DNA of 64,000 bases, taken from the IMG/VR virus record IMGVR_UViG_3300005918_000018; one strand, 5' to 3'. How positions within the stretch are numbered: the first letter of the stretch is position 1; every line of letters starts with the position of its first letter. This document shows, in pieces, positions 1 through 64,000 of the stretch. Made by a program: the position numbers and the translations under genes. Origin of the DNA: a virus (lineage: Duplodnaviria; Heunggongvirae; Uroviricota; Caudoviricetes). Under the pieces are notes generated by a model. That model saw nothing but the letters and a program-made list of their open reading frames with translations, made no database searches and was not told the origin of the DNA.

Positions 1-112
1 ACAACAGTTATCTACTCAAAGAATAGATTGATCCGTTACTTATCCTGTAGTCGGGCTGTCGCCCTTAATTGCGTATCCTAAAGGTTTACCTTGTAGGTTG
101 TCAAGTTTATTT

Positions 113-1171
113 TTAAATTCGTTTCTTTTCAGGGAGGATACTATCAACACTTGTAAGATCTAAACGTGGGAACACCAGACCTTTAAGAATGAAATAATCC
201 TCTAAGAAATGAATCAAAGGGATGTTACGTCTGAAATCTGTAAAGAATTTCCTCCAAGCTTTTCTCCAATGTGCTCCTACAGGTTGGGGGTTTATCCCAA
301 CAATTTTAGCAATTTCTTGTTTTTTAAGTGTTTTCTTATGTTCTATAGCATCCAACCAAACATTCATAACAGCTTCTTGTCCTGTACCACCCCAAGATTT
401 TCTCATATAAGCTCTAATCTTTTTACCTGCTGGGTTATTCATATCATCAAGAATGATACGAGTAAGGAAAGCCAGAGAATCTTTTTCTTTTCGTTTTTTA
501 TCAGCAGGACTCTCACCTATAGGGGTTGCATCAGAATCTTCTTGGATATGTTTCCGTTGTTTGAAAATAGGTTTATTTTTATCCCCTTTACTACGATCTT
601 TATTTTTTGTTATCTGTTTAGTTTTGACTGCTTCAGTGACAACTTCATCCGTAACCCATTTACTTAGAACACCGGCAGCAATCTGTTTGGGGGTTTCTCT
701 ACCTGATAGGATTTTCTTGGAGCCTATTTTCCCAGCTTCATAAGCTTTTTTTTTCTTAGGGCTTAGATCTTTGGCAATACCCATCAGAACTGCTTGAATA
801 ATATCATCAGCCTCAGTGTTCACACCATGTTTATTGATGAAGTTCTCAACTTTATTGTAAAGGATTCTGAACATCCCAGTATTTCCGGGTTCTAACCACT
901 CAGGGTTCAAAGCAGTTCCCTCAGCAGCTTCTTTAGCCCCTGCTAATCCTGCACGGCCTCTGGTCCACCAGATTCCTTCACGAACACCGAAGGCTCCCTC
1001 CAGAATTTGAAGGCGGAAGAACAGGTCATAGTCTCTAGCATTAGACATCAAGTTGGCTAAAAGCCACCTGACGGCAACTTTATCAGAGGCAATCCTGCTT
1101 CTATATTGAAGCATATGGTGGAGAATGTTATGGGCTGTAAGCTGGTTCATTTTAATTCCTTTCATAAACAA
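113..1171 (-). CDS. putative sigma-70-like factor / HTH regulator (weak)
   Basis: 352 aa. 'GIWWTRGRAGLAGA' resembles sigma region 2.3-2.4 (WW aromatic patch). The C-terminal 'TLKKQEIAKIVGINPQPVGAHWRKAW' resembles a region-4 HTH. The true start is probably an internal Met (MNQLT..). Confidence 0.3.
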   Translation of the reverse strand: MFMKGIKMNQLTAHNILHHMLQYRSRIASDKVAVRWLLANLMSNARDYDLFFRLQILEGAFGVREGIWWTRGRAGLAGAKEAAEGTALNPEWLEPGNTGMFRILYNKVENFINKHGVNTEADDIIQAVLMGIAKDLSPKKKKAYEAGKIGSKKILSGRETPKQIAAGVLSKWVTDEVVTEAVKTKQITKNKDRSKGDKNKPIFKQRKHIQEDSDATPIGESPADKKRKEKDSLAFLTRIILDDMNNPAGKKIRAYMRKSWGGTGQEAVMNVWLDAIEHKKTLKKQEIAKIVGINPQPVGAHWRKAWRKFFTDFRRNIPLIHFLEDYFILKGLVFPRLDLTSVDSILPEKKRI

Positions 1172-1371
1172 TACTCACTAGAAGAAAAATATAAGGTTTC
1201 AACCGAATATAGATATTTTTAGTTGACTTTATTTTTTTGATGCTTTAAAGTGCCTGAAGCTGTTATAAAGGACCCGCTCATAAACTAATTAGCACAGTCC
1301 TTGAATGACTCATACTAACCCTATCCGAGGCAAAATCCAATTTATGGTGTTGCCTGAAGGAGAGACGAACG

Positions 1372-2454
1372 ATGGCTTGTGTTAAGACTGTACTACCCCC
1401 TTCTGCACTTGAACTCCGAAGACATTTTTTCATGGTACTGGGAACCCTATCAGGGTGGAAAACCGGCGTGTTTATCAATCACGAGATGGCCAAACGGGCT
1501 GTGGTTGAACATGCTGGGTATGACCCTGATAACCTTGCTCAATACGGCAACCCTGAAGATGGTTGGCGTATGGACGGAGGCCATGCTTCTTTTAAATGTT
1601 TTGGACGACGCATTTGGGATGTATTTCGTAGAGGTTATTGGCTGCAGAAAACACCTCTTACTGAAAAAGGTCCTAAACGAGGTCAATGGGGATTGACCAC
1701 TACAGGATTAGAACTGTCCCGGAGTTATGCAGGACTTCGACAGATAGGTAATAGCACTGCTCAATTCCTCGACCAACGCCTAAAGGAAACAGGAGGGGTT
1801 AATGGAGTGTTCTGGGGAACACTTCGAGCTGCCGTTGCTTCTAAATTCCCGATCTCTAATAAAGCTGGGCTTTTGGATGACCATATCCAAACTTACATGA
1901 TGAGAGTTATCGGTAGAGACGGACTCAGAAATAAAATTGCCGAAGGTAAAATCATTACCGATACACACATTGCTTCCTATGTGGTCAATTCTGCAAGGAA
2001 CGATATTCGAGATGCTGCTATTAATCCTGTTACCAGAGAACTTTACGGGGCAAGAACTGCTAAAGAACGTGCAGGAGAAACCAAGGTGAAGAGTTCTTGT
2101 AACACTTGTGGTATTACTTGGGATAGAGATGAAGGCTGTTGGGATGATATTATTGAACCTACTGTTGGAGATGCACTTGAAGCTAAAATGAGTTTTGAAG
2201 TCGTCTGGGGAAAAATCGAAAGTTCAATCAAACACCGATACCCCAAAGGATGGCCTCGTTACATGAAAATCCTCAAACTCAAAGCTGATGGAGATTCTCA
2301 TTCTGAAATTGCTACTTCTATGAAAATCTCTTTCGGTGAGGTTCTTAGTGCTTTGGCAAAAATCCAACTATGCCTTAATAAAGTACAGAGTTGGTATATT
2401 GACCCTGTAACCAAAAAAGAGAATGTTGGGGATAAGATATTTTATAACGTGTAG
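1372..2454 (+). CDS. putative sigma-like / HTH protein (weak)
   Basis: 360 aa. RBS AAGGAG 8 nt upstream of the ATG. The C-terminal 'DSHSEIATSMKISFGEVLSALAKIQ' resembles a sigma region-4 HTH. Divergent from 113..1171. Confidence 0.25.
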   Translation: MACVKTVLPPSALELRRHFFMVLGTLSGWKTGVFINHEMAKRAVVEHAGYDPDNLAQYGNPEDGWRMDGGHASFKCFGRRIWDVFRRGYWLQKTPLTEKGPKRGQWGLTTTGLELSRSYAGLRQIGNSTAQFLDQRLKETGGVNGVFWGTLRAAVASKFPISNKAGLLDDHIQTYMMRVIGRDGLRNKIAEGKIITDTHIASYVVNSARNDIRDAAINPVTRELYGARTAKERAGETKVKSSCNTCGITWDRDEGCWDDIIEPTVGDALEAKMSFEVVWGKIESSIKHRYPKGWPRYMKILKLKADGDSHSEIATSMKISFGEVLSALAKIQLCLNKVQSWYIDPVTKKENVGDKIFYNV

Positions 2455-2543
2455 GTTCGTAGGATGGTCCCTATGGGCTGATAACTAAAAATATGCCCCA
2501 CAGTCTATCTGGATTTTTCCAGTAGGCTGTGGGGCTAGTTTTG

Positions 2544-5420
2544 TTAGATTTCAAACTTTAACCAATCTCGGACTGAGTTTGGCTGAGAAGCTTTTTTGGA
2601 TACTTTGCCGTCAGGATAACTTGCATGAAGCATTCGGGAGTACATGCACTTGGCTTCTTTGCTATGTTGTTTGAGGAATCCAGTGATGTTGGCATGATGC
2701 TCTGAGCGTCTCTTATGCAAGTCAGATGCATAATGGCCGATCTCTACTCGAAGTGAATTACACATTTTCATACCAAGAGTGGCTGTCTTAGGACGGAAAC
2801 CATAGAGTCCATTCCGACGGCCTTCAACACCTTTACTGGCAATCTTGGGTCCAACACCCTTCATAGCTTCAACAAGGATCTTAGCAGGCAGGCTGTCAGC
2901 TCGTTTTGCATGAGCTGATAAAAATGCTGACACATCATTGTCTTTATTCCAAGCCATCTTAGCTAATTTCGATGCTGTTCTGGTAGTCTTTCGGATACAG
3001 GCTTCACAATCACCCTGGATTTTCCGAGTGTAGCCGTACAAACCTGATGGGGATTTGGCTGCTTGTTTATTGAAGACACCGCCTAAACTTTCACCTTCTC
3101 CTGTAGGAATGGTGATTTGACCACTCTCTTTATTTACTATAAGGAGATTACGGCTGATCTGGTGTTTGAATTTCCAATCTTTTTCGTCAGAACCTTCTAA
3201 CATGAACTCACTAGGTTCAACTTTGGTACGGTATTTACCGTCAAAAGTGGGGAGTCCTGTAGTTTTCAGAGCTTCTGAGAGCTGTTTGAAAGCAGTGTCA
3301 ATATCTTCACCTGTGTTATCAGCTTTCTTATCGGTGAAGTTGTTTCGGTTCTTGAGATTCTGAAGACGCCATTTTTTAGCATCTTCTTCACTCATGTTTT
3401 CAGTCGGGTCAGCAGGCTTGCCTTCTTCAAACTTGGATTCTAATCCATCATCAGAACGACGTTCATCCATTGGAGTTCTGTCCCAGATACCACCTAATTT
3501 TTCAATGTCCTGATCCATTTGGATCTCATATTCCAGGTCATCCATTGCAGTATGGAATGAAGACAGTTTAGTGTTTGTCTTTTTCTCAGCAGTCTCAATC
3601 AGACCCACCAAGATTTTCTGGTTTTTATTGTCCAAACCATCAAACCAAACTCTCATCTTAGCTCCCTGCCGAAGGGTTTTTCCTGTACTTTTTTCGTACT
3701 GACTCACCAGTTCTCTGGTATCAGCATACAAACTTTTCACAGAAACCAACAGGTTGTAAACATCATCAATGTCCATCCTGTAATAGGATGCAGGGGATTT
3801 GGCAGCTTCTTTGAACTTGTCTTTGTTCAATTCCTTCTGTTCTTTCCATTTCTTCTTATCTTCAGGACTCATGTTCTCAGTCGGGTCAGCAGGGACACCT
3901 TCTTCAAACCGAGCAGACATCTCATCCTCTTGGATGGCTCGACGGCTTTCTCTTTTCACTTTGTCTTCCCAAGCAAAAGCAGCCATATTCAACCAGAAAA
4001 TAACATCAGCAATCTCATCGAAATCATGAAGTTTTTTAATCCCCCCAGCTCTGGAAGCATCAGATGCTTTCCAGTCCCAGAATTCATCAGGCATTTTGAT
4101 TTTGTTGAATTGGTAAGCCTTTGGTGGGAATCTGGAAGCTATGATGTCTCGGACATCACCACAGGTTTTGGCTGTCTTGATTTCAGGTTCCATCCCTGGC
4201 ATCAGGCTTCCTGGACCTTCGGGGAGTCTATCTTCTTCAGTTTGAATGATTTCCCCGGCAGTTAGGTTTTGAAGTTCATCCATAGCTGTCATAGTATTTT
4301 CCTCTTGGGCAAATTTCATATTCCCAGCAGGTTGTTGAATAGCTGATTTAAAGAACGTGATGAAATCTCTATGGAGTTTTAGATAACCATAGAAGGTATC
4401 ATTATTTTCGAAGTTGAAGTTTTGATAGTCTACTTTAACACTACCTTCAATCTCAGCATCTTTGAGCCACTGTTTAGCACTGCTGAGATTAAACTCCGTA
4501 ACATCCTCTAATTTCCCTATTGTGAGCCAAGGTTCGGCATCTTCCCACTCACCATCACCAGGAACCCAATCACTGTTGGGGTCTCCATTGTAGCTCGTGG
4601 GTTTGGAAGGTGATCGGTCATGAGCTGTTTCTAAACCATCATCATAATTGACAGGACCACCATGTTTAATAACCCCGAAATTCTTGATTACCTGATAATG
4701 TCCGTTAACAACAACACCCACGTTTTGGATGGTAATTTTATTGTTAGGTAAATTACCCTCATCCTCATCCCCCTCTATATCTTTAGGTCGGACAACAGGT
4801 TTAGGCACGATGAACCGAGCTCTACCTGAGAGGACGATATACAGATATGGCATATGAGCTGATTGTTTGCTCTCACTAGTAAGTTCTTTCAATTCATCAT
4901 AAGCAGTTATAGTATTTTCCCTTTGGGAGCCTAACCGTAGATACCAACCTGTGTGCTTCTCAAAAACCTTTACCAGTTGGTCAAAATAGACATTTTTGAA
5001 TTCTTTGATTTTTCTAGCACCTTTGGAAGGAGTGGTATATGAGAACTCTAAGTCGTAAAGGTCCATACCATTCAATGTGATTTCAAGGGTGTTACCTGTC
5101 TTGGAAGGCTTTCTGGCAGGCCATTGAAACCAAATCCCTTTTGGCCTTGCTACGACCCGTTTCACACCGAGAAACATTTTAAGTTTTCGAAGACCGCCCA
5201 GTTGTTCTATGATAGTCTTAGCAATCTGATTTGCTTGCTTTGAGGAAGGGCTGGCTTTCTTGAGCAGATCACCATACTCATCATTCATCTCCACCCATTT
5301 CTCAGCAGCTTCAGGATTCCCGTGTTCTTTGAGGTACTTAGGAACGTCCACTGGTTTCCCTTTGGGGTGTCGGCTGACTCGTTCCAGCTCTTTTAGAGCT
5401 TCTTTGGTAGATTTGCTCAT
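2544..5420 (-). CDS. large hypothetical protein with internal tandem repeats
   Basis: 958 aa. Two ~60-aa internal repeats ('FEEG[VK]PADPTENMS.ED.KKW..Q'). No recognisable catalytic motif. First gene of a long minus-strand operon (2544-8782). Confidence 0.5.
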   Translation of the reverse strand: MSKSTKEALKELERVSRHPKGKPVDVPKYLKEHGNPEAAEKWVEMNDEYGDLLKKASPSSKQANQIAKTIIEQLGGLRKLKMFLGVKRVVARPKGIWFQWPARKPSKTGNTLEITLNGMDLYDLEFSYTTPSKGARKIKEFKNVYFDQLVKVFEKHTGWYLRLGSQRENTITAYDELKELTSESKQSAHMPYLYIVLSGRARFIVPKPVVRPKDIEGDEDEGNLPNNKITIQNVGVVVNGHYQVIKNFGVIKHGGPVNYDDGLETAHDRSPSKPTSYNGDPNSDWVPGDGEWEDAEPWLTIGKLEDVTEFNLSSAKQWLKDAEIEGSVKVDYQNFNFENNDTFYGYLKLHRDFITFFKSAIQQPAGNMKFAQEENTMTAMDELQNLTAGEIIQTEEDRLPEGPGSLMPGMEPEIKTAKTCGDVRDIIASRFPPKAYQFNKIKMPDEFWDWKASDASRAGGIKKLHDFDEIADVIFWLNMAAFAWEDKVKRESRRAIQEDEMSARFEEGVPADPTENMSPEDKKKWKEQKELNKDKFKEAAKSPASYYRMDIDDVYNLLVSVKSLYADTRELVSQYEKSTGKTLRQGAKMRVWFDGLDNKNQKILVGLIETAEKKTNTKLSSFHTAMDDLEYEIQMDQDIEKLGGIWDRTPMDERRSDDGLESKFEEGKPADPTENMSEEDAKKWRLQNLKNRNNFTDKKADNTGEDIDTAFKQLSEALKTTGLPTFDGKYRTKVEPSEFMLEGSDEKDWKFKHQISRNLLIVNKESGQITIPTGEGESLGGVFNKQAAKSPSGLYGYTRKIQGDCEACIRKTTRTASKLAKMAWNKDNDVSAFLSAHAKRADSLPAKILVEAMKGVGPKIASKGVEGRRNGLYGFRPKTATLGMKMCNSLRVEIGHYASDLHKRRSEHHANITGFLKQHSKEAKCMYSRMLHASYPDGKVSKKASQPNSVRDWLKFEI

Positions 5421-6787
5421 TGGTTTCTCCGTTTAATCCAACGCTGGCCGAGTATCTCGGTAGCAGTTAAATGATTTTCTACATTTGCCATTTTATATTT
5501 TTTCATCGTTTTCTGAAGGATATTTTTTTGTTTAAAACTCAGGCTTTTACTATACACTAACTGGGCAAGAATGTTTTTCAGAAACTTAGTTTCCCACGGT
5601 GTCCCAGTTTTCTTATCTAACAGCTTTTGTATATCTTTAATTTGTGCTTTTTGGTTCTGTGGTCCTCGGTTAGAAGGGGCACGTGGTAAATCTTTCAGTG
5701 AGTATGTTCCTCCGCTGTATTGACGACCGACATACCAAGTATCACCCTCGTCATTATGGGCATAACCTTTATTATCAACTGATATCTCATAAGCAGTTTT
5801 AGTAAGAGTATTTTCTTCCTCTGAGATCGTCATCGTTTCACCCTTGTTCTTAGGGCAAAGGTCATTATTGTAAGGGCTGTTTTTACGACATAGAGGGTTT
5901 GTGTCCCTCGAAGCTGTTACCTGTTTACCATCAGGAGTAATCTCCGTCATTACAGCACAGGCTGGGCGACGTACCAAGTAATCCGGCCATTTCTCAAACC
6001 ACTTGTGGTAAAACTCATCTTTTGGAACAATACGGACGGTTTCTTCCGGGTCAGGGATATTAGGATCTGCAACGGATACGTTCCCGTCGGCATCCACATC
6101 GAATACAACAGAAGCATGTGACCAGTCACGGCCTTCGGGATTCCAAGCAATCATTACAGGAATCCCTTTGTCAGTCCATTCTTTCAACTGAGGGACAGTG
6201 CAAGGAGTTACCAATACTGTTCGGAAACCGAAATGTTGTGAAGCAGCTATGACATTTTCCCAAGCTGCTCCCTGCATGGGAGCAGCCCCCATGATTTTGT
6301 TGACTGTGTCTTCATTCAATTCAGGACGGCCAAGAGCTTGAAGGCACATCGTAAGAGAAGTGGCCATACAAGTGTATTGGGTCCGTTGCCTGACGGGAGT
6401 GACATTAGCTTTAGCAAGTTTTATGTTTTTGTAATTTATTTTGTTTTGGCCTTTTAAAATAATATAACCTTTATTCACTTTGGTTATTTTATCCTTATCA
6501 TTTTTTGTTATGATAGCCATCCAAATCTTATTTGTATCAGCATCTTTATCAAAACCTTTTACATTCATATGATTAAGATAATAAAATATTTGTTTTGTTA
6601 TGTTTGATTTACGAAAATCCATATTTTGAACAACAAAGTAGTAGCCTTTTGAATCAATGAAATGAAAACCATTATCAAAAACAGCATAGTTATCTGTGTC
6701 AGCATCTTTAAACATTACTACATTTACTTGACCTTTTTTTATATGGGAACCCCAAATATTTTGAGGGGTTTTAGCTTTTCGTTTCAT
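5417..6787 (-). CDS. hypothetical protein with C39-like (papain-fold) cysteine peptidase domain
   Basis: 456 aa. 'QYTCMATSLTMCLQAL' gives a Q..C oxyanion/catalytic pair, with a downstream His (WSHASVV) and Asp/Asn, as in the bacteriocin-processing C39 family. Confidence 0.4.
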   Translation of the reverse strand: MKRKAKTPQNIWGSHIKKGQVNVVMFKDADTDNYAVFDNGFHFIDSKGYYFVVQNMDFRKSNITKQIFYYLNHMNVKGFDKDADTNKIWMAIITKNDKDKITKVNKGYIILKGQNKINYKNIKLAKANVTPVRQRTQYTCMATSLTMCLQALGRPELNEDTVNKIMGAAPMQGAAWENVIAASQHFGFRTVLVTPCTVPQLKEWTDKGIPVMIAWNPEGRDWSHASVVFDVDADGNVSVADPNIPDPEETVRIVPKDEFYHKWFEKWPDYLVRRPACAVMTEITPDGKQVTASRDTNPLCRKNSPYNNDLCPKNKGETMTISEEENTLTKTAYEISVDNKGYAHNDEGDTWYVGRQYSGGTYSLKDLPRAPSNRGPQNQKAQIKDIQKLLDKKTGTPWETKFLKNILAQLVYSKSLSFKQKNILQKTMKKYKMANVENHLTATEILGQRWIKRRNQ

Positions 6788-6800
6788 ACGTGTACTCCGA

Positions 6801-7106
6801 TCATTTTAATTTGTTAGCAGCATCACTGATAATTTTAGCTGCTTTTTCTTCACCCGCAAAACCCAAAGTACTCGACAGGAATTTTAACAACATCCAAGAT
6901 TCGGATGCCATCTGCTCGGAGTCTTTTAGTTTCAGAGAATGTTCGATGTATTTAAGAGACCTTTTAACAGACCAAAGGCTATTTTTAGCATCTGCCCACT
7001 TGGTACCACCCTCTTTTAGGAGAGGAATAATTTTTGCCCGAAGCTCCGGTTTATCATTGGCCAGTTTTATTAAGCGTTCTTTAAGTTCCATGTTTAATCC
7101 CACCAT
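6801..7106 (-). CDS. small paralogous protein family member (ENPELRxHLIPLLK motif)
   Basis: 101 aa. Shares 'LAN.KPELRAKIIPLLK' with 7094..7339 and 15760..16110. Confidence 0.5.
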   Translation of the reverse strand: MVGLNMELKERLIKLANDKPELRAKIIPLLKEGGTKWADAKNSLWSVKRSLKYIEHSLKLKDSEQMASESWMLLKFLSSTLGFAGEEKAAKIISDAANKLK

Positions 7107-7339
7107 AGTCTGAATAGACCTTTGTTAGAGCCACTAGTTTCAATATAAGCATCATCAGCATCTGCCGGTGTTAATCCCATGTGTTTTTTCAACAGGGATG
7201 GGTTCAGACTGAAAGCTGCCACATGTTGTTTTATCAGAGGGATTAAGTGTGACCTGGTTTCAGGGTGTTCAGAGGCTATTTTGAGAACTTTAGCCGTCAA
7301 AGAAGTTCCTACTATGTTTTGTTTATCATCGAAAATCAT
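7094..7339 (-). CDS. small paralogous protein family member
   Basis: 81 aa. 'IASEHPETRSHLIPLIK' motif. Overlaps the neighbouring paralog by 13 nt. Confidence 0.5.
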   Translation of the reverse strand: MIFDDKQNIVGTSLTAKVLKIASEHPETRSHLIPLIKQHVAAFSLNPSLLKKHMGLTPADADDAYIETSGSNKGLFRLWWD

Positions 7340-7348
7340 TAAGTTCTC

Positions 7349-8782
7349 CTATATGGATTTAGCCTGGTCTTTCAAGTAGTCAGGATAGTTTCTCTTTATA
7401 GTGTCTTTTATAGTCTTAATACCAGCCCGATCCTTGGTCAAGGAAAAAGCAGCTATCCCATGAATGGCTAAAGTCATTACATCCCAATCATGGCGGTTAG
7501 CAATGCTTGAAACAACACTATGATCTATCTCATAAGTAGGTTCGTCCCAGAGATCCCCAGCTAATTTGTGCCAGTTGGCATCTTCCAGGATGTCAGCAGT
7601 ATAAGCTCGAACAGTAGAGGGGTCTTTCTTTGCCACCATGTATAAGCCTCTTGCTGATGCCATCTCAGCCTGAACCATACGTTTCAGTACCTGAGCCTCG
7701 GTTTCTTTTTTCTTTTTACCGGGAACACCAACAGATAACTCACTAGCTAACAGCTTTGCTAAAAGTCTTTCAAGTTTGGATGCTGCACCTGTTTGACGGC
7801 TTTTCTTGAGAAGTTCTACAGCTATAGTTGCTGCAATAATAGCACCACCAGTTTTTCTAATTAAGCTGGCATATTTCTTTGACAAGCTATGAGTATTAAG
7901 CATTTCCCCATGCTCTACTGGTCCTATTTGTTCAAGTAGTTTGAAGGTGCTGTTGACCAGTTGGGTATCTCTAGGTTTGAGATCACCAAACATAGCCACA
8001 ATAAACCCACTAACAAAGGCTTTTGCATAAGGAGCTTTGTCTGCTGTAGGGTCTTGCTGTTGATATTTCAAGAGATATAGGAAGATAGCTCCTACCATCT
8101 GTTTTACCAGAGGGACATAAAGATCAAAAGGACCAGCAGCAGCTTGTTTCATTATCCATTGAGCTGCCAAGCTGTTGGCATTTTTCCATTTTCGTTTTTT
8201 GTCAGGGTCTGATTTTTTAGCATCTCCCATATTGACAATTTCTTCAGGAAGAATTTTTGACCTTGTAGCTTTCTCCCAATCTCGTCGGGCAGCAAGGTCA
8301 ATAGGATTTCCTGAATTCCCGTTAAGGTGTGATCTCCACCAAAAATATATGTAGGATTCAGTAGCCATTTCTTCAACACTTTTATTCAGACGTTCTTTGA
8401 GCATGTCGATACTCATACCGCTTGCTGGCCATTCATCTGGATTTTCAGCATATTTATGCGTTTCAGCCCATTTTTTGTTTTCACGGGCTGTTTTCTCTAT
8501 CCATACCCAAGCTTTCCGATCAACAGGACGTATTTCACCATCCCACATCCGTAGCTTTGAAGGCATAGATGCTTTTTTCTTCCTGCTTCTCCAGCCAGGA
8601 TCAATTTTATCGTTCAAGCTGGCACAGAAAGCTCCGGGATTATCAATCTTCCCTTCCATTTTCTTAATGCAGGCAGTCACTTTATGTTTTTTATCCCCTG
8701 TTAATGAAGACCAGAACTTCTTGAGAGAGTCCTGAGTCCAACCTTTGGGGAGTGAATTCCATTTATCGGCATGTCTTTCCAT
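7349..8782 (-). CDS. hypothetical protein
   Basis: 477-aa uninterrupted ORF, last in the minus-strand operon. Confidence 0.5.
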   Translation of the reverse strand: MERHADKWNSLPKGWTQDSLKKFWSSLTGDKKHKVTACIKKMEGKIDNPGAFCASLNDKIDPGWRSRKKKASMPSKLRMWDGEIRPVDRKAWVWIEKTARENKKWAETHKYAENPDEWPASGMSIDMLKERLNKSVEEMATESYIYFWWRSHLNGNSGNPIDLAARRDWEKATRSKILPEEIVNMGDAKKSDPDKKRKWKNANSLAAQWIMKQAAAGPFDLYVPLVKQMVGAIFLYLLKYQQQDPTADKAPYAKAFVSGFIVAMFGDLKPRDTQLVNSTFKLLEQIGPVEHGEMLNTHSLSKKYASLIRKTGGAIIAATIAVELLKKSRQTGAASKLERLLAKLLASELSVGVPGKKKKETEAQVLKRMVQAEMASARGLYMVAKKDPSTVRAYTADILEDANWHKLAGDLWDEPTYEIDHSVVSSIANRHDWDVMTLAIHGIAAFSLTKDRAGIKTIKDTIKRNYPDYLKDQAKSI

Positions 8783-8994
8783 GTCCTTATCTCCAGTTTT
8801 TCGTAAGTGATTTCAAGAGTTTAAACATTTTAAAGAAAAACGCTATTGGTCCTACTGTTACTATTTTAGTTTCTTTATCAGGACTCATTTACAAACTCCT
8901 AGTATAAATAATACTCTACCTAATGCTTTCCATAGGATAATCAGTGAGAATTGTGGGTACAATAACAAATAGAATATCAACTTTGGAGAAATAA

Positions 8995-9258
8995 ATGACT
9001 TATGAAGAATTAGTTGAAAACATAGCAGAGGTGTCAGGACACCCTATTGAGACAATAAAAGATATTATATGGGCCATCCCTGATATTCTTACCGATATGA
9101 AAGAAGGAGAGAGAACCTACACACCTATGGGGATTTTCCACATGCTCAGAACTAAGAAAAAAACAGTTATGATGCCAGACCAGTCAAGGGAAGTGCCTAT
9201 CAAGCCTAAGCTTTTAGTGAAATTAAGAGCTAATGATCGTATGAAAAGATTTATTTAA
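8995..9258 (+). CDS. HU/IHF-like DNA-binding protein
   Basis: 87 aa. The pattern 'GIFHMLRTKKKTVMMPDQSREVPIKPKLLVKLRANDRMK' matches the HU beta-arm (GxF.V..R..R.GRNP.T...I.A...P.FK.G..LK). Confidence 0.6.
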   Translation: MTYEELVENIAEVSGHPIETIKDIIWAIPDILTDMKEGERTYTPMGIFHMLRTKKKTVMMPDQSREVPIKPKLLVKLRANDRMKRFI

Positions 9259-9382
9259 ACCAGCCTGCTTCGTGAGCTTTAGAGAAAGCCAATGCACAAA
9301 GTCCCGGAATCAATAAAAAAGAAAAAGTCCAGAGTGCCCCACCAATGACAATGAATGCTCCTAAGATTTGAACAGCTAACAT
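9251..9382 (-). CDS. small hydrophobic membrane protein (unlisted ORF)
   Basis: 43 aa, MLAVQILGAFIVIGGALWTFSFLLIPGLCALAFSKAHEAGWFK. GGAGG RBS 7 nt upstream. Lies directly downstream of promoter-motif copy 9394-9430. Confidence 0.45.
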   Translation of the reverse strand: MLAVQILGAFIVIGGALWTFSFLLIPGLCALAFSKAHEAGWFK

Positions 9383-9393
9383 ATCAGATACCT

Positions 9394-9430
9394 CCTACTA
9401 CAACAACCCACAACCCAAAGAAACTAAGCT
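9394..9430 (-). promoter_or_regulatory. conserved phage promoter-like motif copy 1
   Basis: Plus-strand text CCTACTACAACAACCCACAA-N-AAACTAAGCT. The TAG stop of the GroEL gene lies inside the motif (GCTTAG). Confidence 0.55.
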
Positions 9431-10956
9431 ATAGTTATTCCAGCTTCAACTGTTAAAAGTGCAGATGCTACTGAAATTGCAGCAGAAATAACATTTTCTA
9501 CTACTAATGTTGGGTCTGCTATTATTGGATCAGTTCGTAAGTCCCTCACTTGATTCTGTAAGGCATCCCAACCAACCCACGGTTCATTAGGTAATGATTC
9601 GGCAATAAGTGTGGCAGATAACCCTAATCGTTGGGCATGAACATTAAGAGGTTGTAAGAGAGCTTTTTTTAGGACAGGGTGGTCTGTTTTCAGAGCAGCA
9701 AGCTGGTATGCTCGACCTCCCCCGGGAACTACTCCGCTTTTCAGAGCAGCTCTTGTTGAACCAAGAACATCCTCAACTCTTGCCCTACGTTCTTTCAGAG
9801 CAATTTCTGTTACACCACCGATTTTCAGAATAGCCATCCCTCCTGAGAGTTTAGCAATCCGCTTGAGAATCTTATCCTGATCGAAATCAGAGTCCGTTTC
9901 TTGATGTTTAAGTTCTTTAATTCTGGCCTGAGCAAATTCAAACTTGTCAGGGTATGTGGTAATGACTGTTTGATCTTTTTTAATGTTGGCCTGCCTGAAT
10001 GACCCAAACCATTCACTATCCCAGCTCCTGACATCATCTACCATCGGATCAACTAAATGAGCTCCGGCCATAGCAGCCACGTCTTTCAGGAATTCTTCTT
10101 GGTTATTGAAAGCTGGAGCATTGAAAGCACAGCATTCGATTATACTTTTGTTGTTATTCAGAAGCATTGTCCTGAAAGCATCTCCATCAATATCCCCAGC
10201 AAAAACCATCAGAGGGTTCTGAGGCCATTGACTGGCTACTTCCAGGATGTCTTTAATGTCGTCATATGTTCTGAGGGTTGATTTGACCACGGCAACAAGC
10301 GTACCTTCCATAATCCGTTCAGTCTGATCCCTGAGAAAACCTGTCCCTACAGGACCACATTCCAGCTCTGCTCCATCTTTGAATTCGAGTTTGGACTCAA
10401 CATGCTGACCATCTTCAATGACAATCATACCGTCTTGGCCGACAGCCATACACGCCTCAGACATTAACTTAGCAATTTCGTCATCCCCATTACAAGATAT
10501 CTTGGCAATCCCTTCAAGTTGTTTCTGGTTTTCAACAGGGGATGATATTTCTCTAATGGTTTTGAGGGTCTCCTGACCGGCAGCTTGTAGTTCTCTGGCT
10601 AATTGGATTGGAGAAACACCGGCCACAATCTGTTTATGGCCTTCAAGAAGGAGAGCAGCAGCCAAAAGAGCTACTGTTGTGGTGCCGTCTCCTACTTGTT
10701 CGTTGACTTTGAGGCAGGCTTCCTTGAGTATCTGGCAGCCCATATTCTCTAATTTGTTTTTTAGATGGATTTCTTGGGCAACTGTAACCCCATCTTTAGT
10801 GGCTAGAAGCCCCACCATTCGGTCGAGTAACGCTGTTCGACCTAATGGCCCATAAGTTGTTGTAATGGTTCGAGCTGTTTTCAGAGCACCTTGTAATATC
10901 TGATTACGTGCAGTCAAACCTATAGTAATATCTTTTGGCATTGAACCTCCAGACAT
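9424..10956 (-). CDS. groEL: chaperonin GroEL (Cpn60) homolog
   Basis: 510 aa. 'GDGTTTVALLAAALLLEG' and 'VTVAQEIHLKNKLENMGCQILKEA' match the GroEL equatorial domain, followed by a Gly-rich C-terminal region. Confidence 0.85.
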   Translation of the reverse strand: MSGGSMPKDITIGLTARNQILQGALKTARTITTTYGPLGRTALLDRMVGLLATKDGVTVAQEIHLKNKLENMGCQILKEACLKVNEQVGDGTTTVALLAAALLLEGHKQIVAGVSPIQLARELQAAGQETLKTIREISSPVENQKQLEGIAKISCNGDDEIAKLMSEACMAVGQDGMIVIEDGQHVESKLEFKDGAELECGPVGTGFLRDQTERIMEGTLVAVVKSTLRTYDDIKDILEVASQWPQNPLMVFAGDIDGDAFRTMLLNNNKSIIECCAFNAPAFNNQEEFLKDVAAMAGAHLVDPMVDDVRSWDSEWFGSFRQANIKKDQTVITTYPDKFEFAQARIKELKHQETDSDFDQDKILKRIAKLSGGMAILKIGGVTEIALKERRARVEDVLGSTRAALKSGVVPGGGRAYQLAALKTDHPVLKKALLQPLNVHAQRLGLSATLIAESLPNEPWVGWDALQNQVRDLRTDPIIADPTLVVENVISAAISVASALLTVEAGITIA

Positions 10957-11549
10957 TACTTTACCCTATCGAGCCACCGTTTTGCCAGCTTAGTAGCAGG
11001 GTCTTTTTTGTAAGGGTTTTTATCTTGATAGGTTTCTGGGGTACAGAGTAATTTTTTCTTACCGGCTTTAACCAAATGACCTTTAAATTCAATGTTGAAT
11101 TTAGCTGCTACTCTCTTAACGGCATCCAAGTTCTCTTTACCATCGTCCCACATCTGAATTAAATCTACAGATTTACCGTATTTCTCTAGGTATTTGGTAG
11201 CAATTATAGCCTTATGGACATGAGCATTGTTGGTGCGGTTCAGGTGAACACCATCAAAACGAATGCCTGCTTGTTTCAGGAGTTCCGGGATTCGATACCT
11301 GTTAGAGCCAACATCAGACCGGCCAGTAGCTAAAACTGTAATGATCTTGGGGTTTGAAACACTTTTCTTGGCTTGGCTGACGATCTGGCTGACCCACCAA
11401 GACCCATCAGGTTTATCTGGGACACACGGCCTTGCTAAGGAATCGTTATGAAGCCACCAGCTTCCTCGGACTCCTTCGGGAGGCCACCAATCAGGTTGAT
11501 CTGGACTCTTGAATAAAGTTTTGTCAAAGTCAAATATGTGAAATTCCAT
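10956..11549 (-). CDS. HAD-superfamily phosphatase
   Basis: 197 aa. N-terminal 'IFDFDKTLF' is the DxDxT motif I of HAD hydrolases. The start overlaps the groEL stop. Confidence 0.6.
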   Translation of the reverse strand: MEFHIFDFDKTLFKSPDQPDWWPPEGVRGSWWLHNDSLARPCVPDKPDGSWWVSQIVSQAKKSVSNPKIITVLATGRSDVGSNRYRIPELLKQAGIRFDGVHLNRTNNAHVHKAIIATKYLEKYGKSVDLIQMWDDGKENLDAVKRVAAKFNIEFKGHLVKAGKKKLLCTPETYQDKNPYKKDPATKLAKRWLDRVK

Positions 11550-11552
11550 TGT

Positions 11553-11732
11553 TTATTCCATAATTGAGGTTAAGAGGTCTCGGTACTGAGGGTACATTCT
11601 CACAAATGATACTACCCGCCGGATAATATTTGCATCCGGAGCACGCCGTCGGCAGCAACCAATCAACTGACGTTTAAAACGTAACAGTTCAGGATTCTGA
11701 TTAATAATTATTCGAAGGTCATCAGCTTTCAT
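11553..11732 (-). CDS. small hypothetical protein (unlisted ORF)
   Basis: 59 aa, MKADDLRIIINQNPELLRF.. Its stop overlaps the HAD start (ATGGAATAAACAATGG). Confidence 0.35.
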   Translation of the reverse strand: MKADDLRIIINQNPELLRFKRQLIGCCRRRAPDANIIRRVVSFVRMYPQYRDLLTSIME

Positions 11733-11780
11733 AAAATCTCCATTCTTATTAAGGGTGTTTATAAAGGTTTTACCGTTAAC

Positions 11781-11830
11781 GGCTTAGTTTTCAAAAGTTG
11801 TGGGTTGTTGTAGTAAGAAAGTAATTACTT
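11781..11830 (+). promoter_or_regulatory. conserved phage promoter-like motif copy 2
   Basis: GGCTTAGTTTTCAAAAGTTGTGGGTTGTTGTAGTAAGAAAGTAATTA, 23 nt upstream of the 11853 start. Confidence 0.6.
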
Positions 11831-11852
11831 TAACGAGTTATAAGGAGTTATA

Positions 11853-12173
11853 ATGAAATATAGATTTTTAAAAATAGTATCCCTCCCTACTGGTTATACT
11901 AATTATAGTAAGAAACAGTGGGAAGGTGTTATACAGGATATTATTAAAATTGATTCTCAATTACCAAAGCTGGATAAAAATGACTTAGAGAAAAACCAGG
12001 CTGTTATCGTAATGGTGAATGGGTTTCCTACATTTGCTAGAGTGCAGTTTGTAGGAGATGGTTGGGCTGCTGCAGTTACCTGTGATAATAAGACTATAAT
12101 CCCTCTAACATACTACCTTGACCGTTTCGGAAAGTATCCGAGTGGTTGGTGCTTGCATATACCTTTTGATTAA
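11853..12173 (+). CDS. hypothetical protein
   Basis: 106 aa. GGAG RBS. Confidence 0.5.
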   Translation: MKYRFLKIVSLPTGYTNYSKKQWEGVIQDIIKIDSQLPKLDKNDLEKNQAVIVMVNGFPTFARVQFVGDGWAAAVTCDNKTIIPLTYYLDRFGKYPSGWCLHIPFD

Positions 12174-12203
12174 GAAAGATTGAAAGTTTTTTAAAAAAAG
12201 AGT

Positions 12204-12232
12204 TGACACCCTGAAATTGTTCAGGTAAGGTC
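12204..12232 (+). promoter_or_regulatory. sigma70-like promoter (TTGACA-N17-TAAGGT)
   Basis: TTGACAccctgaaattgttcaggTAAGGT, upstream of a 30-aa ORF and the tRNA array. Confidence 0.3.
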
Positions 12233-12388
12233 TTCCTCACTTAGGGCAGTTTTTGCCCATTGGAGAAATTATGAGACGTTTACTATCCACATCTAGTAGC
12301 TTTACAAGCTCCCAGCTTACAAGCTGGTATTTATATTTGTCTGCACCGGAGGTGACAGGGTAACGTCTAAAACCATTATAAACTAACC

Positions 12389-12426
12389 CTTAAATCCTTC
12401 GGAGCAAACAAGCACCGAAGGATTTT
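12389..12426 (+). terminator. rho-independent terminator-like hairpin
   Basis: AATCCTTCGG..CCGAAGGATTTTT. Confidence 0.5.
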
Positions 12427-12516
12427 TACGTTTTATGTTCTTTGACAATTAAATACTCCCAAATAGTAATAAATCCACAGGATGGCTGGTTACCCAGCTG
12501 GCCATCTTGTTTATTC

Positions 12517-12600
12517 TGGGGTAGTGTCGGAACTGGTATACGAGCTGGTCTCAGAAATCAGTGCTGTAATGGCATGTGGGTTCGAATCCCACCTACCCCA
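12517..12600 (+). tRNA. tRNA-Leu(CAG), type II
   Basis: Acceptor GGGGTAG/CTACCCC. Anticodon stem CTGGT/ATCAG with loop CTCAGAA. T-loop GGGTTCGAATCCCAC. Confidence 0.7.
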
Positions 12601-12687
12601 ATTCAACGAAGATCAAACCACCTCTACGTGGTGTTGAGTATCAACTGGATTCTTAATTGAATTTAGGCTAAGAGTTTGATCAATTTG

Positions 12688-12773
12688 GACATGCGGTGAA
12701 GTTGGAGAGTCACGCCAGACTGTAAATCTGGTCCCTTCGGGGTGAGTAGGTTCGATTCCTACCATGTCCACCA
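12688..12773 (+). tRNA. tRNA-Tyr(GUA), type II
   Basis: Acceptor GGACATG/CATGTCC. Anticodon loop CTGTAAA. Variable arm TCCCTTCGGGGTGA. CCA encoded. Confidence 0.75.
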
Positions 12774-12777
12774 ATTT

Positions 12778-12863
12778 GGAGGTATAGACCACTATGGAGA
12801 TGGGACGGGTTGTAGCCCCGTTGCCTTATGGCCAGCAAGGTTCGATTCCTTGTACCTCCACCA
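12778..12863 (+). tRNA. tRNA, type II, atypical D/anticodon region (GUA-like)
   Basis: Acceptor GGAGGTA/TACCTCC plus CCA. T-arm CAAGG-TTCGATT-CCTTG. Anticodon loop TTGTAGC is only tentative. Confidence 0.45.
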
Positions 12864-12867
12864 TTTT

Positions 12868-12958
12868 GGGGAACGCATGGGAAGCAGAAGAGTCCCGTCA
12901 GGAATTGTACACCTGATCCTGTAAAGGTTAGTAGGTTTGAATCCTACCGTCCCCACCA
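12868..12958 (+). tRNA. tRNA-like, long-arm, unassigned
   Basis: T-arm GTAGG-TTTGAAT-CCTAC with 3' CGTCCCCACCA. The acceptor pairs imperfectly. Confidence 0.35.
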
Positions 12959-13162
12959 TTTTTTTAACATCCTGATTAAAGGGTTTGGTATATCAGGCAT
13001 TCCAAATTGCCGTCTGACAATATTCTTTAATCTTCTGGAACCTTTTTTATCAAGCCAGGTAAAGAACTCAATAGTTTCAACCCATTCATAATAATCTTTT
13101 TCAGTAAGCATAAGAACCTCCTTGTTAAGTAAACGAATAGGGATTGAGTAAATAAATAATTT

Positions 13163-13250
13163 GGAAGATTGGCCCAATGGTAAGGCAGCAGGTTGCTACC
13201 CTGTACAGGTGAAATACCCTGTCCGAGTTCGATTCCCGGATCTTCCGCCA
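13163..13250 (+). tRNA. tRNA-Ser(GCU), type II
   Basis: Acceptor GGAAGAT/ATCTTCC. Anticodon loop TTGCTAC. Variable arm ACAGGTGAAATACCCTGT. Confidence 0.7.
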
Positions 13251-13255
13251 TTTAA

Positions 13256-13341
13256 TGTCACTGTGTCGGAATTGGTATACGAGCTGGCTTGAGGAGTCAG
13301 TGCCTTCGGGCATGAGGGTTCGACCCCCTCCAGTGACACCA
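13256..13341 (+). tRNA. tRNA-Leu(GAG), type II
   Basis: Acceptor GTCACTG/CAGTGAC. Anticodon stem CTGGC/GTCAG with loop TTGAGGA. Confidence 0.7.
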
Positions 13342-13346
13342 TTTAC

Positions 13347-13436
13347 GGAGAGATCGTCGGGATTGGTAGCCCGTGCTTGTTTGGAAAACAAGTTGGCCGA
13401 AAGGTTATGTGGATTCGAATTCCTCTCTCTCCTCCA
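13347..13436 (+). tRNA. tRNA-Ser(GGA), type II
   Basis: Acceptor GGAGAGA/TCTCTCC. Anticodon stem CTTGT/ACAAG with loop TTGGAAA. Confidence 0.65.
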
Positions 13437-13513
13437 TTTTTACAGGCTATTTGTAAGTTTCTCGGTATAGTATCAGAACGTAAGCTATAAGTTCTATACA
13501 AGGAGAATACGAA

Positions 13514-14236
13514 ATGCCCAAGAAAACAAAGAAAAAACAGACACCTAAATTAAAGAAAGCCTCAAAAAAGAAAGAAACTCCGGTTAGGGAAATCACACTT
13601 GATGATTTCCCCCCAGTTGAAGAAGTTATTAAAATTGAGGACCTGTTTAAAATAAGAAGTTTTTCACGTCTGAAAGAACCTCTCAGTGATGTGGAGAGGT
13701 ATCAGATAAGACTTTTGAGATCTGCTAAGGTTAAAATACCCTTTACTGAGGAAGGTGCTGTTAATATTTATGCCGTTGAAGACTTAATGAGTTCTTTCCA
13801 CTGTCACATGAATCCTGAAGAGGATGGTTGGAGTCAAGCTCTAGTAGATATGGCATTTAAAGACGGGACTATCTTCAAACTTAGTTTCCGAAATATCATA
13901 AACCTCTTGAAAACAGGTGATGGGGTTAAGTTTAACGTAGAACAAAAAGATTTATGGAAATTCATGTCTATGGCTTTCCATAATGGAGCTTTGATGAGTA
14001 TGAGTCTAAATGATGTGATGGTTATCATAAAAGCCTTTAAAAAGACCCCAGACTTTTTCAAATCCAGTAAAGTTCCAAAAGCTATCATGAAATTTAGAAC
14101 CCGTAAAAATAACCTTATTCAAGGTTTGAAGGTAGTTCTAACTCTGGGTGCTATATCAAGCCACAAATGTCATTGTGATTCACATGATGATGGTAGATAT
14201 GGAATAAACAGCCGTGTTATCCATCCAATAAAATAA
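13514..14236 (+). CDS. hypothetical protein (Lys-rich N-terminus)
   Basis: 240 aa. GGAG RBS. Confidence 0.5.
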   Translation: MPKKTKKKQTPKLKKASKKKETPVREITLDDFPPVEEVIKIEDLFKIRSFSRLKEPLSDVERYQIRLLRSAKVKIPFTEEGAVNIYAVEDLMSSFHCHMNPEEDGWSQALVDMAFKDGTIFKLSFRNIINLLKTGDGVKFNVEQKDLWKFMSMAFHNGALMSMSLNDVMVIIKAFKKTPDFFKSSKVPKAIMKFRTRKNNLIQGLKVVLTLGAISSHKCHCDSHDDGRYGINSRVIHPIK

Positions 14237-14243
14237 AATAAAT

Positions 14244-14319
14244 GCCTCGTGAGCTAGTGCGGTCATAGCGTTCCGTTGAAGCCGGAAAGAAATCCGTTCG
14301 ACTCGGGTACGGGGCACCA
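14244..14319 (+). tRNA. tRNA-Phe(GAA), copy 1 (divergent)
   Basis: Acceptor GCCTCGT/ACGGGGC plus A-CCA. Anticodon stem TTCCG/CGGAA with loop TTGAAGC. Confidence 0.55.
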
Positions 14320-14323
14320 TTAT

Positions 14324-14398
14324 GGGGGCGGCTCTGGGTAAGCACGTTGGACTCCAAATCCGACGGTTTGGAAAGTTCGATTCTTTCCGTCCCTGCCA
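14324..14398 (+). tRNA. tRNA-like, anticodon CCA (Trp-like), atypical D-arm
   Basis: Anticodon stem TTGGA/TCCGA with loop CTCCAAA. T-arm GAAAG-TTCGATT-CTTTC. D-stem is not resolvable. Confidence 0.4.
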
Positions 14399-14532
14399 TA
14401 AAAATGAAAAACCCGTCAGTTTGAGCTTGTTTGCAAATGAGCAACAGAGGCTTGACGGGTATGCTGTAGACTAAGGTATCAAATTCTAAAAAGAATGCAA
14501 GTTTTTCGGGTAAGGTATCTTGTAAATGTTTT

Positions 14533-14608
14533 CCCTAGATAGCTCAGTCGGTAGAGCACTGCACTGAAAATGCAGGAGTCACCTGTTCAATTCAGGTTCT
14601 AGGGGCCA
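14533..14608 (+). tRNA. tRNA-Phe(GAA), canonical
   Basis: D-arm TAGCTCAGTCGGTAGAGCA. Anticodon stem CTGCA/TGCAG with loop CTGAAAA. T-loop GTTCAATTC. CCA encoded. Confidence 0.8.
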
Positions 14609-14611
14609 TTT

Positions 14612-14797
14612 ATGTCTGGAGCAAGCTGATGGGTGACAGCATCCTGCCTTTGTGCAGGAGAGAGTTGTGGGTTCGATACCTTCTACATCTTTACGGATGT
14701 AGTAAATGGAAACACTCTTTGGAGGTTCGAATCCTCTCTCCATTCATTTTTTATGGGACCGTGGTGGAACTGGTAGACATAGGAGACTACTGGTAAT
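14612..14797 (+). pseudogene. cluster of degenerate tRNA fragments / minihelix-like pseudo-tRNAs
   Basis: Two T-arm motifs (GGGTTCGATACC, GGAGGTTCGAATCCTCT) with acceptor-like hairpins in non-canonical order. These are followed by a tRNA 5'-half look-alike GGGACCGTGGTGGAACTGGTAGACAT directly upstream of the HNH gene. Confidence 0.4.
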
Positions 14798-14830
14798 ATG
14801 CCTATACCTTCTCTTATTAGGAGGTATGAC

Positions 14831-15598
14831 ATGAAAATAGATGATAACATTTTCAAATCCATCGTGGAATCCAGTTATTCAATTAGGCAGGTGATTCTAA
14901 AATCAGGGTTAATTCCTGCTGGTGGTAATTATGTAACGATTAAGAACCGAATTGCAGCTTTGGATTTGGATTCCTCTCATTTTCGAGGTCAGGGGTGGCT
15001 GAAAGGTTTGAAAAAACCTTATGGGAATCCTCGAACAAAAGCACTAAAAGAAATTTTTGATACTTATGAGAATTACCCATCACATAGGTTAAAAAATAGG
15101 CTTTTTAAAGAGGGTTTAAAACAAAAAAAATGTAATATGTGTGGACTTAGTATGTGGAATGGTGATGCTATAGCTTTAGAACTTCACCATCTGGATGGGG
15201 ATAAGAAAAATAATAATTTAAGTAATCTTCAGATACTATGTCCAAATTGTCATGCAACTACCAATAATTATAGAGGTAAAGGGGTAAAAACTAAGTATGA
15301 GACGTTATGTTCTGATTGTAGTAAGCCTATCCAACACAGTTCTTTACGTTGCATATCTTGCGTAAAAGAGTCAAAAAAACCGACCCCTGTTTGTTCTAAG
15401 TGTGGAAAACAGGTTAGCAAAAAATCAAGTTTATGTCGTTCTTGTTATAATGACAAAGAAAAATTAAAAAGTAACAAACCTCTTTTTGAAGTCTTAAAAA
15501 AAGATATAGAGGAGTTAAATTATACAGGGGCTGGGAAAAAATATGGTGTTTCAGATAACACAATTAGGAAATGGTTAATATCATATAAGCCTGGGTGA
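14831..15598 (+). CDS. HNH homing endonuclease
   Basis: 'HHLDGDKKNNNLSNLQILCPNCH' is an HNH motif. RBS AGGAGG sits before the second Met (the listed ORF starts at 14798). The last codons (..KPG) and the TGA stop are encoded by the 5' acceptor of the downstream tRNA. Confidence 0.8.
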   Translation: MKIDDNIFKSIVESSYSIRQVILKSGLIPAGGNYVTIKNRIAALDLDSSHFRGQGWLKGLKKPYGNPRTKALKEIFDTYENYPSHRLKNRLFKEGLKQKKCNMCGLSMWNGDAIALELHHLDGDKKNNNLSNLQILCPNCHATTNNYRGKGVKTKYETLCSDCSKPIQHSSLRCISCVKESKKPTPVCSKCGKQVSKKSSLCRSCYNDKEKLKSNKPLFEVLKKDIEELNYTGAGKKYGVSDNTIRKWLISYKPG

Positions 15599-15665
15599 TG
15601 GAACTGGTATACATGTTCGACTTAAAATTGAAATTGTGCGGGTTCGAATCCCGCCCTAGGCACCA
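15589..15665 (+). tRNA. tRNA with anticodon UAA (Leu-like, short variable arm)
   Basis: Acceptor GCCTGGG/CCTAGGC. Anticodon stem TTCGA/TTGAA with loop CTTAAAA. T-arm GCGGG-TTCGAAT-CCCGC. CCA encoded. Confidence 0.65.
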
Positions 15666-15672
15666 TTTTTTT

Positions 15673-15756
15673 GCCTGAATGATGGAATTGGAAGACATGC
15701 TGGTTTTAGGAACCAGTGCCTTGTGCGTGTCGGTTCGAGTCCGACTTCGGGTACCA
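15673..15756 (+). tRNA. tRNA-Leu(UAG), type II
   Basis: Anticodon stem CTGGT/ACCAG with loop TTTAGGA. Variable arm TGCCTTGTGCGT. T-arm GTCGG-TTCGAGT-CCGAC. Confidence 0.7.
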
Positions 15757-15759
15757 TTT

Positions 15760-16110
15760 TTAACCTTGTTCAAAATAACTAAATATTTTAAGGACACCAC
15801 TAGCATAAACAACAGTCACAAGTGTCCCTGTTATTTTTTCTTCTTTATCAGTCTTAATATCTACTGCGGAAGATATCGTTGTCTCATACCGATTTCTACC
15901 AACTGAAATCCTACCAAGGCTGAAGTGATCAACTTTACAGTTACAAGTTTTTTCTATAGCTTTTTGGATTTCAGGACCTGAGATCCATTCAGACATTAAG
16001 TTTGAAGATTTTTTCTTTTTAGCTGTTTTCAATAAAGGGATAAGATGTGTCCTGAGTTCAGGATTTTCTTTAGCTAGTTTAGTGATTGCTTTTCGTAGAT
16101 TTTCGGACAT
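15760..16110 (-). CDS. small paralogous protein family member (ENPELRTHLIPLLK)
   Basis: 116 aa. 'LAKENPELRTHLIPLLKTAKKKK'. Third copy of the family. Confidence 0.5.
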   Translation of the reverse strand: MSENLRKAITKLAKENPELRTHLIPLLKTAKKKKSSNLMSEWISGPEIQKAIEKTCNCKVDHFSLGRISVGRNRYETTISSAVDIKTDKEEKITGTLVTVVYASGVLKIFSYFEQG

Positions 16111-16177
16111 TTTATTTTCCTTTGTTATTTCACAAAACCTATTTAAGGTTTCTATAATGTCTTTATTGGCTGAGTGT

Positions 16178-16254
16178 TGGAACTGGTAGACAAGCCTGAC
16201 TCAAACTCAGGTGCCCTTCGGGGCGTGAGGGTTCGAGTCCCTCCTTAGCCACCA
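16178..16254 (+). tRNA. tRNA-Leu(CAA), type II
   Basis: Acceptor GGCTGAG/CTTAGCC. Anticodon stem CCTGA/TCAGG with loop CTCAAAC. Variable arm TGCCCTTCGGGGCGT. Confidence 0.7.
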
Positions 16255-16383
16255 TTTCGTTTTTCATGGGTATCATAGTTTGTAGTTATTTTGATTACTG
16301 TTATAAAGTTATATAAAATATAATTTGCAATATGTATCCTATTGTCATTATCTATTGATACGTACCTCATAAGGAGATGCTAC

Positions 16384-17859
16384 ATGATAATTTGGCAAAA
16401 GCGTGAAATACAGATTTTGAAATTATTAGCTCCTTACGTAAAAAACAACATCGTTACTTATATCCTTAACTCTTTATTCAAAACAGATAGGACTGCCCAG
16501 TCTATTACAGATAAGAAACGCCGTCTGGGTGTTATAACTAAAAGTTCTGATTTTCAGGGTGCTTTGGATGCCGTAAAGGAAAGCACCCTTCCTGAAACTC
16601 TGAAAAAACGTGTAGTAATTGCTTTTACGAAAGCAACTAAGAAACAAAGTCCTCTGAAAGAACGAAAAAAACAATATGAAATAAAAAATGACCAGAACTA
16701 CTCTGTGTTAGAACAAGGGTCAGCTATCAAACCAAACTCGTTGGAGGAGATGGTAGAGATTTTCGACATCGACCAAGATGTTTGGACTGTAGATAGATAT
16801 GCCGTTAACCGTTGGGATCAGGCTCAGAAGACTCCGACAGGAGCTAAAGTGATTCCCTTGTATCAGATCAAAGTCTGGCTTATACGAACAGACCCCATTG
16901 TTTATAAATGGCCTGCTGTTCAACCAATTAGCTGTGACAAATTTACTTTCAAGAAACCAAAACCTCCAAAGGCTGGGAAGAAACTACGGAAAGCTATTAT
17001 AATCCCGGATGCCCAGATTACTTATAGACGTGATGCTGAAACTGGATACCTTGACCCGACTCATGATCGTGAAGCTTTTGATGTTATCTGCCAGATTGCA
17101 GAAAAAGAAAAACCGGACGACATTATTCTTCTGGGTGATATGCTTGATTTACCTGATTGGTCTGACAAGTTCCTCATCACTCCTGATTTAGTAGCTACAA
17201 CTCAACCTTCCCTATTGGAATTTCATTGGTGGTTACAACGATTGGTGGGCATCACTCCTCATGTTGTTTACTTGGAAGGTAATCACGAAATGAGACTCGA
17301 GAAAGCTGTTGCTCGTAATCTGGTAGCAGCCAGCGGGTTGAAACCTGCTAACCAACCATCAGGACCTTCTGCAATGAGTGTCCGAAACCTGTTAGGTTTA
17401 GATGAGTTAGGTGTTGAATACATAGGCCCATATCCTCAAGGGGAATACTGGATCAATGATAATCTGAAAGCTCAACATGGTAATACAGTCCGACAAGGTT
17501 CTGGTGCTACAGTAGCAAGCTGTATAAAAGACCTTTTTGTATCAACCATCTTTGGTCATATTCACCGAGTAGAACATGCTTCTAAACTCCGATGGGCTAA
17601 AAAGACTGCTTGTATACAAGCGGTATCTCCTGGAACGATTGCTCGGTTAGATCCGGGGATAGTTCCTTCAAACACAGCTCGTCAGAATTGGCAGAACGGT
17701 TTTGCTATCGTAAATTATGAACCGGGTGATGGAGCTTTCAATATTAATGTTGTCCCCATCATCGAAGGTAAATGTATTTACAGAGATCAAACGTGGGTAG
17801 GAAAAAGCCCCGTTAAAAAGATTGCTGTTGATACCGGACGTAAGGCTTTTGTAAAGTAA
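16384..17859 (+). CDS. calcineurin-like metallophosphoesterase
   Basis: 'LLGDMLDLPDW' and 'GNHE' are MPE motifs II and III. AAGGAG RBS before the second Met. Confidence 0.7.
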   Translation: MIIWQKREIQILKLLAPYVKNNIVTYILNSLFKTDRTAQSITDKKRRLGVITKSSDFQGALDAVKESTLPETLKKRVVIAFTKATKKQSPLKERKKQYEIKNDQNYSVLEQGSAIKPNSLEEMVEIFDIDQDVWTVDRYAVNRWDQAQKTPTGAKVIPLYQIKVWLIRTDPIVYKWPAVQPISCDKFTFKKPKPPKAGKKLRKAIIIPDAQITYRRDAETGYLDPTHDREAFDVICQIAEKEKPDDIILLGDMLDLPDWSDKFLITPDLVATTQPSLLEFHWWLQRLVGITPHVVYLEGNHEMRLEKAVARNLVAASGLKPANQPSGPSAMSVRNLLGLDELGVEYIGPYPQGEYWINDNLKAQHGNTVRQGSGATVASCIKDLFVSTIFGHIHRVEHASKLRWAKKTACIQAVSPGTIARLDPGIVPSNTARQNWQNGFAIVNYEPGDGAFNINVVPIIEGKCIYRDQTWVGKSPVKKIAVDTGRKAFVK

Positions 17860-17893
17860 TTATGCCTGTTTAGCTCAGTTGGTAGAGCACATC
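17851..17893 (+). repeat. direct repeat: duplicated 5' part of tRNA-Thr(UGU) plus upstream leader
   Basis: AGTAATTATGCCTGTTTAGCTCAGTTGGTAGAGCAC is identical to 18462-18493. It ends exactly before the anticodon stem. The pair flanks the 17975..18406 nuclease gene. Confidence 0.7.
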
Positions 17894-17974
17894 CTTGAGG
17901 TATTTTTAATAAAACATTGCTTTCTAACAGACCTCCTGTTACAGTAGGTACTGGTCTAATTTAGGAGGTGGTTA

Positions 17975-18406
17975 ATGGCTACAGATACAAAGAGTAAAGG
18001 TGATCGGACGGAAGGAATTTTTTTAGCAGAAATGCTAAAAAAAAGCATCCCTGTTCTTTTACCTTTTGGAGATAACCAAAGGTATGATCTTGTGATTGAT
18101 GTAGGAGGTCAACTCCTAAAAATACAATGTAAAACAGGTCGTTTTAGGGATGGTGTTATTATGTTTAATACCTGTAGCTCCCACGCTCACAGAGGTGGTG
18201 GCTCCCGTTCTTATAGAGGGGATATAGATTATTTTGGGGTTCATTGCCCATACAATGATTCCGTTTACATGATTCCTGTTGAAAATGCCCCTTTACGGAG
18301 GATGTCCATGCGTTTGGAGGCTCCTAAAAATAATCAGAAAACTGGAATTCATTATGCTGTAAGGTACGAGCTGGAAAAAACTCTTTTAAGTATAAGATCA
18401 CTCTAA
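17975..18406 (+). CDS. PD-(D/E)XK-like nuclease (putative homing endonuclease)
   Basis: 143 aa. 'RYDLVIDVGGQLLKIQCKT' fits the D..(D/E)xK pattern. Sits between the tRNA 5' duplicate and the intact tRNA-Thr. Confidence 0.5.
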   Translation: MATDTKSKGDRTEGIFLAEMLKKSIPVLLPFGDNQRYDLVIDVGGQLLKIQCKTGRFRDGVIMFNTCSSHAHRGGGSRSYRGDIDYFGVHCPYNDSVYMIPVENAPLRRMSMRLEAPKNNQKTGIHYAVRYELEKTLLSIRSL

Positions 18407-18417
18407 AGTTATTTTTT

Positions 18418-18464
18418 AGCTTAGTTTTCATTTTTTGGGGGTTGTTGGGGTAAGAAAGTAATTA
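18418..18464 (+). promoter_or_regulatory. conserved phage promoter-like motif copy 3 (variant) driving a tRNA
   Basis: AGCTTAGTTTTCATTTTTTGGGGGTTGTTGGGGTAAGAAAGTAATTA, immediately upstream of tRNA-Thr(UGU). Confidence 0.5.
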
Positions 18465-18465
18465 T

Positions 18466-18541
<76 letters not shown>

Positions 18542-18566
18542 TTTTTTTACTTAGGAAAGATTTAGA

Positions 18567-18998
18567 ATGTGTAAACATCCAAATATGTTCCAACAAGCTG
18601 TTATTCTAGCAGTTGCAGCTCATCAAGACCAAGTGGATAAGTCAGGAGTTCCTTATATCCTTCATCCGATGGTAGTGGCCAGCAGATGTGAAACTGAGGA
18701 TGAGAGGGTCGTTGCTGTCCTTCACGATATAGTGGAAGATACTGAGATCACTTCAGAAAGCCTTATGGATCTCTTCCCAGATCGTATCGTTAAAGCTGTA
18801 GATGCTATCACACACCGTAAAGGTGAGCCTTACGATCAGTATATTGAAAGAGTGTTAAAAAACTTTACTGCTACTCAGGTGAAAATTCAGGATGTTGGTC
18901 ATAATATGGAACGTATAGATTTCATTAAGGACCAACAAACTAAAGAACGGTTGATTGGTAAATATAAATATGCTTTGGAAATTTTGATAAAAAAATAA
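18567..18998 (+). CDS. HD-domain (p)ppGpp hydrolase-like (SpoT/Mesh1-type small HD)
   Basis: 'AAHQDQVDKSGVPYILHP...LHDIVEDT' matches the HD motif of the SpoT hydrolase domain. Confidence 0.65.
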   Translation: MCKHPNMFQQAVILAVAAHQDQVDKSGVPYILHPMVVASRCETEDERVVAVLHDIVEDTEITSESLMDLFPDRIVKAVDAITHRKGEPYDQYIERVLKNFTATQVKIQDVGHNMERIDFIKDQQTKERLIGKYKYALEILIKK

Positions 18999-19000
18999 AT

Positions 19001-19075
19001 GCCAGCTTGGCTCAACGGTAGAGCACCTGTTTCGTAATCAGGATGTTGTCGGTTCGATTCCGACAGTTGGCTCCA
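19001..19075 (+). tRNA. tRNA-Thr(CGU)
   Basis: Acceptor GCCAGCT/AGTTGGC. Anticodon loop TTCGTAA. T-arm GTCGG-TTCGATT-CCGAC. CCA encoded. Confidence 0.7.
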
Positions 19076-19103
19076 TTTTTAAGTAGTGTTTGAAGGAGCT
19101 TCA

Positions 19104-19721
19104 ATGAGACAAATTAAGATAACTAACATAGAATACATCAAAGCTCTGTTCGAGGGTACTGAGGAAATAGTCCAGCGGGCAATCTCTGACAAGGATGTCT
19201 TAAACGGTGATTCTGAAACTCCTTGGTGGTTAATTTGTATCACTACCGGAGCCGGTTTCCCCATCGTCACACCTGACAGGATGAAGATGATAGGTTGTGC
19301 CGGTATCTTATGTGTGGCTTTTGATGATGTCCTCCCAACTCGTGCCTTATGGGAAGACTCAGTTTTACCTGAAGATGATGGTGAGTTACAATGGCATGAA
19401 ACGATTGCATACACCTACAGGATGCCCAGTAAATACCATATGCCTGAGATCCTTAAAATACTGTCCAAGGTTGGAGAAAACGAACGATTGATTGTCAACT
19501 GTGAAGCTGGTGTCAGCCGTTCGGCTGCTGTTGCTTATTTTGCTGCTATCCGCTGGGGCTTGGTTCCAGATGAAATCTTCGATAGACGTAGATACAAACC
19601 AAATAACTTAGTGAGTGCCCTGCTTCGTGCTGCCGTTGGAGCAGTTCCTTTTGAAGAAAGCTGGGAGAAGTTGGTGAAGAATCCACGACAAGATGATCCG
19701 TGGGGAGACGAAACAAGATGA
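19104..19721 (+). CDS. dual-specificity / protein-tyrosine phosphatase (CX5R)
   Basis: 'VNCEAGVSRSAAV' is the HCxxGxxRS catalytic loop. GAAGGAG RBS before the ATG at 19104 (the listed ORF starts at GTG 19086). Confidence 0.6.
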   Translation: MRQIKITNIEYIKALFEGTEEIVQRAISDKDVLNGDSETPWWLICITTGAGFPIVTPDRMKMIGCAGILCVAFDDVLPTRALWEDSVLPEDDGELQWHETIAYTYRMPSKYHMPEILKILSKVGENERLIVNCEAGVSRSAAVAYFAAIRWGLVPDEIFDRRRYKPNNLVSALLRAAVGAVPFEESWEKLVKNPRQDDPWGDETR

Positions 19722-19975
19722 TGACTCTCAAGTTTAAAATAAAAATCCTGATAATTTTTACTTTAATGTTATTATTATATTTAGGGTTGCTGGCTGGTTT
19801 AGGTTGGGCGGGTTGGGAACTATACTTTAACCTTTTAGACTATGAACATGGAAATTTTTTTACTATTGTGTTAGGGGTTACATTCGGAGTCCAGATGTGT
19901 TTTAGTTTACGTTTTCTATTCCAAAAATTTAAAGAAGATATTGAATACTCTATGCATTACTTTAGGAAATGGTGA
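19718..19975 (+). CDS. small membrane protein
   Basis: 'MMTLKFKIKILIIFTLMLLLYLGLLAGLGWAGW' gives 2 TM helices. ATGA overlap with the upstream stop. Confidence 0.45.
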   Translation: MMTLKFKIKILIIFTLMLLLYLGLLAGLGWAGWELYFNLLDYEHGNFFTIVLGVTFGVQMCFSLRFLFQKFKEDIEYSMHYFRKW

Positions 19976-19981
19976 AACAAA

Positions 19982-20494
19982 ATGAAAAGAGCCATCTACG
20001 CAGGTTCCTTTGACCCTATTACTAAAGGTCACATAGATATCATTCAAAGGGCTATGAAACTGTTCGACCAACTCATTGTCGTAGTTGCCCAGAACTCAGC
20101 CAAGAAAACAATGTTTAATGTGGATAAAAGAATAAGAATGATTAGAAAAGCAGTTTTAATGGACTGCTTAAAAGATGTAGGGGGGATTAAAGTAATGTCT
20201 CTCCCTGAAGGGGAAATGTTGGTTAATTTTGCAGCAAAACATAACGCCTGTGCTATGATTCGTGGTCTCAGGCCGGTTCAGGATTTTCCTGGAGAGTTTT
20301 CTCTGGCCAGTATTAACCGTCGGATAGCACCTTCAATTGAAACGGTTATGTTAATTACCGACCCCTCAGTATCTGAGGTTTCTTCCAGTATGGTAAAAGA
20401 ACTGGTAGCTTTAGGAGGCCCGTATGAACAATTTGTTCCAGAAAATGTGGCAACGGATTTACGGGTTTGGAAAGAATCCCAAGATGTCAAGTAA
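19982..20494 (+). CDS. coaD: phosphopantetheine adenylyltransferase
   Basis: 'AIYAGSFDPITKGHIDII' is the (H/T)xGH nucleotidyltransferase motif of PPAT. Length 170 aa is typical. Confidence 0.8.
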   Translation: MKRAIYAGSFDPITKGHIDIIQRAMKLFDQLIVVVAQNSAKKTMFNVDKRIRMIRKAVLMDCLKDVGGIKVMSLPEGEMLVNFAAKHNACAMIRGLRPVQDFPGEFSLASINRRIAPSIETVMLITDPSVSEVSSSMVKELVALGGPYEQFVPENVATDLRVWKESQDVK

Positions 20495-20918
20495 AAGAAA
20501 AACAGCAGAGGTAGTGGAAATTCTTGATTTCTTTGGTGAGGTTACAGATACCCGATGGGTAAGTAAACCTGATGTGATACAGTTCTTTGCAGATCTTGGG
20601 TTTCACAGGGCTCTGGATGCTGAAGGCTACCCTGATAACTGTGACAATCTCTGGCTATTCAAACGAAATAAGAAAGCCTGTTGTGCCATTGGTATCATTG
20701 GGAAACAATATGAGATACACTCTAAGTTCTTACATAATGCTTTCTATGCTGTGAGTTGTACTCGTGATGTGGAGTTTGTGGTATCCTCAGCTTTGACAGC
20801 TTGTTTCCCTCAAGGGATGGTTGATGGTTGTGTATATATGTATTATTCAACAAAGAACCCGCCCAAGGGCTTCAATACTTTGCCTTTGGCTAAGAGTACA
20901 GAGAGGTCTTGTTATTAA
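20484..20918 (+). CDS. hypothetical protein
   Basis: The ORF 20424..20918 probably starts at MSSKRK (20484), overlapping the coaD stop. Confidence 0.4.
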   Translation: MSSKRKTAEVVEILDFFGEVTDTRWVSKPDVIQFFADLGFHRALDAEGYPDNCDNLWLFKRNKKACCAIGIIGKQYEIHSKFLHNAFYAVSCTRDVEFVVSSALTACFPQGMVDGCVYMYYSTKNPPKGFNTLPLAKSTERSCY

Positions 20919-20995
20919 GCGTTCGTAGCTCAGATGGATAGAGTATCAGCCTCCGAAGTTGAGGGTCGAGGGTTCGAGCCCCTCCGGGCGTACCA
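20919..20995 (+). tRNA. tRNA-Arg(CCG)
   Basis: D-arm TAGCTCAGATGGATAGAGT. Anticodon stem TCAGC/GTTGA with loop CTCCGAA. T-arm GAGGG-TTCGAGC-CCCTC. CCA encoded. The acceptor has several G-U pairs. Confidence 0.6.
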
Positions 20996-21017
20996 TTTTA
21001 ACATAAGGAGAAATAAA

Positions 21018-21122
21018 ATGATTGAAAAACTTAAAAACACATTCAAAGAAGACCCATTCCAATTCTGCATGAGAGCTACTATTCTTGGTGCAATCATCAT
21101 TGGGATCATCTTTTACACATGA
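21018..21122 (+). CDS. small membrane protein (unlisted start)
   Basis: 34 aa, MIEKLKNTFKEDPFQFCMRATILGAIIIGIIFYT. AAGGAG RBS. Confidence 0.45.
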   Translation: MIEKLKNTFKEDPFQFCMRATILGAIIIGIIFYT

Positions 21123-21312
21123 GTGGTAGTTGGACAAAATCCGCTGTGGTGATGAGTTTAAACGAGGCTACTGCTGAAGTTATTATCGGTGAGGATATCG
21201 AACCGACAAAATTTGCCTTGTTAGAATTCCCAAAAGAAATCAGACACCTGGTTAAACCCGGGTTTTCATTCAACTGGACATATTGTGAGGGAGTATTTTC
21301 AATTTCTCACTA

Positions 21313-21400
21313 TGGAAGCAATCCGGCTGGATGAGGAGCTTGTTTCGAAAACAAGTAGGCGGGCAACCGTCTGAGGGTTCGAGTCCTTCTGCTTCCGCCA
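21313..21400 (+). tRNA. tRNA-Ser(CGA), type II
   Basis: Acceptor GGAAGCA/TGCTTCC. Anticodon stem CTTGT/ACAAG with loop TTCGAAA. Long variable arm. CCA encoded. Confidence 0.7.
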
Positions 21401-21410
21401 TAAACTAAGA

Positions 21411-21442
21411 AAGCCACCCAAAGATACCTCTGGGTGGCTTTC
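21411..21442. terminator. bidirectional rho-independent terminator hairpin
   Basis: AAGCCACCCAAAGATACCTCTGGGTGGCTTT, between convergent transcription units. Confidence 0.6.
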
Positions 21443-21459
21443 GTGTCTTTAAAGCCTGT

Positions 21460-22473
21460 TTACGGTCGTTTTGATATGATTTTATTGCATCCTATTTCCC
21501 TACTTACTATTTCCCAGACTTGTCCTTCTCTGGCAAACTCGACAGGGACAGTGTTATCTTCATCGTACCATCCTCCAAGATCCACCGCTGCGTGTTCCAT
21601 CTGTTCCAGAGTAGCATCGTCATGGATAGTGTGATGGTGATGAATCACCAAATGTTTGGCTTTACAAGCTATTGCTTGTTCAAAACAGGACTCAGGAGTT
21701 CCGTGGCCGAAAGTTTGGGTTGTGCTGCTAAGTTGTTTCTCAGTGTATTGACCATCCAACAAAATCCAATCCACATTGGCAGCCAGCTTGGAGATCTGGA
21801 TGTTCGGGTGACGTAACGGTTCATTATCCGAACAGTAAGCCATAGACGTTCCCATGTAATCAATACGGTAACCAAGACACCCATCAGGATGATTCAAAGG
21901 GATGGTAGTGATTTTTATATTGTTTTTGCTATGCTGGCTGTAACAAGCAGCAGAAATTTGATTATATACCCCATCGTTTTCGGCAACATTAGGAGAAAGA
22001 TATCTGTAGTAGAATGTTTCAGGGAATTGTCTATCATGACCAGTATAATGTTTCGTAGCTGGCATACATTCATGAGCTACAGGGAAATGAGGGTTAGCCT
22101 GTTGCTGGGACAGCATTTCTTCAACTGCCGAACGAGGCATACCTGTATGTTCATGGCCTGATGGAATAGGTCCGTGGATATGAAATGTATTGGTTCCAAT
22201 GAAGTATGGTACACAGAACGGCAGACCTTGGATATGATCCCAATGAAAGTGACTGATAAGATTGATGAAATGTTCACCGATCACTCCTTTGGCCATCAGA
22301 TCGTTACCAAGGACAGCCACACCAGAGCCATTATCCAGAATGATTCTGAAAGGACCAGCTTCAACATAGTAACAGTTGGTGTTTCCACCATAAGCTAATG
22401 TTGAGAACCCTTTACGGGATGGTGTCGGTAAAGACCCTCTGGGTCCGTAACAAGTAATTTTCATCTTTGACAT
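21460..22473 (-). CDS. MBL-fold metallo-hydrolase
   Basis: 'ISHFHWDHIQG' is the HxHxDH motif. Confidence 0.75.
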   Translation of the reverse strand: MSKMKITCYGPRGSLPTPSRKGFSTLAYGGNTNCYYVEAGPFRIILDNGSGVAVLGNDLMAKGVIGEHFINLISHFHWDHIQGLPFCVPYFIGTNTFHIHGPIPSGHEHTGMPRSAVEEMLSQQQANPHFPVAHECMPATKHYTGHDRQFPETFYYRYLSPNVAENDGVYNQISAACYSQHSKNNIKITTIPLNHPDGCLGYRIDYMGTSMAYCSDNEPLRHPNIQISKLAANVDWILLDGQYTEKQLSSTTQTFGHGTPESCFEQAIACKAKHLVIHHHHTIHDDATLEQMEHAAVDLGGWYDEDNTVPVEFAREGQVWEIVSREIGCNKIISKRP

Positions 22474-22507
22474 AATTTATTTTCTCCATTTCAGAACCAT
22501 TGTGGCT

Positions 22508-22544
22508 CTTACTACAACAACCCACAGGTTGAAGAAACTAAGCC
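22508..22544 (-). promoter_or_regulatory. conserved phage promoter-like motif copy 4
   Basis: ~35-70 nt upstream of the MBL start. Confidence 0.6.
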
Positions 22545-22761
22545 ATAATAAAAAATACCCGCCAAGACCTAAATCTTGACGGGCATCGACACACCATTTG
22601 TAATTAAAATGGTTCGTCAGGGGGACGACACGGGATGTCGAACCTTCCACCACCCTATTTTTGTAGTGCCAGATTATAGGGAAACTGACGCCCTTTGTAA
22701 ATACAACTTGAGATTCAACAGTAAATAATTCATAAACAGACCAACTCCAACTTTTACTCAC

Positions 22762-23068
22762 GCGTTAGGGATACCACTAAAGAAAATGGGGACACTATGA
22801 TAACGGTTTCAACACAGGTTTTTCCAATTAGATCTCTTTGAGTATTAGCCTAATACTCTAAATCTCTAACTTTGATTTACGGTTGACCCGCTCCACGCTT
22901 CTCACTAACGTAGGTGTCCCCACCCACGGCTGTACCTCAGCTTCGGGACGATGTTTTATGGTAGCTAAACCACTTCATTTCATCGGGGTTCCCGCCCGAC
23001 TAGCCGGAGGCTAATCCAGCATGTCTCTAATCAGTCTTTCGACTGTTATTTGTTTGTCAATGAACGTC
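22762..23068 (-). ncRNA. ORF-free structured region between two promoter-motif copies (candidate sRNA/leader)
   Basis: ~310 nt with no ORF on either strand. GC-rich hairpins (e.g. CCTCAGCTTCGGGACG). Immediately downstream of motif copy 5. Confidence 0.3.
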
Positions 23069-23070
23069 TT

Positions 23071-23108
23071 TCTTACTACAACAACCCACGAGAATCCAAA
23101 ACTAAGCC
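23071..23108 (-). promoter_or_regulatory. conserved phage promoter-like motif copy 5
   Basis: TCTTACTACAACAACCCACGAGAATCCAAAACTAAGCC. Confidence 0.6.
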
Positions 23109-23115
23109 ATTTGTT

Positions 23116-24090
23116 TTAGCCCCAGTGTTTTCCGTACTTTAAATCTTTTACTGTATCCCAGTAAACGAACTTCTCAGCTTCTTCTGGGGTGTAGACTTTC
23201 AGGAGCTCTCGTCCGAACGTGGAGACTCCTTTGGCCAATCCAGCTTCATATTGGAAATGCCACCATTCTGCGGAAGTGTAAGTTCCTTTATAGAAACTGC
23301 TTCTGGCTCGGATGGGTTCAAATCCAAAGGCTTTGGCCAAATCTGTGAAACTGAAGAAAACTCCTTTGGTTTCTTTTTCTTTAATCTTGCCTCCTGTCAT
23401 ATAAGTAGATAGTAGACAGTCAGTAGTACGAGTCGGGAGTTTCTGGGATTCAATGAGATGGTCCATCTCCTTCATAGTTTTGTCAGTCCGACACCAAACA
23501 GACCATTGTCGGCCTTCATAAGCCACAATAACGAAAGGGTCTACGTCTGGTGTCTGCATCCCTGTGGGAAGTGCTAAATCAAAAGCACGGCCTGTGTAAT
23601 GGAAACTGGTCTTTGACCGACTGGCATTGCTTCCAGTAGCCAGAGTTCGTTTTCCTCCAGCTGTTGTGAGGATACCACCGAGTTTATGAACTGTATTATA
23701 GAGGTCAATGTAAGCATTGGCTACATCTTCTCTGAGTTGGAGAAGGTTATAACCATCTCGTACCTGAAAGATATCTGCTGGGCATTTAGCCCACTTCATC
23801 ATCACTGGTTCTACAGGCATGTCTTTAGGTGTGTACGTCTCCAACAGAAGATATTGTAAAGCCCGTTCATCATCCAATTTTCTGAGTTCTTGGTCAAATA
23901 CTTTAGCTGTGGTGTTGCCGACGATCCCGTCATCATATAAACCATGGTCATGTTGAAATTTTTCTACAGCTTGCTCAAGCAACGGACCAAAAACCCCGTC
24001 ATTACTGAGTGTGCATCGTTGGCCGTAGAACTGAAGACCTTCTTGAAGTTTCTTAACATCCGGCCCTTTAGAACCTTTTTTTAATAACAT
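23116..24090 (-). CDS. endolysin: peptidoglycan-binding domain + M15 (VanY-like) peptidase
   Basis: N-terminal 'LKKGSKGPDVKKLQEGLQFYG...DGVFGPLLEQAVEKFQ' is a PG_binding_1 domain. 'SFHYTGRAFDL' is the SxHxxGxAxD zinc-peptidase motif. Confidence 0.75.
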   Translation of the reverse strand: MLLKKGSKGPDVKKLQEGLQFYGQRCTLSNDGVFGPLLEQAVEKFQHDHGLYDDGIVGNTTAKVFDQELRKLDDERALQYLLLETYTPKDMPVEPVMMKWAKCPADIFQVRDGYNLLQLREDVANAYIDLYNTVHKLGGILTTAGGKRTLATGSNASRSKTSFHYTGRAFDLALPTGMQTPDVDPFVIVAYEGRQWSVWCRTDKTMKEMDHLIESQKLPTRTTDCLLSTYMTGGKIKEKETKGVFFSFTDLAKAFGFEPIRARSSFYKGTYTSAEWWHFQYEAGLAKGVSTFGRELLKVYTPEEAEKFVYWDTVKDLKYGKHWG

Positions 24091-24914
24091 ATTAATTTCC
24101 TTTAAAAAACAACAGGAGTCAAGAGGTTAGCTAAATCCCCTGACTCCCATCTACTATTAACCCAAAATCATTGGCCAAGGTACGGGTTTGCACCGCATTG
24201 TCACCCGGTTAGAGTGGTTTTTACTGTTGATAACATTACCCAGCATCGAACACATCGAGCGATAAGTTACCCATCCCTGACCTATTCGGAATAAGGCTGT
24301 TTTTTTGTTCCCAGTTCACCCTGCTGGTAGGGTCTGTCCGACGGACAGAACAGGCTGGTTTAGCCCGCGGGAATGGTCATAGACCGTACAGCTTACCACA
24401 GGCTGACATCAGACCGGTTAATAAATTCTTAATAATAACCTGATCCTGGAAAACCGCTCTGCCACCCGGGGGAGGTGGGACTCTAAAGCAATTCTCCAAA
24501 ACCAGGTTATTACTAAGAAAAATAATGTCGGATTTCCGATTCGTCACCGACTATGTTCTTTAGCCTAGATTCCATATCATATCTAGCGTTGTGGAGTAAC
24601 TCCAAAGAACATTATTTATTGATCGTCTATAAAAATAATGTCAAAAGTGGGGTACCAGCCCTCCCAACTCGGCAATTTCAGAATAGCTCTAGGACGACCT
24701 GCTTGGTTAAAACAGTGATGGTCCTATGGTAGTTCTGAAGTACTTTTGTGGTCAAACTTTTGACAAACTGTTCCAAGAATTGGGGATTCTCACCCCGAGT
24801 AGCACACGAAGTCTACCAATGCAGCGGTTAACGCAGTTAATATGGCTATTAAAAGGTTTACCCATACCGCATGACCGTTCGGTATTCGGACCAGATTCCT
24901 GGAAAAATTAAATA
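24091..24914 (-). ncRNA. ~820-nt ORF-free highly structured region downstream of tmRNA (candidate large ncRNA)
   Basis: No ORF >60 aa on the minus strand. Numerous long-range inverted repeats (AATAACCTG/CAGGTTATT; ATGTTCTTTAG/CCAAAGAACAT; GCCACCCGGGGGAGGTGGGAC). I could not find RNase P RNA P4 or CR motifs. Confidence 0.3.
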
Positions 24915-25268
24915 TGGTGGAGCCGGAGGGTATCGAACCCTCGTCCAAAATAAATTCCTTAACAGATACTACATGCTTATTCCGTTACCTTTTTTCCACT
25001 CATGCGGAACGGACAAATCTTCTGAGTGGGTTGTTTAGAGTTTTGGTTCTCGGCTAATATGCCTCTAACGATACATATAATGCCCAGTCTTCCTGTCTCT
25101 GATGCCCTGACCTCGACCCGGAGACCCGATCAAGCAGGACAAGCAGCTTATGCTGCTATTGCTAATTCCGTGTTGGCAATTAAAAGTTTGGTCTATTTTT
25201 ACGTAGCCTAGACTAACTACGACATGCATCCGTCAGCTTCATTACCCTGTCGAATCCAGTTCGGCCCC
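24915..25268 (-). ncRNA. ssrA: tmRNA (ssrA), tag peptide (A)ANTELAIAA
   Basis: The 5' end GGGGCCGAACTGGATTCGACAGGG closely matches the tmRNA 5' consensus GGGGCUGAUUCUGGAUUCGACGGG. The 3' end has a tRNA-like T-arm GAGGGTTCGATACCCTC plus CGGCTCCACCA, which pairs with the 5' GGGGCCG. The internal reading frame GCC AAC ACG GAA TTA GCA ATA GCA GCA TAA (25148-25177) gives a tag ending in AIAA. Confidence 0.8.
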
Positions 25269-25294
25269 ATATTTGATTGTGAAAGATCATCTGT

Positions 25295-25332
25295 TCTTAT
25301 ATCAACAACCCACAATATATGAAAACTAAGCC
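25295..25332 (-). promoter_or_regulatory. conserved phage promoter-like motif copy 6 (upstream of tmRNA)
   Basis: TTCTTATATCAACAACCCACAATATATGAAAACTAAGCC, ~25 nt upstream of the tmRNA 5' end. Confidence 0.6.
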
Positions 25333-25348
25333 AAAAGCAATTAAAAAA

Positions 25349-26581
25349 TTAAAGTAACAACCACATTTGCCTGATTCCAAAGTCCCGTTGCTTCATAATT
25401 TCCGACCTTGTTTGGGTCTCCCCAGATACTACCGACCGAAATAAAGGAGTAAGTAGCTCGTGAGCTATGTCTTTTAAGAATTTCCCTTTAGTGAAAATGT
25501 CCTCTTTCGGGATATAAATATCCATGTTGTTAGTAAGCATATCATATGTCTGCTTGTTGGCCGTAACTTTTATCACAGGAGCTATGGCAGAACCAAGTGG
25601 CGAGCCTATACCTGTGGTGAACATTGCAAGGTGTGCTCCACCAATGAGCATCCCTGTCATACATAAGAGATCCTGACCGGGACCATCCATGAAATAAAGC
25701 CCGGGGTAACTGGGGATTTTTTGAGAGTAAGCCAACACTTTTTGAATCTTTATTAAATCTGAATGTCCCATTTTACGGGAGTTACCCATGGATTTCTCAG
25801 TAAGAGTAGATATCCCACTATCAATGTTTCCCGGAGTAGGTTCACTTTCTTTGATGTATTTATCCAAAGCCTTAGTTACGTTATCATAGAAACCTATCAT
25901 GTTTCTCAGTTTGGTTACTGCTTCTTTTTTAGTTTTCTCATAAAAGTATTGTTCGGCTCCCAATAGCTCACTAGTCTGAGAAAAAATGGCAGACCCGCCT
26001 TGTTGTATCATGAAGTCTGTAAAGTGGCCGACTGCTGGGTTAGAAAACAAACCTGATGTTGGGTCTGAACCGCCATTTAGGATGGCTGCTGTGAGATTAC
26101 TGTAAGTTATCTCTGTTCGTTTTTTATCACGGATATTATTAAGGAGTACTTCTACTTTTTCTATCCCCTGCTCAATACAGGAATTGGTATTACCTGTAGC
26201 TTGGATATTCAAATGATCAAAAGTCACTCCAATGTCTGACATACGTTTAATCATGTTACTGGTTTTGTCCTGATAACCATCACAACAAAACTGGCCACAA
26301 CCTAAACTGACTAAGAGGACAGCTCCCACATTTGGGTGTTTAGCAGCCCCTAAGAGGGTCCTGAAAGCAACAACTTCATCCGAACCAGTATGGCAACACC
26401 CTGCCCCATGATTAATGGCTACACAGTAATTTTCGTTATGGTCTCCAAAGGACTCATCTTTGAAATGTTCAGCAATTTGATTAACGACGTTATTGGCACA
26501 AAAGACAGTAGGGATTATGAGAAGGTGGTTTCGGATACCGAAACTTTTACCTTGTCTGAAATATCCTTTTAAAATAGTCAT
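25349..26581 (-). CDS. UxaA/GarD-family sugar-acid dehydratase, catalytic (C-terminal) subunit
   Basis: 'LLIIPTVFCANNVVNQI' and 'NVGAVLLVSLGCGQ' align with E. coli UxaA 'WILPTVGCVNGIARQI' and 'NAGAVLVIGLGCEN'. Confidence 0.7.
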   Translation of the reverse strand: MTILKGYFRQGKSFGIRNHLLIIPTVFCANNVVNQIAEHFKDESFGDHNENYCVAINHGAGCCHTGSDEVVAFRTLLGAAKHPNVGAVLLVSLGCGQFCCDGYQDKTSNMIKRMSDIGVTFDHLNIQATGNTNSCIEQGIEKVEVLLNNIRDKKRTEITYSNLTAAILNGGSDPTSGLFSNPAVGHFTDFMIQQGGSAIFSQTSELLGAEQYFYEKTKKEAVTKLRNMIGFYDNVTKALDKYIKESEPTPGNIDSGISTLTEKSMGNSRKMGHSDLIKIQKVLAYSQKIPSYPGLYFMDGPGQDLLCMTGMLIGGAHLAMFTTGIGSPLGSAIAPVIKVTANKQTYDMLTNNMDIYIPKEDIFTKGKFLKDIAHELLTPLFRSVVSGETQTRSEIMKQRDFGIRQMWLLL

Positions 26582-26590
26582 GTTTACCAC

Positions 26591-27262
26591 CTACCCTTTC
26601 AAATCGTTCAACCCCAAATCATTATTTAGGAAACGATAAAAATTAAGAATGGTCTTACGTTTTCTTTGCAAGCTTTCGTTTTTTTCTTCTTTTTCCGAAA
26701 TCAGTTTCTTGATATCAACCATATTACCAATTCGGATTGAGGCCCCTTTGGGGATAACTGAACAGGCTCTGCCTAAATGAACGTCCTTGTCAAAGGTGTC
26801 GTTCATTTGTTTCTCAAGGCGTTTGTCCGTTATCTGAATCTCATTGATTCTCAGGCTATGCCCAGGGTTCATATTTTTAAGAGCAGAAGCCATCCCGTTC
26901 TTATTGGTTGCTGTAAAGGGTTCCAGAAGTTTTTTAATTTCTTCATTCTCTAAAACAACATTACAGACATGAACAACGTCTCCCATAACAATATCCTGAG
27001 CAGCATAGCCGATAGGAGCATTGAATTTTATGACGTTACTGCCTTTAGGGATTGATGTGATGGCAACTTTGGTGTTGGAAAAGGTGTTTTTATTAGGAGT
27101 GATAGTGCCGATTTCACCTTTACCTTCCTCAAAGAGAGGGTAAGGGACACCAGCTTCTAAAAATTTCTCAGGTGATTTACAAGAATCACATACGGGAGCT
27201 TCATCCATAATAAGGGCTGTAGCTACATTATCCTCTGCGTTTATTTTGTAAAAAACATTCAT
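26591..27262 (-). CDS. UxaA-family SAF-domain (N-terminal) subunit
   Basis: 'DNVATAL' and 'GSNVIKFNAPIGYAAQDIVMGDVVHVCN' match UxaA 'DNVAVAL' and 'GANVIKYGLPIGYALADIAAGEHVHAHN'. Split-gene arrangement with the downstream catalytic subunit. Confidence 0.7.
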   Translation of the reverse strand: MNVFYKINAEDNVATALIMDEAPVCDSCKSPEKFLEAGVPYPLFEEGKGEIGTITPNKNTFSNTKVAITSIPKGSNVIKFNAPIGYAAQDIVMGDVVHVCNVVLENEEIKKLLEPFTATNKNGMASALKNMNPGHSLRINEIQITDKRLEKQMNDTFDKDVHLGRACSVIPKGASIRIGNMVDIKKLISEKEEKNESLQRKRKTILNFYRFLNNDLGLNDLKG

Positions 27263-27295
27263 GATACCACCTGTTGTTAAAAATGGAGCCGTATG

Positions 27296-28040
27296 AGGGA
27301 ATCAAAAACCAATATTCGTTAAATTGTTATCTCCTTAGTAGGAGGTGTTAATTATGTTACCCTTATTTACTGATGAAGATTTCAAAAAAGCTAAATGCAA
27401 AGAAAAACTCCCACTTAAATGTAAACACTGTGGTGAAATATTTTATCAAACTAAACATCGTATATATGCAGGGCTACGTCCAACTCATACAAACACCACA
27501 GATTTCTGTAGTCAGGCTTGTAGTGTTAAATATCGACGGATAGGGCATCGGGTTGAGTTTGACTGTGAACAATGTAATCAACCCTCCAGTAAAAGATTAT
27601 CTCAATATAAAAGATCCAAACATCATTTTTGTGGCCATATTTGTTCAGCTACCTACTATAATCAAAGGAAACAAACTGGAACTCGGAGGTCAAAATTTGA
27701 AGTTTGGGTTGAAGAGCAGTTGGTCTCCTTATACCCTGACTTGGAATTCCATTTCAATAGGAAAGATGCCATCCAATCTGAATTGGATGTTTATATCCCT
27801 GAATTAAAACTAGCCTTTGAAATCAACGGTATCTTTCATTATGAGCCAATCTTTGGACAAGATAAGTTATCTAAAATACAAAACAATGACCATCGAAAAT
27901 TTCAGGCTTGTGCCGAGAAGGGTATTAGTCTTTGTATTATTGATACTTCAACTTTGAAATATATTAAACCTAAAAAAACTCAAAAATTCCTTGATATTAT
28001 TACCACTATCATTGATCAAACTCTTAGCCTTGATAATTAA
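27296..28040 (+). repeat. dispersed paralogous cassette A (leader + Zn-ribbon/nuclease-like CDS)
   Basis: ~80% nt identity to 56590-57330 and 59620-60359, including the 45-nt leader CAATATTCGTTAAATTGTTATCTCCTTAGTAGGAGGTGTT. Confidence 0.7.
27345..28040 (+). CDS. Zn-ribbon + putative nuclease-like C-terminal domain protein, paralog A
   Basis: 231 aa. Repeated CxxC pairs N-terminally. Conserved C-terminal 'RRSKFEVWVEEQLVSLYPDLEFHFNRKDAIQSELDVYIPELKLAFEINGIFHYEP'. Confidence 0.6.
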   Translation: MLIMLPLFTDEDFKKAKCKEKLPLKCKHCGEIFYQTKHRIYAGLRPTHTNTTDFCSQACSVKYRRIGHRVEFDCEQCNQPSSKRLSQYKRSKHHFCGHICSATYYNQRKQTGTRRSKFEVWVEEQLVSLYPDLEFHFNRKDAIQSELDVYIPELKLAFEINGIFHYEPIFGQDKLSKIQNNDHRKFQACAEKGISLCIIDTSTLKYIKPKKTQKFLDIITTIIDQTLSLDN

Positions 28041-28089
28041 ACCAAGTTACCATCTGACACCACGAGGAGGTGTTTTGATTACGTCAGAT

Positions 28090-28160
28090 AGCCGTATGAG
28101 GGAATCGAACCCTCCTTACATCCTTACCAAGGATGTGCCCTACCACTGGACTAATACGGC
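28090..28160 (-). tRNA. tRNA-Thr(GGU)
   Basis: Minus-strand read GCCGTATTAGTCCAGTGGTAGGGCACATCCTTGGTAAGGATG..GAGGGTTCGATTCCCTCATACGGC. Anticodon loop TTGGTAA. Confidence 0.7.
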
Positions 28161-28162
28161 AT

Positions 28163-28238
28163 TGGTACCGTCAAGCGGAGTCGAACCGCTGACACCCTGG
28201 CGACAAACCAGGTGCTCTGCCAACTGAGCTATGACGGT
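28163..28238 (-). tRNA. tRNA (anticodon loop TTTGTCG; UGU/Thr-like, position 37 atypical)
   Basis: Acceptor ACCGTCA/TGACGGT plus A-CCA. D-arm TAGCTCAGTTGGCAGAGCA. T-arm AGCGG-TTCGACT-CCGCT. Confidence 0.6.
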
Positions 28239-28252
28239 CAAAGGTTAGTTAC

Positions 28253-30223
28253 CTAACCAATGTAATATGTTAAAGAACGGTCTTTATTTTCTTTGAGGAC
28301 CAACTCAGTAAATTCTTCAATGGTGATAGACTTCACTGTTTTGTCATCACGTCTCCTCACGGAAACCGTGCGTTGATCTACTTCTCTTTTACCCACGATA
28401 AGCATGTAGGGTACTTTCATTTCGTGAGCCAGACGGATTTTGTGTTGGAGGCTCTCATCTTTGTCATCAACAGTAGCACGGATCATCTGGCTACGGAGGA
28501 TGTCTTTAACCTCATTTGCATAACCACCGAACTTTTCACTGCTGATCGGCAGAATACGAACCTGTTCCGGGGCTAACCAAGTCGGCATTGCTCCGGCATA
28601 ATGCTCAATGAGGTTTGAAACAAAGCGTTCCAGAGATCCCAGAATAGCTCTGTGGATCATGATAGGAGTTTGCTTAGTGCCATCCTCAGCAATGTAAGTC
28701 AAACCGAATCTCTCAGGCATTGAGAAATCAACCTGAATGGTTCCACACTGCCATGAACGTCCGATAGCATCCTTGAGATGGTAATCAATCTTAGGACCGT
28801 AGAAAGCACCGTCTCCTTCATTGATGGTGTAATCCATATCTTTCTTGTCCAAAGCAGTTTTCAAAGCAGCCTCGGCAGCTTCCCATTGCTCATCAGTACC
28901 AATGGAGTTATTAGGTCTGGTGGACAGTTCCACTTTGTAGTCCAGGAAACCAAAGGCACTGTAGGTACTATGCACCAAGTCAATCACACTGATGATTTCA
29001 TCATTCAACTGTGACGGAGTGCAATAGATATGAGCATCATCCTGAGTGAAGCCTCTTACACGAGTCAACCCGTGGAGTTCACCGGACTGTTCGTGACGAT
29101 GGACAAAACCAAACTCAGCCATCTTGACAGGCAGATCCCTGTAGGAATAATGATGGTCTTTGTAAACCAAAGTGCCACCAGGACAGTTCATAGGCTTGAC
29201 AGCATAGTCGATAATACGGTCAGAGGACATTTCATTGTCTTTCTCGTTGATTGTAGTGGCGTACATCTTGTCTTTGTAGTTATCCCAGTGACCACTTTTT
29301 TTCCACATCTCGTTATTCAACAAGGTTGCTGTTCTGATCTCCTCAAATCCACGTTTAAAGTTCATTTCCTTACAGAAGTTGAGGACGTTATCAAATATCA
29401 CAGTACCATTGCCGTGCCAGAACGGGAAACCTTGAGCTTCCTTATGGAAGCTGAATAAATCAAGTTCTTCACTTTTTCCCAGTGTTCGATGGTCTCTTTT
29501 CTTAGCTTCTACCAACATTGCAAGGTGGGCATCAAGTTCTTCTTTGTCAGAGAAAGCATACACATAGATACGTTGAAGCTGCTTTGGTGTACCCATCCAA
29601 TAAGCACCAGCAACTGATTTTATCTTGAAGCTGTCGGGGTTGATACAACCCGTAGATGGAACATGCGGTCCTTTACACCAGTCCGTGAAATCAGCCTGTT
29701 TATAGAAACTGGAAACATCACCAACACCAACTTTGTCAGTAACCATCTCCATTTTAAGAGGGGATTTCATCTTTTCCAAGAGTTCCAAACTCTCTTCTTT
29801 AGACAACTCGAAGCGGGTGACAGGGATGTTTTCTGCAATGATTCTTTTCATCTCAGCTTCGATTTTCTCGAAGTCCGAAGGGCTGAATTTATACTCTGTA
29901 TCAAAATCATAGTAAAATCCATCGTCAACAGGCGGTCCTGCTGCAAGATCAATATCAATATCACTATACAGTCTGCTTACAGCCTGAGCCAAGATATGTG
30001 ATGAAGTGTGGCGGGTAACGTCAAGTACTTCGGCAGCACTGACTTCTTCAAGGATCATGTCCTCTGTAATTGGGGTTGCCAGATCAATAATCTCACCGTT
30101 GACTTTGGCTACCAAGTCTTTTACACCAAGAATATTTCCGAGAGGTATTCCTACCTCTGCCACAAAATCTTCACTGTTCGGGTTTGAAAAAGATATTATA
30201 CATTTACTCATAGCATACTCCAT
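28253..30223 (-). CDS. thrS: threonine--tRNA ligase (ThrRS)
   Basis: 656 aa. N-terminal TGS-like region. 'HTSSHILAQAV' is the editing-domain HxxxH. The class II core 'FVHRHEQSGELHGLTRVRGFTQDDAHIYC' is motif 2/3. C-terminal anticodon-binding region. Confidence 0.85.
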   Translation of the reverse strand: MEYAMSKCIISFSNPNSEDFVAEVGIPLGNILGVKDLVAKVNGEIIDLATPITEDMILEEVSAAEVLDVTRHTSSHILAQAVSRLYSDIDIDLAAGPPVDDGFYYDFDTEYKFSPSDFEKIEAEMKRIIAENIPVTRFELSKEESLELLEKMKSPLKMEMVTDKVGVGDVSSFYKQADFTDWCKGPHVPSTGCINPDSFKIKSVAGAYWMGTPKQLQRIYVYAFSDKEELDAHLAMLVEAKKRDHRTLGKSEELDLFSFHKEAQGFPFWHGNGTVIFDNVLNFCKEMNFKRGFEEIRTATLLNNEMWKKSGHWDNYKDKMYATTINEKDNEMSSDRIIDYAVKPMNCPGGTLVYKDHHYSYRDLPVKMAEFGFVHRHEQSGELHGLTRVRGFTQDDAHIYCTPSQLNDEIISVIDLVHSTYSAFGFLDYKVELSTRPNNSIGTDEQWEAAEAALKTALDKKDMDYTINEGDGAFYGPKIDYHLKDAIGRSWQCGTIQVDFSMPERFGLTYIAEDGTKQTPIMIHRAILGSLERFVSNLIEHYAGAMPTWLAPEQVRILPISSEKFGGYANEVKDILRSQMIRATVDDKDESLQHKIRLAHEMKVPYMLIVGKREVDQRTVSVRRRDDKTVKSITIEEFTELVLKENKDRSLTYYIG

Positions 30224-30361
30224 TCATTTTGCGTTGTACTAAACAATAGTAAATCTTGCACTACAATTATATTTACCCCAAACTCGTCAAGAGCACTCAC
30301 TCCTGCTTCGGGATAGTAACGACCTACTTGTAAGATTTCAGTCTTCATTGAATTCACCTTT

Positions 30362-30437
30362 AAGTAAAAAATGGAGCCAACAGCCAGAATCGAACTGGCC
30401 ACCTACTGATTACGAATCAGTTGCTCTACCAGATGAG
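30362..30437 (-). tRNA. tRNA-Thr(CGU)
   Basis: Minus-strand read GCCGACATAGCTCATCTGGTAGAGCAACTGATTCGTAATCAGT..CCAGTTCGATTCTGGCTGTTGGCTCCA. Confidence 0.7.
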
Positions 30438-30456
30438 CTATGTCGGCTTACCCTAG

Positions 30457-30642
30457 CTAAGAATTATTAGAAATAGATTCTGCTAGGCTTGATAATTCTG
30501 AAACAGCCTTGAAAACTTCATCAAGGTCTCGTAGTTTTTCCATACTACCTTCATCATAGTTTGCATCTAAAACCAGAAAATTGTCTCTAGCCATCTTAAG
30601 ATGGTAAAGAGTAGTTTCTTTTAGTTTTTCCTTATGGGTCAT
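30457..30642 (-). CDS. small hypothetical protein
   Basis: 61 aa, MTHKEKLKETTLYHLKMARDNFLVLDANYDEGSMEKLRDL.. Confidence 0.4.
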   Translation of the reverse strand: MTHKEKLKETTLYHLKMARDNFLVLDANYDEGSMEKLRDLDEVFKAVSELSSLAESISNNS

Positions 30643-30654
30643 TGCTTACTTCCT

Positions 30655-30933
30655 TTAATAATCCTGATAGCCTAACTGAGCAGCATATTCGGCTGCCTCT
30701 GCCATAGCCATCATATTTTCTTCATCAGTCAATTCTACTGTTTCTCTGGTATCTGTTCTTGTTACTGACCGTTGAACCAGAACTTTAGTGTTGTCTGTCA
30801 AAGACAGATCCTCTGGAAAATGTACGTAATATACAACTTCAAGTGTAGGTGTATCTGCATCGGGGGATTGTCGTTCAAACTGGACTTTAATAACTGTCTG
30901 TTTGTGTGCTGCTAACTCGTGCATGATTCTCAT
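30655..30933 (-). CDS. hypothetical protein
   Basis: 92 aa. Confidence 0.45.
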   Translation of the reverse strand: MRIMHELAAHKQTVIKVQFERQSPDADTPTLEVVYYVHFPEDLSLTDNTKVLVQRSVTRTDTRETVELTDEENMMAMAEAAEYAAQLGYQDY

Positions 30934-30999
30934 ATTGTCATCCTATCTCTACGTTTCTGTTCTTTTTCAATAGCTACGCAAGCCCTTTTCCAATCAGGC

Positions 31000-32073
31000 T
31001 TACATAAATTTACAAGACATGAAGATTGGACAGCCATTCACACTACGTGGGCCGGCTTTCGAGTAATCTTCCCATACTATACCCAGATTCTCAGTATGGC
31101 CTGTTACCACACCTTTCCAAGCAAGGTTTCTTTTCAGGCTGGCTAAATCCCAGTCTGCTACTATCTTATCAAAGTCTTGGTTTTCAATATCATATTGTTT
31201 CCGATCTTCTGCAAGATTAGCTTTCAGTTCATTGATCTGGTCATTAATCTTTTGACATTGGATTTCCCATCCAGCCTTCTCGTCGGCATAATCTTTATCC
31301 AGTTTGGCATTCTTAACCTTAAAGGTTTCTAAATATTCAACCTTCTTATCCTTAGGGGCCTGTTGGAATTCAATCTGGCTCTGGATATCAGCCAGTATTT
31401 CTGGATCAGGTTTGATCTCTGAGGGCTTGTTGGGCTTATCAGGTTTCACTGGGTATGCTGGAATTGAAGGTTTCTTAGAAAGTTTTGGTTCGTCATCGGG
31501 TTCGGGAGGAAGTTTATCCTCAATTAATGCCATTACATCTTTAGGTATCTCCAAAGCACCGAACATCAGAGGCATGAAAACCATTCCCAGACTGGTACCC
31601 CTGCAATGCTTATCAGTAAAAATCAAACCTTCCATGTAACGAAGGACAAATTGCTTCAAGTCGTCCGAAGACATTGGGTACAACTTCAACTGGTGGTTGG
31701 CAATAGCTTCAAACCCTACTTTAAGTAAAACAGCCTCCTCACTTCCTGTCAAGAGCTTCTGAGTGCCGTCAATACCAATCTCCAAGCGGAACTCTTGAAC
31801 TAGATCATAAGCCGTCTCCAACTCATCACACTTAGGCTCCCAAGTTAAAGTCATTATCTTGGAAGATCGTGTAATCGAAACTGTCCATTTAGGGCATTTC
31901 CAAGTTTTCTTGGTCTTCGTTTCTTTGGTTGGTTTCCCATACCTGTTTCCGAAAACATAATCCAAGTTATCAGATGCAGGATAACCCCACATGATATGAT
32001 TCAAGGTACTTTGAATCCATTCCAGATCATCGGGAGGCCCAATGTATATTTGTTTTTTTCTCAAGTCTTCCAT
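31000..32073 (-). CDS. hypothetical protein
   Basis: 357 aa. Start overlaps the stop of 32073..34916. Confidence 0.5.
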   Translation of the reverse strand: MEDLRKKQIYIGPPDDLEWIQSTLNHIMWGYPASDNLDYVFGNRYGKPTKETKTKKTWKCPKWTVSITRSSKIMTLTWEPKCDELETAYDLVQEFRLEIGIDGTQKLLTGSEEAVLLKVGFEAIANHQLKLYPMSSDDLKQFVLRYMEGLIFTDKHCRGTSLGMVFMPLMFGALEIPKDVMALIEDKLPPEPDDEPKLSKKPSIPAYPVKPDKPNKPSEIKPDPEILADIQSQIEFQQAPKDKKVEYLETFKVKNAKLDKDYADEKAGWEIQCQKINDQINELKANLAEDRKQYDIENQDFDKIVADWDLASLKRNLAWKGVVTGHTENLGIVWEDYSKAGPRSVNGCPIFMSCKFM

Positions 32074-34916
32074 TAGTTTTTCTTTACTCTCTTTCCTCGA
32101 CGCCCACCACGGACATCAGCCAGTTCATTCAGTTTAGCAATCAGCATCTTGGGGATTTCTCTTATCTTGTCAGAATACACATAATCATCAAATAAGCCTT
32201 TAACATATTGAGCACCTGACCCGACACCTACACCAATGATGTAAATACCAGCTTCACGGGCAAGCCTGATTTGACGTTGGATAATCGGCTCATGGCCACC
32301 ATCAGGGCAACCATCGGTAATAACAAACATGAATCTGTGAGCTTCTTCTCTGGAGCTTAGTTCTTGAAGGGCATACTCAGTACCATCAGCCATTGGAGTA
32401 CTGCCCGTAGCTTGAGTATTGGCAAATCTCCACTGGACAGTTTTGAAACGCTCATGCCAAGTTTTGAAAACGTCAATCCGAACACCGTCAAAACGGTGAT
32501 ATCCTTTACCTCGTTCAGACGAGTCAATTTCTATATCATCCCGTTGATTCTTAGCTGCACCCCAACCATTCCTGAATCCGCAGGCCATTGTAGCACAACC
32601 AAGGCTGTCTAAGGGTTCTACAATAGCTGTCATCATTCGAGTTGCTAACTCTAAAAGGTGACCCATTGAGGATGATTCATCCACAACTATAGCAGCTGCC
32701 ATAGTCATATCAACTTGCTGGCCTTTCTTGTAATAGGCTTTATTAGGACTCTGTCTACCTTTTAGGCAGATTTTGGAATCCACAAGAAACCGGTTCGATA
32801 AACCACGTCCTTTAGAAACACCGTGATACGTGCTGGTCATTTCAATAGACCTGATTACGGTTCGTAAACGTGCTCTGAAATAAGCAGACTCAGCTTTGAC
32901 GGATTTTATAACATTTCCGGCTTGTTCTCTATCATATTCTTTCCCTCGACTTGAAGGTTTCACAAATTCGATTATATCCAAGCTGGGGTCATATGGTTTC
33001 CAGATCTGTTCACCGCTCTTTAATTTGATAATTTTATCTTCTTTATCTTGAGCTTCCTCAAATGCACCCTGTAGGGCTGAATTGTTATTTTGAATGCCAG
33101 TATCTTTTTCGGCAGCAGCATCTTCCATTGCATTTTCTGCAATGTTTGACCAATCGTTACCCTCTAAAGGGCCGTCTTTATAGTCGTGTCCGCCGGCAGC
33201 ATTTTGGTGTTGGTCAGATTCAGAGTCCCCTTCACCATCACCTGTCTCGGTTTCATCATCAGGGTCTCCATTGTCATCAGTCCCTTCGGAGTCCTTTGAA
33301 TCATCCCCTGAATCACCATCAGAATCTTCACCTGAATCTTCATCAGAATCACCATCAGAATCTTCACCTGAATGCTCTTGGTGACCGTTATCTTCGTCTC
33401 CATCCTTATCAGAGTCCTTATCGGAGTCTTTACCAGAACCCTCAGAATCCCCATCTTCATCAGATTCCTCATCTTTACCAGACCCGTCTGATTTTTCATC
33501 GGAGTCTTCATCACCGTCTTTATCTGACCCAGAACCATCTTGGTCATCATCACCATCTTGGTCATCACCATCTTTACCAGAGGATTTCCCTTTACCGTTT
33601 TGGCCTTCACTATCATCACCTTCTTTACCATCTTGGCCTTCACCGTCTTGCCCGTCTTGGCTATCACCATCCTCATCACCGTCTTGGTCATCACCATCTT
33701 GGCCGTCTTGATTTTCACCATCCTCATCACTCTCAAAATCTTCGGGGTCAAACCCTTCAAACTTCGGGCTTTTTTGAGGTTTTCCTGACTGTTGGTCGTC
33801 TTGAGGTTTTTCTTTCTTTAATTGGACATCAATTTCTTCTTGGTATCCACAGACGGTACAAGTGACGATGCCTTTTCCTTTGACTTTGCCACCGTTGCCA
33901 TCAGGTTTGGGGCGTACAACCAGCTTATCAGCCTCTGCACCGCATTTAGGACATTTTGTTTCCCCATCTCCAGCACCCTGTTGTTGATTCTCTTGGTCTG
34001 ATTCATTTTGTTCAGCTAAATCAGCAATGAGAGCCAGAACATCCATTGCTCTTGTGAGACAGCCGATATCATCATGAGCTTTCATTTTGATACAGGCGTC
34101 TACCAGAGGTCTGAGTGGTCCTTTGGAGACCATGTCACAGGCTTCAATATTTTCTTTTTTGTAGGATGCAATAGCATCTCTTTGGATTTCAGTATTATAG
34201 CCGAGACCTAAATCTCGGAAAGCTCTTGTAATGATAGACATTGTACATTGAGATTCAGTCGGTCCAGGCATCCCCACCTCTTCCATCCGAGCTTTACCTT
34301 CTTCAATATTCTTCTTCTCCATAGCCAAAATGAAATCTTGAAGGTCACATAATTTAACAAAAACACCTTCAAATTCTTTACGGCCACATTGTTCAATTCT
34401 GATATCCTCAATGATATTAGACCATTCCAAAAGAGGTTTGGTCAAAACTGACCAGTCTTTTACTTTAGCCCATCTGGGAATGACAACATCAGCAATCTCA
34501 TTTGTTTCGAGAGGACGACGGCAGGAATACTTGGAATGGAAAGCTTCGTGGTAAGCACCACCTGTCAGAGCCATTGCAGTTCTGATAGGAAGCAGGTCAG
34601 GAGTGTTGGCAATTACTATTTCACGATGAGGAGGTTCCTCATCATTGGCTTCCTTGACCCATTCAGCCACATCTTTTTTGACAGGGACGCACTCAGGGTT
34701 TTCTTTTGCCCACTCACACATATGCTTTATAAGGTAACGAGTTGTCCATCTGTCTTTGTTGAAAAACATAGAACCCCGACTGAATACATCAGGGGTATCG
34801 TTTCCTAAGATACCGATAACAGACTGTTTATGAGTCCTACGGTATCTTTCACCTTTTAGCATTATAAGCTTTTTTTCTTTAAGCTTTTTTTCTTTAGGTT
34901 TTTTATTTTTTAACAT
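32073..34916 (-). CDS. CobT-like vWA-domain protein with polyacidic disordered linker and zinc ribbon
   Basis: 947 aa. The C-terminal vWA MIDAS 'VVDESSSMG' is DxSxS. Central zinc ribbon CPKCG..CTVCG. A ~250-aa D/E/G/S/Q-rich linker. N-terminal CobT-like region. Confidence 0.65.
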   Translation of the reverse strand: MLKNKKPKEKKLKEKKLIMLKGERYRRTHKQSVIGILGNDTPDVFSRGSMFFNKDRWTTRYLIKHMCEWAKENPECVPVKKDVAEWVKEANDEEPPHREIVIANTPDLLPIRTAMALTGGAYHEAFHSKYSCRRPLETNEIADVVIPRWAKVKDWSVLTKPLLEWSNIIEDIRIEQCGRKEFEGVFVKLCDLQDFILAMEKKNIEEGKARMEEVGMPGPTESQCTMSIITRAFRDLGLGYNTEIQRDAIASYKKENIEACDMVSKGPLRPLVDACIKMKAHDDIGCLTRAMDVLALIADLAEQNESDQENQQQGAGDGETKCPKCGAEADKLVVRPKPDGNGGKVKGKGIVTCTVCGYQEEIDVQLKKEKPQDDQQSGKPQKSPKFEGFDPEDFESDEDGENQDGQDGDDQDGDEDGDSQDGQDGEGQDGKEGDDSEGQNGKGKSSGKDGDDQDGDDDQDGSGSDKDGDEDSDEKSDGSGKDEESDEDGDSEGSGKDSDKDSDKDGDEDNGHQEHSGEDSDGDSDEDSGEDSDGDSGDDSKDSEGTDDNGDPDDETETGDGEGDSESDQHQNAAGGHDYKDGPLEGNDWSNIAENAMEDAAAEKDTGIQNNNSALQGAFEEAQDKEDKIIKLKSGEQIWKPYDPSLDIIEFVKPSSRGKEYDREQAGNVIKSVKAESAYFRARLRTVIRSIEMTSTYHGVSKGRGLSNRFLVDSKICLKGRQSPNKAYYKKGQQVDMTMAAAIVVDESSSMGHLLELATRMMTAIVEPLDSLGCATMACGFRNGWGAAKNQRDDIEIDSSERGKGYHRFDGVRIDVFKTWHERFKTVQWRFANTQATGSTPMADGTEYALQELSSREEAHRFMFVITDGCPDGGHEPIIQRQIRLAREAGIYIIGVGVGSGAQYVKGLFDDYVYSDKIREIPKMLIAKLNELADVRGGRRGKRVKKN
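33180..33760. repeat. low-complexity tandem repeats encoding the polyacidic linker
   Basis: Direct 27-nt repeats AATCACCATCAGAATCTTCACCTGAAT x2, plus GGTCATCACCATCTTGG-type repeats. Alternative-frame ORFs here are artefacts. Confidence 0.7.
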
Positions 34917-34954
34917 CCAAAATCTCCTTAAAACTGCTCACGGGTTTATTACCC

Positions 34955-34992
34955 GCTTATCCCAACAACCCACAAGAAATCAAAACTAAGCC
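34955..34992 (-). promoter_or_regulatory. conserved phage promoter-like motif copy 7 (divergent pair, minus)
   Basis: Upstream of the CobT-like gene start (34916). Confidence 0.6.
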
Positions 34993-35013
34993 AAAAACAA
35001 AAATAAAATAATT

Positions 35014-35055
35014 AGCTTAGTTTTGAAAAGTTGTGGGTTGTTGAAGTGTAAAAAG
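35014..35055 (+). promoter_or_regulatory. conserved phage promoter-like motif copy 8 (divergent pair, plus)
   Basis: AGCTTAGTTTTGAAAAGTTGTGGGTTGTTGAAGTGTAAAAAG, 43 nt upstream of the CobS-like start. Confidence 0.6.
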
Positions 35056-35097
35056 GGTAGAACTTAATGAACTGACCAAACTAATGTAGGAGTTAAT

Positions 35098-36318
35098 ATG
35101 GCCACAGCACTTATTAAAACAATCAAATGTAAGATTTGCGGACAAGAGGAAAAAGACTATCTTGTCCCCCATCTATTAGAAAAACATGGCTTAACGGCTC
35201 AGGAATATCTGGACAAATACCCAGGTGCTCCTATTACCAGTCAACGTCTGCTGGATTCTTACCAAAAACTGACGAAAACTACTCGTCGGGCACACCCTCT
35301 CAAACTTGAAGAACTTACTATAAACTTTGCTAAAATTGAATTTGCAGTCAATTGGGATGTACCTGCTTCGGCTTGTCTTCCTCTCCCTGATCATTATGCC
35401 ACCCCAACTAAAGGGATGTTGGGTGAAGATATCCAACATGCTGCAACGGCTCTGAAATTCCACCGTTCTCAGTACATTTGGGGAATGCCTGGAACGGGTA
35501 AAGATGCCCTTTTCCATGCATGGTCTGCTTTGACCAGAACTCCTGCTATTATGAGACAGGTAAAACCTGGAACTGATATTGAAAGTTGGTTTTTTACCAG
35601 AGCTTTCAATGAGAAAGGAACTTTTTGGGAGGAGGGGGCTGTTTTGAAAGCTATCCGTGATGGATATCTGACTGCAACAGGCCGTCGAATCCCTTATCTT
35701 CTCCTGATTACAGATTTTGACAGGGCTGATAGAGAACAAGGTGAACACCTTCGACTCATTACAGACTCTATCCAAGGGCGTATTGATGGGCCTGCTGGTG
35801 TGACTTATGAGGTATTTCCAAATACTTGGGTGGTGGCTACGGCCAACACTGCCGGTTCGGGTGATGACCGAGGGAGAATGATCTCAGCCAATCCGCTGGA
35901 TGCTTCCTTATTGGATAGGTTTGAGAGAAAGTTCCAGTTCCATTGGATGGAATGGAAAGACGAAGGACCTATTTTAAAAGCTAAGTTCCCATTGCTGGCT
36001 CAAAAGACTCCAAGTGTTTTCCCGAAAATGGCTGCTGTTACTAAAGCTTTGAGGTCAGCTATCTTGAATGGAGACCTCTACGGAGAATTTAGTCACCGTG
36101 GTTGTTGTGCTATTTTAGGTCATGCTCAGGATCTTCTGGTATGCCATAAAGAAATCCCGACAAACCTGATGAAAATTGCCAGTAGAGCTTGGGTAGATTG
36201 TCTACCTGATGCAGAAAACAGAGATGCTGCAAGGAAAATAATGGATGCCCAGTTTAAGATGTTAGACGAGGGTGATACTTCACATATCAGTAGTGGTAGT
36301 GGGGGTTTGGATTTTTAA
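35098..36318 (+). CDS. MucR/Ros-type Zn-finger fused to CobS/MoxR-like AAA+ ATPase
   Basis: N-terminal 'CKICGQEEKDYLVPHLLEKHGLTAQEY' is a Ros/MucR C2H2-like finger. Walker A 'GMPGTGKD'. Walker B 'LLLITDFD'. Sensor region 'VVATANTAGS'. Confidence 0.6.
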   Translation: MATALIKTIKCKICGQEEKDYLVPHLLEKHGLTAQEYLDKYPGAPITSQRLLDSYQKLTKTTRRAHPLKLEELTINFAKIEFAVNWDVPASACLPLPDHYATPTKGMLGEDIQHAATALKFHRSQYIWGMPGTGKDALFHAWSALTRTPAIMRQVKPGTDIESWFFTRAFNEKGTFWEEGAVLKAIRDGYLTATGRRIPYLLLITDFDRADREQGEHLRLITDSIQGRIDGPAGVTYEVFPNTWVVATANTAGSGDDRGRMISANPLDASLLDRFERKFQFHWMEWKDEGPILKAKFPLLAQKTPSVFPKMAAVTKALRSAILNGDLYGEFSHRGCCAILGHAQDLLVCHKEIPTNLMKIASRAWVDCLPDAENRDAARKIMDAQFKMLDEGDTSHISSGSGGLDF

Positions 36319-37107
36319 ATGACAACTAAACTCACAGCAAAAGATTTTAAAGACCCGCTTATGCTTGTTATGTCTGAATTGACAGAAACTAAAGCGGATT
36401 CTCCTATAGAATTTGAAACAACTTTAACCCCGATTTGTAAACTGATGGATATTACTATGGATCAGTTTGGAAATGATCCAAGTTCGGGTGCCCCGAAAGT
36501 AAGAAAATGGATTCAGTGGGCTTTTAAAGATTTGAAAAAAAGTGGTTATACAAAAACAACCGGTCGTGGCCAGTGGGCCTTGACAGATGCAGGAGTGCTT
36601 CTTATGACAACACAAGTCCCAGAAAATAAAACTTCAGATAAAACTGATGCTATTTCAACCAGTACTTTGTTTAGCACTCTCCAACCTGAGAATGCTTACC
36701 ATATGGATGACTACATCCGAACGCTGGCTGCTCAAAATACAAAATGTTTCAGGTATTATGCACAACAAAGCCCTATCTGTGGAGCTTGCCCTATCAATAC
36801 GGCATGTGCTAATGCTATGATGTCTGAGCTAGTAGGGCTTGCCAAGAAATTACATACTCAGGATGTCACAAGAGCAGCTCGGGAAAAAGCAAAAGATAAA
36901 GCCGATCAATCAGATTCTCATACCAGCCCTGCCCCTACAAAAATGCCCAAAGGAGGTGCTGACCCTGTATTGATTCATCAAACTTCTGTTTGTGGTGTCT
37001 GTGGAAAACCTATCCTAAAAGGGACTTATGCTTGCTGGATTACGGCCTCCGTTGGAGAAAGTGCTGGGTTATATCATCCTGAATGTTATGAAGAAAATGA
37101 TAAGTAG
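36319..37107 (+). CDS. hypothetical protein with C-terminal Cys cluster
   Basis: 262 aa. The stop of the upstream gene abuts this ATG. Confidence 0.5.
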   Translation: MTTKLTAKDFKDPLMLVMSELTETKADSPIEFETTLTPICKLMDITMDQFGNDPSSGAPKVRKWIQWAFKDLKKSGYTKTTGRGQWALTDAGVLLMTTQVPENKTSDKTDAISTSTLFSTLQPENAYHMDDYIRTLAAQNTKCFRYYAQQSPICGACPINTACANAMMSELVGLAKKLHTQDVTRAAREKAKDKADQSDSHTSPAPTKMPKGGADPVLIHQTSVCGVCGKPILKGTYACWITASVGESAGLYHPECYEENDK

Positions 37108-37153
37108 GGTATGATAGGAGTAACACCTGATACTGATTTATAGGAGATAACTG

Positions 37154-37636
37154 ATGGATGTAAAACAATTGGAAGATGTAGTAGCAAACTTAAAAGGTTT
37201 GTCTAATGATATCCAGAACACCTTGAATGATAATTCAACCCCTCTTGCTACTGTGGTGGACATTGGGATTGAACTGGACAGGGTTCTCAAACTAACCGCA
37301 AAAACATTGGAACCCGTTAAAGTTATCCTACGCCAGAAAGCCTTGGATATGAATAACCAACAATCAGGTACTGTTGAACTGAGATCTGGACTCTGCACGG
37401 TGCAGATACCCTCTCCAACGATTGCCGTTCGGAAAAGGTATGATATGCAGCCCTTGAAAGATTTGATAGGTCCGATGTTTTCAGTGATCTTCCGTGAGAT
37501 TACGACGTTCAAACCTCAGAAGGAGTTTGAACTAGAAGTCAGTCAGTGTGATTTAGTTGTACAAACGGATATTATGAAAGCTGTTGAACTGAAAGACAAT
37601 AGTCCACGGGTTTACTTCAAAGGAGTAATAACATGA
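37154..37636 (+). CDS. hypothetical protein
   Basis: 160 aa. Confidence 0.5.
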   Translation: MDVKQLEDVVANLKGLSNDIQNTLNDNSTPLATVVDIGIELDRVLKLTAKTLEPVKVILRQKALDMNNQQSGTVELRSGLCTVQIPSPTIAVRKRYDMQPLKDLIGPMFSVIFREITTFKPQKEFELEVSQCDLVVQTDIMKAVELKDNSPRVYFKGVIT

Positions 37637-38115
37637 CAATTTATGAAATGCTATTGATGGCCATCCTTGGTCACTTCATTGGAGACTATCTCTTTCAACC
37701 AAAATGGGTGGCTCACTATAAAACCAACAGTGATTGGTGTGGTTTCTGGACCTGTGTTTTACACTGTATTCTTTATTCTCTGATTATCTCCATTATGATA
37801 GGTCTAGGGAAAGTCATCAATCCTTGGGTGTTTGGGATGGTATTCCTGAGTCATTACCCCATTGATCGTTACAGCCTTGCCCAGAAATGGTTGGATATAA
37901 CAGGTGGCCGTAATTTCATGAATGATTATGATGAGGCTGTGGAGTATCTTAATAAGCAACTGCTTGAGAATGGTGAGGAACAACAGGCAGAGTTAAAAAC
38001 CCCGGTCATTGTCACATCGTTCGGATGTATCGTTTATACCATCACAGATAACACCCTCCACATTGTCTTAATGTGGGTCGGAATCTGTCTTCTTAATTTT
38101 TATAGCTTAGTTTAA
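37633..38115 (+). CDS. integral membrane protein
   Basis: 160 aa, 4 predicted TM helices. ATGA overlap. Confidence 0.5.
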   Translation: MTIYEMLLMAILGHFIGDYLFQPKWVAHYKTNSDWCGFWTCVLHCILYSLIISIMIGLGKVINPWVFGMVFLSHYPIDRYSLAQKWLDITGGRNFMNDYDEAVEYLNKQLLENGEEQQAELKTPVIVTSFGCIVYTITDNTLHIVLMWVGICLLNFYSLV

Positions 38116-38129
38116 CAAAGGAGTTTTTT

Positions 38130-38459
38130 ATGAGTCGTCATTTTTTAGGTTTTGAGGGCCCTTCTGTATTGCAGTTGATGGGTGGGGATATTGTTTTAGA
38201 AGATGACCAAGATTCCACATTCATCGGATCTGTAGTCAACCCGTTTGAAAATGAAACTGGTGGAGGTGCCCGTCTTCTTGCAGAATTTTATTTTGTAAAC
38301 GGGATGGAGGGGTATGCTCCAGGGGATGATGCTTTCTGGACATTAAAAGTGTTCAACCATAAGGGACCTACAATTATTGATGTTGTTCGAGGATGTCCTG
38401 AACACATCCGTAAAACTTACCGTACTGCTGTCAAAGATAGTGGGGTGATTCCACAATAA
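38130..38459 (+). CDS. hypothetical protein
   Basis: 109 aa. Confidence 0.45.
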   Translation: MSRHFLGFEGPSVLQLMGGDIVLEDDQDSTFIGSVVNPFENETGGGARLLAEFYFVNGMEGYAPGDDAFWTLKVFNHKGPTIIDVVRGCPEHIRKTYRTAVKDSGVIPQ

Positions 38460-38519
38460 ACGGCTTGACAATGTTTCTATAAAGTGGTATTTCTATGAAA
38501 TGGTTAAGGAGGCCACTAT

Positions 38520-39332
38520 ATGGAAAACATTATTGATCTAAAAAAACCAGAGATGGCCTATTTATTTGGATTCCTCCAAGCAGATGGACACCTGTCACAA
38601 GGTACTGGAAACAAAGGAAAACTTACTGTTGAACTTCAAGAAAATGATCAGGATATTTTGAAACAATTTCAAAAGTTGTTCCCTGTTTATTCATCCATTA
38701 GGTTTCGAGAGCGGGAAATCCTCTTTAATGGGTATCAGTACCCTCATTATAAAACGTCTATTTGGACTCTTTGTAATCATGATATACGAGAATCCCTGAA
38801 TAACCTTGGCCTTCCTTATGGGAAAAAAAATACTGTGGTTTCCCCCCCAAAAGTTCAATTCTCAGCACCTGATTATTTCAGAGGGTTCTTGGATGGAGAC
38901 GGATCTTTAGGAATTACAGGGGAAGGGGTACCATTTCTTGGGTGGTCGACAAACAGTGCAGCCCTAAACGAAGCTATTGTTAATTTCATAACCTCTGTCA
39001 CAGGAAAACAGAAAACAGTTAACCCAAATAAACGAGATAAAATGTATAACCCAACTGTCTGGAAAGAGGATGCTCAAAAAATTGCAACCTGCCTCTACTA
39101 TGACGGCTGCATGGCCCTCAAAAGAAAAATTGATAAGGCTAAAGAGGTTACAGATTGGGTTCGTCCAGACACCATGAGAATGGTTACCTGGCAAAGAAAA
39201 AGATGGTCTCCTGATGAAGATGTTTTTATAAATTCTCATTCTGTACCAGAGTCTATGAAAAAATTAGGACGTAATGAACGAAGTATTCGAATCAGATTAT
39301 CAAGACTTCGTTTAGGGTATATTAAAAAATAA
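38520..39332 (+). CDS. LAGLIDADG homing endonuclease
   Basis: Two LAGLIDADG motifs, 'YLFGFLQADGHL' and 'FRGFLDGDGSL'. Confidence 0.75.
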   Translation: MENIIDLKKPEMAYLFGFLQADGHLSQGTGNKGKLTVELQENDQDILKQFQKLFPVYSSIRFREREILFNGYQYPHYKTSIWTLCNHDIRESLNNLGLPYGKKNTVVSPPKVQFSAPDYFRGFLDGDGSLGITGEGVPFLGWSTNSAALNEAIVNFITSVTGKQKTVNPNKRDKMYNPTVWKEDAQKIATCLYYDGCMALKRKIDKAKEVTDWVRPDTMRMVTWQRKRWSPDEDVFINSHSVPESMKKLGRNERSIRIRLSRLRLGYIKK

Positions 39333-39336
39333 TAAT

Positions 39337-39379
39337 GGCTTAGTTTCTCTAAGTCATGGGTTGTTGATGTAAGAAAGAG
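39337..39379 (+). promoter_or_regulatory. conserved phage promoter-like motif copy 9
   Basis: GGCTTAGTTTCTCTAAGTCATGGGTTGTTGATGTAAGAAAGAG, 11 nt upstream of the rtcB ATG. Confidence 0.6.
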
Positions 39380-39389
39380 AGATAGAAAA

Positions 39390-40799
39390 ATGTCATTTAA
39401 ACAAATAGTAGGTAAAGAAACTGCAAATCAATACATGATGCCTAAAATCAAAACTATGAACTGTAATGTTATTGCTTTTTTGAGTGATGCTTTATTTGAA
39501 GCATCAGAAGAAGCAGTTTGGCAGCAAGCATATAATGCTGCATCTTACCCAGGAGTAACACATGTATTTTTGATGCCTGATACACACTCAGGATATGGTG
39601 TACCAATAGGTTGTGTGATTGTTACCGAAGGAGTTATAATCCAGGCAGCAGCTGGTTATGATATATCATGTGGAATCCTCTATGCCAAAATAGAGGGGCT
39701 ATCTGCAGATAAAGTTATAGACCCTGCAAAACGCCGTCAATGGATTGATGAGATTGAACTCAGGGTAGCTACTGGAATTGGAACCAAACGTCCAGACAAG
39801 ATGCCTGTTTTCACTCACAAGTTTTTGGAGGAAGTTTTGATTACTGGGGGTCATGCCCTTGGTTTGTCTAAAGACGTTTGTGAACGTGTATCTTTACCTG
39901 TGGACACTAACCATTTCGACATGAAACGTATCCCACGAGCTACCAATAAGATGGTCGGCCAGCTAGGATCTCTCGGATCGGGCAACCACTATTGTGAACT
40001 CCAAGTAGACCCTACAGATTCGTCCGTGTGGTTGATGATTCACTGTGGTAGCCGTGGTTATGGTTGGCAAACTGCCGAACATTTCCTGTATGCTGGAGCA
40101 GAAGCTCGTGGCTTGGCCAAGAACCGCCGTGAAGAATCATGGTTATATGCTGACGAGCAGTTGGGCAAAGAGTTCTGGGCACACCATAATGCAGCTGCTA
40201 ACTATGCCATCTGCAACCGACACGTCATTGCTCAACAGGTTTCTGAAGCAACTAACGTAGTTTTTGGTAAAGGTGCTAAAACTTACTACGAGATCAGCCA
40301 TAACCTGATTCAGGAAGAAGAAATCTATGTTCCTGATGGTTCGTTGGTTAAGGGATTTGTTCACCGTAAAGGTGCTACTCGTGCTTTTCCTGCTGGACAC
40401 CCTGCTTTGTATAACACCAAGTGGTTTGATACTGGCCACCCTTGCCTGATTCCAGGTTCAATGCTGCACGGTGCAGCTATCTTGTTCCCAGAAGAAGGTG
40501 CCAAGAAGTCTGGTTGCTCCGTGAACCATGGCTCTGGTCGTTTAATGGGTCGGTATGCTGCCAAGAGAGAGTTCAAGGAACTCCAGCAGGACATCGATGA
40601 CGAGATGAACAATGCCAAGGTAGAATGCAAGGATGGTTTTATCGTTGAAGGTATCTTGATGAACTCTCGTCAAACTCCTTTGGACGAATGTGGCCATGCT
40701 TATAAAAGCCTGGATGCTGTTCTGAATGTTTTGGAAGAAGAAAATGTGGCCAAGATACATCGTCGTATGTATCCAGTTGCCAACTTAAAAGGACTTTGA
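39390..40799 (+). CDS. rtcB: RtcB RNA-splicing/repair ligase
   Basis: 'MPDTHSGYGVPIGCV' (PDxHxGxG), 'GYDISCG', 'VHRKGATRA' and 'VNHGSGRLMGR' are the RtcB metal and GTP motifs. Confidence 0.85.
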   Translation: MSFKQIVGKETANQYMMPKIKTMNCNVIAFLSDALFEASEEAVWQQAYNAASYPGVTHVFLMPDTHSGYGVPIGCVIVTEGVIIQAAAGYDISCGILYAKIEGLSADKVIDPAKRRQWIDEIELRVATGIGTKRPDKMPVFTHKFLEEVLITGGHALGLSKDVCERVSLPVDTNHFDMKRIPRATNKMVGQLGSLGSGNHYCELQVDPTDSSVWLMIHCGSRGYGWQTAEHFLYAGAEARGLAKNRREESWLYADEQLGKEFWAHHNAAANYAICNRHVIAQQVSEATNVVFGKGAKTYYEISHNLIQEEEIYVPDGSLVKGFVHRKGATRAFPAGHPALYNTKWFDTGHPCLIPGSMLHGAAILFPEEGAKKSGCSVNHGSGRLMGRYAAKREFKELQQDIDDEMNNAKVECKDGFIVEGILMNSRQTPLDECGHAYKSLDAVLNVLEEENVAKIHRRMYPVANLKGL

Positions 40800-40814
40800 T
40801 AATGGGAGGAAATT

Positions 40815-41312
40815 ATGAAATCCGTAGTTACTTTAGTTATTGAGGCCGGAGATGGGGAGCCTTGCCCATTCTGTAAATATAATAACAAACCAGATCAAGG
40901 ATATAAAAACGATGTTGGAATTGATGTTCAGTATGCTTGGTTGAATTCTTCGTTAGGGGCATTGCATATGTGTGAACAATGTGCCTATATGTTGGCCACA
41001 GCATCAGCAATTGAGGCAGCAAGATATAATTGTTGTGAAGCACCCGGAAAATTTGATACGACAGTTGCACTGATTTTGAAAGAAGGGGTGACTAACAAGG
41101 ATCTTCCTAGTCAGTTCATAGAACATATGATTGGACATGCTAAGTTACTACACCCATCATATCACTACATGGGCGGATTGGATGAAGATGCAACAAAACG
41201 AGGTGGTTTATTACAGGATGGGACACCTGATCCACAAATAGGTGACTTCTCAAAATGGATTAATGACTATTATGATGCTTGGCCTTTTAGAGTTCAGTAT
41301 GAGGGTAAATAA
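40815..41312 (+). CDS. hypothetical Cys-rich protein
   Basis: 165 aa. CPFC..CEQC. Confidence 0.45.
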   Translation: MKSVVTLVIEAGDGEPCPFCKYNNKPDQGYKNDVGIDVQYAWLNSSLGALHMCEQCAYMLATASAIEAARYNCCEAPGKFDTTVALILKEGVTNKDLPSQFIEHMIGHAKLLHPSYHYMGGLDEDATKRGGLLQDGTPDPQIGDFSKWINDYYDAWPFRVQYEGK

Positions 41313-41315
41313 CTA

Positions 41316-42065
41316 ATGGATAGAAACTTTGTGGTACGTGGCCTTTCTTGGGCTTTGAAAGAAGCTCAAGAAAAGGTCAATATCCCTGCCACTTGGAAAC
41401 AACTGAAAAAGTTGGGGGGTAAATACGGCAAACGGTTTTTAGTCTTTGCAGTGATCTGGGAAATATTTGAAGATGTTATCCTCCCCATCATCTCTTGGGT
41501 GTTGGGAGTTCCTGAATTAATCCCCATACTCTTGATTTTCCACTTCGAGGTGGTTGCCTATCCTGTAGCATTCTGTGCCTTTAAGGAATGGGATCGGCTT
41601 CGGGGTGTAACAACTATGTACCCAGAGGGTAGGGATAGCTGGTCAACCCTATCAAGGTCATTGGCAAAAGTGTCTATTTATATGATGGCTGCCAGCGGGT
41701 GGGTTTTCATTTACATGGGGCAAGGTTCTGTCTGGGCTGGTTCTATTTTCCTTTCCTTACTATTCACGTTGGGGTTTGTCCATGAGAGAATGTGGCACGA
41801 CTCCAATTATGGAATACGAGAAAACAATACCGTTGAATTTAAGAGGTGTGTGGTTAAAACCGGAACATTCACAGGCTTGGGGGCATTGACCATGTTCTCT
41901 GCTCTGCATGTCACAGGATTACCTATGAACCCCTCGCTTTTCATAGTTTATCACATTGTAGCAGCAATCTTGTATCTCGGTCTTGAAGCAGTATGGTCGA
42001 GATCAACTTTAGGGGTAAAAACACTTGAAGAGGAGAACCTAAAATGTCAGAAGCCGAAAAAATAG
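41316..42065 (+). CDS. integral membrane protein
   Basis: 249 aa, multiple TM helices. Confidence 0.5.
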   Translation: MDRNFVVRGLSWALKEAQEKVNIPATWKQLKKLGGKYGKRFLVFAVIWEIFEDVILPIISWVLGVPELIPILLIFHFEVVAYPVAFCAFKEWDRLRGVTTMYPEGRDSWSTLSRSLAKVSIYMMAASGWVFIYMGQGSVWAGSIFLSLLFTLGFVHERMWHDSNYGIRENNTVEFKRCVVKTGTFTGLGALTMFSALHVTGLPMNPSLFIVYHIVAAILYLGLEAVWSRSTLGVKTLEEENLKCQKPKK

Positions 42066-42289
42066 ATTACTTAGACCATGAAATAATCAGAGAAATAATT
42101 GAAGAAGCAGTGTCTGCCCTGAAAGCCTTGAAAAAAGAAAACCAGTCCTTAAATGAAATAAGACACATGGGTGTTTTCTGGAAAAAACATTACGAAAGCA
42201 CACTTGATATGTTAGGTTTTAGTATAGAATATATTAAAAAACTGGAAACTCAGATAAAAGACCAGTTAGAATTAGAAGAGGGTGAATGA
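42044..42289 (+). CDS. hypothetical protein
   Basis: 81 aa. Confidence 0.4.
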   Translation: MSEAEKIDYLDHEIIREIIEEAVSALKALKKENQSLNEIRHMGVFWKKHYESTLDMLGFSIEYIKKLETQIKDQLELEEGE

Positions 42290-42588
42290 TGAAGTGGATA
42301 AAATTTACAACAGATAATTATTTTACTTGTTTTGTAGGAAACCGCCGGAGATACAAAATCTCCGAAGTATTTTTTTCAGATGGTGACCGAAAAGAATTTC
42401 TATGTGAGTACCAAGAAAAAGTAACCACCATATTTAAAGAGGATGAAGATTCCTATGAAGAAAACCAGGAATGGGATACTGACTGTCTTTTAGGCCACAC
42501 TACGAAACTTGCAGCAGCCAAGAAACTATGTAAAACTCACTTTGAAGGAGTTATAAAAGACCTTCAAGAAATGCTGAATGAGGTTTAA
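42286..42588 (+). CDS. hypothetical protein
   Basis: 100 aa. Confidence 0.4.
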   Translation: MMKWIKFTTDNYFTCFVGNRRRYKISEVFFSDGDRKEFLCEYQEKVTTIFKEDEDSYEENQEWDTDCLLGHTTKLAAAKKLCKTHFEGVIKDLQEMLNEV

Positions 42589-42591
42589 ACA

Positions 42592-43014
42592 ATGCCAGAC
42601 AATAACAAATATCAGAAACTCCGTAAAATTGGTTACTCAATAGCCCCGAACTGTGGGTTCTGCAAACACAGCAAATTTGCTAAACTGACATCTCTGTGGG
42701 GAGAATGTTCAAAGCATCGTTATCAGCACCTGAAACACGATAACCCTGATGAAGGTCGTGGTATTTCCATCGTTCGATGGGGGACGTGTCCCGATGTAGA
42801 TGTTGAACCCTCTGTCTTATTCATATTCTTGGGTCCTCATCAAGAGTTTTTCACAGGAAATGTTCCTGAAGAATACCAGTTTATGAACCCAACGGATTGT
42901 GGGACTTGTATCGGCCCGGACTGTGAAGGCTGTTCTAAACTTCCAGAAGGGGCAACAAAAGGTCCCGGAGCTTTAAAGATTGTTCTAACAAAAAGTCCAG
43001 GAGTTCTAAAATAA
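42592..43014 (+). CDS. Cys-rich hypothetical protein
   Basis: 140 aa. CGFCKH..CGTC..CEGC. Confidence 0.45.
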   Translation: MPDNNKYQKLRKIGYSIAPNCGFCKHSKFAKLTSLWGECSKHRYQHLKHDNPDEGRGISIVRWGTCPDVDVEPSVLFIFLGPHQEFFTGNVPEEYQFMNPTDCGTCIGPDCEGCSKLPEGATKGPGALKIVLTKSPGVLK

Positions 43015-43015
43015 T

Positions 43016-43645
43016 TTAATCCATCCGGCAATAAGAGTGGTAATTAATGCTGTTTTTTTGCATTGCTTGTAGGATTTGATGGTAAGTCATTCGTTTAAGC
43101 CACCGGGCATTATCCTGTACCCAACGATAGAAAACCTTAACATCTTTTCTCCCGCCTTTCATAGCAGGAATACAAGCAGGTAGGTTATTCTGATCGGATT
43201 TATCATTTACGGCAAAACTATTCCAATCAGCTCTGATAGAAACTTCGGGAGTTTCTAAACGGAAAGGACCGAATCCTGCAGGAGCTATGTCCACACCTCT
43301 GTCCATATGCTTTTCAAAGCCTACATCAGAACCAGAATTTTTAATAACCTGACGGATATAAGATAGAGCTTTATCATAAGTCATTTTATCCAGATTTTTA
43401 ATCCATTTGAAAATATTAGCCCTGAGTATATCATCTCGGATGAAATCAATATCATAAATACTGAAATGTTCTACTTTCTTACCACGTTTCCCAGCATTCT
43501 CTAGGTCCCAGACCTTGACAACACTCCGGTAAACTTGGAAGCGTAGTGATTTATTCTCAAGAGTTTTCCCCATCAAAGGTGGATCTTTATAACTGGCTAA
43601 CAACGTCCATTCGGACGAAGATTTCATAAGATTCCATTTAGGCAT
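43016..43645 (-). CDS. hypothetical protein
   Basis: 209 aa. Confidence 0.5.
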   Translation of the reverse strand: MPKWNLMKSSSEWTLLASYKDPPLMGKTLENKSLRFQVYRSVVKVWDLENAGKRGKKVEHFSIYDIDFIRDDILRANIFKWIKNLDKMTYDKALSYIRQVIKNSGSDVGFEKHMDRGVDIAPAGFGPFRLETPEVSIRADWNSFAVNDKSDQNNLPACIPAMKGGRKDVKVFYRWVQDNARWLKRMTYHQILQAMQKNSINYHSYCRMD

Positions 43646-43682
43646 AAGAGTACCTCCTATCAGGGGACTCCTATAGAAACAA

Positions 43683-43722
43683 AAACGGAGAAGCCTTTCG
43701 ACTCCTCCGTTTTGTGTATTAT
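43683..43722 (-). terminator. rho-independent terminator hairpin
   Basis: AAAACGGAGGAGTCGAAAGGCTTCTCCGTTTTT on the minus strand. Confidence 0.5.
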
Positions 43723-43723
43723 T

Positions 43724-44269
43724 TTAAGATACTTCATCTGTCCAGTATTTCAGACTACCGAGGTAATCTTTCCAAGATTTCGGAATGTCTTTCCGGCCTA
43801 GACCAGGCAGCCCATTCCCAGCCAAGTGCTTCGGCTTGAAAGGTTTCTGGATAAGAGCCATACGAGCCTGCTGTGGAGTACGACTTTTTTTCTTCTGGTT
43901 GCATTTGTAACAAGCTACGACGATATTCTGCCAGAGAGTTCTACCACCTTGACTCTTGGGAATAACATGGTCGAAGGTGAAATCCTCTATTGCCGTTTTC
44001 TTCCCGCAGTATTGACACTGGCCTTTGTCCCTGATCCAGATATTCCGACGGTTGAACTTCACACCTTTACGGAAGTATTTGGTCATCTTGGCCACAAATC
44101 TGATAATTGACGGTAATGGGAAAGTCGTAGAAGGAGACCGTAAAAATAAACCCTCGTACACATCTTCGATCACAGCTCGACCGGAAGTTATCCATGTGAT
44201 AGCTTTTTGCCATGACACTGTATTGACGGGCATGTATGAACTATTTAGGACAAGAACTTGGGTTTCCAT
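43724..44269 (-). CDS. HNH endonuclease
   Basis: 'CQYCGKK..FTFDHVIPKSQGG..NIVVACYKCNQKK'. Confidence 0.8.
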   Translation of the reverse strand: METQVLVLNSSYMPVNTVSWQKAITWITSGRAVIEDVYEGLFLRSPSTTFPLPSIIRFVAKMTKYFRKGVKFNRRNIWIRDKGQCQYCGKKTAIEDFTFDHVIPKSQGGRTLWQNIVVACYKCNQKKKSRTPQQARMALIQKPFKPKHLAGNGLPGLGRKDIPKSWKDYLGSLKYWTDEVS

Positions 44270-44337
44270 AACTAACTCCTTTTATAAACTCCTATAAGGA
44301 CAATTAAATAATAGAGAAAGTGGCATAAAAGGTCAAG

Positions 44338-44943
44338 TTATGATTCTTGTCGTAGAACATTTCTACAAAACTTGGCTCGATGTATTGGTGTTACTCCCAA
44401 TTTCTTAATAGCATACGTATGTACCGGTGTGCCATAACCAGCATTTTTATCCCAGCCATAACCGGGATATGCTTTGGACATCTCAACCATATAATTATCT
44501 CTAGCCACTTTGGCCAGAATAGATGCTGCTCCAATAGTCCATTCGATTGCGTCTCCATGTATGATGAATTCAGTTCGGACTCCTTGGAGTTCTGCCCATT
44601 GATTTGGATTCGGGGCTTTTCCATCAATCTTCACACACTCAATAGATTCTAAAGGAACTTTCTTCATAAGGTTTAAAGCTGCTTCTCGGAAACACTCAAA
44701 AACGGCCTTGTTGATACCTAAATGGTCAATTGTAGACACTGGCCTGCTTACGATGCTGAAGTACGTGTCAGGGGCATTCTGGAGTGATCTGGATACTACT
44801 ATACGTCGTGTCCCTGTCAGTTTCTTACTGTCGTCCACCCCTGCCACAGGTTTCATATCAACAGGAGCCATAAAAGCTGCTGCATGAACGTCTCCTGCCA
44901 AGCATCCTCGACCAACCTCATCTATTCCAATGATGTATTTCAT
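44338..44943 (-). CDS. rnhB: ribonuclease HII
   Basis: 'IIGIDEVGRGCLAGDV', 'DDSKKL' and 'GDAIEWTIGAASILAK' are RNase HII motifs. Confidence 0.85.
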   Translation of the reverse strand: MKYIIGIDEVGRGCLAGDVHAAAFMAPVDMKPVAGVDDSKKLTGTRRIVVSRSLQNAPDTYFSIVSRPVSTIDHLGINKAVFECFREAALNLMKKVPLESIECVKIDGKAPNPNQWAELQGVRTEFIIHGDAIEWTIGAASILAKVARDNYMVEMSKAYPGYGWDKNAGYGTPVHTYAIKKLGVTPIHRAKFCRNVLRQES

Positions 44944-45098
44944 TTCTTTCGATTATCCTTTTTAGGGATGGTCTCCCAGGCTTTACCTGCCCACTGGCAA
45001 TCAGAACACTGAACATTATAGCCCCAGTCCCGGAGCTTATAATCTTCGTCAGTCTGATGGATGTTATTACTTCCACACTTAGAGCATTTTGTTTTCAT
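44940..45098 (-). CDS. small zinc-ribbon protein (unlisted ORF)
   Basis: 52 aa, MKTKCSKCGSNNIHQTDEDYKLRDWGYNVQCSDCQWAGKAWETIPKK.. ATGA overlap with rnhB. Confidence 0.45.
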   Translation of the reverse strand: MKTKCSKCGSNNIHQTDEDYKLRDWGYNVQCSDCQWAGKAWETIPKKDNRKK

Positions 45099-45118
45099 TT
45101 TAGCTCCTATTGAAAAAT

Positions 45119-45194
45119 GGTACTCGTGACAGGGCTCGAACCTGTAATCAACGGCTTCGAAGGCCGGTGCCTTATCCAGTTAGGCCACACGAGC
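45119..45194 (-). tRNA. tRNA-Arg(UCG)
   Basis: Minus-strand read GCTCGTGTGGCCTAACTGGATAAGGCACCGGCCTTCGAAGCCG..CAGGTTCGAGCCCTGTCACGAGTACCA. Confidence 0.65.
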
Positions 45195-45199
45195 ATAAG

Positions 45200-45667
45200 T
45201 TATTTATAGGCCAGAATATCAATCCCAGCTTCTTCTAACATCAGGGCAGAAATCTTGAAATCTTCTCCCCACCTCGGCATCTCGAAATCCGGTACAGAAC
45301 AAACCATCTGAGTTATACCAGACTGAATGATACCCCGAGCACAGTCTGTACATGGGAACCATTTTAAATATATTGTACAGTTTTTCAGAGGAACCCCAGT
45401 TCGAGCTGCATTGTAGATAGCATTCCGCTCTGCATGTTCAACCCACTTGTATTTCTCAGGTCTGACTTCATACCGTTCTTTCTTGTCTTTAACTCCTCGG
45501 GGAATTCCGTTGTATCCTAACGACCGAACTTCTCTGTCCGGACCGACGATAACAGCCCCTACTCCGGTGGAAGGGTCTTTGCTCCACTTTTCAACTGTTC
45601 CACATAAGTCGAGAAATTTCTTATCCCATCTGCTAAGTTGGGAGTATTCGGTTTCTTTGAGAGGCAT
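45200..45667 (-). CDS. dCMP deaminase
   Basis: 'HAERNAI' (HAE) and 'PCTDCA' (PCxxC) are the zinc-binding motifs. Confidence 0.85.
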   Translation of the reverse strand: MPLKETEYSQLSRWDKKFLDLCGTVEKWSKDPSTGVGAVIVGPDREVRSLGYNGIPRGVKDKKERYEVRPEKYKWVEHAERNAIYNAARTGVPLKNCTIYLKWFPCTDCARGIIQSGITQMVCSVPDFEMPRWGEDFKISALMLEEAGIDILAYK

Positions 45668-45680
45668 TTTATTCTCCTAT

Positions 45681-45872
45681 TTAGTTACCTGTTTTCTCTG
45701 GTAAAGGACACCATTCAGGAGTCCCTTCCTCTGGGGTTGGTTTATTCATAACTTTACAAGTATCTGTTATTTTAAAACTCGCACAACCAGAGGGGTCTAC
45801 TGATGTAGTTTCTTGAGCATTAATCTGATTTGGACATCCTTTGCAAGAAAAAACTTTAAAATATTTAATCAT
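45681..45872 (-). CDS. small Cys-containing protein
   Basis: 63 aa. Confidence 0.35.
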   Translation of the reverse strand: MIKYFKVFSCKGCPNQINAQETTSVDPSGCASFKITDTCKVMNKPTPEEGTPEWCPLPEKTGN

Positions 45873-45875
45873 TTC

Positions 45876-46169
45876 TCACCTTTTCCGTTTACGGTGGTTA
45901 GATTCTTTGGTTTTCATATACTGACCGGGCGGAACTTTCCGGATAAACTTGACAGCTTTGAAAAACCGATCATTGGCCATCAATCCGGCAATAGTGTCCA
46001 GCTCCAAGACAGGATTCCTCAACTCGTGATTGCTAAACAAAGTATGGATTGTCTTATGGCATTCACGGCATACTAACTCAATGTCCTTCTTATCAGTTTT
46101 CTGAGTTTTCATATGGTGTTTCTCCATCAACTCAGGTACTTCTCTTTTACACAATGGGCATTTATTCAT
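45876..46169 (-). CDS. small HNH-like zinc-finger protein
   Basis: 'CPLCKREV..HH..VCRECHKTIH'. Confidence 0.45.
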   Translation of the reverse strand: MNKCPLCKREVPELMEKHHMKTQKTDKKDIELVCRECHKTIHTLFSNHELRNPVLELDTIAGLMANDRFFKAVKFIRKVPPGQYMKTKESNHRKRKR

Positions 46170-46720
46170 GTCAATTTCGGTATCATTATTTTATTTACAG
46201 CTTCATTAAGATCTTCCAGAGTCCCATCGTTAACGATTATGTGATCCGGGATAATGTGATCTACCCCTGTCTCAGTTTCATGTTTCTGTTCATTATCTGT
46301 TGAAGTAGGTCCGCCAGGACGATCCACTCGGATAACATAGTCACAGAAAGCTGCTTCAAAGGGCAATCGGATATCTGAAATGATAGCTACTTTAGGACGG
46401 TAAGGGTGGCTGTCACGGATGTCTTGCTCAAGAGCTCGTAACCACACCATCTCATCCAAACCACGGAAAAAGGATGATATCTTTTGTAAGGCTTCTCGGC
46501 CTGTTAAGTCTGGGGCTATAGTGGATGCTTTCCCTGCAGTACTCCAGGTGTCAGCACCCCATAACCCTTGCACAACCTTCTTCATGTAATTAGACAACTG
46601 GAAAATTAAACTGGAGCCCCCTAACCTACTAATCCGTATAGTTAGAGCATCGGACACGGCATCTTTACCTGACATCATTTTGCCAGTGACTCCAATAACA
46701 ATCGTGTAATTATCAATCAT
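46166..46720 (-). CDS. T4 gp1-like deoxynucleoside monophosphate kinase
   Basis: P-loop 'GVTGKMMSGKD'. 'VIRVDRPGG..ETETG' and 'IVNDGTLEDLNEAVNKI' parallel T4 gp1 'VIHVVRPG..TEAG' and 'ITNDGSLEELFSKI'. Confidence 0.65.
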   Translation of the reverse strand: MIDNYTIVIGVTGKMMSGKDAVSDALTIRISRLGGSSLIFQLSNYMKKVVQGLWGADTWSTAGKASTIAPDLTGREALQKISSFFRGLDEMVWLRALEQDIRDSHPYRPKVAIISDIRLPFEAAFCDYVIRVDRPGGPTSTDNEQKHETETGVDHIIPDHIIVNDGTLEDLNEAVNKIMIPKLT

Positions 46721-46885
46721 TTTTTCCTCGTTTTATTAGGAAATCCCCGGGGATAGGTTTTTGTATTTCTCCCATAGGGTATTTTTCTTTTGCATTCTCG
46801 TGACGAATACGAGAACGCTCTTCTTTGCCTATAGCCCGCCAAGCATTTAATGTTAGTAAGACAATTCTTTTTTGATCTTCTGTCA
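46703..46885 (-). CDS. small hypothetical protein (unlisted ORF; approximate coordinates)
   Basis: ~57 aa, MTEDQKRIVLLTLNAWRAIGKEERSRIRHENAKEKYP.. GGAG RBS. Start is 3 nt after the upstream stop and the stop overlaps the dNMP kinase start. Supersedes the out-of-frame ORF 46717..46998. Confidence 0.4.
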
Positions 46886-46888
46886 TAT

Positions 46889-47233
46889 CTAATCTTTCTC
46901 CTGACCGAAATGGGCTTTAGCACATGTCTCACAGAAATAAATCCCACAGTACAAACATCGATAAGCATAGTGCATATTGATGGTTTTTCCACAAACACAA
47001 GTTACGTCAGGACATTTACCCCTGATTTGCTTATACTGTTTCTTGTATGCTGCCCGTTTATCAGGGATTGACATATTTGCCGTCGGGTCTACACCACACT
47101 CTGCTTCCTTATCCTTCAATTCTTTCAAGGCTAAAGCCCTGATGCTCTCAAGACGAGCTCGTATTTCAACGGTATCTCCATAGGAATTAGGAAACCTGTC
47201 TATCTCAGCCATGATTTTCTTGTATGTTGACAT
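46889..47233 (-). CDS. zinc-finger protein
   Basis: 114 aa. CPDVTCVCGK..CLYCGIYFCETC. Confidence 0.5.
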   Translation of the reverse strand: MSTYKKIMAEIDRFPNSYGDTVEIRARLESIRALALKELKDKEAECGVDPTANMSIPDKRAAYKKQYKQIRGKCPDVTCVCGKTINMHYAYRCLYCGIYFCETCAKAHFGQEKD

Positions 47234-47430
47234 TAGTTTTTCTTCATGAGGTTAAAGGTTTTGGCCCCCTCAACACATTTGGGGTTGTCATTGCAATACC
47301 TGACGTTCATGTCCATCGTGCCTGCGGGCATATTCATGTCAGCACTTATATCCCGTTTAAACACGGAGATTTGGGCATCCGGTCGTTCTGTATCACAAAC
47401 GTGACATTTCCATTTTAAATCATTCATCAT
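47233..47430 (-). CDS. small zinc-ribbon protein
   Basis: 65 aa. CHVCDTE..CNDNPKC. Confidence 0.4.
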   Translation of the reverse strand: MMNDLKWKCHVCDTERPDAQISVFKRDISADMNMPAGTMDMNVRYCNDNPKCVEGAKTFNLMKKN

Positions 47431-47556
47431 TTAAAGCCCCATTTCTTAGGTTGAAATATTAGAGAGACTACTATTCCGAATAGAACTAAGATACAAGCTA
47501 CACCAACCCCTTCCAGGATTAGTACCATTATGGACTCAATTTCAGTTACTGGGATT

Positions 47557-48366
47557 TCAGTCATCGTCTTCATCCTTTAAGTGTTCCTTCATACGGGAGT
47601 CAACATCTGCTGCATCTCCCATTACAGAAGGTTTTTGATCTTCTGCCCATTTGTAGACCTGTTTTGTGTCTGGCATCTTCTGAGTTTTGAACATATTATT
47701 GACAACAGCATTCGGGCAAAGAGGCATTAGTCCTCGAATGGTCGGGAGTGAGTTGCACCCCATTGAAACACCTTTGTGTTTTCCATCCTGAATATCTTTC
47801 ATGTGTTCGTCCCAGTTAGAGAGGGTCTCCAGATTATAGTTATTGGTTGCCAGCTCGTAGTTTGAATACTGTTTCTGGCCTGTGATTTCTTTAAGACACC
47901 AATCAGGAACTACTACAACAGAACCTTCAGGATCATTTTTATCTTCAGGGTCTGTGTATTCCAACTCAGCAATACGAAGACCTTTGTAACGATCCTCATA
48001 AAGGTCTACTTCAAAGACATGGTATGAAACCAGATTCATGATACAATACCGTACCTTATGAATTACAGCATCACCACAACGATCTATTAATGAATAAGCA
48101 TCATCAAGACTGATAGGGAATTCAAACTCATCCCTAGTAGTTCCGGCAGCATCTAAGAAATCACTCTTTAGGGTTAGATAGGCCATATCTTTTATCAGAG
48201 GGTGTCTGTTTTTAAGCTCTTTTTGAACACGTACTCGAACAACCATACCAGAGAATTTCCCAAGATAACCTTGAATGATATCATAAACATCCTCAGCTTT
48301 CTTAAGTAGGTCGTTTTGATAATAACTGGCACTAACTAACCAACGGCGTTCTATTTCTTTTGACAT
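47557..48366 (-). CDS. CYTH-domain (triphosphate tunnel metalloenzyme-like) protein
   Basis: N-terminal 'EIERRWLV' is the CYTH ExExK-type signature. Confidence 0.5.
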   Translation of the reverse strand: MSKEIERRWLVSASYYQNDLLKKAEDVYDIIQGYLGKFSGMVVRVRVQKELKNRHPLIKDMAYLTLKSDFLDAAGTTRDEFEFPISLDDAYSLIDRCGDAVIHKVRYCIMNLVSYHVFEVDLYEDRYKGLRIAELEYTDPEDKNDPEGSVVVVPDWCLKEITGQKQYSNYELATNNYNLETLSNWDEHMKDIQDGKHKGVSMGCNSLPTIRGLMPLCPNAVVNNMFKTQKMPDTKQVYKWAEDQKPSVMGDAADVDSRMKEHLKDEDDD

Positions 48367-48375
48367 TGAAACCTC

Positions 48376-48846
48376 TTATTTCCCTGTAGAGCCTAACCCA
48401 CCTTCACCACGGTCGGTGTCGTTGAGTTTTTCAACTTCGTTCAGTGACACTCCTGCCAGATGAGCTACGAAAAACAGTTGGGCTATCCTGTCGTTTTTAT
48501 TGATAAGGTAAGCACTATCCCCTGTGTTCAACAGGATGACCTTGATATTCCCACGATAATGGGAATCTATAATGCCAGGTGAGTTCACGATGGTAATACC
48601 GTGTTTGGCTGCCAATCCTGAACGAGGGGTTATCATTGCAAAATATCCGACGGGAGTTTCCAAACTGATTCCAGTATCTACAATCAGACGTTGACCTGAA
48701 CAAATAGACACAGCATCTGCTGAGGGTAAATCCCATCCCGCATCTGTGGGGTGAGACTTGCTGGGTGTATTGATGCTGTCGTCAGTTTTGTGGAAATTGA
48801 TTAAGTTCGGGTTGGGGGGCTGATATATCTTTACTAAATCACTCAT
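48376..48846 (-). CDS. dut: dUTP diphosphatase
   Basis: 'RSGLAAKHGITIVNSPGIIDSHYRGNIKVILLN' is dUTPase motif 3 (GxIDxDYRG). The start is at the internal Met MSDLVKIY (the ORF extends to 48906). Confidence 0.85.
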   Translation of the reverse strand: MSDLVKIYQPPNPNLINFHKTDDSINTPSKSHPTDAGWDLPSADAVSICSGQRLIVDTGISLETPVGYFAMITPRSGLAAKHGITIVNSPGIIDSHYRGNIKVILLNTGDSAYLINKNDRIAQLFFVAHLAGVSLNEVEKLNDTDRGEGGLGSTGK

Positions 48847-48922
48847 AGGAATCCTTTCGTTTACAATAAAATAATGTCCTTGAATAATAATACCCCATAA
48901 TGGCATCCAACTGTTTTAAAAA

Positions 48923-48999
48923 TGGTGGGTCTGTACGGATTTGAACCGTAGATCGTCCGGTTATGAGCCGGGTGCATTAACCAACTATGCTACAGACCC
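48923..48999 (-). tRNA. tRNA-Met/Ile2(CAU) copy 1
   Basis: Minus-strand read GGGTCTGTAGCATAGTTGGTTAATGCACCCGGCTCATAACCGG..TACGGTTCAAATCCGTACAGACCCACCA. Confidence 0.65.
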
Positions 49000-49183
49000 T
49001 TTATTCTAATTCTGAATCTAGGAGTACGAAACCAAGGCATCTGGAACAGGTGGCCGTTCCAGAACCTGCAAATTCCATAAACACATGGAATTGTGAACAA
49101 TGAGGGCATTTTAATAGAAAGAACCTGAATGTATACATATTAGTCCTCCATAAAGTGGAGAACATCATCAAAAAATTGACTTT

Positions 49184-49381
49184 CTAGTCTGAGTTCTCAG
49201 CCCATAACGGAGCGTTCTCGTTTACATACTCAGTTAAAAAATCTCTAGTTCCTCTATCTTTTTCACTATCTTGTTTTTTCAGAGTTTCAATGAACTCGTC
49301 TAATTGGTCTCCAGCCTTAACATCCTCAATTACCATAGTTAAGAAATCTACACACATTTCAAGATTAGTCATAAGAATACC
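49184..49381 (-). CDS. small hypothetical protein
   Basis: Probable start MKGIL or MTNLEM. The listed ORF extends into the tRNA-Cys gene, so it is truncated here. Confidence 0.35.
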   Translation of the reverse strand, partial: GILMTNLEMCVDFLTMVIEDVKAGDQLDEFIETLKKQDSEKDRGTRDFLTEYVNENAPLWAENSD

Positions 49382-49467
49382 TTTCATAAATTGGAGCAGC
49401 TGTCCGGATTCGAACCGGAACCTCTGGATTTGCAATCCAGCGTCTTTGCCATTTTGACCACAGCTGC
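49382..49467 (-). tRNA. tRNA-Cys(GCA)
   Basis: Minus-strand read GCAGCTGTGGTCAAAATGGCAAAGACGCTGGATTGCAAATCCAG..CCGGTTCGAATCCGGACAGCTGCTCCA. Confidence 0.7.
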
Positions 49468-49468
49468 A

Positions 49469-49542
49469 TGGTGACAGGAGAGGAATTTGAATCCACAACC
49501 TCTCGAATATGAGTCGAGGGCTCTACCATTGAGCTATCCTGC
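49469..49542 (-). tRNA. tRNA-Met(CAU) copy 2
   Basis: Minus-strand read GGCAGGATAGCTCAATGGTAGAGCCCTCGACTCATATTCGAG..TGGATTCAAATTCCTCTCCTGTCACCA. Confidence 0.7.
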
Positions 49543-49962
49543 CTTAATTTTTGGTTTCGTTGTTAAACGAAACGAACCCATTAAAAAATCTCCAAGGTTC
49601 TTCATATTTTCAGTTCTTATATCCATACTGCCCTCTTTATAGACGGCTATTGCTTTTTCTTCAAGCCCCTTATGGAACTTATATAAACTTTCCATAGTAT
49701 GATCTCCGTTCCCTAACCCTACAGGGGAACCACAGTCGTTATTTTCCCATTCATCAGGTTCCATAGGTCGGATGTTTTTTATTTTACCACCAAAAAGATC
49801 AATGAAGATTTGTATAAGGTACATATCAAATTCATCTCTGACTTCGGGTCTGTCCCATTGCATAAGGGATTCTTCTAATTTAAAAATCCTTCCAGCATCA
49901 GTATGAAGTCTGTAAACGTCTCCAAGTTTTCTTAAATCCAATTTCCCGTGATATCCCATCAC
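49534..49962 (-). CDS. hypothetical protein
   Basis: 142 aa. Confidence 0.45.
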   Translation of the reverse strand: MMGYHGKLDLRKLGDVYRLHTDAGRIFKLEESLMQWDRPEVRDEFDMYLIQIFIDLFGGKIKNIRPMEPDEWENNDCGSPVGLGNGDHTMESLYKFHKGLEEKAIAVYKEGSMDIRTENMKNLGDFLMGSFRLTTKPKIKAG

Positions 49963-50291
49963 TCCCCCTTTTCTTCGAAGAATGGAAAGGGGACTCGTTG
50001 AGTCGAACTTTCCATTACAATTTTACCACCACCGTCTATATATACAAGACCTTTGGCCCCATGCTCATTCTCAACCATGTCTGCTTGAGAACGCTGACAC
50101 TCAGGACAAGAAACAATTCTCATCTCTGGTCGGTCAAATGGGTGAATTGGTTTCCCATCTTCATCCCATGCAGTCAGCTTTGTGTTTCCTGTGAACTGGA
50201 AATGGAATCCTTGAACAGGTTTGTCGGCTGTTCCAGGCAGTTCCAGTTTTTCTTTGTCGCCCCATTCCTTGCCACATTTACACTTGTTCAT
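49959..50291 (-). CDS. Cys-rich hypothetical protein
   Basis: 110 aa. CKCGK..CPECQRS. Confidence 0.45.
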   Translation of the reverse strand: MNKCKCGKEWGDKEKLELPGTADKPVQGFHFQFTGNTKLTAWDEDGKPIHPFDRPEMRIVSCPECQRSQADMVENEHGAKGLVYIDGGGKIVMESSTQRVPFPFFEEKGE

Positions 50292-50300
50292 AATTACTCC

Positions 50301-51098
50301 TTATAAAATGGTTCCGGGAGAAGGAATCGAACCCTCGTCTGATGAACCAAAATCATCCGTCTTGCCGTTAGACGATCCCGGAATGTATCCTTTTTTTACC
50401 CATTTTCTTATTGAAGTATTACTAACTCCCAACATACTAGCAACCTCCAACTGGGTTTTTTCTTTTAGCAGTATTAAAAGTTCTTGAAAAGATATATCTA
50501 CTGGGATAGCTTTTGTTTTCATTATGCAAAAGAAACATAACCCAGATTTACCATGTTTTGTGATTGCACGGCCACATTTTTTACAATTATATGCCTTTTT
50601 TCGTTTGGAAGCCCCACAAAAAGTAGGTTGCTGGCTGTTGCAATTAGGGCATAGTAGACGTAAATTTTCTAATCTGTGATCGTCTCGGACTCCGTTTATA
50701 TGATCCAAAACTAGAACTAATGGTTTCTTGTCCCACATAGGGAGCAACCCGCAAAGGACACATTTGTTTTTTAGTATTCCTTCGTGTAAAAGACGTTTTT
50801 TCAAATGACCCCTACTGTAAGTAGAGTGTTCCACCATTATTTTTTCAAGTGGTCTTTTCTGTGCTTGTCTGCGTTCCTTTAGTTTCCCACAGTTCTTTTT
50901 TAAACTGTTTCGTACAAACTCATTGTAATCTAAACCCATTTCTTGCATTCTGTTTTTTACAGTATAGTGGTTCCCCCCAACCCCTTTCAACCCAAAAAAC
51001 TCTAATACTTCTCTAATGGAATCACTATTGTTTAGAAGTTCGATGAATTTGTCGTCTTCTAATTTCCATATAGGGCTTCTTCGTTTTCTAGTGTGCAT
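50301..51098 (-). CDS. HNH homing endonuclease (paralog of 14831..15598)
   Basis: 'VLDHINGVRDDHRLENLRLLCPNCN'. The probable start is MHTRKRR (GAGG RBS). The ORF reads ..IPG then continues 27 codons straight through the tRNA gene. Confidence 0.75.
   Translation of the reverse strand: MHTRKRRSPIWKLEDDKFIELLNNSDSIREVLEFFGLKGVGGNHYTVKNRMQEMGLDYNEFVRNSLKKNCGKLKERRQAQKRPLEKIMVEHSTYSRGHLKKRLLHEGILKNKCVLCGLLPMWDKKPLVLVLDHINGVRDDHRLENLRLLCPNCNSQQPTFCGASKRKKAYNCKKCGRAITKHGKSGLCFFCIMKTKAIPVDISFQELLILLKEKTQLEVASMLGVSNTSIRKWVKKGYIPGSSNGKTDDFGSSDEGSIPSPGTIL
50309..50380 (-). tRNA. tRNA-Gln(UUG) (tentative), embedded in HNH ORF 3' end
   Basis: Minus-strand read TCCGGGATCGTCTAACGGCAAGACGGATGATTTTGGTTCATC..GAGGGTTCGATTCCTTCTCCCGGAACCA. 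Confidence 0.6.
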
Positions 51099-51323
51099 AC
51101 ATAAACCTCTGTTATTAATAGTTAGAACCTGTACTATTATCAATGGTATAGGTTTTTTAGAATAAGTCAAGGTTTAATTACCTGCTGGACGACACCCGAA
51201 TAATTATCGGTTATACCACATAATATGAGTGTAAGATTTATCTACCTTACCACTCGTAACATCCGAGGGTTTAACCACTCAAGAGTGACAGGTTTATTAT
51301 CATCCTTAGACATTGGCATCTCC

Positions 51324-51361
51324 TTGTAATACAACAACCCACGAAAATCAAAAACTAAGCC
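51324..51361 (-). promoter_or_regulatory. conserved phage promoter-like motif copy 10
   Basis: Upstream of the HNH gene on the minus strand. Confidence 0.55.
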
Positions 51362-51401
51362 GTTATTACCAGCTTGGTATTCTTATAGGGTATAATACCC
51401 T

Positions 51402-51776
51402 ATGAAAGGAAATGTCATGCCTAATCCAAATATTCAATGTTCAGCTTGTGGGAAACCAATCTACAGGTCTCCTCGTCAGATAGCCAAATCAAAAACAGGT
51501 CTTTTCTACTGTTGTAAAGCTCATCAGAAGAAATGGCGTTTCTACAAGATGACAGCATATCGGAAATTGGCTTTCGATAATTTCCCTCATAAATGTGATG
51601 AATGTGGTTATGATTTCATGGAGATCCTTGAAGTTCATCATGTGGATTTCAACCACAGTAACGACCAGCTCGACAATCTTCGGATCTTATGCCCGAACTG
51701 TCATCGGGAAATCCATTGGTACGGACGTGGAGAAGCTGCTATGGAAGCAGCTTATGAACCTGACTGGGAAGATTGA
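51402..51776 (+). CDS. HNH endonuclease
   Basis: 'HHVDFNHSNDQLDNLRILCPNCH'. Confidence 0.8.
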   Translation: MKGNVMPNPNIQCSACGKPIYRSPRQIAKSKTGLFYCCKAHQKKWRFYKMTAYRKLAFDNFPHKCDECGYDFMEILEVHHVDFNHSNDQLDNLRILCPNCHREIHWYGRGEAAMEAAYEPDWED

Positions 51777-52013
51777 CGGTTCTTCAACAACCTAACTAAT
51801 CTCGTCCGATACATCCAAGGTATATAGGATTTTAATATTGATGGCCCATACGTAACAGGTTGTAACCCTACCAAAGGTTTTGCTTCCAGGCCATTGGTAC
51901 CTCTAAGATGGGAGAGTCACTTGCTTTAAGTTTCTTCAATATCTCCCGGACAATTTCATTCCTGTGATGCTCTGGACCACATATCAATACCATTTTCGGA
52001 TCAGGGTCGTCCA

Positions 52014-52229
52014 TTACATATCCTTAAATCGGGTAGCAGCCAGTAACCATCCTGCTGCTATTGTGGAACTCATCCACCCTATTACCCAAGCCCAAGGGAT
52101 TCCTTGAGAGGGGTTTTCAACAAACCCGTAAACAATGTCAGCAAATACAAGGATAAGTGATACGATAACAAGCACCAAACCAAACACCCAGCTATTCTTA
52201 GTTGGTGGGTTATATTTTGGAGTTCCCAT
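52014..52229 (-). CDS. small membrane protein
   Basis: 71 aa, 2 TM helices. Confidence 0.45.
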   Translation of the reverse strand: MGTPKYNPPTKNSWVFGLVLVIVSLILVFADIVYGFVENPSQGIPWAWVIGWMSSTIAAGWLLAATRFKDM

Positions 52230-52241
52230 GACAGTTTCCTT

Positions 52242-52640
52242 TCAAATACAAGATAGCCCAACGTATGCAGTCAAGGACAAAGTGCTTCGATTCCATTCCA
52301 CTTTGTGCATCCATACAGTAATAATACCCTCAAAATCCTTGTTTTCTCTCAGAGCTGTGTCCTCTAGTACGGCAACACGCTCTGCAATCCAGAACCCAAG
52401 TTCTTGATACTGCTTTAATAAAGCTGTATCATCCCGAACTTTTGCTGTATAGGACAACCGTGTTAAAGGAACAATAACATGTTCCTTGGTTGGTTTAAGC
52501 AACAAAACATTTTCACCACCAGCCCCGATTATGAGGGGCTTCTCTTTAGTCTGTGGTTTAGTCGGTTGTTTTACTGCAAAGTCTGCTCCGTTGTAATCAT
52601 ATGGGATTACGTCAGTTACTGTTTTGGTTTCAATGTGCAT
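52242..52640 (-). CDS. hypothetical protein
   Basis: 132 aa. Confidence 0.45.
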   Translation of the reverse strand: MHIETKTVTDVIPYDYNGADFAVKQPTKPQTKEKPLIIGAGGENVLLLKPTKEHVIVPLTRLSYTAKVRDDTALLKQYQELGFWIAERVAVLEDTALRENKDFEGIITVWMHKVEWNRSTLSLTAYVGLSCI

Positions 52641-52659
52641 AACATTTCCTTTTAAAAAT

Positions 52660-52733
52660 GGTGGAGCTTGTCGGGCTCGAACCGACCACCTTCTGCGTGC
52701 AAGGCAGACGCTCTTCCAGATGAGCTAAAGCCC
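52660..52733 (-). tRNA. tRNA-Ala(UGC)
   Basis: Minus-strand read GGGGCTTTAGCTCATCTGGAAGAGCGTCTGCCTTGCACGCAGA..GTCGGTTCGAGCCCGACAAGCTCCACCA. Confidence 0.75.
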
Positions 52734-52736
52734 CGA

Positions 52737-52881
52737 ATTACCAATTCATTCTTTGTAACATTTCCAAATGAAGCTGTAGGTTCCCAGCTACCCGACGTGC
52801 CTTCTGTAACTCGACGGTCATCTGTTTAGCGGATTTGGTAAATCCTTTGTCGTCATATTTACAAAGTTTGTATCTGTACAT
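52737..52881 (-). CDS. small hypothetical protein (unlisted ORF; approximate)
   Basis: ~47 aa, MYRYKLCKYDDKGFTKSAKQMTVELQKARRVAGNLQLHLEMLQRMNW. Confidence 0.3.
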
Positions 52882-52944
52882 CTCAACAATATCATCCTGA
52901 TGAGCTATATTTTTTTTCAGTTTCTTGGATCAGATTATCTACGT

Positions 52945-53523
52945 TCATGGTGTATACATTCCTCTATGTTCTTCCAAGAACTCATTAGTACCATGTCGAG
53001 TATCTTTACCCGATAAAATATCTTTTAATCGGCGGTCGTATAATATTACGTTCACGGCAGCAGCCAAATTCAGGCAATGGGCTGTCGGAATCGTCACGAA
53101 ACTGTGTGCCCAGTTCAGAACCGACTTTGGTAATGACCCGTCTTCTGGCCCAAAGATATAAAGAGCATTCTCTGGGTGTTCAAAGTGTACCAGATTTTCC
53201 GAGTTCGGTCGAACTTCTATGGCCACAGGGGTCACATCAATTTTATCAAAAGCTTTCCAATATTGATCATTGTGAATAACTTCTACTTTTTGATAACCCT
53301 TCATCCGTTCCTCCCGTGGGAGTCGGCTGAGGTCATCCAATTTATCAATCACTCGGTCTCCTGTGAACCAAAGCTGGTTCATTCCCCAACAGGAACAGGC
53401 TCTTAGAGCATTGCCTACGTTGTGTGGGTCACGGGGATTAATGAGAAGGACTCCTGGTGGCACCGGTGTTCGTTTCTTCATCATCTCTTGGATGTATTTG
53501 GCTTTAACTGCTTTAGTGCTCAT
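52945..53523 (-). CDS. SpoU/TrmH-family RNA 2'-O-methyltransferase (SPOUT)
   Basis: 'HNVGNALRA' is motif 1. 'IFGPEDGSLP' is motif 2. 'IPTAHCLNLAAAVNVILYD' is motif 3. Confidence 0.75.
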   Translation of the reverse strand: MSTKAVKAKYIQEMMKKRTPVPPGVLLINPRDPHNVGNALRACSCWGMNQLWFTGDRVIDKLDDLSRLPREERMKGYQKVEVIHNDQYWKAFDKIDVTPVAIEVRPNSENLVHFEHPENALYIFGPEDGSLPKSVLNWAHSFVTIPTAHCLNLAAAVNVILYDRRLKDILSGKDTRHGTNEFLEEHRGMYTP

Positions 53524-53527
53524 TTAA

Positions 53528-53689
53528 TTATATCCGCCCATTTTCGTTGAAAGCATTAAACTTTTCTTCATCGGTCATGTTGTTCATACGTCGTTCTATC
53601 AGACGGTCACGTAATACCAAAATACCTATTGAAACAAGTGTGATACCAACAAATGTGATACCAACAAATAAACTAGCTGTTAAACACAT
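53528..53689 (-). CDS. small membrane protein (unlisted ORF)
   Basis: ~53 aa, MCLTASLFVGITFVGITLVSIGILVLRDRLIERRMNNMTDEEKFNAFNENGRI. Confidence 0.35.
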   Translation of the reverse strand: MCLTASLFVGITFVGITLVSIGILVLRDRLIERRMNNMTDEEKFNAFNENGRI

Positions 53690-53959
53690 AACATTTTCCT
53701 TTCGAGTTATGACGGGGCTGCAACCCCATTATAAAAACCTGACCCCTTGAGGGGGGACGAGAGGTCAGGCCACGGTGGTTTGGTTAAGAAAGTAAAGAGT
53801 AAAAAGTTTATGGCTCAACCGCTGTTTGATATCAGTTCCGGCTCCCCGTGCTAAAAAAGCTCTCGGTGCCTTCATGAGTGTGTAATCACGGTGTTTCTAG
53901 CCATTTTCATAATCCTGTTAGGGATCGATTTAACCTCACCAACCATGTATAAAACCAGC

Positions 53960-54526
53960 TTACTCAAAGAGAGCTGGCTCCAATCCTTCAATTTCAACCT
54001 TGGTTCCATTACCTATCTGAATAGCTTCTCGAAGGGCAGATGCTCTCCGTGCTGCTGTCTTGGCCAATAGCTGAGAGTCAGTAACCGTAATCTGCTTCTC
54101 AGCATATTCAGTACCTTCTTCCCGACTACGTTTCAGACTCTCACCAAAATCATAACGATCCATTTTCTTAGGTTTGGAAAGATCACGCCATTTCTTTTCT
54201 ACACGTCCAGCACCACCGACCAATTTAATAGCCATAGTTAAAGAGATATCTTGACCTCCAACTGACACTTTTACTTTTTGATTGTAGAGAGCCTGAGCAG
54301 CTTGCACCTGAGCAAAATTAGCTTCTGCTTCACGAAAAATTGACATTGCAGCTACAGGGCTGGGTTTTTCCTCATCTTCAAACTTCCAAATGGAATCATC
54401 AAAGATATGTTCAGCCGTTTCTTTAGCAAAAGCCAGTTCTTTCAAGGCTCTCATCAATTGGTATCCAGTAACTTCCATAGTCAGTACTCCTCTTAAACTT
54501 AATAAAACCCTGACAGGCTTTAACAC
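53960..54526 (-). CDS. coiled-coil hypothetical protein (partner of SPFH gene)
   Basis: 188 aa, predicted alpha-helical. Immediately downstream of the SPFH gene. Confidence 0.4.
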   Translation of the reverse strand: MLKPVRVLLSLRGVLTMEVTGYQLMRALKELAFAKETAEHIFDDSIWKFEDEEKPSPVAAMSIFREAEANFAQVQAAQALYNQKVKVSVGGQDISLTMAIKLVGGAGRVEKKWRDLSKPKKMDRYDFGESLKRSREEGTEYAEKQITVTDSQLLAKTAARRASALREAIQIGNGTKVEIEGLEPALFE

Positions 54527-54552
54527 CTGTCAGGTGATTAAATCACGTTCAG

Positions 54553-56547
54553 TTAAACTTTCGGGGCATCCATCATCGATCTCATCCGTTTAGTCATCGT
54601 TTTTTTAACCTTGGGGATAACATCATCACCGTTGGCCATGCCCGTCAGGGTTGCAAAGAGTCCGTCCATGGCACTCCCACTGCCACCACCGGTTACGAGA
54701 ACCTTCGGCATGATGTTCATACCATTCTCAGACAAGGAACGAGCCACGTTGACTACTGTAGTTCCCTGCTGACCAATGGCCTCCACTTGCTTCTGATAAC
54801 CCTCAGCAAGACCAAGAGCAGTAGCTCTGACTTCGGCAGCTTTAGCAGCACCCGTCATTTCGATGTATGTTGCTTCACCATCAGCTTCGTTTTTACGAGC
54901 ATTGGCTTGGTTCTCAGCAATTTCCATACCGAGTTGGGAACTAACCAGATCTTTCTGCTTGTCAGCCTGAGCATTGGATTTCTCCATCTTGACACGTTGG
55001 TTCTGAGACTCAGTCTGTTTCTTGTAAGTTTCGATTTCCTGATTGGCAATTTCACGTTCGGTCAGGACTTCTACCAACTGTGCTGGCAGGATAACATCCT
55101 GAATATAGACACCACGGACTTCAACTTCATACTGGCCTAAATGCCTCACGATATGGTCGTTGGCTTCTGTTTGGATGGTTTGACGATCCTCAATGAACTT
55201 GACAGCAGCCATTGTTTGCAGCTTATCCCGGAAATGGTTACCAACGGCAGCTTGCAAAACTTCATTGATCAGATTTGCCATAGTTCCGACCATCGAAATA
55301 ACCTGTGGGGCTTTCGTGTCAGGAACATGAATCTGCACTTGAAGGTCGATAGTAAATACAAAACCTTCCTTGGATTTAGCACCAATCGAACTGAGCTGTT
55401 TGTCAAGGTCATGAGCGTCAGAAGTAGCATTTGCCCAGTTCAGAGTCAGGATGCTGGTAGGCACCTTTTCAACCTGATAACAACGGGGATTTAAAGCATA
55501 CTTACCTGTACGAAGAGGTTCTTGCCAAATACCACGGTGACCAGGTCGGACAAGAGAGCCAAATTTGAACTCAGCACCAGAGATGTCTTCTGTAACCAAA
55601 CCGACATAGGCTTTGACCACGGCAACTTGACCCTGTTGGATTACCAACATTGGAGCTTTTTCTACTCTAACGAGGAAGGGGTTCAGTGCATATGCACCAT
55701 ACATCAACGGATCATGCTGGAGTCCCATTGTCCCGCCTTCGTCGAGGAACTTCTGGTAATCCTGATAGTTGTTATGTTTGTCGTTCTGGCTGCCGAGCAA
55801 TAGCTCAATCATAGCAGCATCAGAAATTTTATCTTTGCTTGTTTCTATGTCCCCGATGTCTTTGAATCCATTCATACGGGATGCAATATCACCAGCAGGA
55901 AGTGGAGGTCCTTCAAGAGTTGTCACGATACCAATGATATCCTTAACTCCGTTGTTGGAGGAATCTGGTTCGATGACAGTCAACTTGAAACAACTGGGGG
56001 AAAGTCCAAATCGTTCTGAGCCTCGAACTGCTTTTTTCACGTCTTCGGACATTGGAAGCCCGAATACTTTGTCAGAAGTAACGACAAGGAAAGCAACAGG
56101 ATGGATTGGGACGATAGTTCCTGGAGATAGCACAGGACGTTGGATACCTTTTTGACCACCGTTTTCAATGAATACCTTCAAGTCACGATAGTCACCGAAG
56201 ATTTCTTTGTAAGCAGCAGATTTAGCACCGATAGGCAAAGGGTCTCCAATCTGAGATTGAACCACACCAATTTGGCCTGGAGGTACTTGCACCCACGGAT
56301 GTTTTTCAACGGAATAAATTGGCCAGAGCATGAATCTCAAGCCAGGCATCAACAAATCAGCTTGATAACCGGCTTCACCATTGAAGGCTATCGGGTTATC
56401 CCCACTCAGTTGTTTAAAGGCAAGGTTTTTGGATACAAGTCCAACCTCGTCCTCATCAATAAAGTGGAACGACTTGATCACCATTCCGGTGATCACGCCT
56501 GCTATAACAGCAAGCACAGCTACAACAAAAAGCACAAGACCAGTCAT
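54553..56547 (-). CDS. SPFH/band-7 (flotillin-like) membrane protein
   Basis: N-terminal TM 'LVLFVVAVLAVIAGVITGMVI'. Band-7 core. Long C-terminal flotillin-like coiled coil (EIANQEIETYKKQTESQNQR...). Confidence 0.65.
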   Translation of the reverse strand: MTGLVLFVVAVLAVIAGVITGMVIKSFHFIDEDEVGLVSKNLAFKQLSGDNPIAFNGEAGYQADLLMPGLRFMLWPIYSVEKHPWVQVPPGQIGVVQSQIGDPLPIGAKSAAYKEIFGDYRDLKVFIENGGQKGIQRPVLSPGTIVPIHPVAFLVVTSDKVFGLPMSEDVKKAVRGSERFGLSPSCFKLTVIEPDSSNNGVKDIIGIVTTLEGPPLPAGDIASRMNGFKDIGDIETSKDKISDAAMIELLLGSQNDKHNNYQDYQKFLDEGGTMGLQHDPLMYGAYALNPFLVRVEKAPMLVIQQGQVAVVKAYVGLVTEDISGAEFKFGSLVRPGHRGIWQEPLRTGKYALNPRCYQVEKVPTSILTLNWANATSDAHDLDKQLSSIGAKSKEGFVFTIDLQVQIHVPDTKAPQVISMVGTMANLINEVLQAAVGNHFRDKLQTMAAVKFIEDRQTIQTEANDHIVRHLGQYEVEVRGVYIQDVILPAQLVEVLTEREIANQEIETYKKQTESQNQRVKMEKSNAQADKQKDLVSSQLGMEIAENQANARKNEADGEATYIEMTGAAKAAEVRATALGLAEGYQKQVEAIGQQGTTVVNVARSLSENGMNIMPKVLVTGGGSGSAMDGLFATLTGMANGDDVIPKVKKTMTKRMRSMMDAPKV

Positions 56548-56589
56548 TACGTTTCTCCTTACAGAGGGTTAAATGGTAGCACTGAAAAT

Positions 56590-57330
56590 ATTCAAAAATC
56601 AATATTCGTTAAATTGTTATCTCCTTAGTAGGAGGTGTTGTTTATGTTACCCTTATTTACTGACGAAGAATTTGAAAAAGCTAAGTCCAGAGAAAAACTC
56701 CCACTGAAATGTAAGCATTGCGGGAAAACTTTTTATCAAACTAAGAATCAAATTCAAGTTGGGTATTCCCCCAAGTATCATACAAAATGGGAATTCTGCT
56801 CTCCTTCCTGTATGGGTTCTTATCGGTATAAAGGTCACCGTATTGATTTTAACTGTGAACAATGTAGGAAATTATCCAGTAAGTTAAAATCTGCATATAA
56901 AAGAACAAAACATCATTTCTGTTCAAAATCTTGTTCAGCTACTTATCATAACCAAAGAAAACAAACAGGAACTCGGAGATCAAAATTTGAAGTCTGGGTT
57001 GAAAAACAACTGGTCTCCTTGTATCCAAATCTTGAGTTCCATTTTAACAAGAAAGACACCATTCAATCAGAACTAGATATCTACATCCCCTCTCTCAAGC
57101 TGGCTTTTGAGATAAATGGGGTTTTTCATTATGAACCTATCTTTGGACAAGATAAACTTGATAAGATTCAAAAAAATGAAAAAGGTAAATTTGCTGCCTG
57201 TATTGAAAAGAACATCAGTCTTTGTATTATTGACGTTAGTACTTTAAGCTACTTCAAGCCTAAAAAAGCTCAGAAGTTCCTTGACATAATTACTAATATC
57301 ATTGATCAAGCTATCAGCCTGGATTCATAA
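56590..57330 (+). repeat. dispersed paralogous cassette B
   Basis: Leader AATATTCGTTAAATTGTTATCTCCTTAGTAGGAGGTGTTG plus CDS, ~80% nt identity to cassettes A and C. Confidence 0.7.
56635..57330 (+). CDS. Zn-ribbon + putative nuclease-like protein, paralog B
   Basis: 231 aa. Same architecture as 27345..28040. Confidence 0.6.
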   Translation: MLFMLPLFTDEEFEKAKSREKLPLKCKHCGKTFYQTKNQIQVGYSPKYHTKWEFCSPSCMGSYRYKGHRIDFNCEQCRKLSSKLKSAYKRTKHHFCSKSCSATYHNQRKQTGTRRSKFEVWVEKQLVSLYPNLEFHFNKKDTIQSELDIYIPSLKLAFEINGVFHYEPIFGQDKLDKIQKNEKGKFAACIEKNISLCIIDVSTLSYFKPKKAQKFLDIITNIIDQAISLDS

Positions 57331-57377
57331 TCCAGTTTCCATCCAATGCCTCGTGGAGGCTGCTTGACATCATTGGA

Positions 57378-57450
57378 CAGCGGTGGCCGGATTCGAACCG
57401 ACGACCTGATGGGTATGAGCCACCCGAGCTGTCCTCTGCTCTACACCGCA
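57378..57450 (-). tRNA. tRNA-Met(CAU) copy 3 (no encoded CCA)
   Basis: Minus-strand read GCGGTGTAGAGCAGAGGACAGCTCGGGTGGCTCATACCCATC..GTCGGTTCGAATCCGGCCACCGCT. Confidence 0.65.
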
Positions 57451-57463
57451 AAAAAAGTTTTTC

Positions 57464-57499
57464 TCAATACAACAACCCACGACTTTTCAAAACTAAGCC
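57464..57499 (-). promoter_or_regulatory. conserved phage promoter-like motif copy 11
   Basis: Contains the TAG stop of the guanylate kinase gene (GGCTTAG). Sits upstream of tRNA-Met on the minus strand. Confidence 0.55.
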
Positions 57500-58053
57500 G
57501 TGTTTTTTATTATTCGGTATAAATCTTGTACTGTTTTTTCAATATCAACATTAATCAACTGATAGTCATATGTCTCAGCATCTTTGATTTCTTCTAATGC
57601 TCGGTTTAATCGTATTTGAATCACATCTTCAGTATCAGAACCTCTACCCCGAAGACGTTTTTCCATCTCATCCTTAGAAGGAGGTAACAAAAAGATTGTA
57701 GTAGCTTCAGGGAGTTTTGCTTTGACAGTTTCTTTTCCCTGAGTATCAATTACAAGGATTGCTCCGTCTCCGCAATCCCAAACAGTCTCCACATCAGACA
57801 TTAAAGTCCCATAAGATTGACCGTGGACTGTGGCATACTCAAGGAATTTGTTTGACTTAACTAAGATATTAAAAGAAAATTCTGTTAAAAACTGATAGTC
57901 AATACCATCTAATTCACCTTTACGAGGTTTTCTAGTGGTACAGGTTTTAACTTGTCTCCAGCCAGCATTAGAATATCTTTGGAGAAACCGATCCACTACG
58001 GTTGTTTTTCCAACTCCTGACGGTGCTGACAATATAACTAAATCTTTCGGCAT
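57493..58053 (-). CDS. gmk: guanylate kinase
   Basis: P-loop 'LSAPSGVGKTTV'. 'TTRKPRKGELDGIDYQF' is the GMP-binding signature. Confidence 0.8.
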   Translation of the reverse strand: MPKDLVILSAPSGVGKTTVVDRFLQRYSNAGWRQVKTCTTRKPRKGELDGIDYQFLTEFSFNILVKSNKFLEYATVHGQSYGTLMSDVETVWDCGDGAILVIDTQGKETVKAKLPEATTIFLLPPSKDEMEKRLRGRGSDTEDVIQIRLNRALEEIKDAETYDYQLINVDIEKTVQDLYRIIKNTA

Positions 58054-58125
58054 TCAATTTATCCAATCTTATTCAGATGGCTGATTTTCGTAACGATGGC
58101 TGAGGTCGAATCAAGTTCATCCATA

Positions 58126-58194
58126 TCAGGGATGAGCTTCAATCCATAGGATTGCTGCTTCTAATGATGTTGATTTAAACGGGTTAATAATCAT
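58126..58194 (-). CDS. very small ORF (22 aa) downstream of motif copy 12
   Basis: MIINPFKSTSLEAAILWIEAHP. A spacing-consistent ATG follows GTAAGAAAGAGAACCATT. Low confidence. Confidence 0.2.
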   Translation of the reverse strand: MIINPFKSTSLEAAILWIEAHP

Positions 58195-58205
58195 AATGGT
58201 TCTCT

Positions 58206-58244
58206 TTCTTACCTCAACAACCCACAAAAAAGAGAAACTAAGCC
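58206..58244 (-). promoter_or_regulatory. conserved phage promoter-like motif copy 12
   Basis: TTCTTACCTCAACAACCCACAAAAAAGAGAAACTAAGCC. Confidence 0.6.
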
Positions 58245-58253
58245 AAAAATAAA

Positions 58254-58329
58254 TGGAGCGGGAGACGGGACTCGAACCCGTGGCATCTACCTTGGGAAGG
58301 TAGTACTCTACCAACTGAGTTACACCCGC
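58254..58329 (-). tRNA. tRNA-Gly(CCC)
   Basis: Minus-strand read GCGGGTGTAACTCAGTTGGTAGAGTACTACCTTCCCAAGGTAG..ACGGGTTCGAGTCCCGTCTCCCGCTCCA. Confidence 0.65.
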
Positions 58330-58336
58330 GTTTTTA

Positions 58337-58726
58337 TTAAGCTTTGTTCAGGTAATCAGCAACTTTTTGAAGGTTACTTAAGAATCGGCCACCGTTTCGT
58401 TCAACCATCTCACCGACAGCTTGAAGGCTTGTTTTAGCTTCTTTACTGTAAGTAGCTGTTTTACTTGGGATATAGCAGAATACGGTTTTCTCTGGCCGTT
58501 TGTTGGAATCATCGACGACTTCGGCTATTGAATACACACCCTTCATATCCGGGGTGATGACATACAAGCAGAAATCACATTCCTCACGTTCCCTCAGTTC
58601 CGTTCTCTTGGCTGTTTCATCCCAGTTCTCTACGACAGGGTCAAAGAAATCAATGGTTAGTAATTGGATGAGTTCTTCTCTCCATGTTGTTTCAGCACAG
58701 GTACCACCTAAAAACACTCGTTTCAT
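58337..58726 (-). CDS. nucleoside 2-deoxyribosyltransferase-like protein
   Basis: 'RVFLGGTCAETTWREE' and 'DFCLYVITPDMKGVYSIAEVVD' resemble NDT/DUF4406 family signatures (weak). Confidence 0.4.
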   Translation of the reverse strand: MKRVFLGGTCAETTWREELIQLLTIDFFDPVVENWDETAKRTELREREECDFCLYVITPDMKGVYSIAEVVDDSNKRPEKTVFCYIPSKTATYSKEAKTSLQAVGEMVERNGGRFLSNLQKVADYLNKA

Positions 58727-58782
58727 TTGGGGTTCTCTTTTTCATCAAGGTTAAAAAAAAATGGAGCTGGGTCTTAAAGATC

Positions 58783-58962
58783 CTATTTTTTTTCTGCTGT
58801 AAGTGATGTGGGGCTGAAGGTTCCTTCAAGAAGGTCTTTTGCCTTAAACCAAAGGCAAAAGAAATTTCCATTTTTGTCTTTTTCAGATATTGTCATCATA
58901 GGACCGCCTGATTTTAATTCAACTACATCCCCTATTTTCAATTCTTGGTTGTCAGTACTCAT
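58783..58962 (-). CDS. DUF2158-like small protein (unlisted ORF)
   Basis: 59 aa, 'MSTDNQELKIGDVVELKSGGPMMTISEKDKNGNFFCLWF', the DUF2158 (YodC-like) pattern FKxGDxVxLKSGGPxMTV. The plus-strand ORF 58808..58996 is its antisense artefact. Confidence 0.5.
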   Translation of the reverse strand: MSTDNQELKIGDVVELKSGGPMMTISEKDKNGNFFCLWFKAKDLLEGTFSPTSLTAEKK

Positions 58963-59030
58963 AGCATCTCACTTTCATTGTAAAGGGTTTTTCTGATAGC
59001 AACTATCATACTATACCCAAAGAATAAAAA

Positions 59031-59106
59031 TGGAGCAGATAACGGGGTACGATCCCGTAGCCTTCGGATTGGCAACCCGATGCTCTACCAGTTGAGCTAT
59101 ATCTGC
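59031..59106 (-). tRNA. tRNA-Gly(GCC)
   Basis: Minus-strand read GCAGATATAGCTCAACTGGTAGAGCATCGGGTTGCCAATCCGA..ACGGGATCGTACCCCGTTATCTGCTCCA. Confidence 0.65.
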
Positions 59107-59116
59107 ATTATTACTA

Positions 59117-59192
59117 TGGATGAGGTGGAAAGGTTTGAACTTTCGACATTCGGATTCAGAGACCGATGCTCTACCAACTGAGCTACACCTCA
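59117..59192 (-). tRNA. tRNA-Gln(CUG) (tentative)
   Basis: Minus-strand acceptor TGAGGTG/CACCTCA plus T-CCA. Anticodon loop CTCTGAA. T-arm GAAAG-TTCAAAC-CTTTC. Confidence 0.55.
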
Positions 59193-59203
59193 ATAATTAT
59201 AAA

Positions 59204-59280
59204 TGGTACATCTGACAGGACTCGAACCTGTGGTCCCTGGTTTCGTAGACCAGTGCTTTATCCATCTAAGCTACAGATGC
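59204..59280 (-). tRNA. tRNA-Arg(ACG)
   Basis: Minus-strand read GCATCTGTAGCTTAGATGGATAAAGCACTGGTCTACGAAACCAG..CAGGTTCGAGTCCTGTCAGATGTACCA. Confidence 0.7.
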
Positions 59281-59287
59281 TTAATTG

Positions 59288-59587
59288 TTAGAGTAAGGAA
59301 AGTCTTCGGAAAATTTCTCCGGTATGCACGGTGGCCAGAGCAGTTACTTGGTCACCAATATCAGGTTCCCGGAACACCTTGAAAGGGATATCGTTCCCTT
59401 CCAATCGTCTCCTCCAGGTTTTCAGTTGCCTTCGGCCACTGACTCCCAAGATGATCATAGTTCCGTTCTTCCACTTTGTTTTGGGTCCTCTCAGAAGCCA
59501 CTCAGCTACGGCATGGCCGGACTGAACAACTTGCTGGGACATCGGTAAGTCCCTACGGACTAAGACGTATAATTTTTGTTCTTCCAT
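59288..59587 (-). CDS. peptidyl-tRNA hydrolase, PTH2 family
   Basis: 'VLVRRDLPMSQQVVQSGHAV' matches the Pth2 signature VxRxDLxMxxGKxxAQxxHA. Length 99 aa. Confidence 0.6.
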   Translation of the reverse strand: MEEQKLYVLVRRDLPMSQQVVQSGHAVAEWLLRGPKTKWKNGTMIILGVSGRRQLKTWRRRLEGNDIPFKVFREPDIGDQVTALATVHTGEIFRRLSLL

Positions 59588-59619
59588 TAGGAACTCCTAT
59601 AAATATTGGTACGTGATAC

Positions 59620-60359
59620 TGGGATTTAATTTCAATATTCATTAAATTGCCATCTCCTTATAGGAGGTGTTGATTATGATCCCTTTATATACCCCAGAAG
59701 AATTCGAGAATGCTAAGTCCAGAGAGAAACTCCCCATCAAATGTAAACGCTGTGGAAAAACATTTTATAAGACCAAACATGTTGTGTATATGACATTCTC
59801 AAAGACATCTACCACAAATGATTTCTGTAGCAGATTTTGTAGTTCTAAATATCTTCATGAAAGCCGCTGTGTTGATTTTGACTGTGAGCAATGTGGAAAA
59901 CACACCAGTAATATCTTATCTGAATTTAATAGAAACAAACACCATTTCTGTTCTCGGTCTTGCTCTGCTACCTATTATAACCAAAGGAAACAAACAGGAA
60001 TCCGAAGGTCAAAATTTGAAGTCTGGGTTGAAGAACAGTTGGTCTCCTTGTACCCAAATCTTGAATTTCACTTTAATAGGAAAGATACAATCCAATCGGA
60101 ACTTGATATTTATATCCCATCTCTTAAATTAGCTTTTGAGATAAATGGTATTTTCCATTATGAACCCATCTTTGGTCAAGATAAACTTGACCGAACTCAA
60201 AAGAATGAAAAAGGAAAGTTTGCAGCTTGTTTTGAAAAGAACATTAGCCTTTGTATAATTGATATTAGCACTTTAAATTATTTTAAACCAAAAAAGGCTC
60301 AAAAGTTCCTTGATATTATTACTACTATCATTGATCAAACTCTTAGCCTGGAGTCTTAA
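59620..60359 (+). repeat. dispersed paralogous cassette C
   Basis: Leader CAATATTCATTAAATTGCCATCTCCTTATAGGAGGTGTTGATT plus CDS. Confidence 0.7.
59667..60359 (+). CDS. Zn-ribbon + putative nuclease-like protein, paralog C
   Basis: 230 aa. Same architecture as paralogs A and B. Confidence 0.6.
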   Translation: MLIMIPLYTPEEFENAKSREKLPIKCKRCGKTFYKTKHVVYMTFSKTSTTNDFCSRFCSSKYLHESRCVDFDCEQCGKHTSNILSEFNRNKHHFCSRSCSATYYNQRKQTGIRRSKFEVWVEEQLVSLYPNLEFHFNRKDTIQSELDIYIPSLKLAFEINGIFHYEPIFGQDKLDRTQKNEKGKFAACFEKNISLCIIDISTLNYFKPKKAQKFLDIITTIIDQTLSLES

Positions 60360-60376
60360 TCACGCATGATTTTAAA

Positions 60377-60451
60377 TGGTACGGGAGGAGGGTTTCGAAC
60401 CCCCAGCTTCTGCCTTGTAGGGACAGATTTCTACCATTGAATTACTCCCGC
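60377..60451 (-). tRNA. tRNA-Val(UAC)
   Basis: Minus-strand read GCGGGAGTAATTCAATGGTAGAAATCTGTCCCTACAAGGCAG..GGGGGTTCGAAACCCTCCTCCCGTACCA. Confidence 0.65.
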
Positions 60452-60456
60452 ATGAA

Positions 60457-61101
60457 TTATTTGACTTCGTTAGCTGCTATCGGTTTGCCTGTCAGGAGAT
60501 TTTTCCATCGGACAGCCACGATAGGTAATATGGTAAAAATTGACAGGAGAGCCTGCCAGTTTATTAAGAACCAGTCAGCATAGATTAACACTGTCGGCTG
60601 GTCTTTTTTTAATTTTGGGTCATCCCTATAAGCTAATAAGGTGAGTTTTTCCAATTCTTTTGCTTCTTCTGCTTCACTGAGGATGTGTTTACGAAGGAGT
60701 GCCCGTTCTTCTCTTTTTAAAGAACTGATCTCTCTCTGGATAAAATCTATTATTTCATCCTTTGCATCATCCCCATCAGCAATAAGGCTTTGTAGATATT
60801 TACGTTCGTCTCGAATCTGACGTAAACTTCTGTCAGCTTGTCGGCCTCCAAATAGATTTCTTGGTTTTTTCTTCTTGGCCGATCTCTTTGATAACTCCCC
60901 AATCTCAGGAATATCTTCTTTGAATACTAATCCGTCAAGGTCTGATTTGATAGCAGATTTAGGTTGAGATTTAGGTTGGGGGGCATCAATTACTAATCCA
61001 ACCTCACCGCTTATTAGGTAAGGAGGAATCCAAATACCTAATTGTATGAAAACTATGATGAGAATTAACCATCGAGCCTTGATTGTTTTAAGCCATTTCA
61101 T
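60457..61101 (-). CDS. membrane-anchored coiled-coil protein
   Basis: 214 aa. N-terminal TM (WLILIIVFIQLGIWIPPYLI). Charged helical C-terminal region. Confidence 0.5.
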   Translation of the reverse strand: MKWLKTIKARWLILIIVFIQLGIWIPPYLISGEVGLVIDAPQPKSQPKSAIKSDLDGLVFKEDIPEIGELSKRSAKKKKPRNLFGGRQADRSLRQIRDERKYLQSLIADGDDAKDEIIDFIQREISSLKREERALLRKHILSEAEEAKELEKLTLLAYRDDPKLKKDQPTVLIYADWFLINWQALLSIFTILPIVAVRWKNLLTGKPIAANEVK

Positions 61102-61143
61102 AGTAGACCTCCTATAGAAGGAGAGGTATCAAATAAAAACCGT

Positions 61144-61476
61144 CTATTCCCCAAGCCTGTCTTTTATATGTTCATCCTTAATAGCCCTTAACTCAATTAA
61201 CCATCGGGCTAATTGGTCAGTGTATTCAGCTAATTCAGGATTGTCATATTGGGCACAGTCAAGGACAGTCTCCTCAGCATGTTTGATTGCCTCTGTGAGC
61301 TTCATAATCTCCCCTGCTGGATTGCATCGAGGACATTGTTTGATAGAGCAGTACGTGAGCAGCGGAGGCCTTTCTTTGCCTGTTGGCACTTCGGAAGACT
61401 CCAATGAAAACCCTTTAAGGTTTGCATCTGAGAGATACCCAGAATAGAAGTGGTTACATTTTTCACATTTAGGCAT
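61144..61476 (-). CDS. zinc-ribbon protein
   Basis: 110 aa. CEKCNH..CPRCNP. Confidence 0.45.
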   Translation of the reverse strand: MPKCEKCNHFYSGYLSDANLKGFSLESSEVPTGKERPPLLTYCSIKQCPRCNPAGEIMKLTEAIKHAEETVLDCAQYDNPELAEYTDQLARWLIELRAIKDEHIKDRLGE

Positions 61477-61491
61477 CTTGTTACCTCACAG

Positions 61492-61731
61492 TTAAAATTG
61501 GAAAGGTTCGTCCATCTTAATCATAGCTCTAGTACCCTCTAACATCCTGCCTAATCCGTTTCTTGCTGTCAAGGATTTGTAGTCATCTACCCATAATTTA
61601 ATGAGTCCTTGTTTCGATTCAGGCTTTTTATCTAATGCTTCTCTTTCTTCATCAGAAAGAGCTTTCATACGTTTCTCATGGTTTTCATGAGAAACCTCAT
61701 AACATACTCGGTCTATACGATACATAATCGT
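61492..61731 (-). CDS. hypothetical protein
   Basis: Probable start MYRIDRV. The listed ORF extends into tRNA-Lys. Confidence 0.4.
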   Translation of the reverse strand, partial: TIMYRIDRVCYEVSHENHEKRMKALSDEEREALDKKPESKQGLIKLWVDDYKSLTARNGLGRMLEGTRAMIKMDEPFQF

Positions 61732-61749
61732 TACCTCATAGTTAAAAAA

Positions 61750-61826
61750 TGGTAGACCCAGTGGGAATCGAACCCACAACCTTCGGATTAAGAGTCCGCT
61801 GCTCTGCCTGATTGAGCTACAAGTCC
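61750..61826 (-). tRNA. tRNA-Lys(CUU)
   Basis: Minus-strand read GGACTTGTAGCTCAATCAGGCAGAGCAGCGGACTCTTAATCCGA..GTGGGTTCGATTCCCACTGGGTCTACCA. The acceptor has several G-U pairs. Confidence 0.55.
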
Positions 61827-61845
61827 ATAAAACGATTGACAAGAT

Positions 61846-61874
61846 ATTCTACCCTCGATATACAATAATTACCT
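61846..61874 (+). promoter_or_regulatory. sigma70-like promoter (TTGACA-N17-TATACA)
   Basis: TTGACAagatattctaccctcgaTATACAAT, upstream of 61904. AGGAGG RBS. Confidence 0.35.
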
Positions 61875-61903
61875 TTTGGGGTATTATATATAAGGAGGTT
61901 CTA

Positions 61904-62170
61904 ATGTCTCGAAGTTATAAAAAATCTCTTGCCGGTGTTCTACACTACGGCAGAGAAAATAAAAAAGGAAAACGAAGGACACATAAAGAATTAAGAGCTA
62001 AAGTGAGAGCTCTGATTCACCGATTGATGGGGAACCCTGAAGAAGAACATACGATCCCTGATATCCGAGATGTTCATATGAGTCCTGATAAGGATGTTCA
62101 TCAAGATGATACCCGAGAGTTCTATAACCCCTTCTTAGAAGAATTCCCAAAAAAACTAATGAAAAAATAA
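61904..62170 (+). CDS. small basic hypothetical protein
   Basis: 88 aa. AGGAGG RBS. Confidence 0.5.
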   Translation: MSRSYKKSLAGVLHYGRENKKGKRRTHKELRAKVRALIHRLMGNPEEEHTIPDIRDVHMSPDKDVHQDDTREFYNPFLEEFPKKLMKK

Positions 62171-62171
62171 A

Positions 62172-62248
62172 TGGTACCCGTGGTAGGACTCAAACCTACA
62201 ATTTTCGGAATAGAAATCCGCTGCCTTATTCAGTTAGGCTACACGGGC
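62172..62248 (-). tRNA. tRNA-Arg(UCU)
   Basis: Minus-strand read GCCCGTGTAGCCTAACTGAATAAGGCAGCGGATTTCTATTCCGA..GTAGGTTTGAGTCCTACCACGGGTACCA. Confidence 0.65.
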
Positions 62249-62253
62249 AAAAA

Positions 62254-62323
62254 TGGTGGGAATCGAACCCTTTCGAGTCCACACATCCGAAGATATGCCT
62301 GTGTTCGTCAACACAGGATTCCC
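62254..62323 (-). ncRNA. atypical tRNA-like element (70 nt)
   Basis: Perfect acceptor GGGAATC/GATTCCC plus A-CCA and a T-loop TTCGATT. The body is two perfect hairpins (CCTGTGTT-GACG-AACACAGG; CATATC-TTCG-GATGTG) rather than D and anticodon arms. Confidence 0.4.
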
Positions 62324-62329
62324 GTAAAA

Positions 62330-62407
62330 TGGTCGGGCTGCTGGGGCTTGAACCCAGAAATCTTCGGTGTAGGAGACCGCTGCTCTATCCAGTTGAGCCA
62401 CAACCCG
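62330..62407 (-). tRNA. tRNA-Arg(CCU)
   Basis: Minus-strand read CGGGTTGTGGCTCAACTGGATAGAGCAGCGGTCTCCTACACCG..CTGGGTTCAAGCCCCAGCAGCCCGACCA. Confidence 0.65.
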
Positions 62408-62408
62408 A

Positions 62409-62741
62409 TTATTTGTACTTACGAATCCCACGAAACCCTGTCATTTGGATAGGTTCGGTGTCATATAAAGGACCAGACCTTTGAATGTATTTACCTGCTG
62501 GCCATACCACACCAGTTGTTGCACATTTCCAATCATGAGGGTATTCTTTCAGCCCTACAATCCTCATCCAACCTCGAACATTACCGTTCCAGAGAAGGTA
62601 GCATTTATCTCCCACCTTCATTTCTTTTGGGAAATACCGTGTTTTGTAGTTCATACGGAACTTCCCGTCTTCTACGGCATCTAATTCTTTCTGGTAATCA
62701 TCCCAGGATATTGTTTTCGGGATTGTGACAATCCAGTCCAT
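62409..62741 (-). CDS. ASCH/PUA-like small protein (weak)
   Basis: 110 aa. 'KVGDKCYLLWNGNVRGWMRIVG' looks beta-barrel-like. Confidence 0.3.
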   Translation of the reverse strand: MDWIVTIPKTISWDDYQKELDAVEDGKFRMNYKTRYFPKEMKVGDKCYLLWNGNVRGWMRIVGLKEYPHDWKCATTGVVWPAGKYIQRSGPLYDTEPIQMTGFRGIRKYK

Positions 62742-62755
62742 GAGAACTCCTTAAA

Positions 62756-62839
62756 TGGCGGAAGAGACAGGAGTCGAACCTGCTAATGTTTTACCACCGA
62801 CGGTTTTCAAGACCGCTTCCCACCGTTAGGCTCCCTTCC
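62756..62839 (-). tRNA. tRNA-Ser(UGA), type II
   Basis: Minus-strand read GGAAGGGAGCCTAACGGTGGGAAGCGGTCTTGAAAACCGTC..GCAGGTTCGACTCCTGTCTCTTCCGCCA. Confidence 0.6.
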
Positions 62840-63024
62840 AAAATAAAATGCAGAGTAGGATTGATTACCCACGAAACTGACGGTTTATCACGGCCTCCAT
62901 GTAGTGTGACGGGTACTTCAACTAAACTACATACTTCCGTGTTTTCCCTGTTGTCAGATGTCCCTCGTGCAAAGGGCTAGGCCTCAAGTACCAGTTCCAG
63001 CCGTTGTCTGCAAAATTAAAGAAC

Positions 63025-63420
63025 TTAACCCAATTCCTCAATCATTTTATTGATGTCTTCCTTGGACAGATTTTGCATATCATCTGTCTCTTTCTGAGCC
63101 AAGAGGTTCATCAAGAACTGCTTTCTCTCCTTGTTGCTCTTAGCTTTCAGAACAGCTTCGTTCTCAGCTTTGCGTACCTGGATGACATGTTTGACGATAT
63201 CAAATTTGTTCTTGGAAGTTTCATCAACTTTTTTTACATCATCCACAAAGGAAACCACGTCAGAAGCTTCTTTTGTTTCTTTGTACAAATCCAGGGCAAT
63301 ACTATTGAGATTAGCTTTGCCAGTCTTGGAGGTTAAAGGTATGTCCCAAAGGTCTTCAGTGGTAAGATTACCTTGTGGGGTGTTAAATCGGAATTTCTGT
63401 CTTGTTGCTTTTTCAAACAT
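63025..63420 (-). CDS. hypothetical protein
   Basis: 131 aa, Lys/Glu-rich. Confidence 0.45.
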   Translation of the reverse strand: MFEKATRQKFRFNTPQGNLTTEDLWDIPLTSKTGKANLNSIALDLYKETKEASDVVSFVDDVKKVDETSKNKFDIVKHVIQVRKAENEAVLKAKSNKERKQFLMNLLAQKETDDMQNLSKEDINKMIEELG

Positions 63421-63436
63421 CTGATTTTCCTTTCAA

Positions 63437-63988
63437 TTAGAAAATGATTTTAATATCCCGTCTGAACGACCCTCTTACTCGGCACACTACCGAGTTTTTC
63501 TTCGTAGAGGAGAACCCCAGACCAGATAACTGATTGTCAGTACCTTCTATCGTTGTTTTGGAACCGACGATTTCAAGAACTTTACGGTGTTTATCAAGTT
63601 CGGTTGTGAGAAATTCATTGAAGAACCCACGAGCCTTGCCTTCATGCTTACAGCCTTCCAAGAAGAAGAAACAATGTCTGTTTCCTACTGGTTTGTCACC
63701 CCAATAGTTCGGGGAAAACATTACAGTCTGTACCTTATGGAAAGACTGAGTTGTAACATTCCAGATCGTCTTCGGAGTTTGACTGGTCGGTAAGGACGAA
63801 AGAATCTTGAATACTCCATCCTTGTACTGGATTCGAGCTACCTCTACAGTTTTCTTTGAAGGGAGGGCATTTGGGTAACTCATATGGAAAATGTTACCGT
63901 CAAATTCAATCTCTACTTCAAATCCTACATTCGTAGTGTTTCTCTTAGAATACTGATTAACACTGAGAACATAGATACCATTCTTCAT
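63437..63988 (-). CDS. hypothetical protein
   Basis: 183 aa. Confidence 0.45.
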   Translation of the reverse strand: MKNGIYVLSVNQYSKRNTTNVGFEVEIEFDGNIFHMSYPNALPSKKTVEVARIQYKDGVFKILSSLPTSQTPKTIWNVTTQSFHKVQTVMFSPNYWGDKPVGNRHCFFFLEGCKHEGKARGFFNEFLTTELDKHRKVLEIVGSKTTIEGTDNQLSGLGFSSTKKNSVVCRVRGSFRRDIKIIF

Positions 63989-64000
63989 CTTACGACGGTT

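Follow-up and report, generated by a model that had tools for sequence, protein, structure and literature searches.

The window analysed here, 64,000 nucleotides corresponding to bases ~3016-67015 of the 402-kb contig of an uncultivated phage, carries twelve copies of a two-block motif with rigid spacing. The motif stands before gene clusters, tRNAs and the tmRNA, points toward the gene that follows, and is conserved where its surroundings diverge. We consider it very likely to be a promoter. Our reading as a whole, which we judge probable, is that it would serve one transcription class of a ~400-kb phage as core promoter, read via a phage ECF-like sigma factor. Phage sigma-dependent promoters are a known class, and the present motif would be a new addition to it.

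A rigid two-block motif

An earlier note on this DNA had listed twelve copies, all of which were recovered where it had placed them, ten exact and two with a single mismatch (Table 1). These were the only window copies with at most one mismatch over the 20 specified bases, compared with 0.01 in shuffles, and a scan allowing up to three mismatches retrieved no others in the window. Every copy follows the architecture GCTTAGTTT-N9-GTGGGTTGTTG, a 29-bp core of identical spacing; the spacer, previously described as a variable N7-10, is fixed at N9 throughout (equivalent to N7 before TTGTGGG). The 'AGTAAGAAAG' tail that had been included in the element is only semi-conserved, and part of it is the Shine-Dalgarno (SD) sequence of the downstream gene. 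The stretch upstream of the motif is AT-rich, and no consistent RNA structure of the motif was found. A half-site of the first block is probably non-functional.

Related metagenome loci (524 kb) contained 144 exact copies, of which ~137 share flank features outside the search pattern and were judged genuine. Across orthologous intergenic regions (~80% identical), the spacer and flanks diverge, while both blocks remain invariant. The motif is retained even where relatives carry a different upstream gene, as at the rtcB and tRNA-Thr junctions.

The second block holds an invariant GGGTTG, with GTT inside, at the -10 position and lacks TAnnnT, in agreement with the earlier view that the motif is unlike sigma70 elements. 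The sigma70, sigma54 and T4 MotA patterns were each compared with the motif, and none matched. Sigma70-like sites were not enriched; of two separate sigma70-like elements reported before, our scan did not find the one at 12204 and returned candidates near 61846.

Placement, orientation and predicted start site

In the window all 12 copies point the same way as the gene that follows, and so do 30 of the 31 on the contig that extends beyond the window end. Back-to-back pairs occupy four divergent gene junctions. Among words in the regions before genes, k-mers of the motif showed the strongest enrichment (10-12 fold), and no competing motif emerged there.

Inspecting the targets proposed earlier confirmed rtcB, the MBL hydrolase, the tmRNA, tRNA-Thr(UGU), tRNA-Met and the divergent CobT-like/CobS-like pair, and the motif's TAG indeed supplies the stop codons of groEL and gmk. 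An HNH gene had been named as a target too, which is doubtful, since the one annotated (51416-51776) faces away from copy 10. A nearby start codon or RNA 5' end, claimed for every copy, was found for the other targets but not for copy 5, which has no start codon near; this copy and ~40 nt downstream of it are repeated just past the window end (L065, L048). Similarly, placement is generally intergenic, except that copy 4 lies inside a 94-aa GTG ORF accepted by the gene caller, an ORF that is itself doubtful.

ATG start codons cluster at motif positions 45-50. Of the 72 scored copies, 15 have an SD beginning at position 34 and seven have one beginning at position 36. The tRNA 5' ends fall at positions 40, 41, 48 and 49 and that of the tmRNA at 64. 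Given these tRNA ends and SDs, there is no room for a separate core promoter downstream of the motif. Because tRNA 5' ends occur from position 40 and SDs from 34-36, the start site would lie inside the motif at positions ~30-34, ~2-5 nt past the second block, and the motif itself would thus be the core promoter. Protein-coding leaders would then be very short, and tRNA precursors would carry leaders of 6-17 nt. At the level of sequence, the promoter interpretation advanced earlier is supported by placement, co-orientation, divergent pairs, block conservation and the limits set by tRNAs and SDs.

Table 1 Motif copies, associated elements and candidate specificity factors in the window
Feature	Coordinates	Strand	Description
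Copy 1	9401..9429	-	TAG 9426-9424 is groEL stop; then 43-aa hydrophobic ORF, ATG 9382 (motif position 48)
Copy 2	11782..11810	+	106-aa ORF, ATG 11853 (position 72)
Copy 3	18419..18447	+	1 mismatch; tRNA-Thr(UGU) 5' end 18466 (position 48)
Copy 4	22515..22543	-	MBL-fold hydrolase, ATG 22473 (position 71)
Terminator	22587-22554		15-bp stem; adjoins copy 4 on upstream side
Copy 5	23079..23107	-	Heads ~520-nt unit without convincing ORF, ending at the strong terminator 22587-22554
Copy 6	25303..25331	-	tmRNA 5' end 25268 (position 64)
Copy 7	34963..34991	-	Divergent pair with copy 8; VWA/CobT-like, ATG 34916 (position 76)
Copy 8	35015..35043	+	Divergent pair with copy 7; AAA/CobS-like, ATG 35098 (position 84)
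Copy 9	39338..39366	+	1 mismatch; RtcB, ATG 39390 (position 53)
Copy 10	51332..51360	-	23-codon mini-ORF, strong SD, ATG 51313 (position 48); then 265-aa gene from 51097
Copy 11	57470..57498	-	TAG 57495-57493 is gmk stop; tRNA-Met 5' end 57451 (position 48)
Copy 12	58215..58243	-	Directly after tRNA-Gly; 22-codon mini-ORF, ATG 58194 (position 50); gmk ATG 58053 next
Half-site	38105..38113	+	GCTTAGTTT alone, without second block; 3' end of gene 37633-38115
First candidate	1372..2454	+	360 aa; sigma2-like and sigma4-like parts, N-terminal extension
Second, weaker candidate	113..1150	-	345-aa helical protein, divergent from 1372-2454

A sigma-like candidate and known systems

In the mechanism we propose, the first block, (T)GGCTTAGTTT, would act as a -35-like element and the second, TGTGGGTTGTTG, as a -10-like element containing GTT as in ECF-type -10 elements, a geometry that fits an ECF-like sigma. 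The most likely reader of the promoter would be the RNA polymerase core of the host together with a phage-encoded ECF-like sigma, which host sigma70 would express first in a cascade. We think it rather probable that the reading factor is encoded by the phage. The protein encoded at 1372-2454 is the best candidate, perhaps acting jointly with the divergently encoded protein 113-1150, and we put this assignment forward tentatively.

One of the two sigma-like proteins at 113-2454 had already been suggested as the reader. Profile comparisons place protein 1372-2454 in a large unannotated family that is a remote relative of sigma70/ECF factors; its members, labelled 'hypothetical protein', are encoded on contigs of up to ~440 kb. 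The window protein itself had no Pfam match; among 83 family members, Sigma70_r4_2 was recovered in 22, Sigma70_r4 in 13, Sigma70_r2 in two and Sigma70_ECF in one. The family profile matched SigA best in the PDB (E 0.0027), and hhalign aligned it with E. coli RpoE over the full length (75% probability, E 2.4e-5). A Foldseek search of the PDB with the predicted model (mean pLDDT 52) returned sigma factors for nearly all of the top ~50 matches, at E-values of at least 0.06. Protein 113-1150 gave the same signal more weakly (fold matches mainly to sigma factors, none significant), and the gene pair is kept in relatives. In the loci around distant homologues (L110, L111, L113-L118) the motif is absent and no obvious substitute was seen; these loci cover a region that is motif-poor in the present phage too. 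The sigma-like character of 1372-2454 strengthens the suggestion, and the pairing with the motif is a putative one.

Bacterial ECF (group 4) promoters of the SigH/SigR type read GGAA(C/T)-N16-18-GTT. They resemble the present case in the high conservation of both elements, the rigid spacing, the GTT of the -10-like block and the use of a two-domain (sigma2 and sigma4) sigma, as in the RpoE alignment above. They differ in that the AAC core found in ECF -35 elements is missing from GGCTTAGTTT, and the protein here, of ~360 aa, has an additional N-terminal domain and no identified anti-sigma partner. The Bacillus phage SPO1 offers another likeness, being a large phage with its own sigma factors, bipartite phage-specific -35/-10 elements and a cascade starting from the host sigma. 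Its middle (gp28) promoters carry -35 AGGAGA and -10 TTTnTTT and its late (gp33/34) promoters -35 CGTTAGA and -10 GATATT, with no similarity to our motif except a chance TTAG, and the host here is not a Firmicute.

Late promoters of Salmonella phage 7-11 depend on the phage sigma gp47 (GTAAtg-N16-aCTA) and those of phiEco32 on gp36 (tAATGTAtA) (PMC8948821). In both, a divergent sigma70-family phage protein steers the host core RNA polymerase to a phage-only consensus unlike TTGACA/TATAAT, as we suggest for our candidate, and start sites lie a few bases past the last element, as predicted here; 7-11 promoters are also bipartite with fixed spacing. However, the consensus is wholly different, our blocks are much longer (9 + 11 nt), and copies number dozens per genome rather than 6-8. 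Targets here are not confined to late structural genes but extend to tRNAs, the tmRNA and to auxiliary genes, and the putative sigma belongs to another, unannotated family with an N-terminal extension. T4 middle promoters combine a MotA box, TGCTTtA at -30, with a sigma70 -10 (PMC2988021, PMC6755090). They likewise have a phage-specific upstream element in place of the -35 hexamer, and GCTT is common to both, but the sigma70-type -10 is absent here, and the second block is invariant, unlike TATAAT and spaced differently from the first.

Alternative readings

Unexpectedly, the motif is also present in two Myxococcota MAGs, seven times in one and twice in the other (~1e-4 expected per genome), where it stands 60-90 nt ahead of genes that belong to mobile islands (integrase/primase/R-M/toxin). 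These copies are exact and share the spacing and the secondary positions A15 and T33 with the phage copies; the phage loci lack homologues of the island genes, and the 8-kb MAG loci contain no sigma-like gene. Because the motif occurs in these islands, a cell-encoded factor is possible, and all of these features would suit a host-encoded alternative (ECF-type) sigma exploited by phage and mobile islands alike, the phage sigma-like proteins acting otherwise. We consider this unlikely, since the few MAG copies all lie in mobile DNA and none belongs to a housekeeping or stress regulon, the phage has its own conserved pair of sigma-like genes, and promoters this sharp and numerous typically go with a specificity owned by the phage; moreover, any phage-host link to these two MAGs is hypothetical. 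Distinctly improbable, in our view, is an appropriation of the T4 MotA/AsiA style, in which the blocks would bind a phage activator or repressor that steers the host's sigma70 holoenzyme towards an embedded, weak core promoter. The GCTT shared with the MotA box and a loose likeness of positions -1 to 3 (TGGCT) and 18-19 (TG) to a -35 element and an extended -10 TG point that way, but the invariant GGGTTG lacks the A(-11)/T(-7) needed by sigma70, and two equally invariant blocks at rigid spacing are the expectation for direct sigma2/sigma4 contacts.

The near-perfect conservation, with no copies at two or three mismatches, recalls T7-type promoters, and a phage RNA polymerase encoded elsewhere in the genome (single-subunit T7/N4-like or multisubunit jumbo-phage type) might start transcription at the second block's GGG, so that every transcript would share a GGGUUGUUG leader. 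None of the proteins scanned from the window and continuing contig was RNA polymerase-like; about 170 of the 402 kb were covered, and such a gene could lie in the remainder. Nevertheless, the bipartite form with a free 9-nt spacer and AT-rich upstream stretch contrasts with the contiguous -17 to +6 promoters of single-subunit enzymes and with the short AT-rich motifs of jumbo-phage RNA polymerases (PMC7598289), and the occurrence in bacterial islands also argues against a phage polymerase, which makes this reading very improbable. Scarcely credible to us is a main role outside initiation, as an RNA processing or leader signal or as a recombination hotspot for cassette shuffling (compare the T4-type promoter/stem-loop cassettes), even though the motif borders modules whose upstream neighbours differ among relatives and homing-endonuclease genes are numerous nearby. 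A processing signal is at odds with the absence of conserved RNA structure and with the divergent pairs, which receive no transcript from upstream to process. Orientation is strictly bound to the downstream gene, and if recombination took place at the repeated promoters, it would be a by-product compatible with promoter function.

Sequence, placement and conservation of the motif

The earlier note had listed 12 copies of a conserved element in the window, and a search for GCTTAGTTT-N9-GTGGGTTGTTG recovered the same 12 sites: ten match exactly, two carry one mismatch and none carries two or three, where dinucleotide-preserving shuffles of the window give 0.01 sites. The spacing had been described as N7-10; we found instead that the spacer N9 is invariant and the block distance identical in every copy. 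One lone GCTTAGTTT occurs elsewhere in the window. Scanning metagenome contigs for the 18 most conserved motif bases yielded 86 stretches, which together with the window (524 kb) hold 144 exact copies. About 137 of these also agree at features outside the searched bases; the other seven or so lack such features and lie inside long ORFs of unrelated contigs, and their number fits the chance expectation. Among 50,697 phage records we found only chance partial matches to the motif, and a literature search with both blocks returned only primer noise and no paper mentioning it.

We built a logo from 121 distinct copies, numbered from the G of GCTTAG as position 1. It comprises an A/T-rich stretch (-14 to -3), T(-1) and G(0), GCTTAGTTT (1-9), a pyrimidine at 10, a preference for A at 15, T17 T18 G19 T20, the invariant GGGTTGTTG (21-29), and A31 G32 T33 A34 followed by purines at 36-38. 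The purine-rich tail that had been counted as part of the element is partly the Shine-Dalgarno sequence (SD) of the downstream gene. The geometry expected for sigma regions 4 and 2, about 16-18 bp between hexamers, is matched, for example, by GCTTAG-N17-TTGTTG or GGCTT-N17-GGTT. We aligned seven orthologous intergenic regions from relatives with ~77-89% identity; none shows a change in either block, and substitutions and indels fall in the spacer and flanks. In relatives a different gene stands upstream at the rtcB and tRNA-Thr junctions, and the motif is kept.

All 12 window copies, and 30 of the 31 on Ga0075116_10000007, the contig that continues from the window end, are co-oriented with the next same-strand feature; the copies on the continuing contig head runs of same-strand genes. 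Apart from overlaps with a stop codon, copies lie between genes, in DNA that is ~89% coding. Over all loci, with crude gene calls, the downstream feature lies on the same strand for 116 copies and on the opposite strand for 13. No ORF at all is overlapped by 86 copies, though ORFs cover ~90% of the DNA, and in 13 the overlap is exactly 6 nt, with the TAG of the motif serving as the stop codon. The earlier note had proposed such a shared stop for groEL and gmk, and both are borne out. Neither random orientation nor a comparable frequency inside coding regions was seen, since co-orientation is strict and the copies lie mostly outside ORFs. The most enriched 7-mers upstream of genes are motif words (10-12 fold), and besides these only SD-like words are enriched. 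Back-to-back pairs stand at four divergent junctions, three on the continuing contig and one in the window, the latter between VWA/CobT-like and AAA/CobS-like genes as first described. One window copy, 22543(-), falls within a 94-aa GTG ORF accepted by the gene caller; this ORF is doubtful because a 15-bp-stem terminator lies just upstream of the copy.

Motif targets include tRNAs, the tmRNA, a suppressor tRNA in relatives, RNA repair genes, a DNA ligase, a PARP-like gene and a Cas3/Csy1 operon. The targets first named, tRNA-Thr(UGU), tRNA-Met, the tmRNA, rtcB and the MBL-fold hydrolase, each lie downstream of a copy. An HNH gene named with them is a doubtful target: it is divergent to copy 51360(-), behind which come first a 23-codon mini-ORF and next a 265-aa gene. 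This mini-ORF and another of 22 codons have strong SDs and sit directly behind motif copies, before real genes; the latter is conserved at the nucleotide level in the relative L067. Both may be leader peptides.

Coordinates of the features discussed (L-numbers denote related stretches collected for comparison)
Feature	Stretch	Position	Strand
Divergent neighbour of the sigma candidate, 345 aa	window	113-1150	-
Sigma candidate, 360 aa	window	1372-2454	+
groEL stop codon within motif	window	9424-9426	
Further tRNA-Thr genes	window	18466; 19001	
~520-nt unit	window	22550-23070	-
15-bp-stem terminator	window	22587-22554	
Sigma70-like promoter inside ~520-nt unit	window	22701-22673	
Motif copy heading ~520-nt unit	window	23107	-
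Repeated motif and flank	window	23044-23109	
Repeated motif and flank	L065	4411-4476	
Repeated motif and flank	L048	3369-3434	
tRNA-Thr/ThrRS cluster	window	28090-30447	
ThrRS gene	window	28253-30223	
Back-to-back motif copies	window	34991; 35015	-; +
Mrr_N-domain protein gene	window	36319-37107	+
Lone first block	window	38105	
23-codon mini-ORF	window	51313-51242	-
HNH gene	window	51416-51776	
gmk stop codon within motif	window	57493-57495	
22-codon mini-ORF	window	58194-58126	-
Cas3-like and Csy1 genes	L043	211-5248	
CUA-anticodon tRNA	L024	~4303	
CUA-anticodon tRNA	L026	~3293	
Ribonucleotide reductase with intein	L111	600-5666	
~43-nt repeated element	L002	683-725; 20423-20465; 20976-21018	

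The motif as a probable promoter

The 5' ends of tRNAs lie at motif positions 40, 41, 48 and 49, and that of the tmRNA at 64. An SD and an ATG follow within 75 nt in 72 distinct copies, with the ATGs clustered at positions 45-50; in 15 copies the SD begins at position 34, in seven at 36. Because SDs and tRNA 5' ends lie so close, transcription should start at or before about position 34, which leaves no room for a separate promoter downstream and argues that the motif itself is the core promoter. The probable start is A31/G32, two conserved purines, or a base near them. With such a start, TGT-GGGTTG would lie at about -15 to -7 and GGCTTAGTTT at about -33 to -23, and the bounds on the start are consistent with sigma-type initiation 5-9 nt downstream of a -10 element. 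On this sequence evidence the motif is real, highly non-random and almost surely a promoter, and its most likely reader would be a phage-encoded ECF-like sigma factor.

A housekeeping sigma70 promoter (TTGACA-N17-TATAAT) does not fit, as the -10 place holds the invariant GGGTTGTTG, in which GGGTTG is without A(-11)/T(-7), and no TAnnnT is present; the earlier statement that the motif is unlike sigma70 -35/-10 elements therefore holds. Sigma70-like sites show no excess in the window over shuffles, and most of the strong ones fall within genes. Plausible intergenic sites precede the tRNA-Leu at 16129 and occupy the divergent region 61843-61903, which agrees with one of two sigma70 elements previously reported, at 61846; at the other, 12204, none was found. 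A sigma54 promoter (TGGCAC-N5-TTGCW, with GG and GC 10 nt apart) does not fit either: the motif has TGGC at positions -1 to 2, but positions 12-13 are unconserved. With the T4 MotA box (TGCTTtA at -30, with a sigma70 -10 element 11-13 bp downstream) the motif shares GCTT only, and no TAnnnT lies at the needed distance. Promoters of T7-like RNA polymerases consist of ~20-23 contiguous conserved bp, from -17 to +6, and here a free spacer of 7-9 nt splits the conservation, which speaks against such a promoter; no RNA polymerase gene was found among those proteins of the window and the continuing contig that were scanned (the two stretches cover ~170 of 402 kb).

Two further readings would require no promoter. 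A mobile repeat, such as a MITE or IS remnant, would bring terminal inverted repeats, target duplications and insertion regardless of gene orientation; the motif has no inverted repeats, its blocks alone are conserved and its orientation is tied to the downstream gene. An element acting as RNA structure was rejected: the folds of six copies differed and were weak (z-scores -1.1 to +1.7).

The closest described systems are phage-encoded sigma factors with private promoters, and the present case is alike on the available evidence. SPO1 gp28 and gp33/34 are such factors. For phage 7-11 gp47 the promoter is the bipartite GTAAtg-N16-aCTA, and for phiEco32 gp36 it is tAATGTAtA (PMC8948821). The motif described here differs from those of 7-11, phiEco32 and SPO1 in consensus, block length and sharpness, copy number and target set. 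It maps the predicted transcription units of an uncultivated ~400-kb phage clade: the ~170 kb read contain 43 putative promoters. It also suggests that the translation cargo (tRNAs, the tmRNA and, in relatives, an amber-suppressor tRNA), RNA repair and a CRISPR-Cas operon form one co-regulated class. One sigma candidate with one sharp consensus could serve as an orthogonal expression part.

A candidate sigma factor

The earlier note had pointed to two sigma-like proteins, encoded by ORFs 113-1150 and 1372-2454, as possible specificity factors. The two ORFs are divergently transcribed, an arrangement kept in relatives, and neither matched Pfam or PHROGs directly. For ORF 1372-2454, a word-indexed search found six relatives and an exhaustive profile search 367 cluster representatives (E<=1e-3). 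A Pfam scan of 83 members of this family gave Sigma70_r4_2 (22), Sigma70_r4 (13), GerE (5), Sigma70_r2 (2) and Sigma70_ECF (1). Against the PDB, the family profile matched SigA best (E 0.0027); next came FliA, SigW and further region-4 chains of sigma factors, mixed with helix-turn-helix proteins of other kinds such as ParB and GerE. Aligned by hhalign to E. coli RpoE, the family covered RpoE residues 4-182 (75% probability, E 2.4e-5), with DHIQ.../...RSA.tDiRd pairing with regions 2.1-2.4. The AlphaFold model has an overall pLDDT of 52 and reaches 72-88 in its C-terminal part; the top 50 Foldseek matches in the PDB are almost all sigma factors, none with an E-value below 0.06. Sigma region 4 is thus indicated by the Pfam matches of homologues, the PDB profile matches and the C-terminal model. 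For region 2, Sigma70_r2 appears in only the two homologues out of 83, and the full-length ECF matches in Foldseek are not significant. We conclude that ORF 1372-2454 probably encodes a divergent relative of sigma factors, of the two-domain (ECF-like) type and extended at its N terminus. ORF 113-1150 is helical (pLDDT 59), and its Foldseek list consists mostly of sigma factors and TFIIB at E>=1.3, a weaker signal of the same kind. The proposal is strengthened for ORF 1372-2454, as a remote sigma70/ECF relative, and less so for its neighbour. Searching all ORFs of the loci with E. coli RpoD (phmmer) returned nothing.

Sampled members of the 1372-2454 family are unnamed or called "hypothetical protein" and lie on contigs of up to ~440 kb. 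For at least 367 "hypothetical" protein clusters on contigs of huge-phage size, this gives a probable function as divergent ECF-like sigma factors.

The 200-bp region between the two ORFs contains no motif copy. It holds a sigma70-like site, TTGACT-17-TAAAGT, in a number no better than chance, and a cascade in which the host sigma would act first and the phage sigma then is therefore only a suggestion. Loci with sigma homologues 31-64% identical (L110, L111 and L113-L118) have neither the motif nor an evident replacement; most of what they cover matches the opening 10 kb of the window, where only one copy lies. One of these relatives has no motif at its groEL junction and also a different sigma region-4 helix, which makes a single data point. 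We propose the pairing of the motif with ORF 1372-2454 tentatively, as a possibility somewhat short of even.

Within the CobS operon, a protein of 262 aa with an Mrr_N domain is also matched by the profile of the sigma-like family (E 6e-10), perhaps through its N-terminal winged helix, as two family members likewise match Mrr_N. In L111, the ribonucleotide reductase upstream of the sigma-like pair has 1688 aa with an intein and LAGLIDADG domains; the version neighbouring the pair in the window phage has 690 aa.

Source genome, bacterial islands and associated RNAs

Using one window protein, we located the window at about bases 3016-67015 of the ENA contig ERZ27315476:k141_864834 (402,136 bp). 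Ga0075116_10000007 (116 kb) begins exactly at the window end, with an identical overlap, and adds ~100 kb of readable genome. The window carries 33 tRNA genes and the tmRNA, as well as ThrRS, GroEL, RtcB, SPFH and other auxiliary genes. The ThrRS gene lies between three tRNA-Thr genes (GGU, UGU and CGU), and two further tRNA-Thr genes are found elsewhere in the window. On the continuing contig (stretch L043), Cas3-like and Csy1 genes of a type I-F-like CRISPR-Cas system sit directly behind a motif copy, and a PARP-like protein, an NAD-dependent DNA ligase and a protein kinase are also encoded. Megablast and protein searches found no close relative among deposited phages. Window proteins are also present in metagenome Ga0208769, which is named as a source of a ~528-kb "huge phage" from Ace Lake, Antarctica (PMC7416419). 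That phage has type I-C CRISPR-Cas (PMC7416419), whereas the one described here has Csy1 and a Cas3-like gene. A 3.6-kb contig labelled as a Bacteroidales MAG (L097, JAQUQD010000128.1) carries the motif and a methyltransferase 58-62% identical to a motif-headed phage gene; it is a mis-binned fragment of a related phage.

When one genome per species was scanned, 14 stretches with the motif turned up, about the chance expectation overall, with a concentration of seven copies in the Myxococcota MAG CAXXHC01 (L089, L093, L094, L099 and L100) and two in CAXXPQ01 (L096 and L098). They resemble the phage copies in additional features: of seven distinct copies, six have a pyrimidine at position 10, five have A15 and all have T33. 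A conserved TTTTCCG of their own stands just upstream. They lie 60-90 nt upstream of winged-helix genes (PF22977), a resolvase and small ORFs, within islands of integrases, a VapE-like primase, type I restriction-modification genes, an RHS toxin, a ribonuclease and IS elements. No homologues of the island genes were found in the phage loci, and no phage-like sigma genes in the 8-kb MAG stretches. DNA-methylase and Lcl_C domains occur in both, but are common and uninformative. The MAG copies allow two readings: either the motif is recognised by a factor encoded in the cell, or resident elements are responsive to that of the phage. In the latter case the copies would be infection sensors, with host satellites or defence islands switched on by the phage sigma through the phage's own promoter; we consider this unlikely. 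If it were true, a Myxococcota lineage would be the host of this phage clade. Finding the motif in bacterial islands may in any case help to assign a host. ANTELAIAA, the tag encoded by the phage tmRNA, resembles the Myxococcus tag, which ends in ELALAA; this is a lead only.

Between copy 23107(-) and the 15-bp-stem terminator lies a ~520-nt unit without a convincing ORF, with G+C-rich helices, a T-arm-like GGTTCGA and an internal near-consensus sigma70-like promoter, TTTACA-17-TATAAT. Searching Rfam with it returned no family and one sub-threshold terminator-like match; the unit may be a new phage non-coding RNA. The motif of this copy and ~40 nt downstream are repeated with 94% identity ~3.4 kb beyond the window end, before a tRNA untyped by ARAGORN ("tRNA-???") and with other tRNA genes nearby.

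Two related phage contigs carry a tRNA with a CUA anticodon, an amber suppressor that ARAGORN labels "tRNA-Pyl"; its 5' end lies 40-41 nt into the motif. TAG is the stop codon of nine of the 51 window genes, and it may be recoded in this clade during some phase of infection. L002, a distant high-GC relative (CobS 63% identical), is without the motif and has a repeated ~43-nt element of its own, CCGTTyCC-N5-7-GGwCTACTC.

Follow-up and report, generated by a model that had tools for sequence, protein, structure and literature searches.

A jumbo-phage tRNA and RNA-repair array probably colonised by ribozyme-carrying endonuclease cassettes

A 64,000-nucleotide stretch of Caudoviricetes DNA (IMG/VR record IMGVR_UViG_3300005918_000018), referred to here as the window, carries arrays of tRNA genes on both strands together with enzymes of RNA repair, and the question is how such a combination is to be explained. 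The initial annotation saw in it a phage defence against host anticodon nucleases. Our analysis makes it fairly probable that the window holds the tRNA and RNA-repair array of a jumbo phage, colonised by selfish endonuclease cassettes that carry ribozymes. The phage origin is apparent from a phage GroEL match (PHROG, E=7e-98) and from the endolysin-like protein and the many homing endonucleases of the window. The phage genome of which the window is part measures at least 402 kb: the exact proteins of ThrRS and of the endonuclease gene HEG-1 are both found on one 402,136-bp contig.

Results

The tRNA complement

ARAGORN at default settings called 32 tRNAs and one tmRNA between positions 12517 and 62407, and Rfam at its gathering threshold called 31 tRNAs and the tmRNA (159 bits). 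Three further intergenic candidates (Trp-CCA, Ser-CGA and Ser-TGA), all with an NCCA end, emerged from sub-threshold Rfam matches (33-39 bits, tRNA-Sec model) and a relaxed ARAGORN threshold. The window holds 32 canonical tRNAs, three credible non-canonical ones, one degenerate Tyr-like copy and the tmRNA; with the relaxed and sub-threshold calls included, the count of 36 and the end coordinates given in the initial annotation were matched exactly. T-loop motifs were found 64 times against 23.6 +/- 5.3 expected by chance. The 36 include four non-canonical genes, of which at least one is probably a pseudogene.

Unless noted otherwise, the genes that follow were called by both programs. The plus strand opens with tRNA-Leu(CAG) (12518..12600), which stops at A73 and lacks an encoded CCA, followed by tRNA-Tyr(GTA) copy 1 (12687..12773; CCA encoded), a divergent copy 2 (12778..12863; 33.8 bits; anticodon loop UUGUAGC) and a degenerate Tyr-like copy 3 (12866..12958; relaxed ARAGORN), whose 9-nt anticodon loop contains GUA and which is a probable pseudogene. 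Next come Ser(GCT) (13163..13250), Leu(GAG) (13257..13341), Ser(GGA) (13347..13436; ARAGORN, with Rfam only below threshold), Phe(GAA) copies 1 and 2 (14244..14319 and 14533..14608), the non-canonical Trp(CCA) (14322..14398; Rfam 33.1 bits, below threshold, and relaxed ARAGORN), Leu(TAA) (15589..15665), Leu(TAG) (15673..15756), Leu(CAA) (16168..16254), the canonical Thr(TGT) copy 1 (18466..18541), Thr(CGT) copy 1 (19001..19075), Arg(CCG) (20919..20995) and the non-canonical Ser(CGA) (21314..21400; sub-threshold Rfam and relaxed ARAGORN).

The minus strand encodes Thr(GGT) without CCA (28090..28160), an aberrant Thr(TGT) copy 2 with A1-U72, A73 and C37 (28163..28238; ARAGORN), Thr(CGT) copy 2 (30372..30447), Arg(TCG) (45118..45194), Cys(GCA) (49392..49467), Gln(TTG) (50309..50382), Ala(TGC) (52659..52734), Gly(CCC) (58254..58329), Gly(GCC) (59031..59106), Gln(CTG) (59117..59192), Arg(ACG) (59204..59280), Val(TAC) (60377..60451), Lys(CTT) (61750..61826), Arg(TCT) (62172..62248), Arg(CCT) (62330..62407) and the non-canonical Ser(TGA) (62756..62839; Rfam 39.3 bits, below threshold, and relaxed ARAGORN). 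The three CAU tRNAs that had been proposed are present, all on this strand; one is initiator-like tRNA-Met (57379..57450), with A11:U24, a U1xU72 mismatch and no encoded CCA, and the other two (48923..48999 and 49469..49543) are elongator Met or Ile2. The long arms ascribed to the Leu, Ser and Tyr species were borne out in general but not for Leu(TAA), which has 77 nt and lacks one.

The tmRNA (24915..25268, minus strand), already recognised in the initial annotation and called by both programs, encodes the tag ANTELAIAA and has an uninterrupted 3' end, GGCUCCACCA. The two tRNA-like elements reported earlier most likely correspond to 14612-14758 on the plus strand, which holds two T-arm-like motifs, and to a tRNA-shaped RNA (z = -4.6) without an anticodon loop at 62250..62328 on the minus strand, which combines an acceptor-like stem of 7 bp with three hairpins closed by tetraloops and has a 3' ACCA. 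Isoacceptor sets are complete for Leu, Ser, Arg and Thr, and all three tRNA-Thr isoacceptors flank the ThrRS gene; from these genes together with the enzymes described below we infer that the phage can translate largely without recourse to the tRNAs of its host.

Ribozymes at the tRNAs without CCA

CCA is encoded and followed by U-rich sequence in 33 of the 36 tRNAs. The three without it, Leu-CAG, Thr-GGT and initiator-like Met, are exactly those with a complete HDV-like (theta-type) ribozyme directly 3' of the tRNA. Rz1 (12601..12680, plus strand), recognised by a descriptor scan and by the Rfam model HDV-F-prausnitzii (36.4 bits, local E=1.3e-5), begins right after A73 of tRNA-Leu(CAG) and is solo, having no attached endonuclease gene. 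Rz2 (28015..28089, minus strand; Rfam 39.4 bits, E=2.4e-6 locally, and covariation) begins right after U73 of tRNA-Thr(GGT). Rz3 (57305..57378, minus strand), missed by Rfam, was recognised by the descriptor scan and covariation; it has a G1.U37 wobble, P3 GCC/GGC and J4/2 CUGAUA. Rz1 and Rz2 start with A1-U37 and not with the usual G1.U37 wobble, and A1 also occurs in loci L050 and L095.

All three possess P1, P1.1, P2, P3 and P4 as well as the J4/2 cytosine. Across six family members, 95.6% of the cells were paired and 19 of 23 pairs showed changes on both sides, a result that none of 500 shuffles attained, and registers that were slid gave at most 41%; the descriptor had no match in 30 shuffles of the window. 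The three RNAs have the ribozyme fold, and self-cleavage would be predicted from it. Theta ribozymes at the 3' ends of tRNAs, mostly CCA-less ones, have been described and are active in vitro (PMC10879173). Position 57378 is either N73 of tRNA-Met or G1 of Rz3, and the cleavage site of Rz3 would fall after U72 unless G57378 serves as the discriminator and P1 is 6 bp long; cleavage after U72 suggests that this tRNA-Met may be defective.

Endonuclease cassettes

Two of the ribozymes adjoin paralogous genes on the opposite strand. HEG-1 (27354..28040, plus strand) encodes a zinc-ribbon/Vsr-like endonuclease, recognised by PHROG 559 (E=1e-19) and by its fold, for which the Vsr-like nuclease domains of PvuRts1I and AbaSI are modest matches (Foldseek E=1.5e-3, TM about 0.3). 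HEG-3 (56644..57330, plus strand) and HEG-2 (59676..60359, plus strand) are 72% and 71% identical to it in amino acids. The final 26 nt of HEG-1 overlap Rz2, and those of HEG-3 overlap Rz3, tail to tail. On the far side of each HEG stands a tRNA remnant that runs from the T-loop to N73 and continues into the original CCA. The insertion begins exactly after the discriminator base N73, where it takes the place of the encoded CCA. The minus-strand leftovers are positions 51-73 of tRNA-Thr(GGT) with CCA (27284..27309; 17 nt identical to the intact tRNA 3' end), a decayed tRNA-Met 3' part, UUUGAAUAUUUUCAGUGCU-A, with CCA (56574..56599), and the 3' part and CCA of a lost tRNA, tRNA-X (59607..59632). 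The HEG-2 cassette is decayed and its tRNA-X destroyed: what is kept at 60322..60365 (minus strand) is a tRNA-X 5' stub joined to the final third of a ribozyme, GGCUAAGAGUUUGAU, and the stub, GCGUGAU..., is complementary to the leftover AUCACGU. Elsewhere, a PD-(D/E)XK_5 endonuclease gene (17975..18406, plus strand; Pfam 126 bits) is inserted with a 38-nt duplication (17853-17891 = 18455-18492) covering the leader and positions 1-27 of tRNA-Thr(TGT). The initial annotation had missed the three self-cleaving-type ribozymes and the endonuclease cassettes.

Related loci on other contigs display the uninvaded state. In L005 (ThrRS 93% identical), L006 and L008, tRNA-Thr-GGT is uninterrupted, ends with CCA and UUUU, and is followed directly by the gene that also lies downstream in the window. 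The window is about 0.8 kb longer here, and the additional stretch is bounded by a 17-nt repeat that matches the tRNA 3' end exactly. HEG-1 is absent from L005, whose tmRNA gene contains a ribozyme and an HNH-type ORF with the same kind of repeat; the tmRNA of the window is intact. The order tRNA, ribozyme, antisense endonuclease recurs in unrelated large phage contigs, with a repeat of 16-20 nt from T54 to N73 at L050, L062, L099, L102/103, L104/105 and L107, and without a repeat at L027. When 14 loci were picked by endonuclease homology alone, 12 adjoined a tRNA 3' end and four had a complete ribozyme. Relatives lie beside CCA-less tRNAs without a ribozyme (L026, L106, L108, L109) and beside CCA-bearing tRNAs (L100, L112), indicating that the ribozyme is optional and not obligatory. 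The endonuclease family comprises 2110 clusters; all of them lack annotation, and many lie on contigs 200-444 kb long.

The protein toolkit

All five enzymes named in the initial annotation were confirmed by profile or fold searches. ThrRS (28253..30223, minus strand) scored 668 bits against a TIGR00418 cutoff of 384. RtcB RNA ligase (39390..40799, plus strand; Pfam 284 bits) conserves D95, C98, N202, H203, H234, H329 and H404 of P. horikoshii RtcB; its active site is intact, and the ligase looks active. It lies in a different operon, 4-9 kb from the nearest tRNA. The 99-aa PTH2-fold protein (59288..59587, minus strand) was just above the Pfam cutoff (24.4 against 23 bits), and the top 14 structure matches of its AlphaFold model (pLDDT 96) were all PTH2. 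The SpoU-family 2'-O-methyltransferase (52945..53523, minus strand; 69 bits) fell below the TrmJ, TrmL and RlmB profile cutoffs. CoaD, a pantetheine-phosphate adenylyltransferase (19982..20494, plus strand; TIGR01510, 163 bits against 103), is genuine but has no known tRNA role and drops out of the tRNA toolkit.

Three further proteins, assigned a phosphoesterase function by family only, lie in the same region. A stand-alone HAD phosphatase of the 'Swiss-army-knife' RNA-repair type (10956..11549, minus strand; Pfam HAD_SAK_1, 49 against 25.6 bits) is a candidate 3'-phosphatase, and a 505-aa metallophosphoesterase (16342..17859, plus strand; PHROG 20266, E=2e-45, weak Pfam Metallophos match) is a candidate cyclic-phosphate/3'-phosphate esterase. 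The HD-domain protein (18567..18998, plus strand; Pfam HD_4, partial TIGR00691 match) matches the hydrolase part of RelA/SpoT only and is small-alarmone-hydrolase-like. Neither a CCA-adding enzyme nor a clear 2',3'-cyclic phosphodiesterase was identified within the window.

Discussion

We read the endonuclease cassettes, from their sequence and arrangement, as mobile elements aimed at tRNA 3' ends in which the ribozyme spares the tRNA. An insertion begins after N73 with the ribozyme and ends with the duplicated T-loop-N73 piece and the original CCA. Ribozyme cleavage of the transcript should fall immediately 3' of N73 and detach the antisense endonuclease sequence from the tRNA, so that the invaded gene would still give a tRNA. 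This tRNA would carry a 2',3'-cyclic phosphate and no CCA, and would thus need dephosphorylation, for which the HAD, metallophosphoesterase and HD proteins are candidates, and then a CCA-adding enzyme, presumably the host's or one encoded elsewhere in the phage genome, given that none was found in the window. Rz1 is probably a domesticated ribozyme left on its own by the loss of its endonuclease gene.

The explanation offered at the outset was that the toolkit serves against host anticodon nucleases. That RtcB and the tRNAs counter such nucleases is a published hypothesis and may apply here. The lack of correspondence between tRNA copy number and the phage's own codon use leans toward it: two CGT and two TGT tRNAs serve ACG, which makes up 9% of Thr codons, and TCG makes up 5% of Ser codons yet has a dedicated tRNA. 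The complete isoacceptor sets for Leu, Ser, Arg and Thr lean the same way. RtcB would most likely reseal tRNAs after cleavage by metal-independent RNases of the host, a function proposed for it in other jumbo phages too. VapC, which had been listed among the nucleases countered, should be removed, since to our knowledge the cuts of VapC-type (PIN) nucleases are not RtcB substrates. The ribozymes and cassettes would at the same time be an internal source of 2',3'-cyclic-phosphate RNA ends and CCA-less tRNAs, which could be another reason why an end-healing toolkit is present and may give the co-located phosphoesterases a second role. The initial interpretation is partly supported: its inventory and enzyme identities stand.

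Classical double-strand-break homing makes no target duplications, and the T54-N73 repeat is not expected from it. In the literature, we found no paper linking such endonuclease cassettes to tRNA-sparing ribozymes. The tRNA and RNA-repair complement itself is of a kind known from earlier work on jumbo and huge phages. Huge phages with up to 67 tRNAs, aaRS and tmRNA were reported by Al-Shayeb et al. 2020 (PMC7162821), and jumbo phages combining many tRNAs, RtcB, PTH2 and phosphoesterases, including a stand-alone 'Swiss-army-knife' HAD phosphatase and calcineurin-like/HD phosphoesterases, were described by Iyer et al. 2021 (PMC7824862, section 3.4.9), who interpreted the repair set as a counter to anticodon nucleases. 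The window shows the same combination of tRNAs, RtcB, PTH2, HAD and phosphoesterases as those jumbo phages.

Results

ARAGORN at default settings called 32 tRNA genes and one tmRNA gene between 12517 and 62407 of the window, and Rfam at its gathering threshold confirmed 31 of the tRNAs as well as the tmRNA (RF00023, 159 bits against a gathering score of 47; tag frame ANTELAIAA). Three extra intergenic tRNA genes, all ending in NCCA and tRNA-like by eye, were recovered with a permissive Rfam scan and ARAGORN at a lowered threshold, namely Trp-CCA (14322-14398), Ser-CGA (21314-21400) and Ser-TGA (62756-62839), and a degenerate third copy of Tyr-GTA with a 9-nt anticodon loop was placed at 12866-12958. 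Together these calls agree exactly with both the count of 36 tRNAs and the outer coordinates of the initial annotation, which had been made from sequence reading. T-loop motifs are enriched in the window (64 observed against 23.6 expected), and the array probably extends past 64 kb. An encoded CCA followed by a U-rich sequence ends 33 of the 36 tRNAs, and the three tRNAs without CCA, tRNA-Leu(CAG), tRNA-Thr(GGT) and an initiator-like tRNA-Met(CAT), are exactly those with an HDV-like ribozyme directly 3′, dividing the set into CCA-bearing and ribozyme-linked tRNAs.

The first of these ribozymes, Rz1 (12601-12680, plus strand), follows A73 of tRNA-Leu(CAG) and matched HDV-F-prausnitzii at 36.4 bits, a score below the gathering score of 44 (RF02682) but significant locally. 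Rz2 (28089-28015, minus strand) follows U73 of tRNA-Thr(GGT) and matched at 39.4 bits, also short of gathering, and Rz3 (57378-57305, minus strand), which follows the initiator-like tRNA-Met (57379-57450), was not reported by Rfam and was identified by a structural descriptor. An Rfam E-value scan missed Rz3 as well as the ribozymes of four comparison loci on other contigs (L027, L102, L104 and L107), and the descriptor combined with shuffles replaced it; the descriptor returned no matches in 30 shuffles of the window. All three ribozymes have the nested double pseudoknot, with a P1 of about 7 bp, P1.1, P2, a 3-bp P3 and P4, together with a 7-nt P3 loop (L3) of the form UC(C/U)NCG(U/A) and the catalytic cytosine at the first J4/2 position (CUAAGA in Rz1 and Rz2, CUGAUA in Rz3; column C63 is invariant). 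The pair at the cleavage site is G·U in Rz3 and A-U rather than G·U in Rz1 and Rz2, the family having GU in four of six members and AU in two. A match to GGCTAAGA at 20888 and other near-matches to the L3 pattern were discarded, the remainder of the ribozyme fold being absent there.

The offset between the predicted cleavage site and the tRNA 3′ end is 0 for Rz1 and Rz2 and 0 or −1 for Rz3, where the theta definition allows ±5 nt. What ARAGORN had called the UCCA end of the tRNA-Met is really the 5′ strand of Rz3 P1, and at this junction the tRNA would end one nucleotide short unless P1 is 6 bp, which leaves its discriminator base (N73) uncertain. The same tRNA has the U1×U72 mismatch and A11:U24 of an initiator, but its anticodon stem begins with two G:C pairs where three are expected. 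The fold was tested on an alignment of six equal-length sequences (A4), two of them (Rz2 and Rz3) from the window and four from relatives in other phages. Paired cells make up 95.6%, and 19 of 23 pairs have changed on both sides, a level of covariation reached by none of 500 shuffles; slid registers gave at most 41%. A MAFFT alignment of eight ribozymes (A3), in which the P1 gaps were misplaced, was not used. Judged by sequence and predicted fold, Rz1, Rz2 and Rz3 belong to the theta type of Kienbeck et al. 2024 (PMC10879173), who described such ribozymes beside CCA-less phage tRNAs, mainly in gut phages, with self-cleavage in vitro.

Rz2 and Rz3 each form the leading edge of a cassette that consists of a ribozyme, an endonuclease gene and a leftover tRNA 3′ end. 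The endonuclease genes HEG-1 (27354-28040) and HEG-3 (56644-57330) are 72% identical paralogues whose 3′ ends overlap Rz2 and Rz3, respectively, by 26 nt on the opposite strand. HEG-2 (59676-60359) is a third paralogue, at which the last third of a ribozyme remains and the rest is gone. The insert between U73 and CCA of tRNA-Thr(GGT) measures approximately 0.8 kb, and past the start codon of HEG-1 lies a second 3′ part of this tRNA, whose 17 identical nucleotides span the T-loop through U73; the original CCA and trailer come next. The HEG-2 and HEG-3 cassettes end in a common conserved sequence (...GAAUAUUG) and then a 23-nt tRNA 3′ part with CCA, an arrangement found also at the HEG-1 end. 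The leftover at HEG-3 is a decayed copy of the tRNA-Met end; at HEG-2 the tRNA body has been deleted and the remaining 5′ stub, GCGUGAU, is complementary to the leftover. Rz1 has neither endonuclease gene nor leftover, and we read it as a domesticated solo ribozyme. The 5′ leader is conserved in the three genes (27310-27356, 56600-56646 and 59633-59678 (−)), and in it a small hairpin, CUCCU-UAGU-AGGAG, half hides the Shine-Dalgarno sequence (AGGAGGUG) and may exert translational control of the endonuclease.

Comparison with relatives carrying a homologous ThrRS gene revealed the insertions to be polymorphic. At locus L005, whose ThrRS is 93% identical, tRNA-Thr(GGT) runs uninterrupted into CCA-UUUU with the next gene directly after it, and L006 and L008 are likewise free of the cassette at this tRNA, the site being occupied in the window. 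The polymorphism is reciprocal, as the tmRNA gene of L005 has been invaded and that of the window is intact. Within the invaded gene (11754-12420, plus strand) lie an HDV-like ribozyme (11776-11846) and, on the same strand, an ORF of 186 aa that has an HNH_3-like motif and ends inside a duplicated tmRNA 3′ end (T-loop to acceptor) followed by CCA; ARAGORN miscalled this duplication as a second, permuted tmRNA. An unrelated second endonuclease of the window, a PD-(D/E)XK_5 gene (17975-18406, plus strand), lies on the 5′ side of tRNA-Thr(TGT) without a ribozyme. It is bracketed by an exact 38-nt duplication (17853-17891 and 18455-18492) of the leader and tRNA-Thr(TGT) positions 1-27, and through this partial duplication an intact copy of the tRNA has been kept. 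A ribozyme-free insertion on the 5′ side fits the idea that 5′ ends would need no help, because RNase P recognises shape, whereas 3′ ends would. Other endonuclease-like genes of the window are an HNH gene (51402-51776), an HNH_5 gene (43724-44269), a LAGLIDADG gene (38520-39332) directly upstream of RtcB, and an ORF with HNH_3 and HTH matches (50301-51170, minus strand) that spans all of tRNA-Gln(TTG) (50309-50382, minus strand) on the same strand.

The endonuclease family extends to 2110 clusters, none annotated, with many members on contigs of 200-444 kb. Fourteen loci were picked by protein homology alone, and at 12 of them the gene lies tail to tail with a tRNA, within about 100 nt of its 3′ end. 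A complete HDV-like ribozyme was present at four of the 14, the same four loci that the E-value scan had missed, and three of these four have a 16-20-nt repeat of the tRNA from T-loop to N73 (T54-N73), the far copy carrying CCA; at another two loci the repeat is decayed. The ribozyme is not obligatory, since it is missing where some endonuclease homologues adjoin a tRNA. Scanning IMG/VR with a ribozyme pattern led to three more loci (L050, L062 and L099) with an endonuclease homologue 47-55% identical and a 17-20-nt repeat; the strict pattern matched once in IMG/VR. The repeat boundaries are constant, with a start at the T-loop (UUCGA...) and an end at N73.

The endonuclease contains two invariant Cys4 zinc ribbons, and residues D148, E159 and K185 are invariant. 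It had no match to a Pfam nuclease domain and matched PHROG 559/3339, labelled HNH/homing endonuclease, at E=1e-19. This HNH label is probably loose, because the best Foldseek matches of the C-terminal domain are the Vsr-like nuclease domains of PvuRts1I and AbaSI (probability 1.0 with a modest E=1.5e-3). A PDB sequence search of the endonuclease returned only spurious repeat matches to designed beta-propellers.

The proteins named by the initial annotation, as well as the tmRNA, were confirmed by profile or fold searches. ThrRS (28253-30223, minus strand) scored 668 bits against 384 for TIGR00418, the thrS equivalog, and has three Pfam domains (class II core, anticodon-binding and a second additional domain). 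The Pfam TGS domain (PF02824) was not matched in the phage ThrRS or its nearest metagenomic relatives; nearly all listed cellular homologues have one. The gene sits in a module with the order tRNA-Thr(CGT), ThrRS, tRNA-Thr(TGT), tRNA-Thr(GGT), which is kept in relatives with ThrRS 67-93% identical. RtcB (39390-40799, plus strand) matched Pfam at 284 bits over positions 1-426 of 426 and retains the metal, GTP and His-GMP residues D95, C98, N202, H203, H234, H329 and H404 of the P. horikoshii enzyme. It falls below the NCBIfam equivalog cutoff (PRK09588, 130 bits against 407) and is a divergent, archaeal-like RtcB; its neighbourhood was found again in three other samples. SpoU methylase (52945-53523, minus strand) scored 69 bits and stayed under the subfamily cutoffs for TrmJ, TrmL and RlmB. 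CoaD (19982-20494, plus strand) scored 163 bits against 103 for TIGR01510.

The PTH2-like protein (59288-59587, minus strand) barely passes its Pfam threshold (24.4 against 23), and at 99 aa it is smaller than solved PTH2 structures (115-120 aa). An alignment-based AlphaFold model (pLDDT 96) nevertheless had PTH2 structures as all of its top 14 PDB matches, with TM up to 0.78, and the family conserves the motifs R-x-D-L, Q..HA and F-x-E-P-D..TA. We take R-x-D-L and F-x-E-P-D..TA to occupy the positions of the canonical PTH2 motifs G-K and D-A-G-x-T. Four proteins can be added to the original list: a HAD_SAK_1 protein (10956-11549), a 505-aa metallophosphoesterase (16342-17859), an HD protein matching the RelA/SpoT hydrolase domain only (18567-18998) and an MBL-fold hydrolase (21460-22473). 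The last was considered as an RNase Z and rejected by the equivalog model (36 bits against a cutoff above 250). A PDB sequence search gave nothing useful for the phosphoesterase or the HAD protein, and no CCA-adding enzyme is encoded in the window.

A megablast of 24 kb of the window gave no DNA match in the phage collection, the ThrRS search found no relative in IMG/VR, and capsid, portal and terminase genes are absent from the 64 kb. The exact HEG-1 and ThrRS proteins sit on a contig of 402,136 bp, above the 200-kb jumbo threshold. The window encodes a phage-type GroEL (PHROG match, E=7e-98), an endolysin-like protein, dUTPase, dNMP kinase, dCMP deaminase and RNase HII, together with nine or more homing-endonuclease-like genes. 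ThrRS gave no pointer to the host, as its nearest cellular homologues are 50-54% identical and scattered over Bacillota. Between tRNA-Thr and the tmRNA lies the gene of a UxaA/altronate-dehydratase-like enzyme (25349-27262, minus strand), which phages do not usually carry as an auxiliary gene. It is divided over two ORFs, an N-terminal one of 223 aa and one of 413 aa (GD_AH_second and GD_AH_C, 212 bits), and its position is kept in L005, L006 and L008. A 269-aa protein (47557-48366, minus strand) had no Pfam match and a single database match, PHROG 6660, to which no function is assigned. Its N-terminus, EIERRWLV, resembles what we take to be the start of a CYTH (triphosphate tunnel) enzyme.

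Several RNAs of the array depart from ordinary tRNA form. Two tRNA-like elements of the initial annotation most likely correspond to 14612-14758 (plus strand) and 62250-62328 (minus strand). The latter is a tRNA-shaped RNA between tRNA-Arg(CCT) and tRNA-Arg(TCT), with tRNA-like spacing on each side, a 7-bp acceptor-like stem (GGGAAUC/GAUUCCC), three tetraloop hairpins (one UUCG) and a 3′ ACCA, and without an anticodon, D loop or T loop. Its minimum free energy is −33.2 kcal/mol (z = −4.6), with this fold making up 82% of the ensemble, and the RNA may act as a decoy or as a substrate for processing. The former, between tRNA-Phe and an HNH_3 gene, has a 7-bp hairpin besides two motifs that resemble T-arms (GGUUCGAUACC and GGUUCGAAUCC) and is probably tRNA debris; a permuted or split tRNA was considered here and dropped, the fold not surpassing that of shuffles (z = −1.2). 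The HNH_3 ORF (14798-15598) covers the first 10 nt of the downstream tRNA-Leu(TAA) (15589-15665, plus strand), which is 77 nt long and lacks a long variable arm but has a D-arm like other Leu tRNAs.

In the tRNA-Thr(TGT) adjacent to ThrRS (28163-28238, minus strand) the acceptor end reads A1-U72 and A73, and position 37 is a pyrimidine, C; the window copy at 18466 and the counterparts from L005, L006 and L008 are canonical. This reflects either decay after duplication or an altered anticodon loop. Within the tandem Tyr(GTA) trio (12687-12958, plus strand) neither the variable arm nor the anticodon loop is constant (the loops are CUGUAAA, UUGUAGC and the 9-nt one), which is of possible interest because the Septu defence system cuts the tRNA-Tyr variable loop (PMC13096335). 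A candidate abiF RNA (14411-14459, minus strand; Rfam 35.9 bits, gathering score 37) falls on a terminator-like hairpin downstream of tRNA-Trp and is unlikely to be abiF. A Ro60/Y-RNA module, suggested by a VWA protein and a weak YrlA match, was dismissed, the TROVE domain being absent and the YrlA match being a plain tRNA.

Discussion

The ribozyme-endonuclease cassettes, which the initial annotation had missed, are the part of this region worth following up. On balance we lean towards the reading that theta ribozymes are no independent devices for tRNA processing but the part by which mobile endonuclease cassettes spare their host; these cassettes would be widespread and would invade tRNA and tmRNA genes of large phages at the 3′ end. 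Such a cassette would land after N73, duplicate the segment from T-loop to N73 and discard the CCA, and the ribozyme would restore a defined 3′ end, selecting in turn, within the same genomes, for functions that heal cyclic-phosphate ends and add CCA. Ribozyme cleavage after N73 would release the tRNA from the antisense RNA of the cassette. HDV-type scission leaves a 2′,3′-cyclic phosphate and a 5′-OH, and because of this chemistry the released tRNA would be expected to carry the cyclic phosphate, so that a phosphoesterase would be needed before a CCA-adding enzyme. Dephosphorylation could be supplied by the local HAD, metallophosphoesterase or HD proteins or by the HD domain of a host CCA-adding enzyme. 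RtcB would still be best explained as a ligase for tRNAs cut by metal-independent nucleases.

It is quite improbable, in our view, that the ribozyme-like sequences are non-functional, whether as chance folds, terminator-like hairpins or dead relics beside tRNA pseudogenes that happen to lack CCA. The Rfam scores of 36-39 bits against 44, the failure of Rfam to detect Rz3, the A1 of Rz1 and Rz2, the irregular Rz3 junction and the absence of a ribozyme from some relatives could all be taken this way. Such sequences would not, however, be expected to combine a complete double pseudoknot with compensatory changes in every helix, a catalytic C kept in all and a start never more than 1 nt from N73, or to satisfy a strict descriptor that no shuffle matched. 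Rz1 has moreover stayed intact after loss of its endonuclease gene, and tRNA-Thr(GGT) is the sole GGT isoacceptor and scores 63.8 bits. A further doubt is whether the region belongs to a phage at all, as opposed to a tRNA-rich island of a bacterial chromosome or megaplasmid. The window lacks structural phage genes and a DNA match in the phage collection, and some large plasmids carry similar gene sets (Al-Shayeb et al., PMC7162821), but we regard this origin as highly improbable given the phage-type GroEL, the endolysin-like protein and the three nucleotide-metabolism enzymes (dUTPase, dNMP kinase and dCMP deaminase), the abundance of homing-endonuclease-like genes, and the endonuclease relatives on IMG/VR viral contigs of up to 446 kb.

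A serious contender, to which we give somewhat less than an even chance, holds that the tRNA set and RtcB act chiefly against host anticodon nucleases and that ribozymes and endonucleases are incidental passengers. Phage tRNAs would replace cleaved host ones, RtcB would reseal them, and PTH2 and tmRNA would free jammed ribosomes. The counter-defence part of this interpretation, already offered by the initial annotation, is the textbook hypothesis for jumbo phages and is partly supported here: all RtcB catalytic residues are present, the PTH2 fold was confirmed, the SAK-type HAD, metallophosphoesterase and HD proteins accompany them, and Iyer et al. 2021 (PMC7824862) read the same combination in this way. 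The indifference of tRNA copy number to phage codon use, the three divergent tandem Tyr copies and the Thr-TGT copy with C37 and an altered acceptor end point in the same direction, as do the cutting of tRNA-Tyr by Septu and the amplification of phage anti-defence loci by a homing endonuclease (both PMC13096335). RtcB is not adjacent to tRNAs, however, the aberrant tRNAs are equally explicable as decaying duplicates, and defence leaves unexplained why exactly three tRNAs lack CCA; it is in any case compatible with, not exclusive of, the cassette explanation.

Compensation for codons frequent in the phage and poorly decoded by the host is the classical explanation of phage tRNAs, and the phage GC content of about 41% and strong avoidance of CpG codons would suit it. 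We nevertheless consider it unlikely, and it was already weakened by a partial test, covering the 64 kb, of the window tRNAs against the phage's own usage. The window has tRNAs for the codons that the phage uses least (9% of Thr for ACG, 5% of Ser for TCG and 11% of Arg for CGG) and none for those it uses most, AAA, GAA, GAT and ATT, and isoacceptor families are complete (Leu, Ser, Arg and Thr), not a selected few. That the tRNA set does not track codon usage argues against simple compensation and for independence from the host tRNA pool. Across all window ORFs the avoided CpG codons also include GCG (1% of Ala) and CGC (3% of Arg).

If theta ribozymes are indeed part of mobile cassettes, their origin, patchy distribution and CCA-less partners would be explained, and their rationale would be to render a selfish insertion harmless. 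More of them would be predicted beside the unannotated members of the endonuclease family, and a natural tRNA would pass through a 2′,3′-cyclic-phosphate intermediate before CCA addition. The work physically links three things that were previously described separately, namely the theta ribozymes that adjoin tRNA 3′ ends, the homing endonucleases of phage tRNA clusters and the enzymes with which phages heal RNA ends. Our literature search brought up no paper in which HDV-like ribozymes and homing endonucleases occur together at tRNA genes of phages. The cassettes might also provide compact self-processing tRNA expression units for synthetic biology, and engineering of ribozyme-trimmed tRNA arrays is under way (PMC12381190).

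The remaining complement of tRNAs, RtcB, PTH2, ThrRS and tmRNA adds to the examples of a strategy already documented in jumbo phages. In such phages Iyer et al. 2021 (PMC7824862) described tRNAs accompanied by ligases (RtcB or ATP-grasp), HAD phosphatases of the SAK type, phosphoesterases of the calcineurin-like and HD families, CCA-adding enzymes and PTH2, a set held to counter tRNA-cleaving host effectors, and Al-Shayeb et al. 2020 (PMC7162821) described huge phages with up to 67 tRNAs, aminoacyl-tRNA synthetases, tmRNA and ligases for cleaved tRNAs. Since the window shares dozens of tRNAs, a tmRNA, a synthetase, RtcB, PTH2, the SAK-type HAD and calcineurin-like and HD phosphoesterases with these sets, the original finding adds another case of a known complement. 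The differences are that this genome has no close DNA relative in the phage collection and that its ThrRS is flanked by all three cognate isoacceptors in a module kept in relatives.

The theta ribozymes of PMC10879173 share with ours the HDV-like double pseudoknot, a cleavage site abutting the tRNA 3′ end, tailed phages as carriers and partner tRNAs without an encoded CCA (CCA in only 4.5% in PMC10879173). The present phage, unlike those, is an environmental, non-gut phage, probably a jumbo phage, with the standard code and no link of the ribozymes to suppressor tRNAs, it encodes RtcB where a DRB0094-type ligase was enriched in PMC10879173, and P4 of its ribozymes is longer than in the minimal motif. 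Its ribozymes also form the leading edge of endonuclease cassettes with a T54-N73 repeat, and PMC10879173 does not mention HNH, homing endonucleases or a mobile context. Free-standing homing endonucleases of phage tRNA clusters, such as T4 SegB (PMC2330249, PMC13096335), are similarly selfish genes inside tRNA arrays with presence/absence polymorphism between relatives. They are of the GIY-YIG type, whereas the window nuclease has zinc ribbons and a Vsr-like domain, and its putative homing would involve insertion inside the tRNA 3′ end with partial tRNA duplication and a ribozyme.

Homing endonucleases in self-splicing introns and inteins also travel with a device, made of RNA or protein, that spares the host gene. 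The cassette device differs in relying on self-cleavage and target duplication, not splicing, and the product of the host gene would still have to undergo end repair and receive its CCA. Non-LTR retrotransposons such as R2 carry a 5′ HDV-like ribozyme at their upstream boundary (see also PMC11331408), and the cassettes may be a bacterial-virus counterpart to the R2 ribozyme. In both, a mobile element lies in a structural RNA gene and an HDV-like ribozyme cuts the co-transcript exactly at the junction. The cassette, unlike R2, has no reverse transcriptase, and the endonuclease genes of the window are antisense to the ribozyme, which would therefore serve the invaded tRNA and not the mRNA of the element; the same-strand variants at L005 and L001 come closer to the R2 arrangement.
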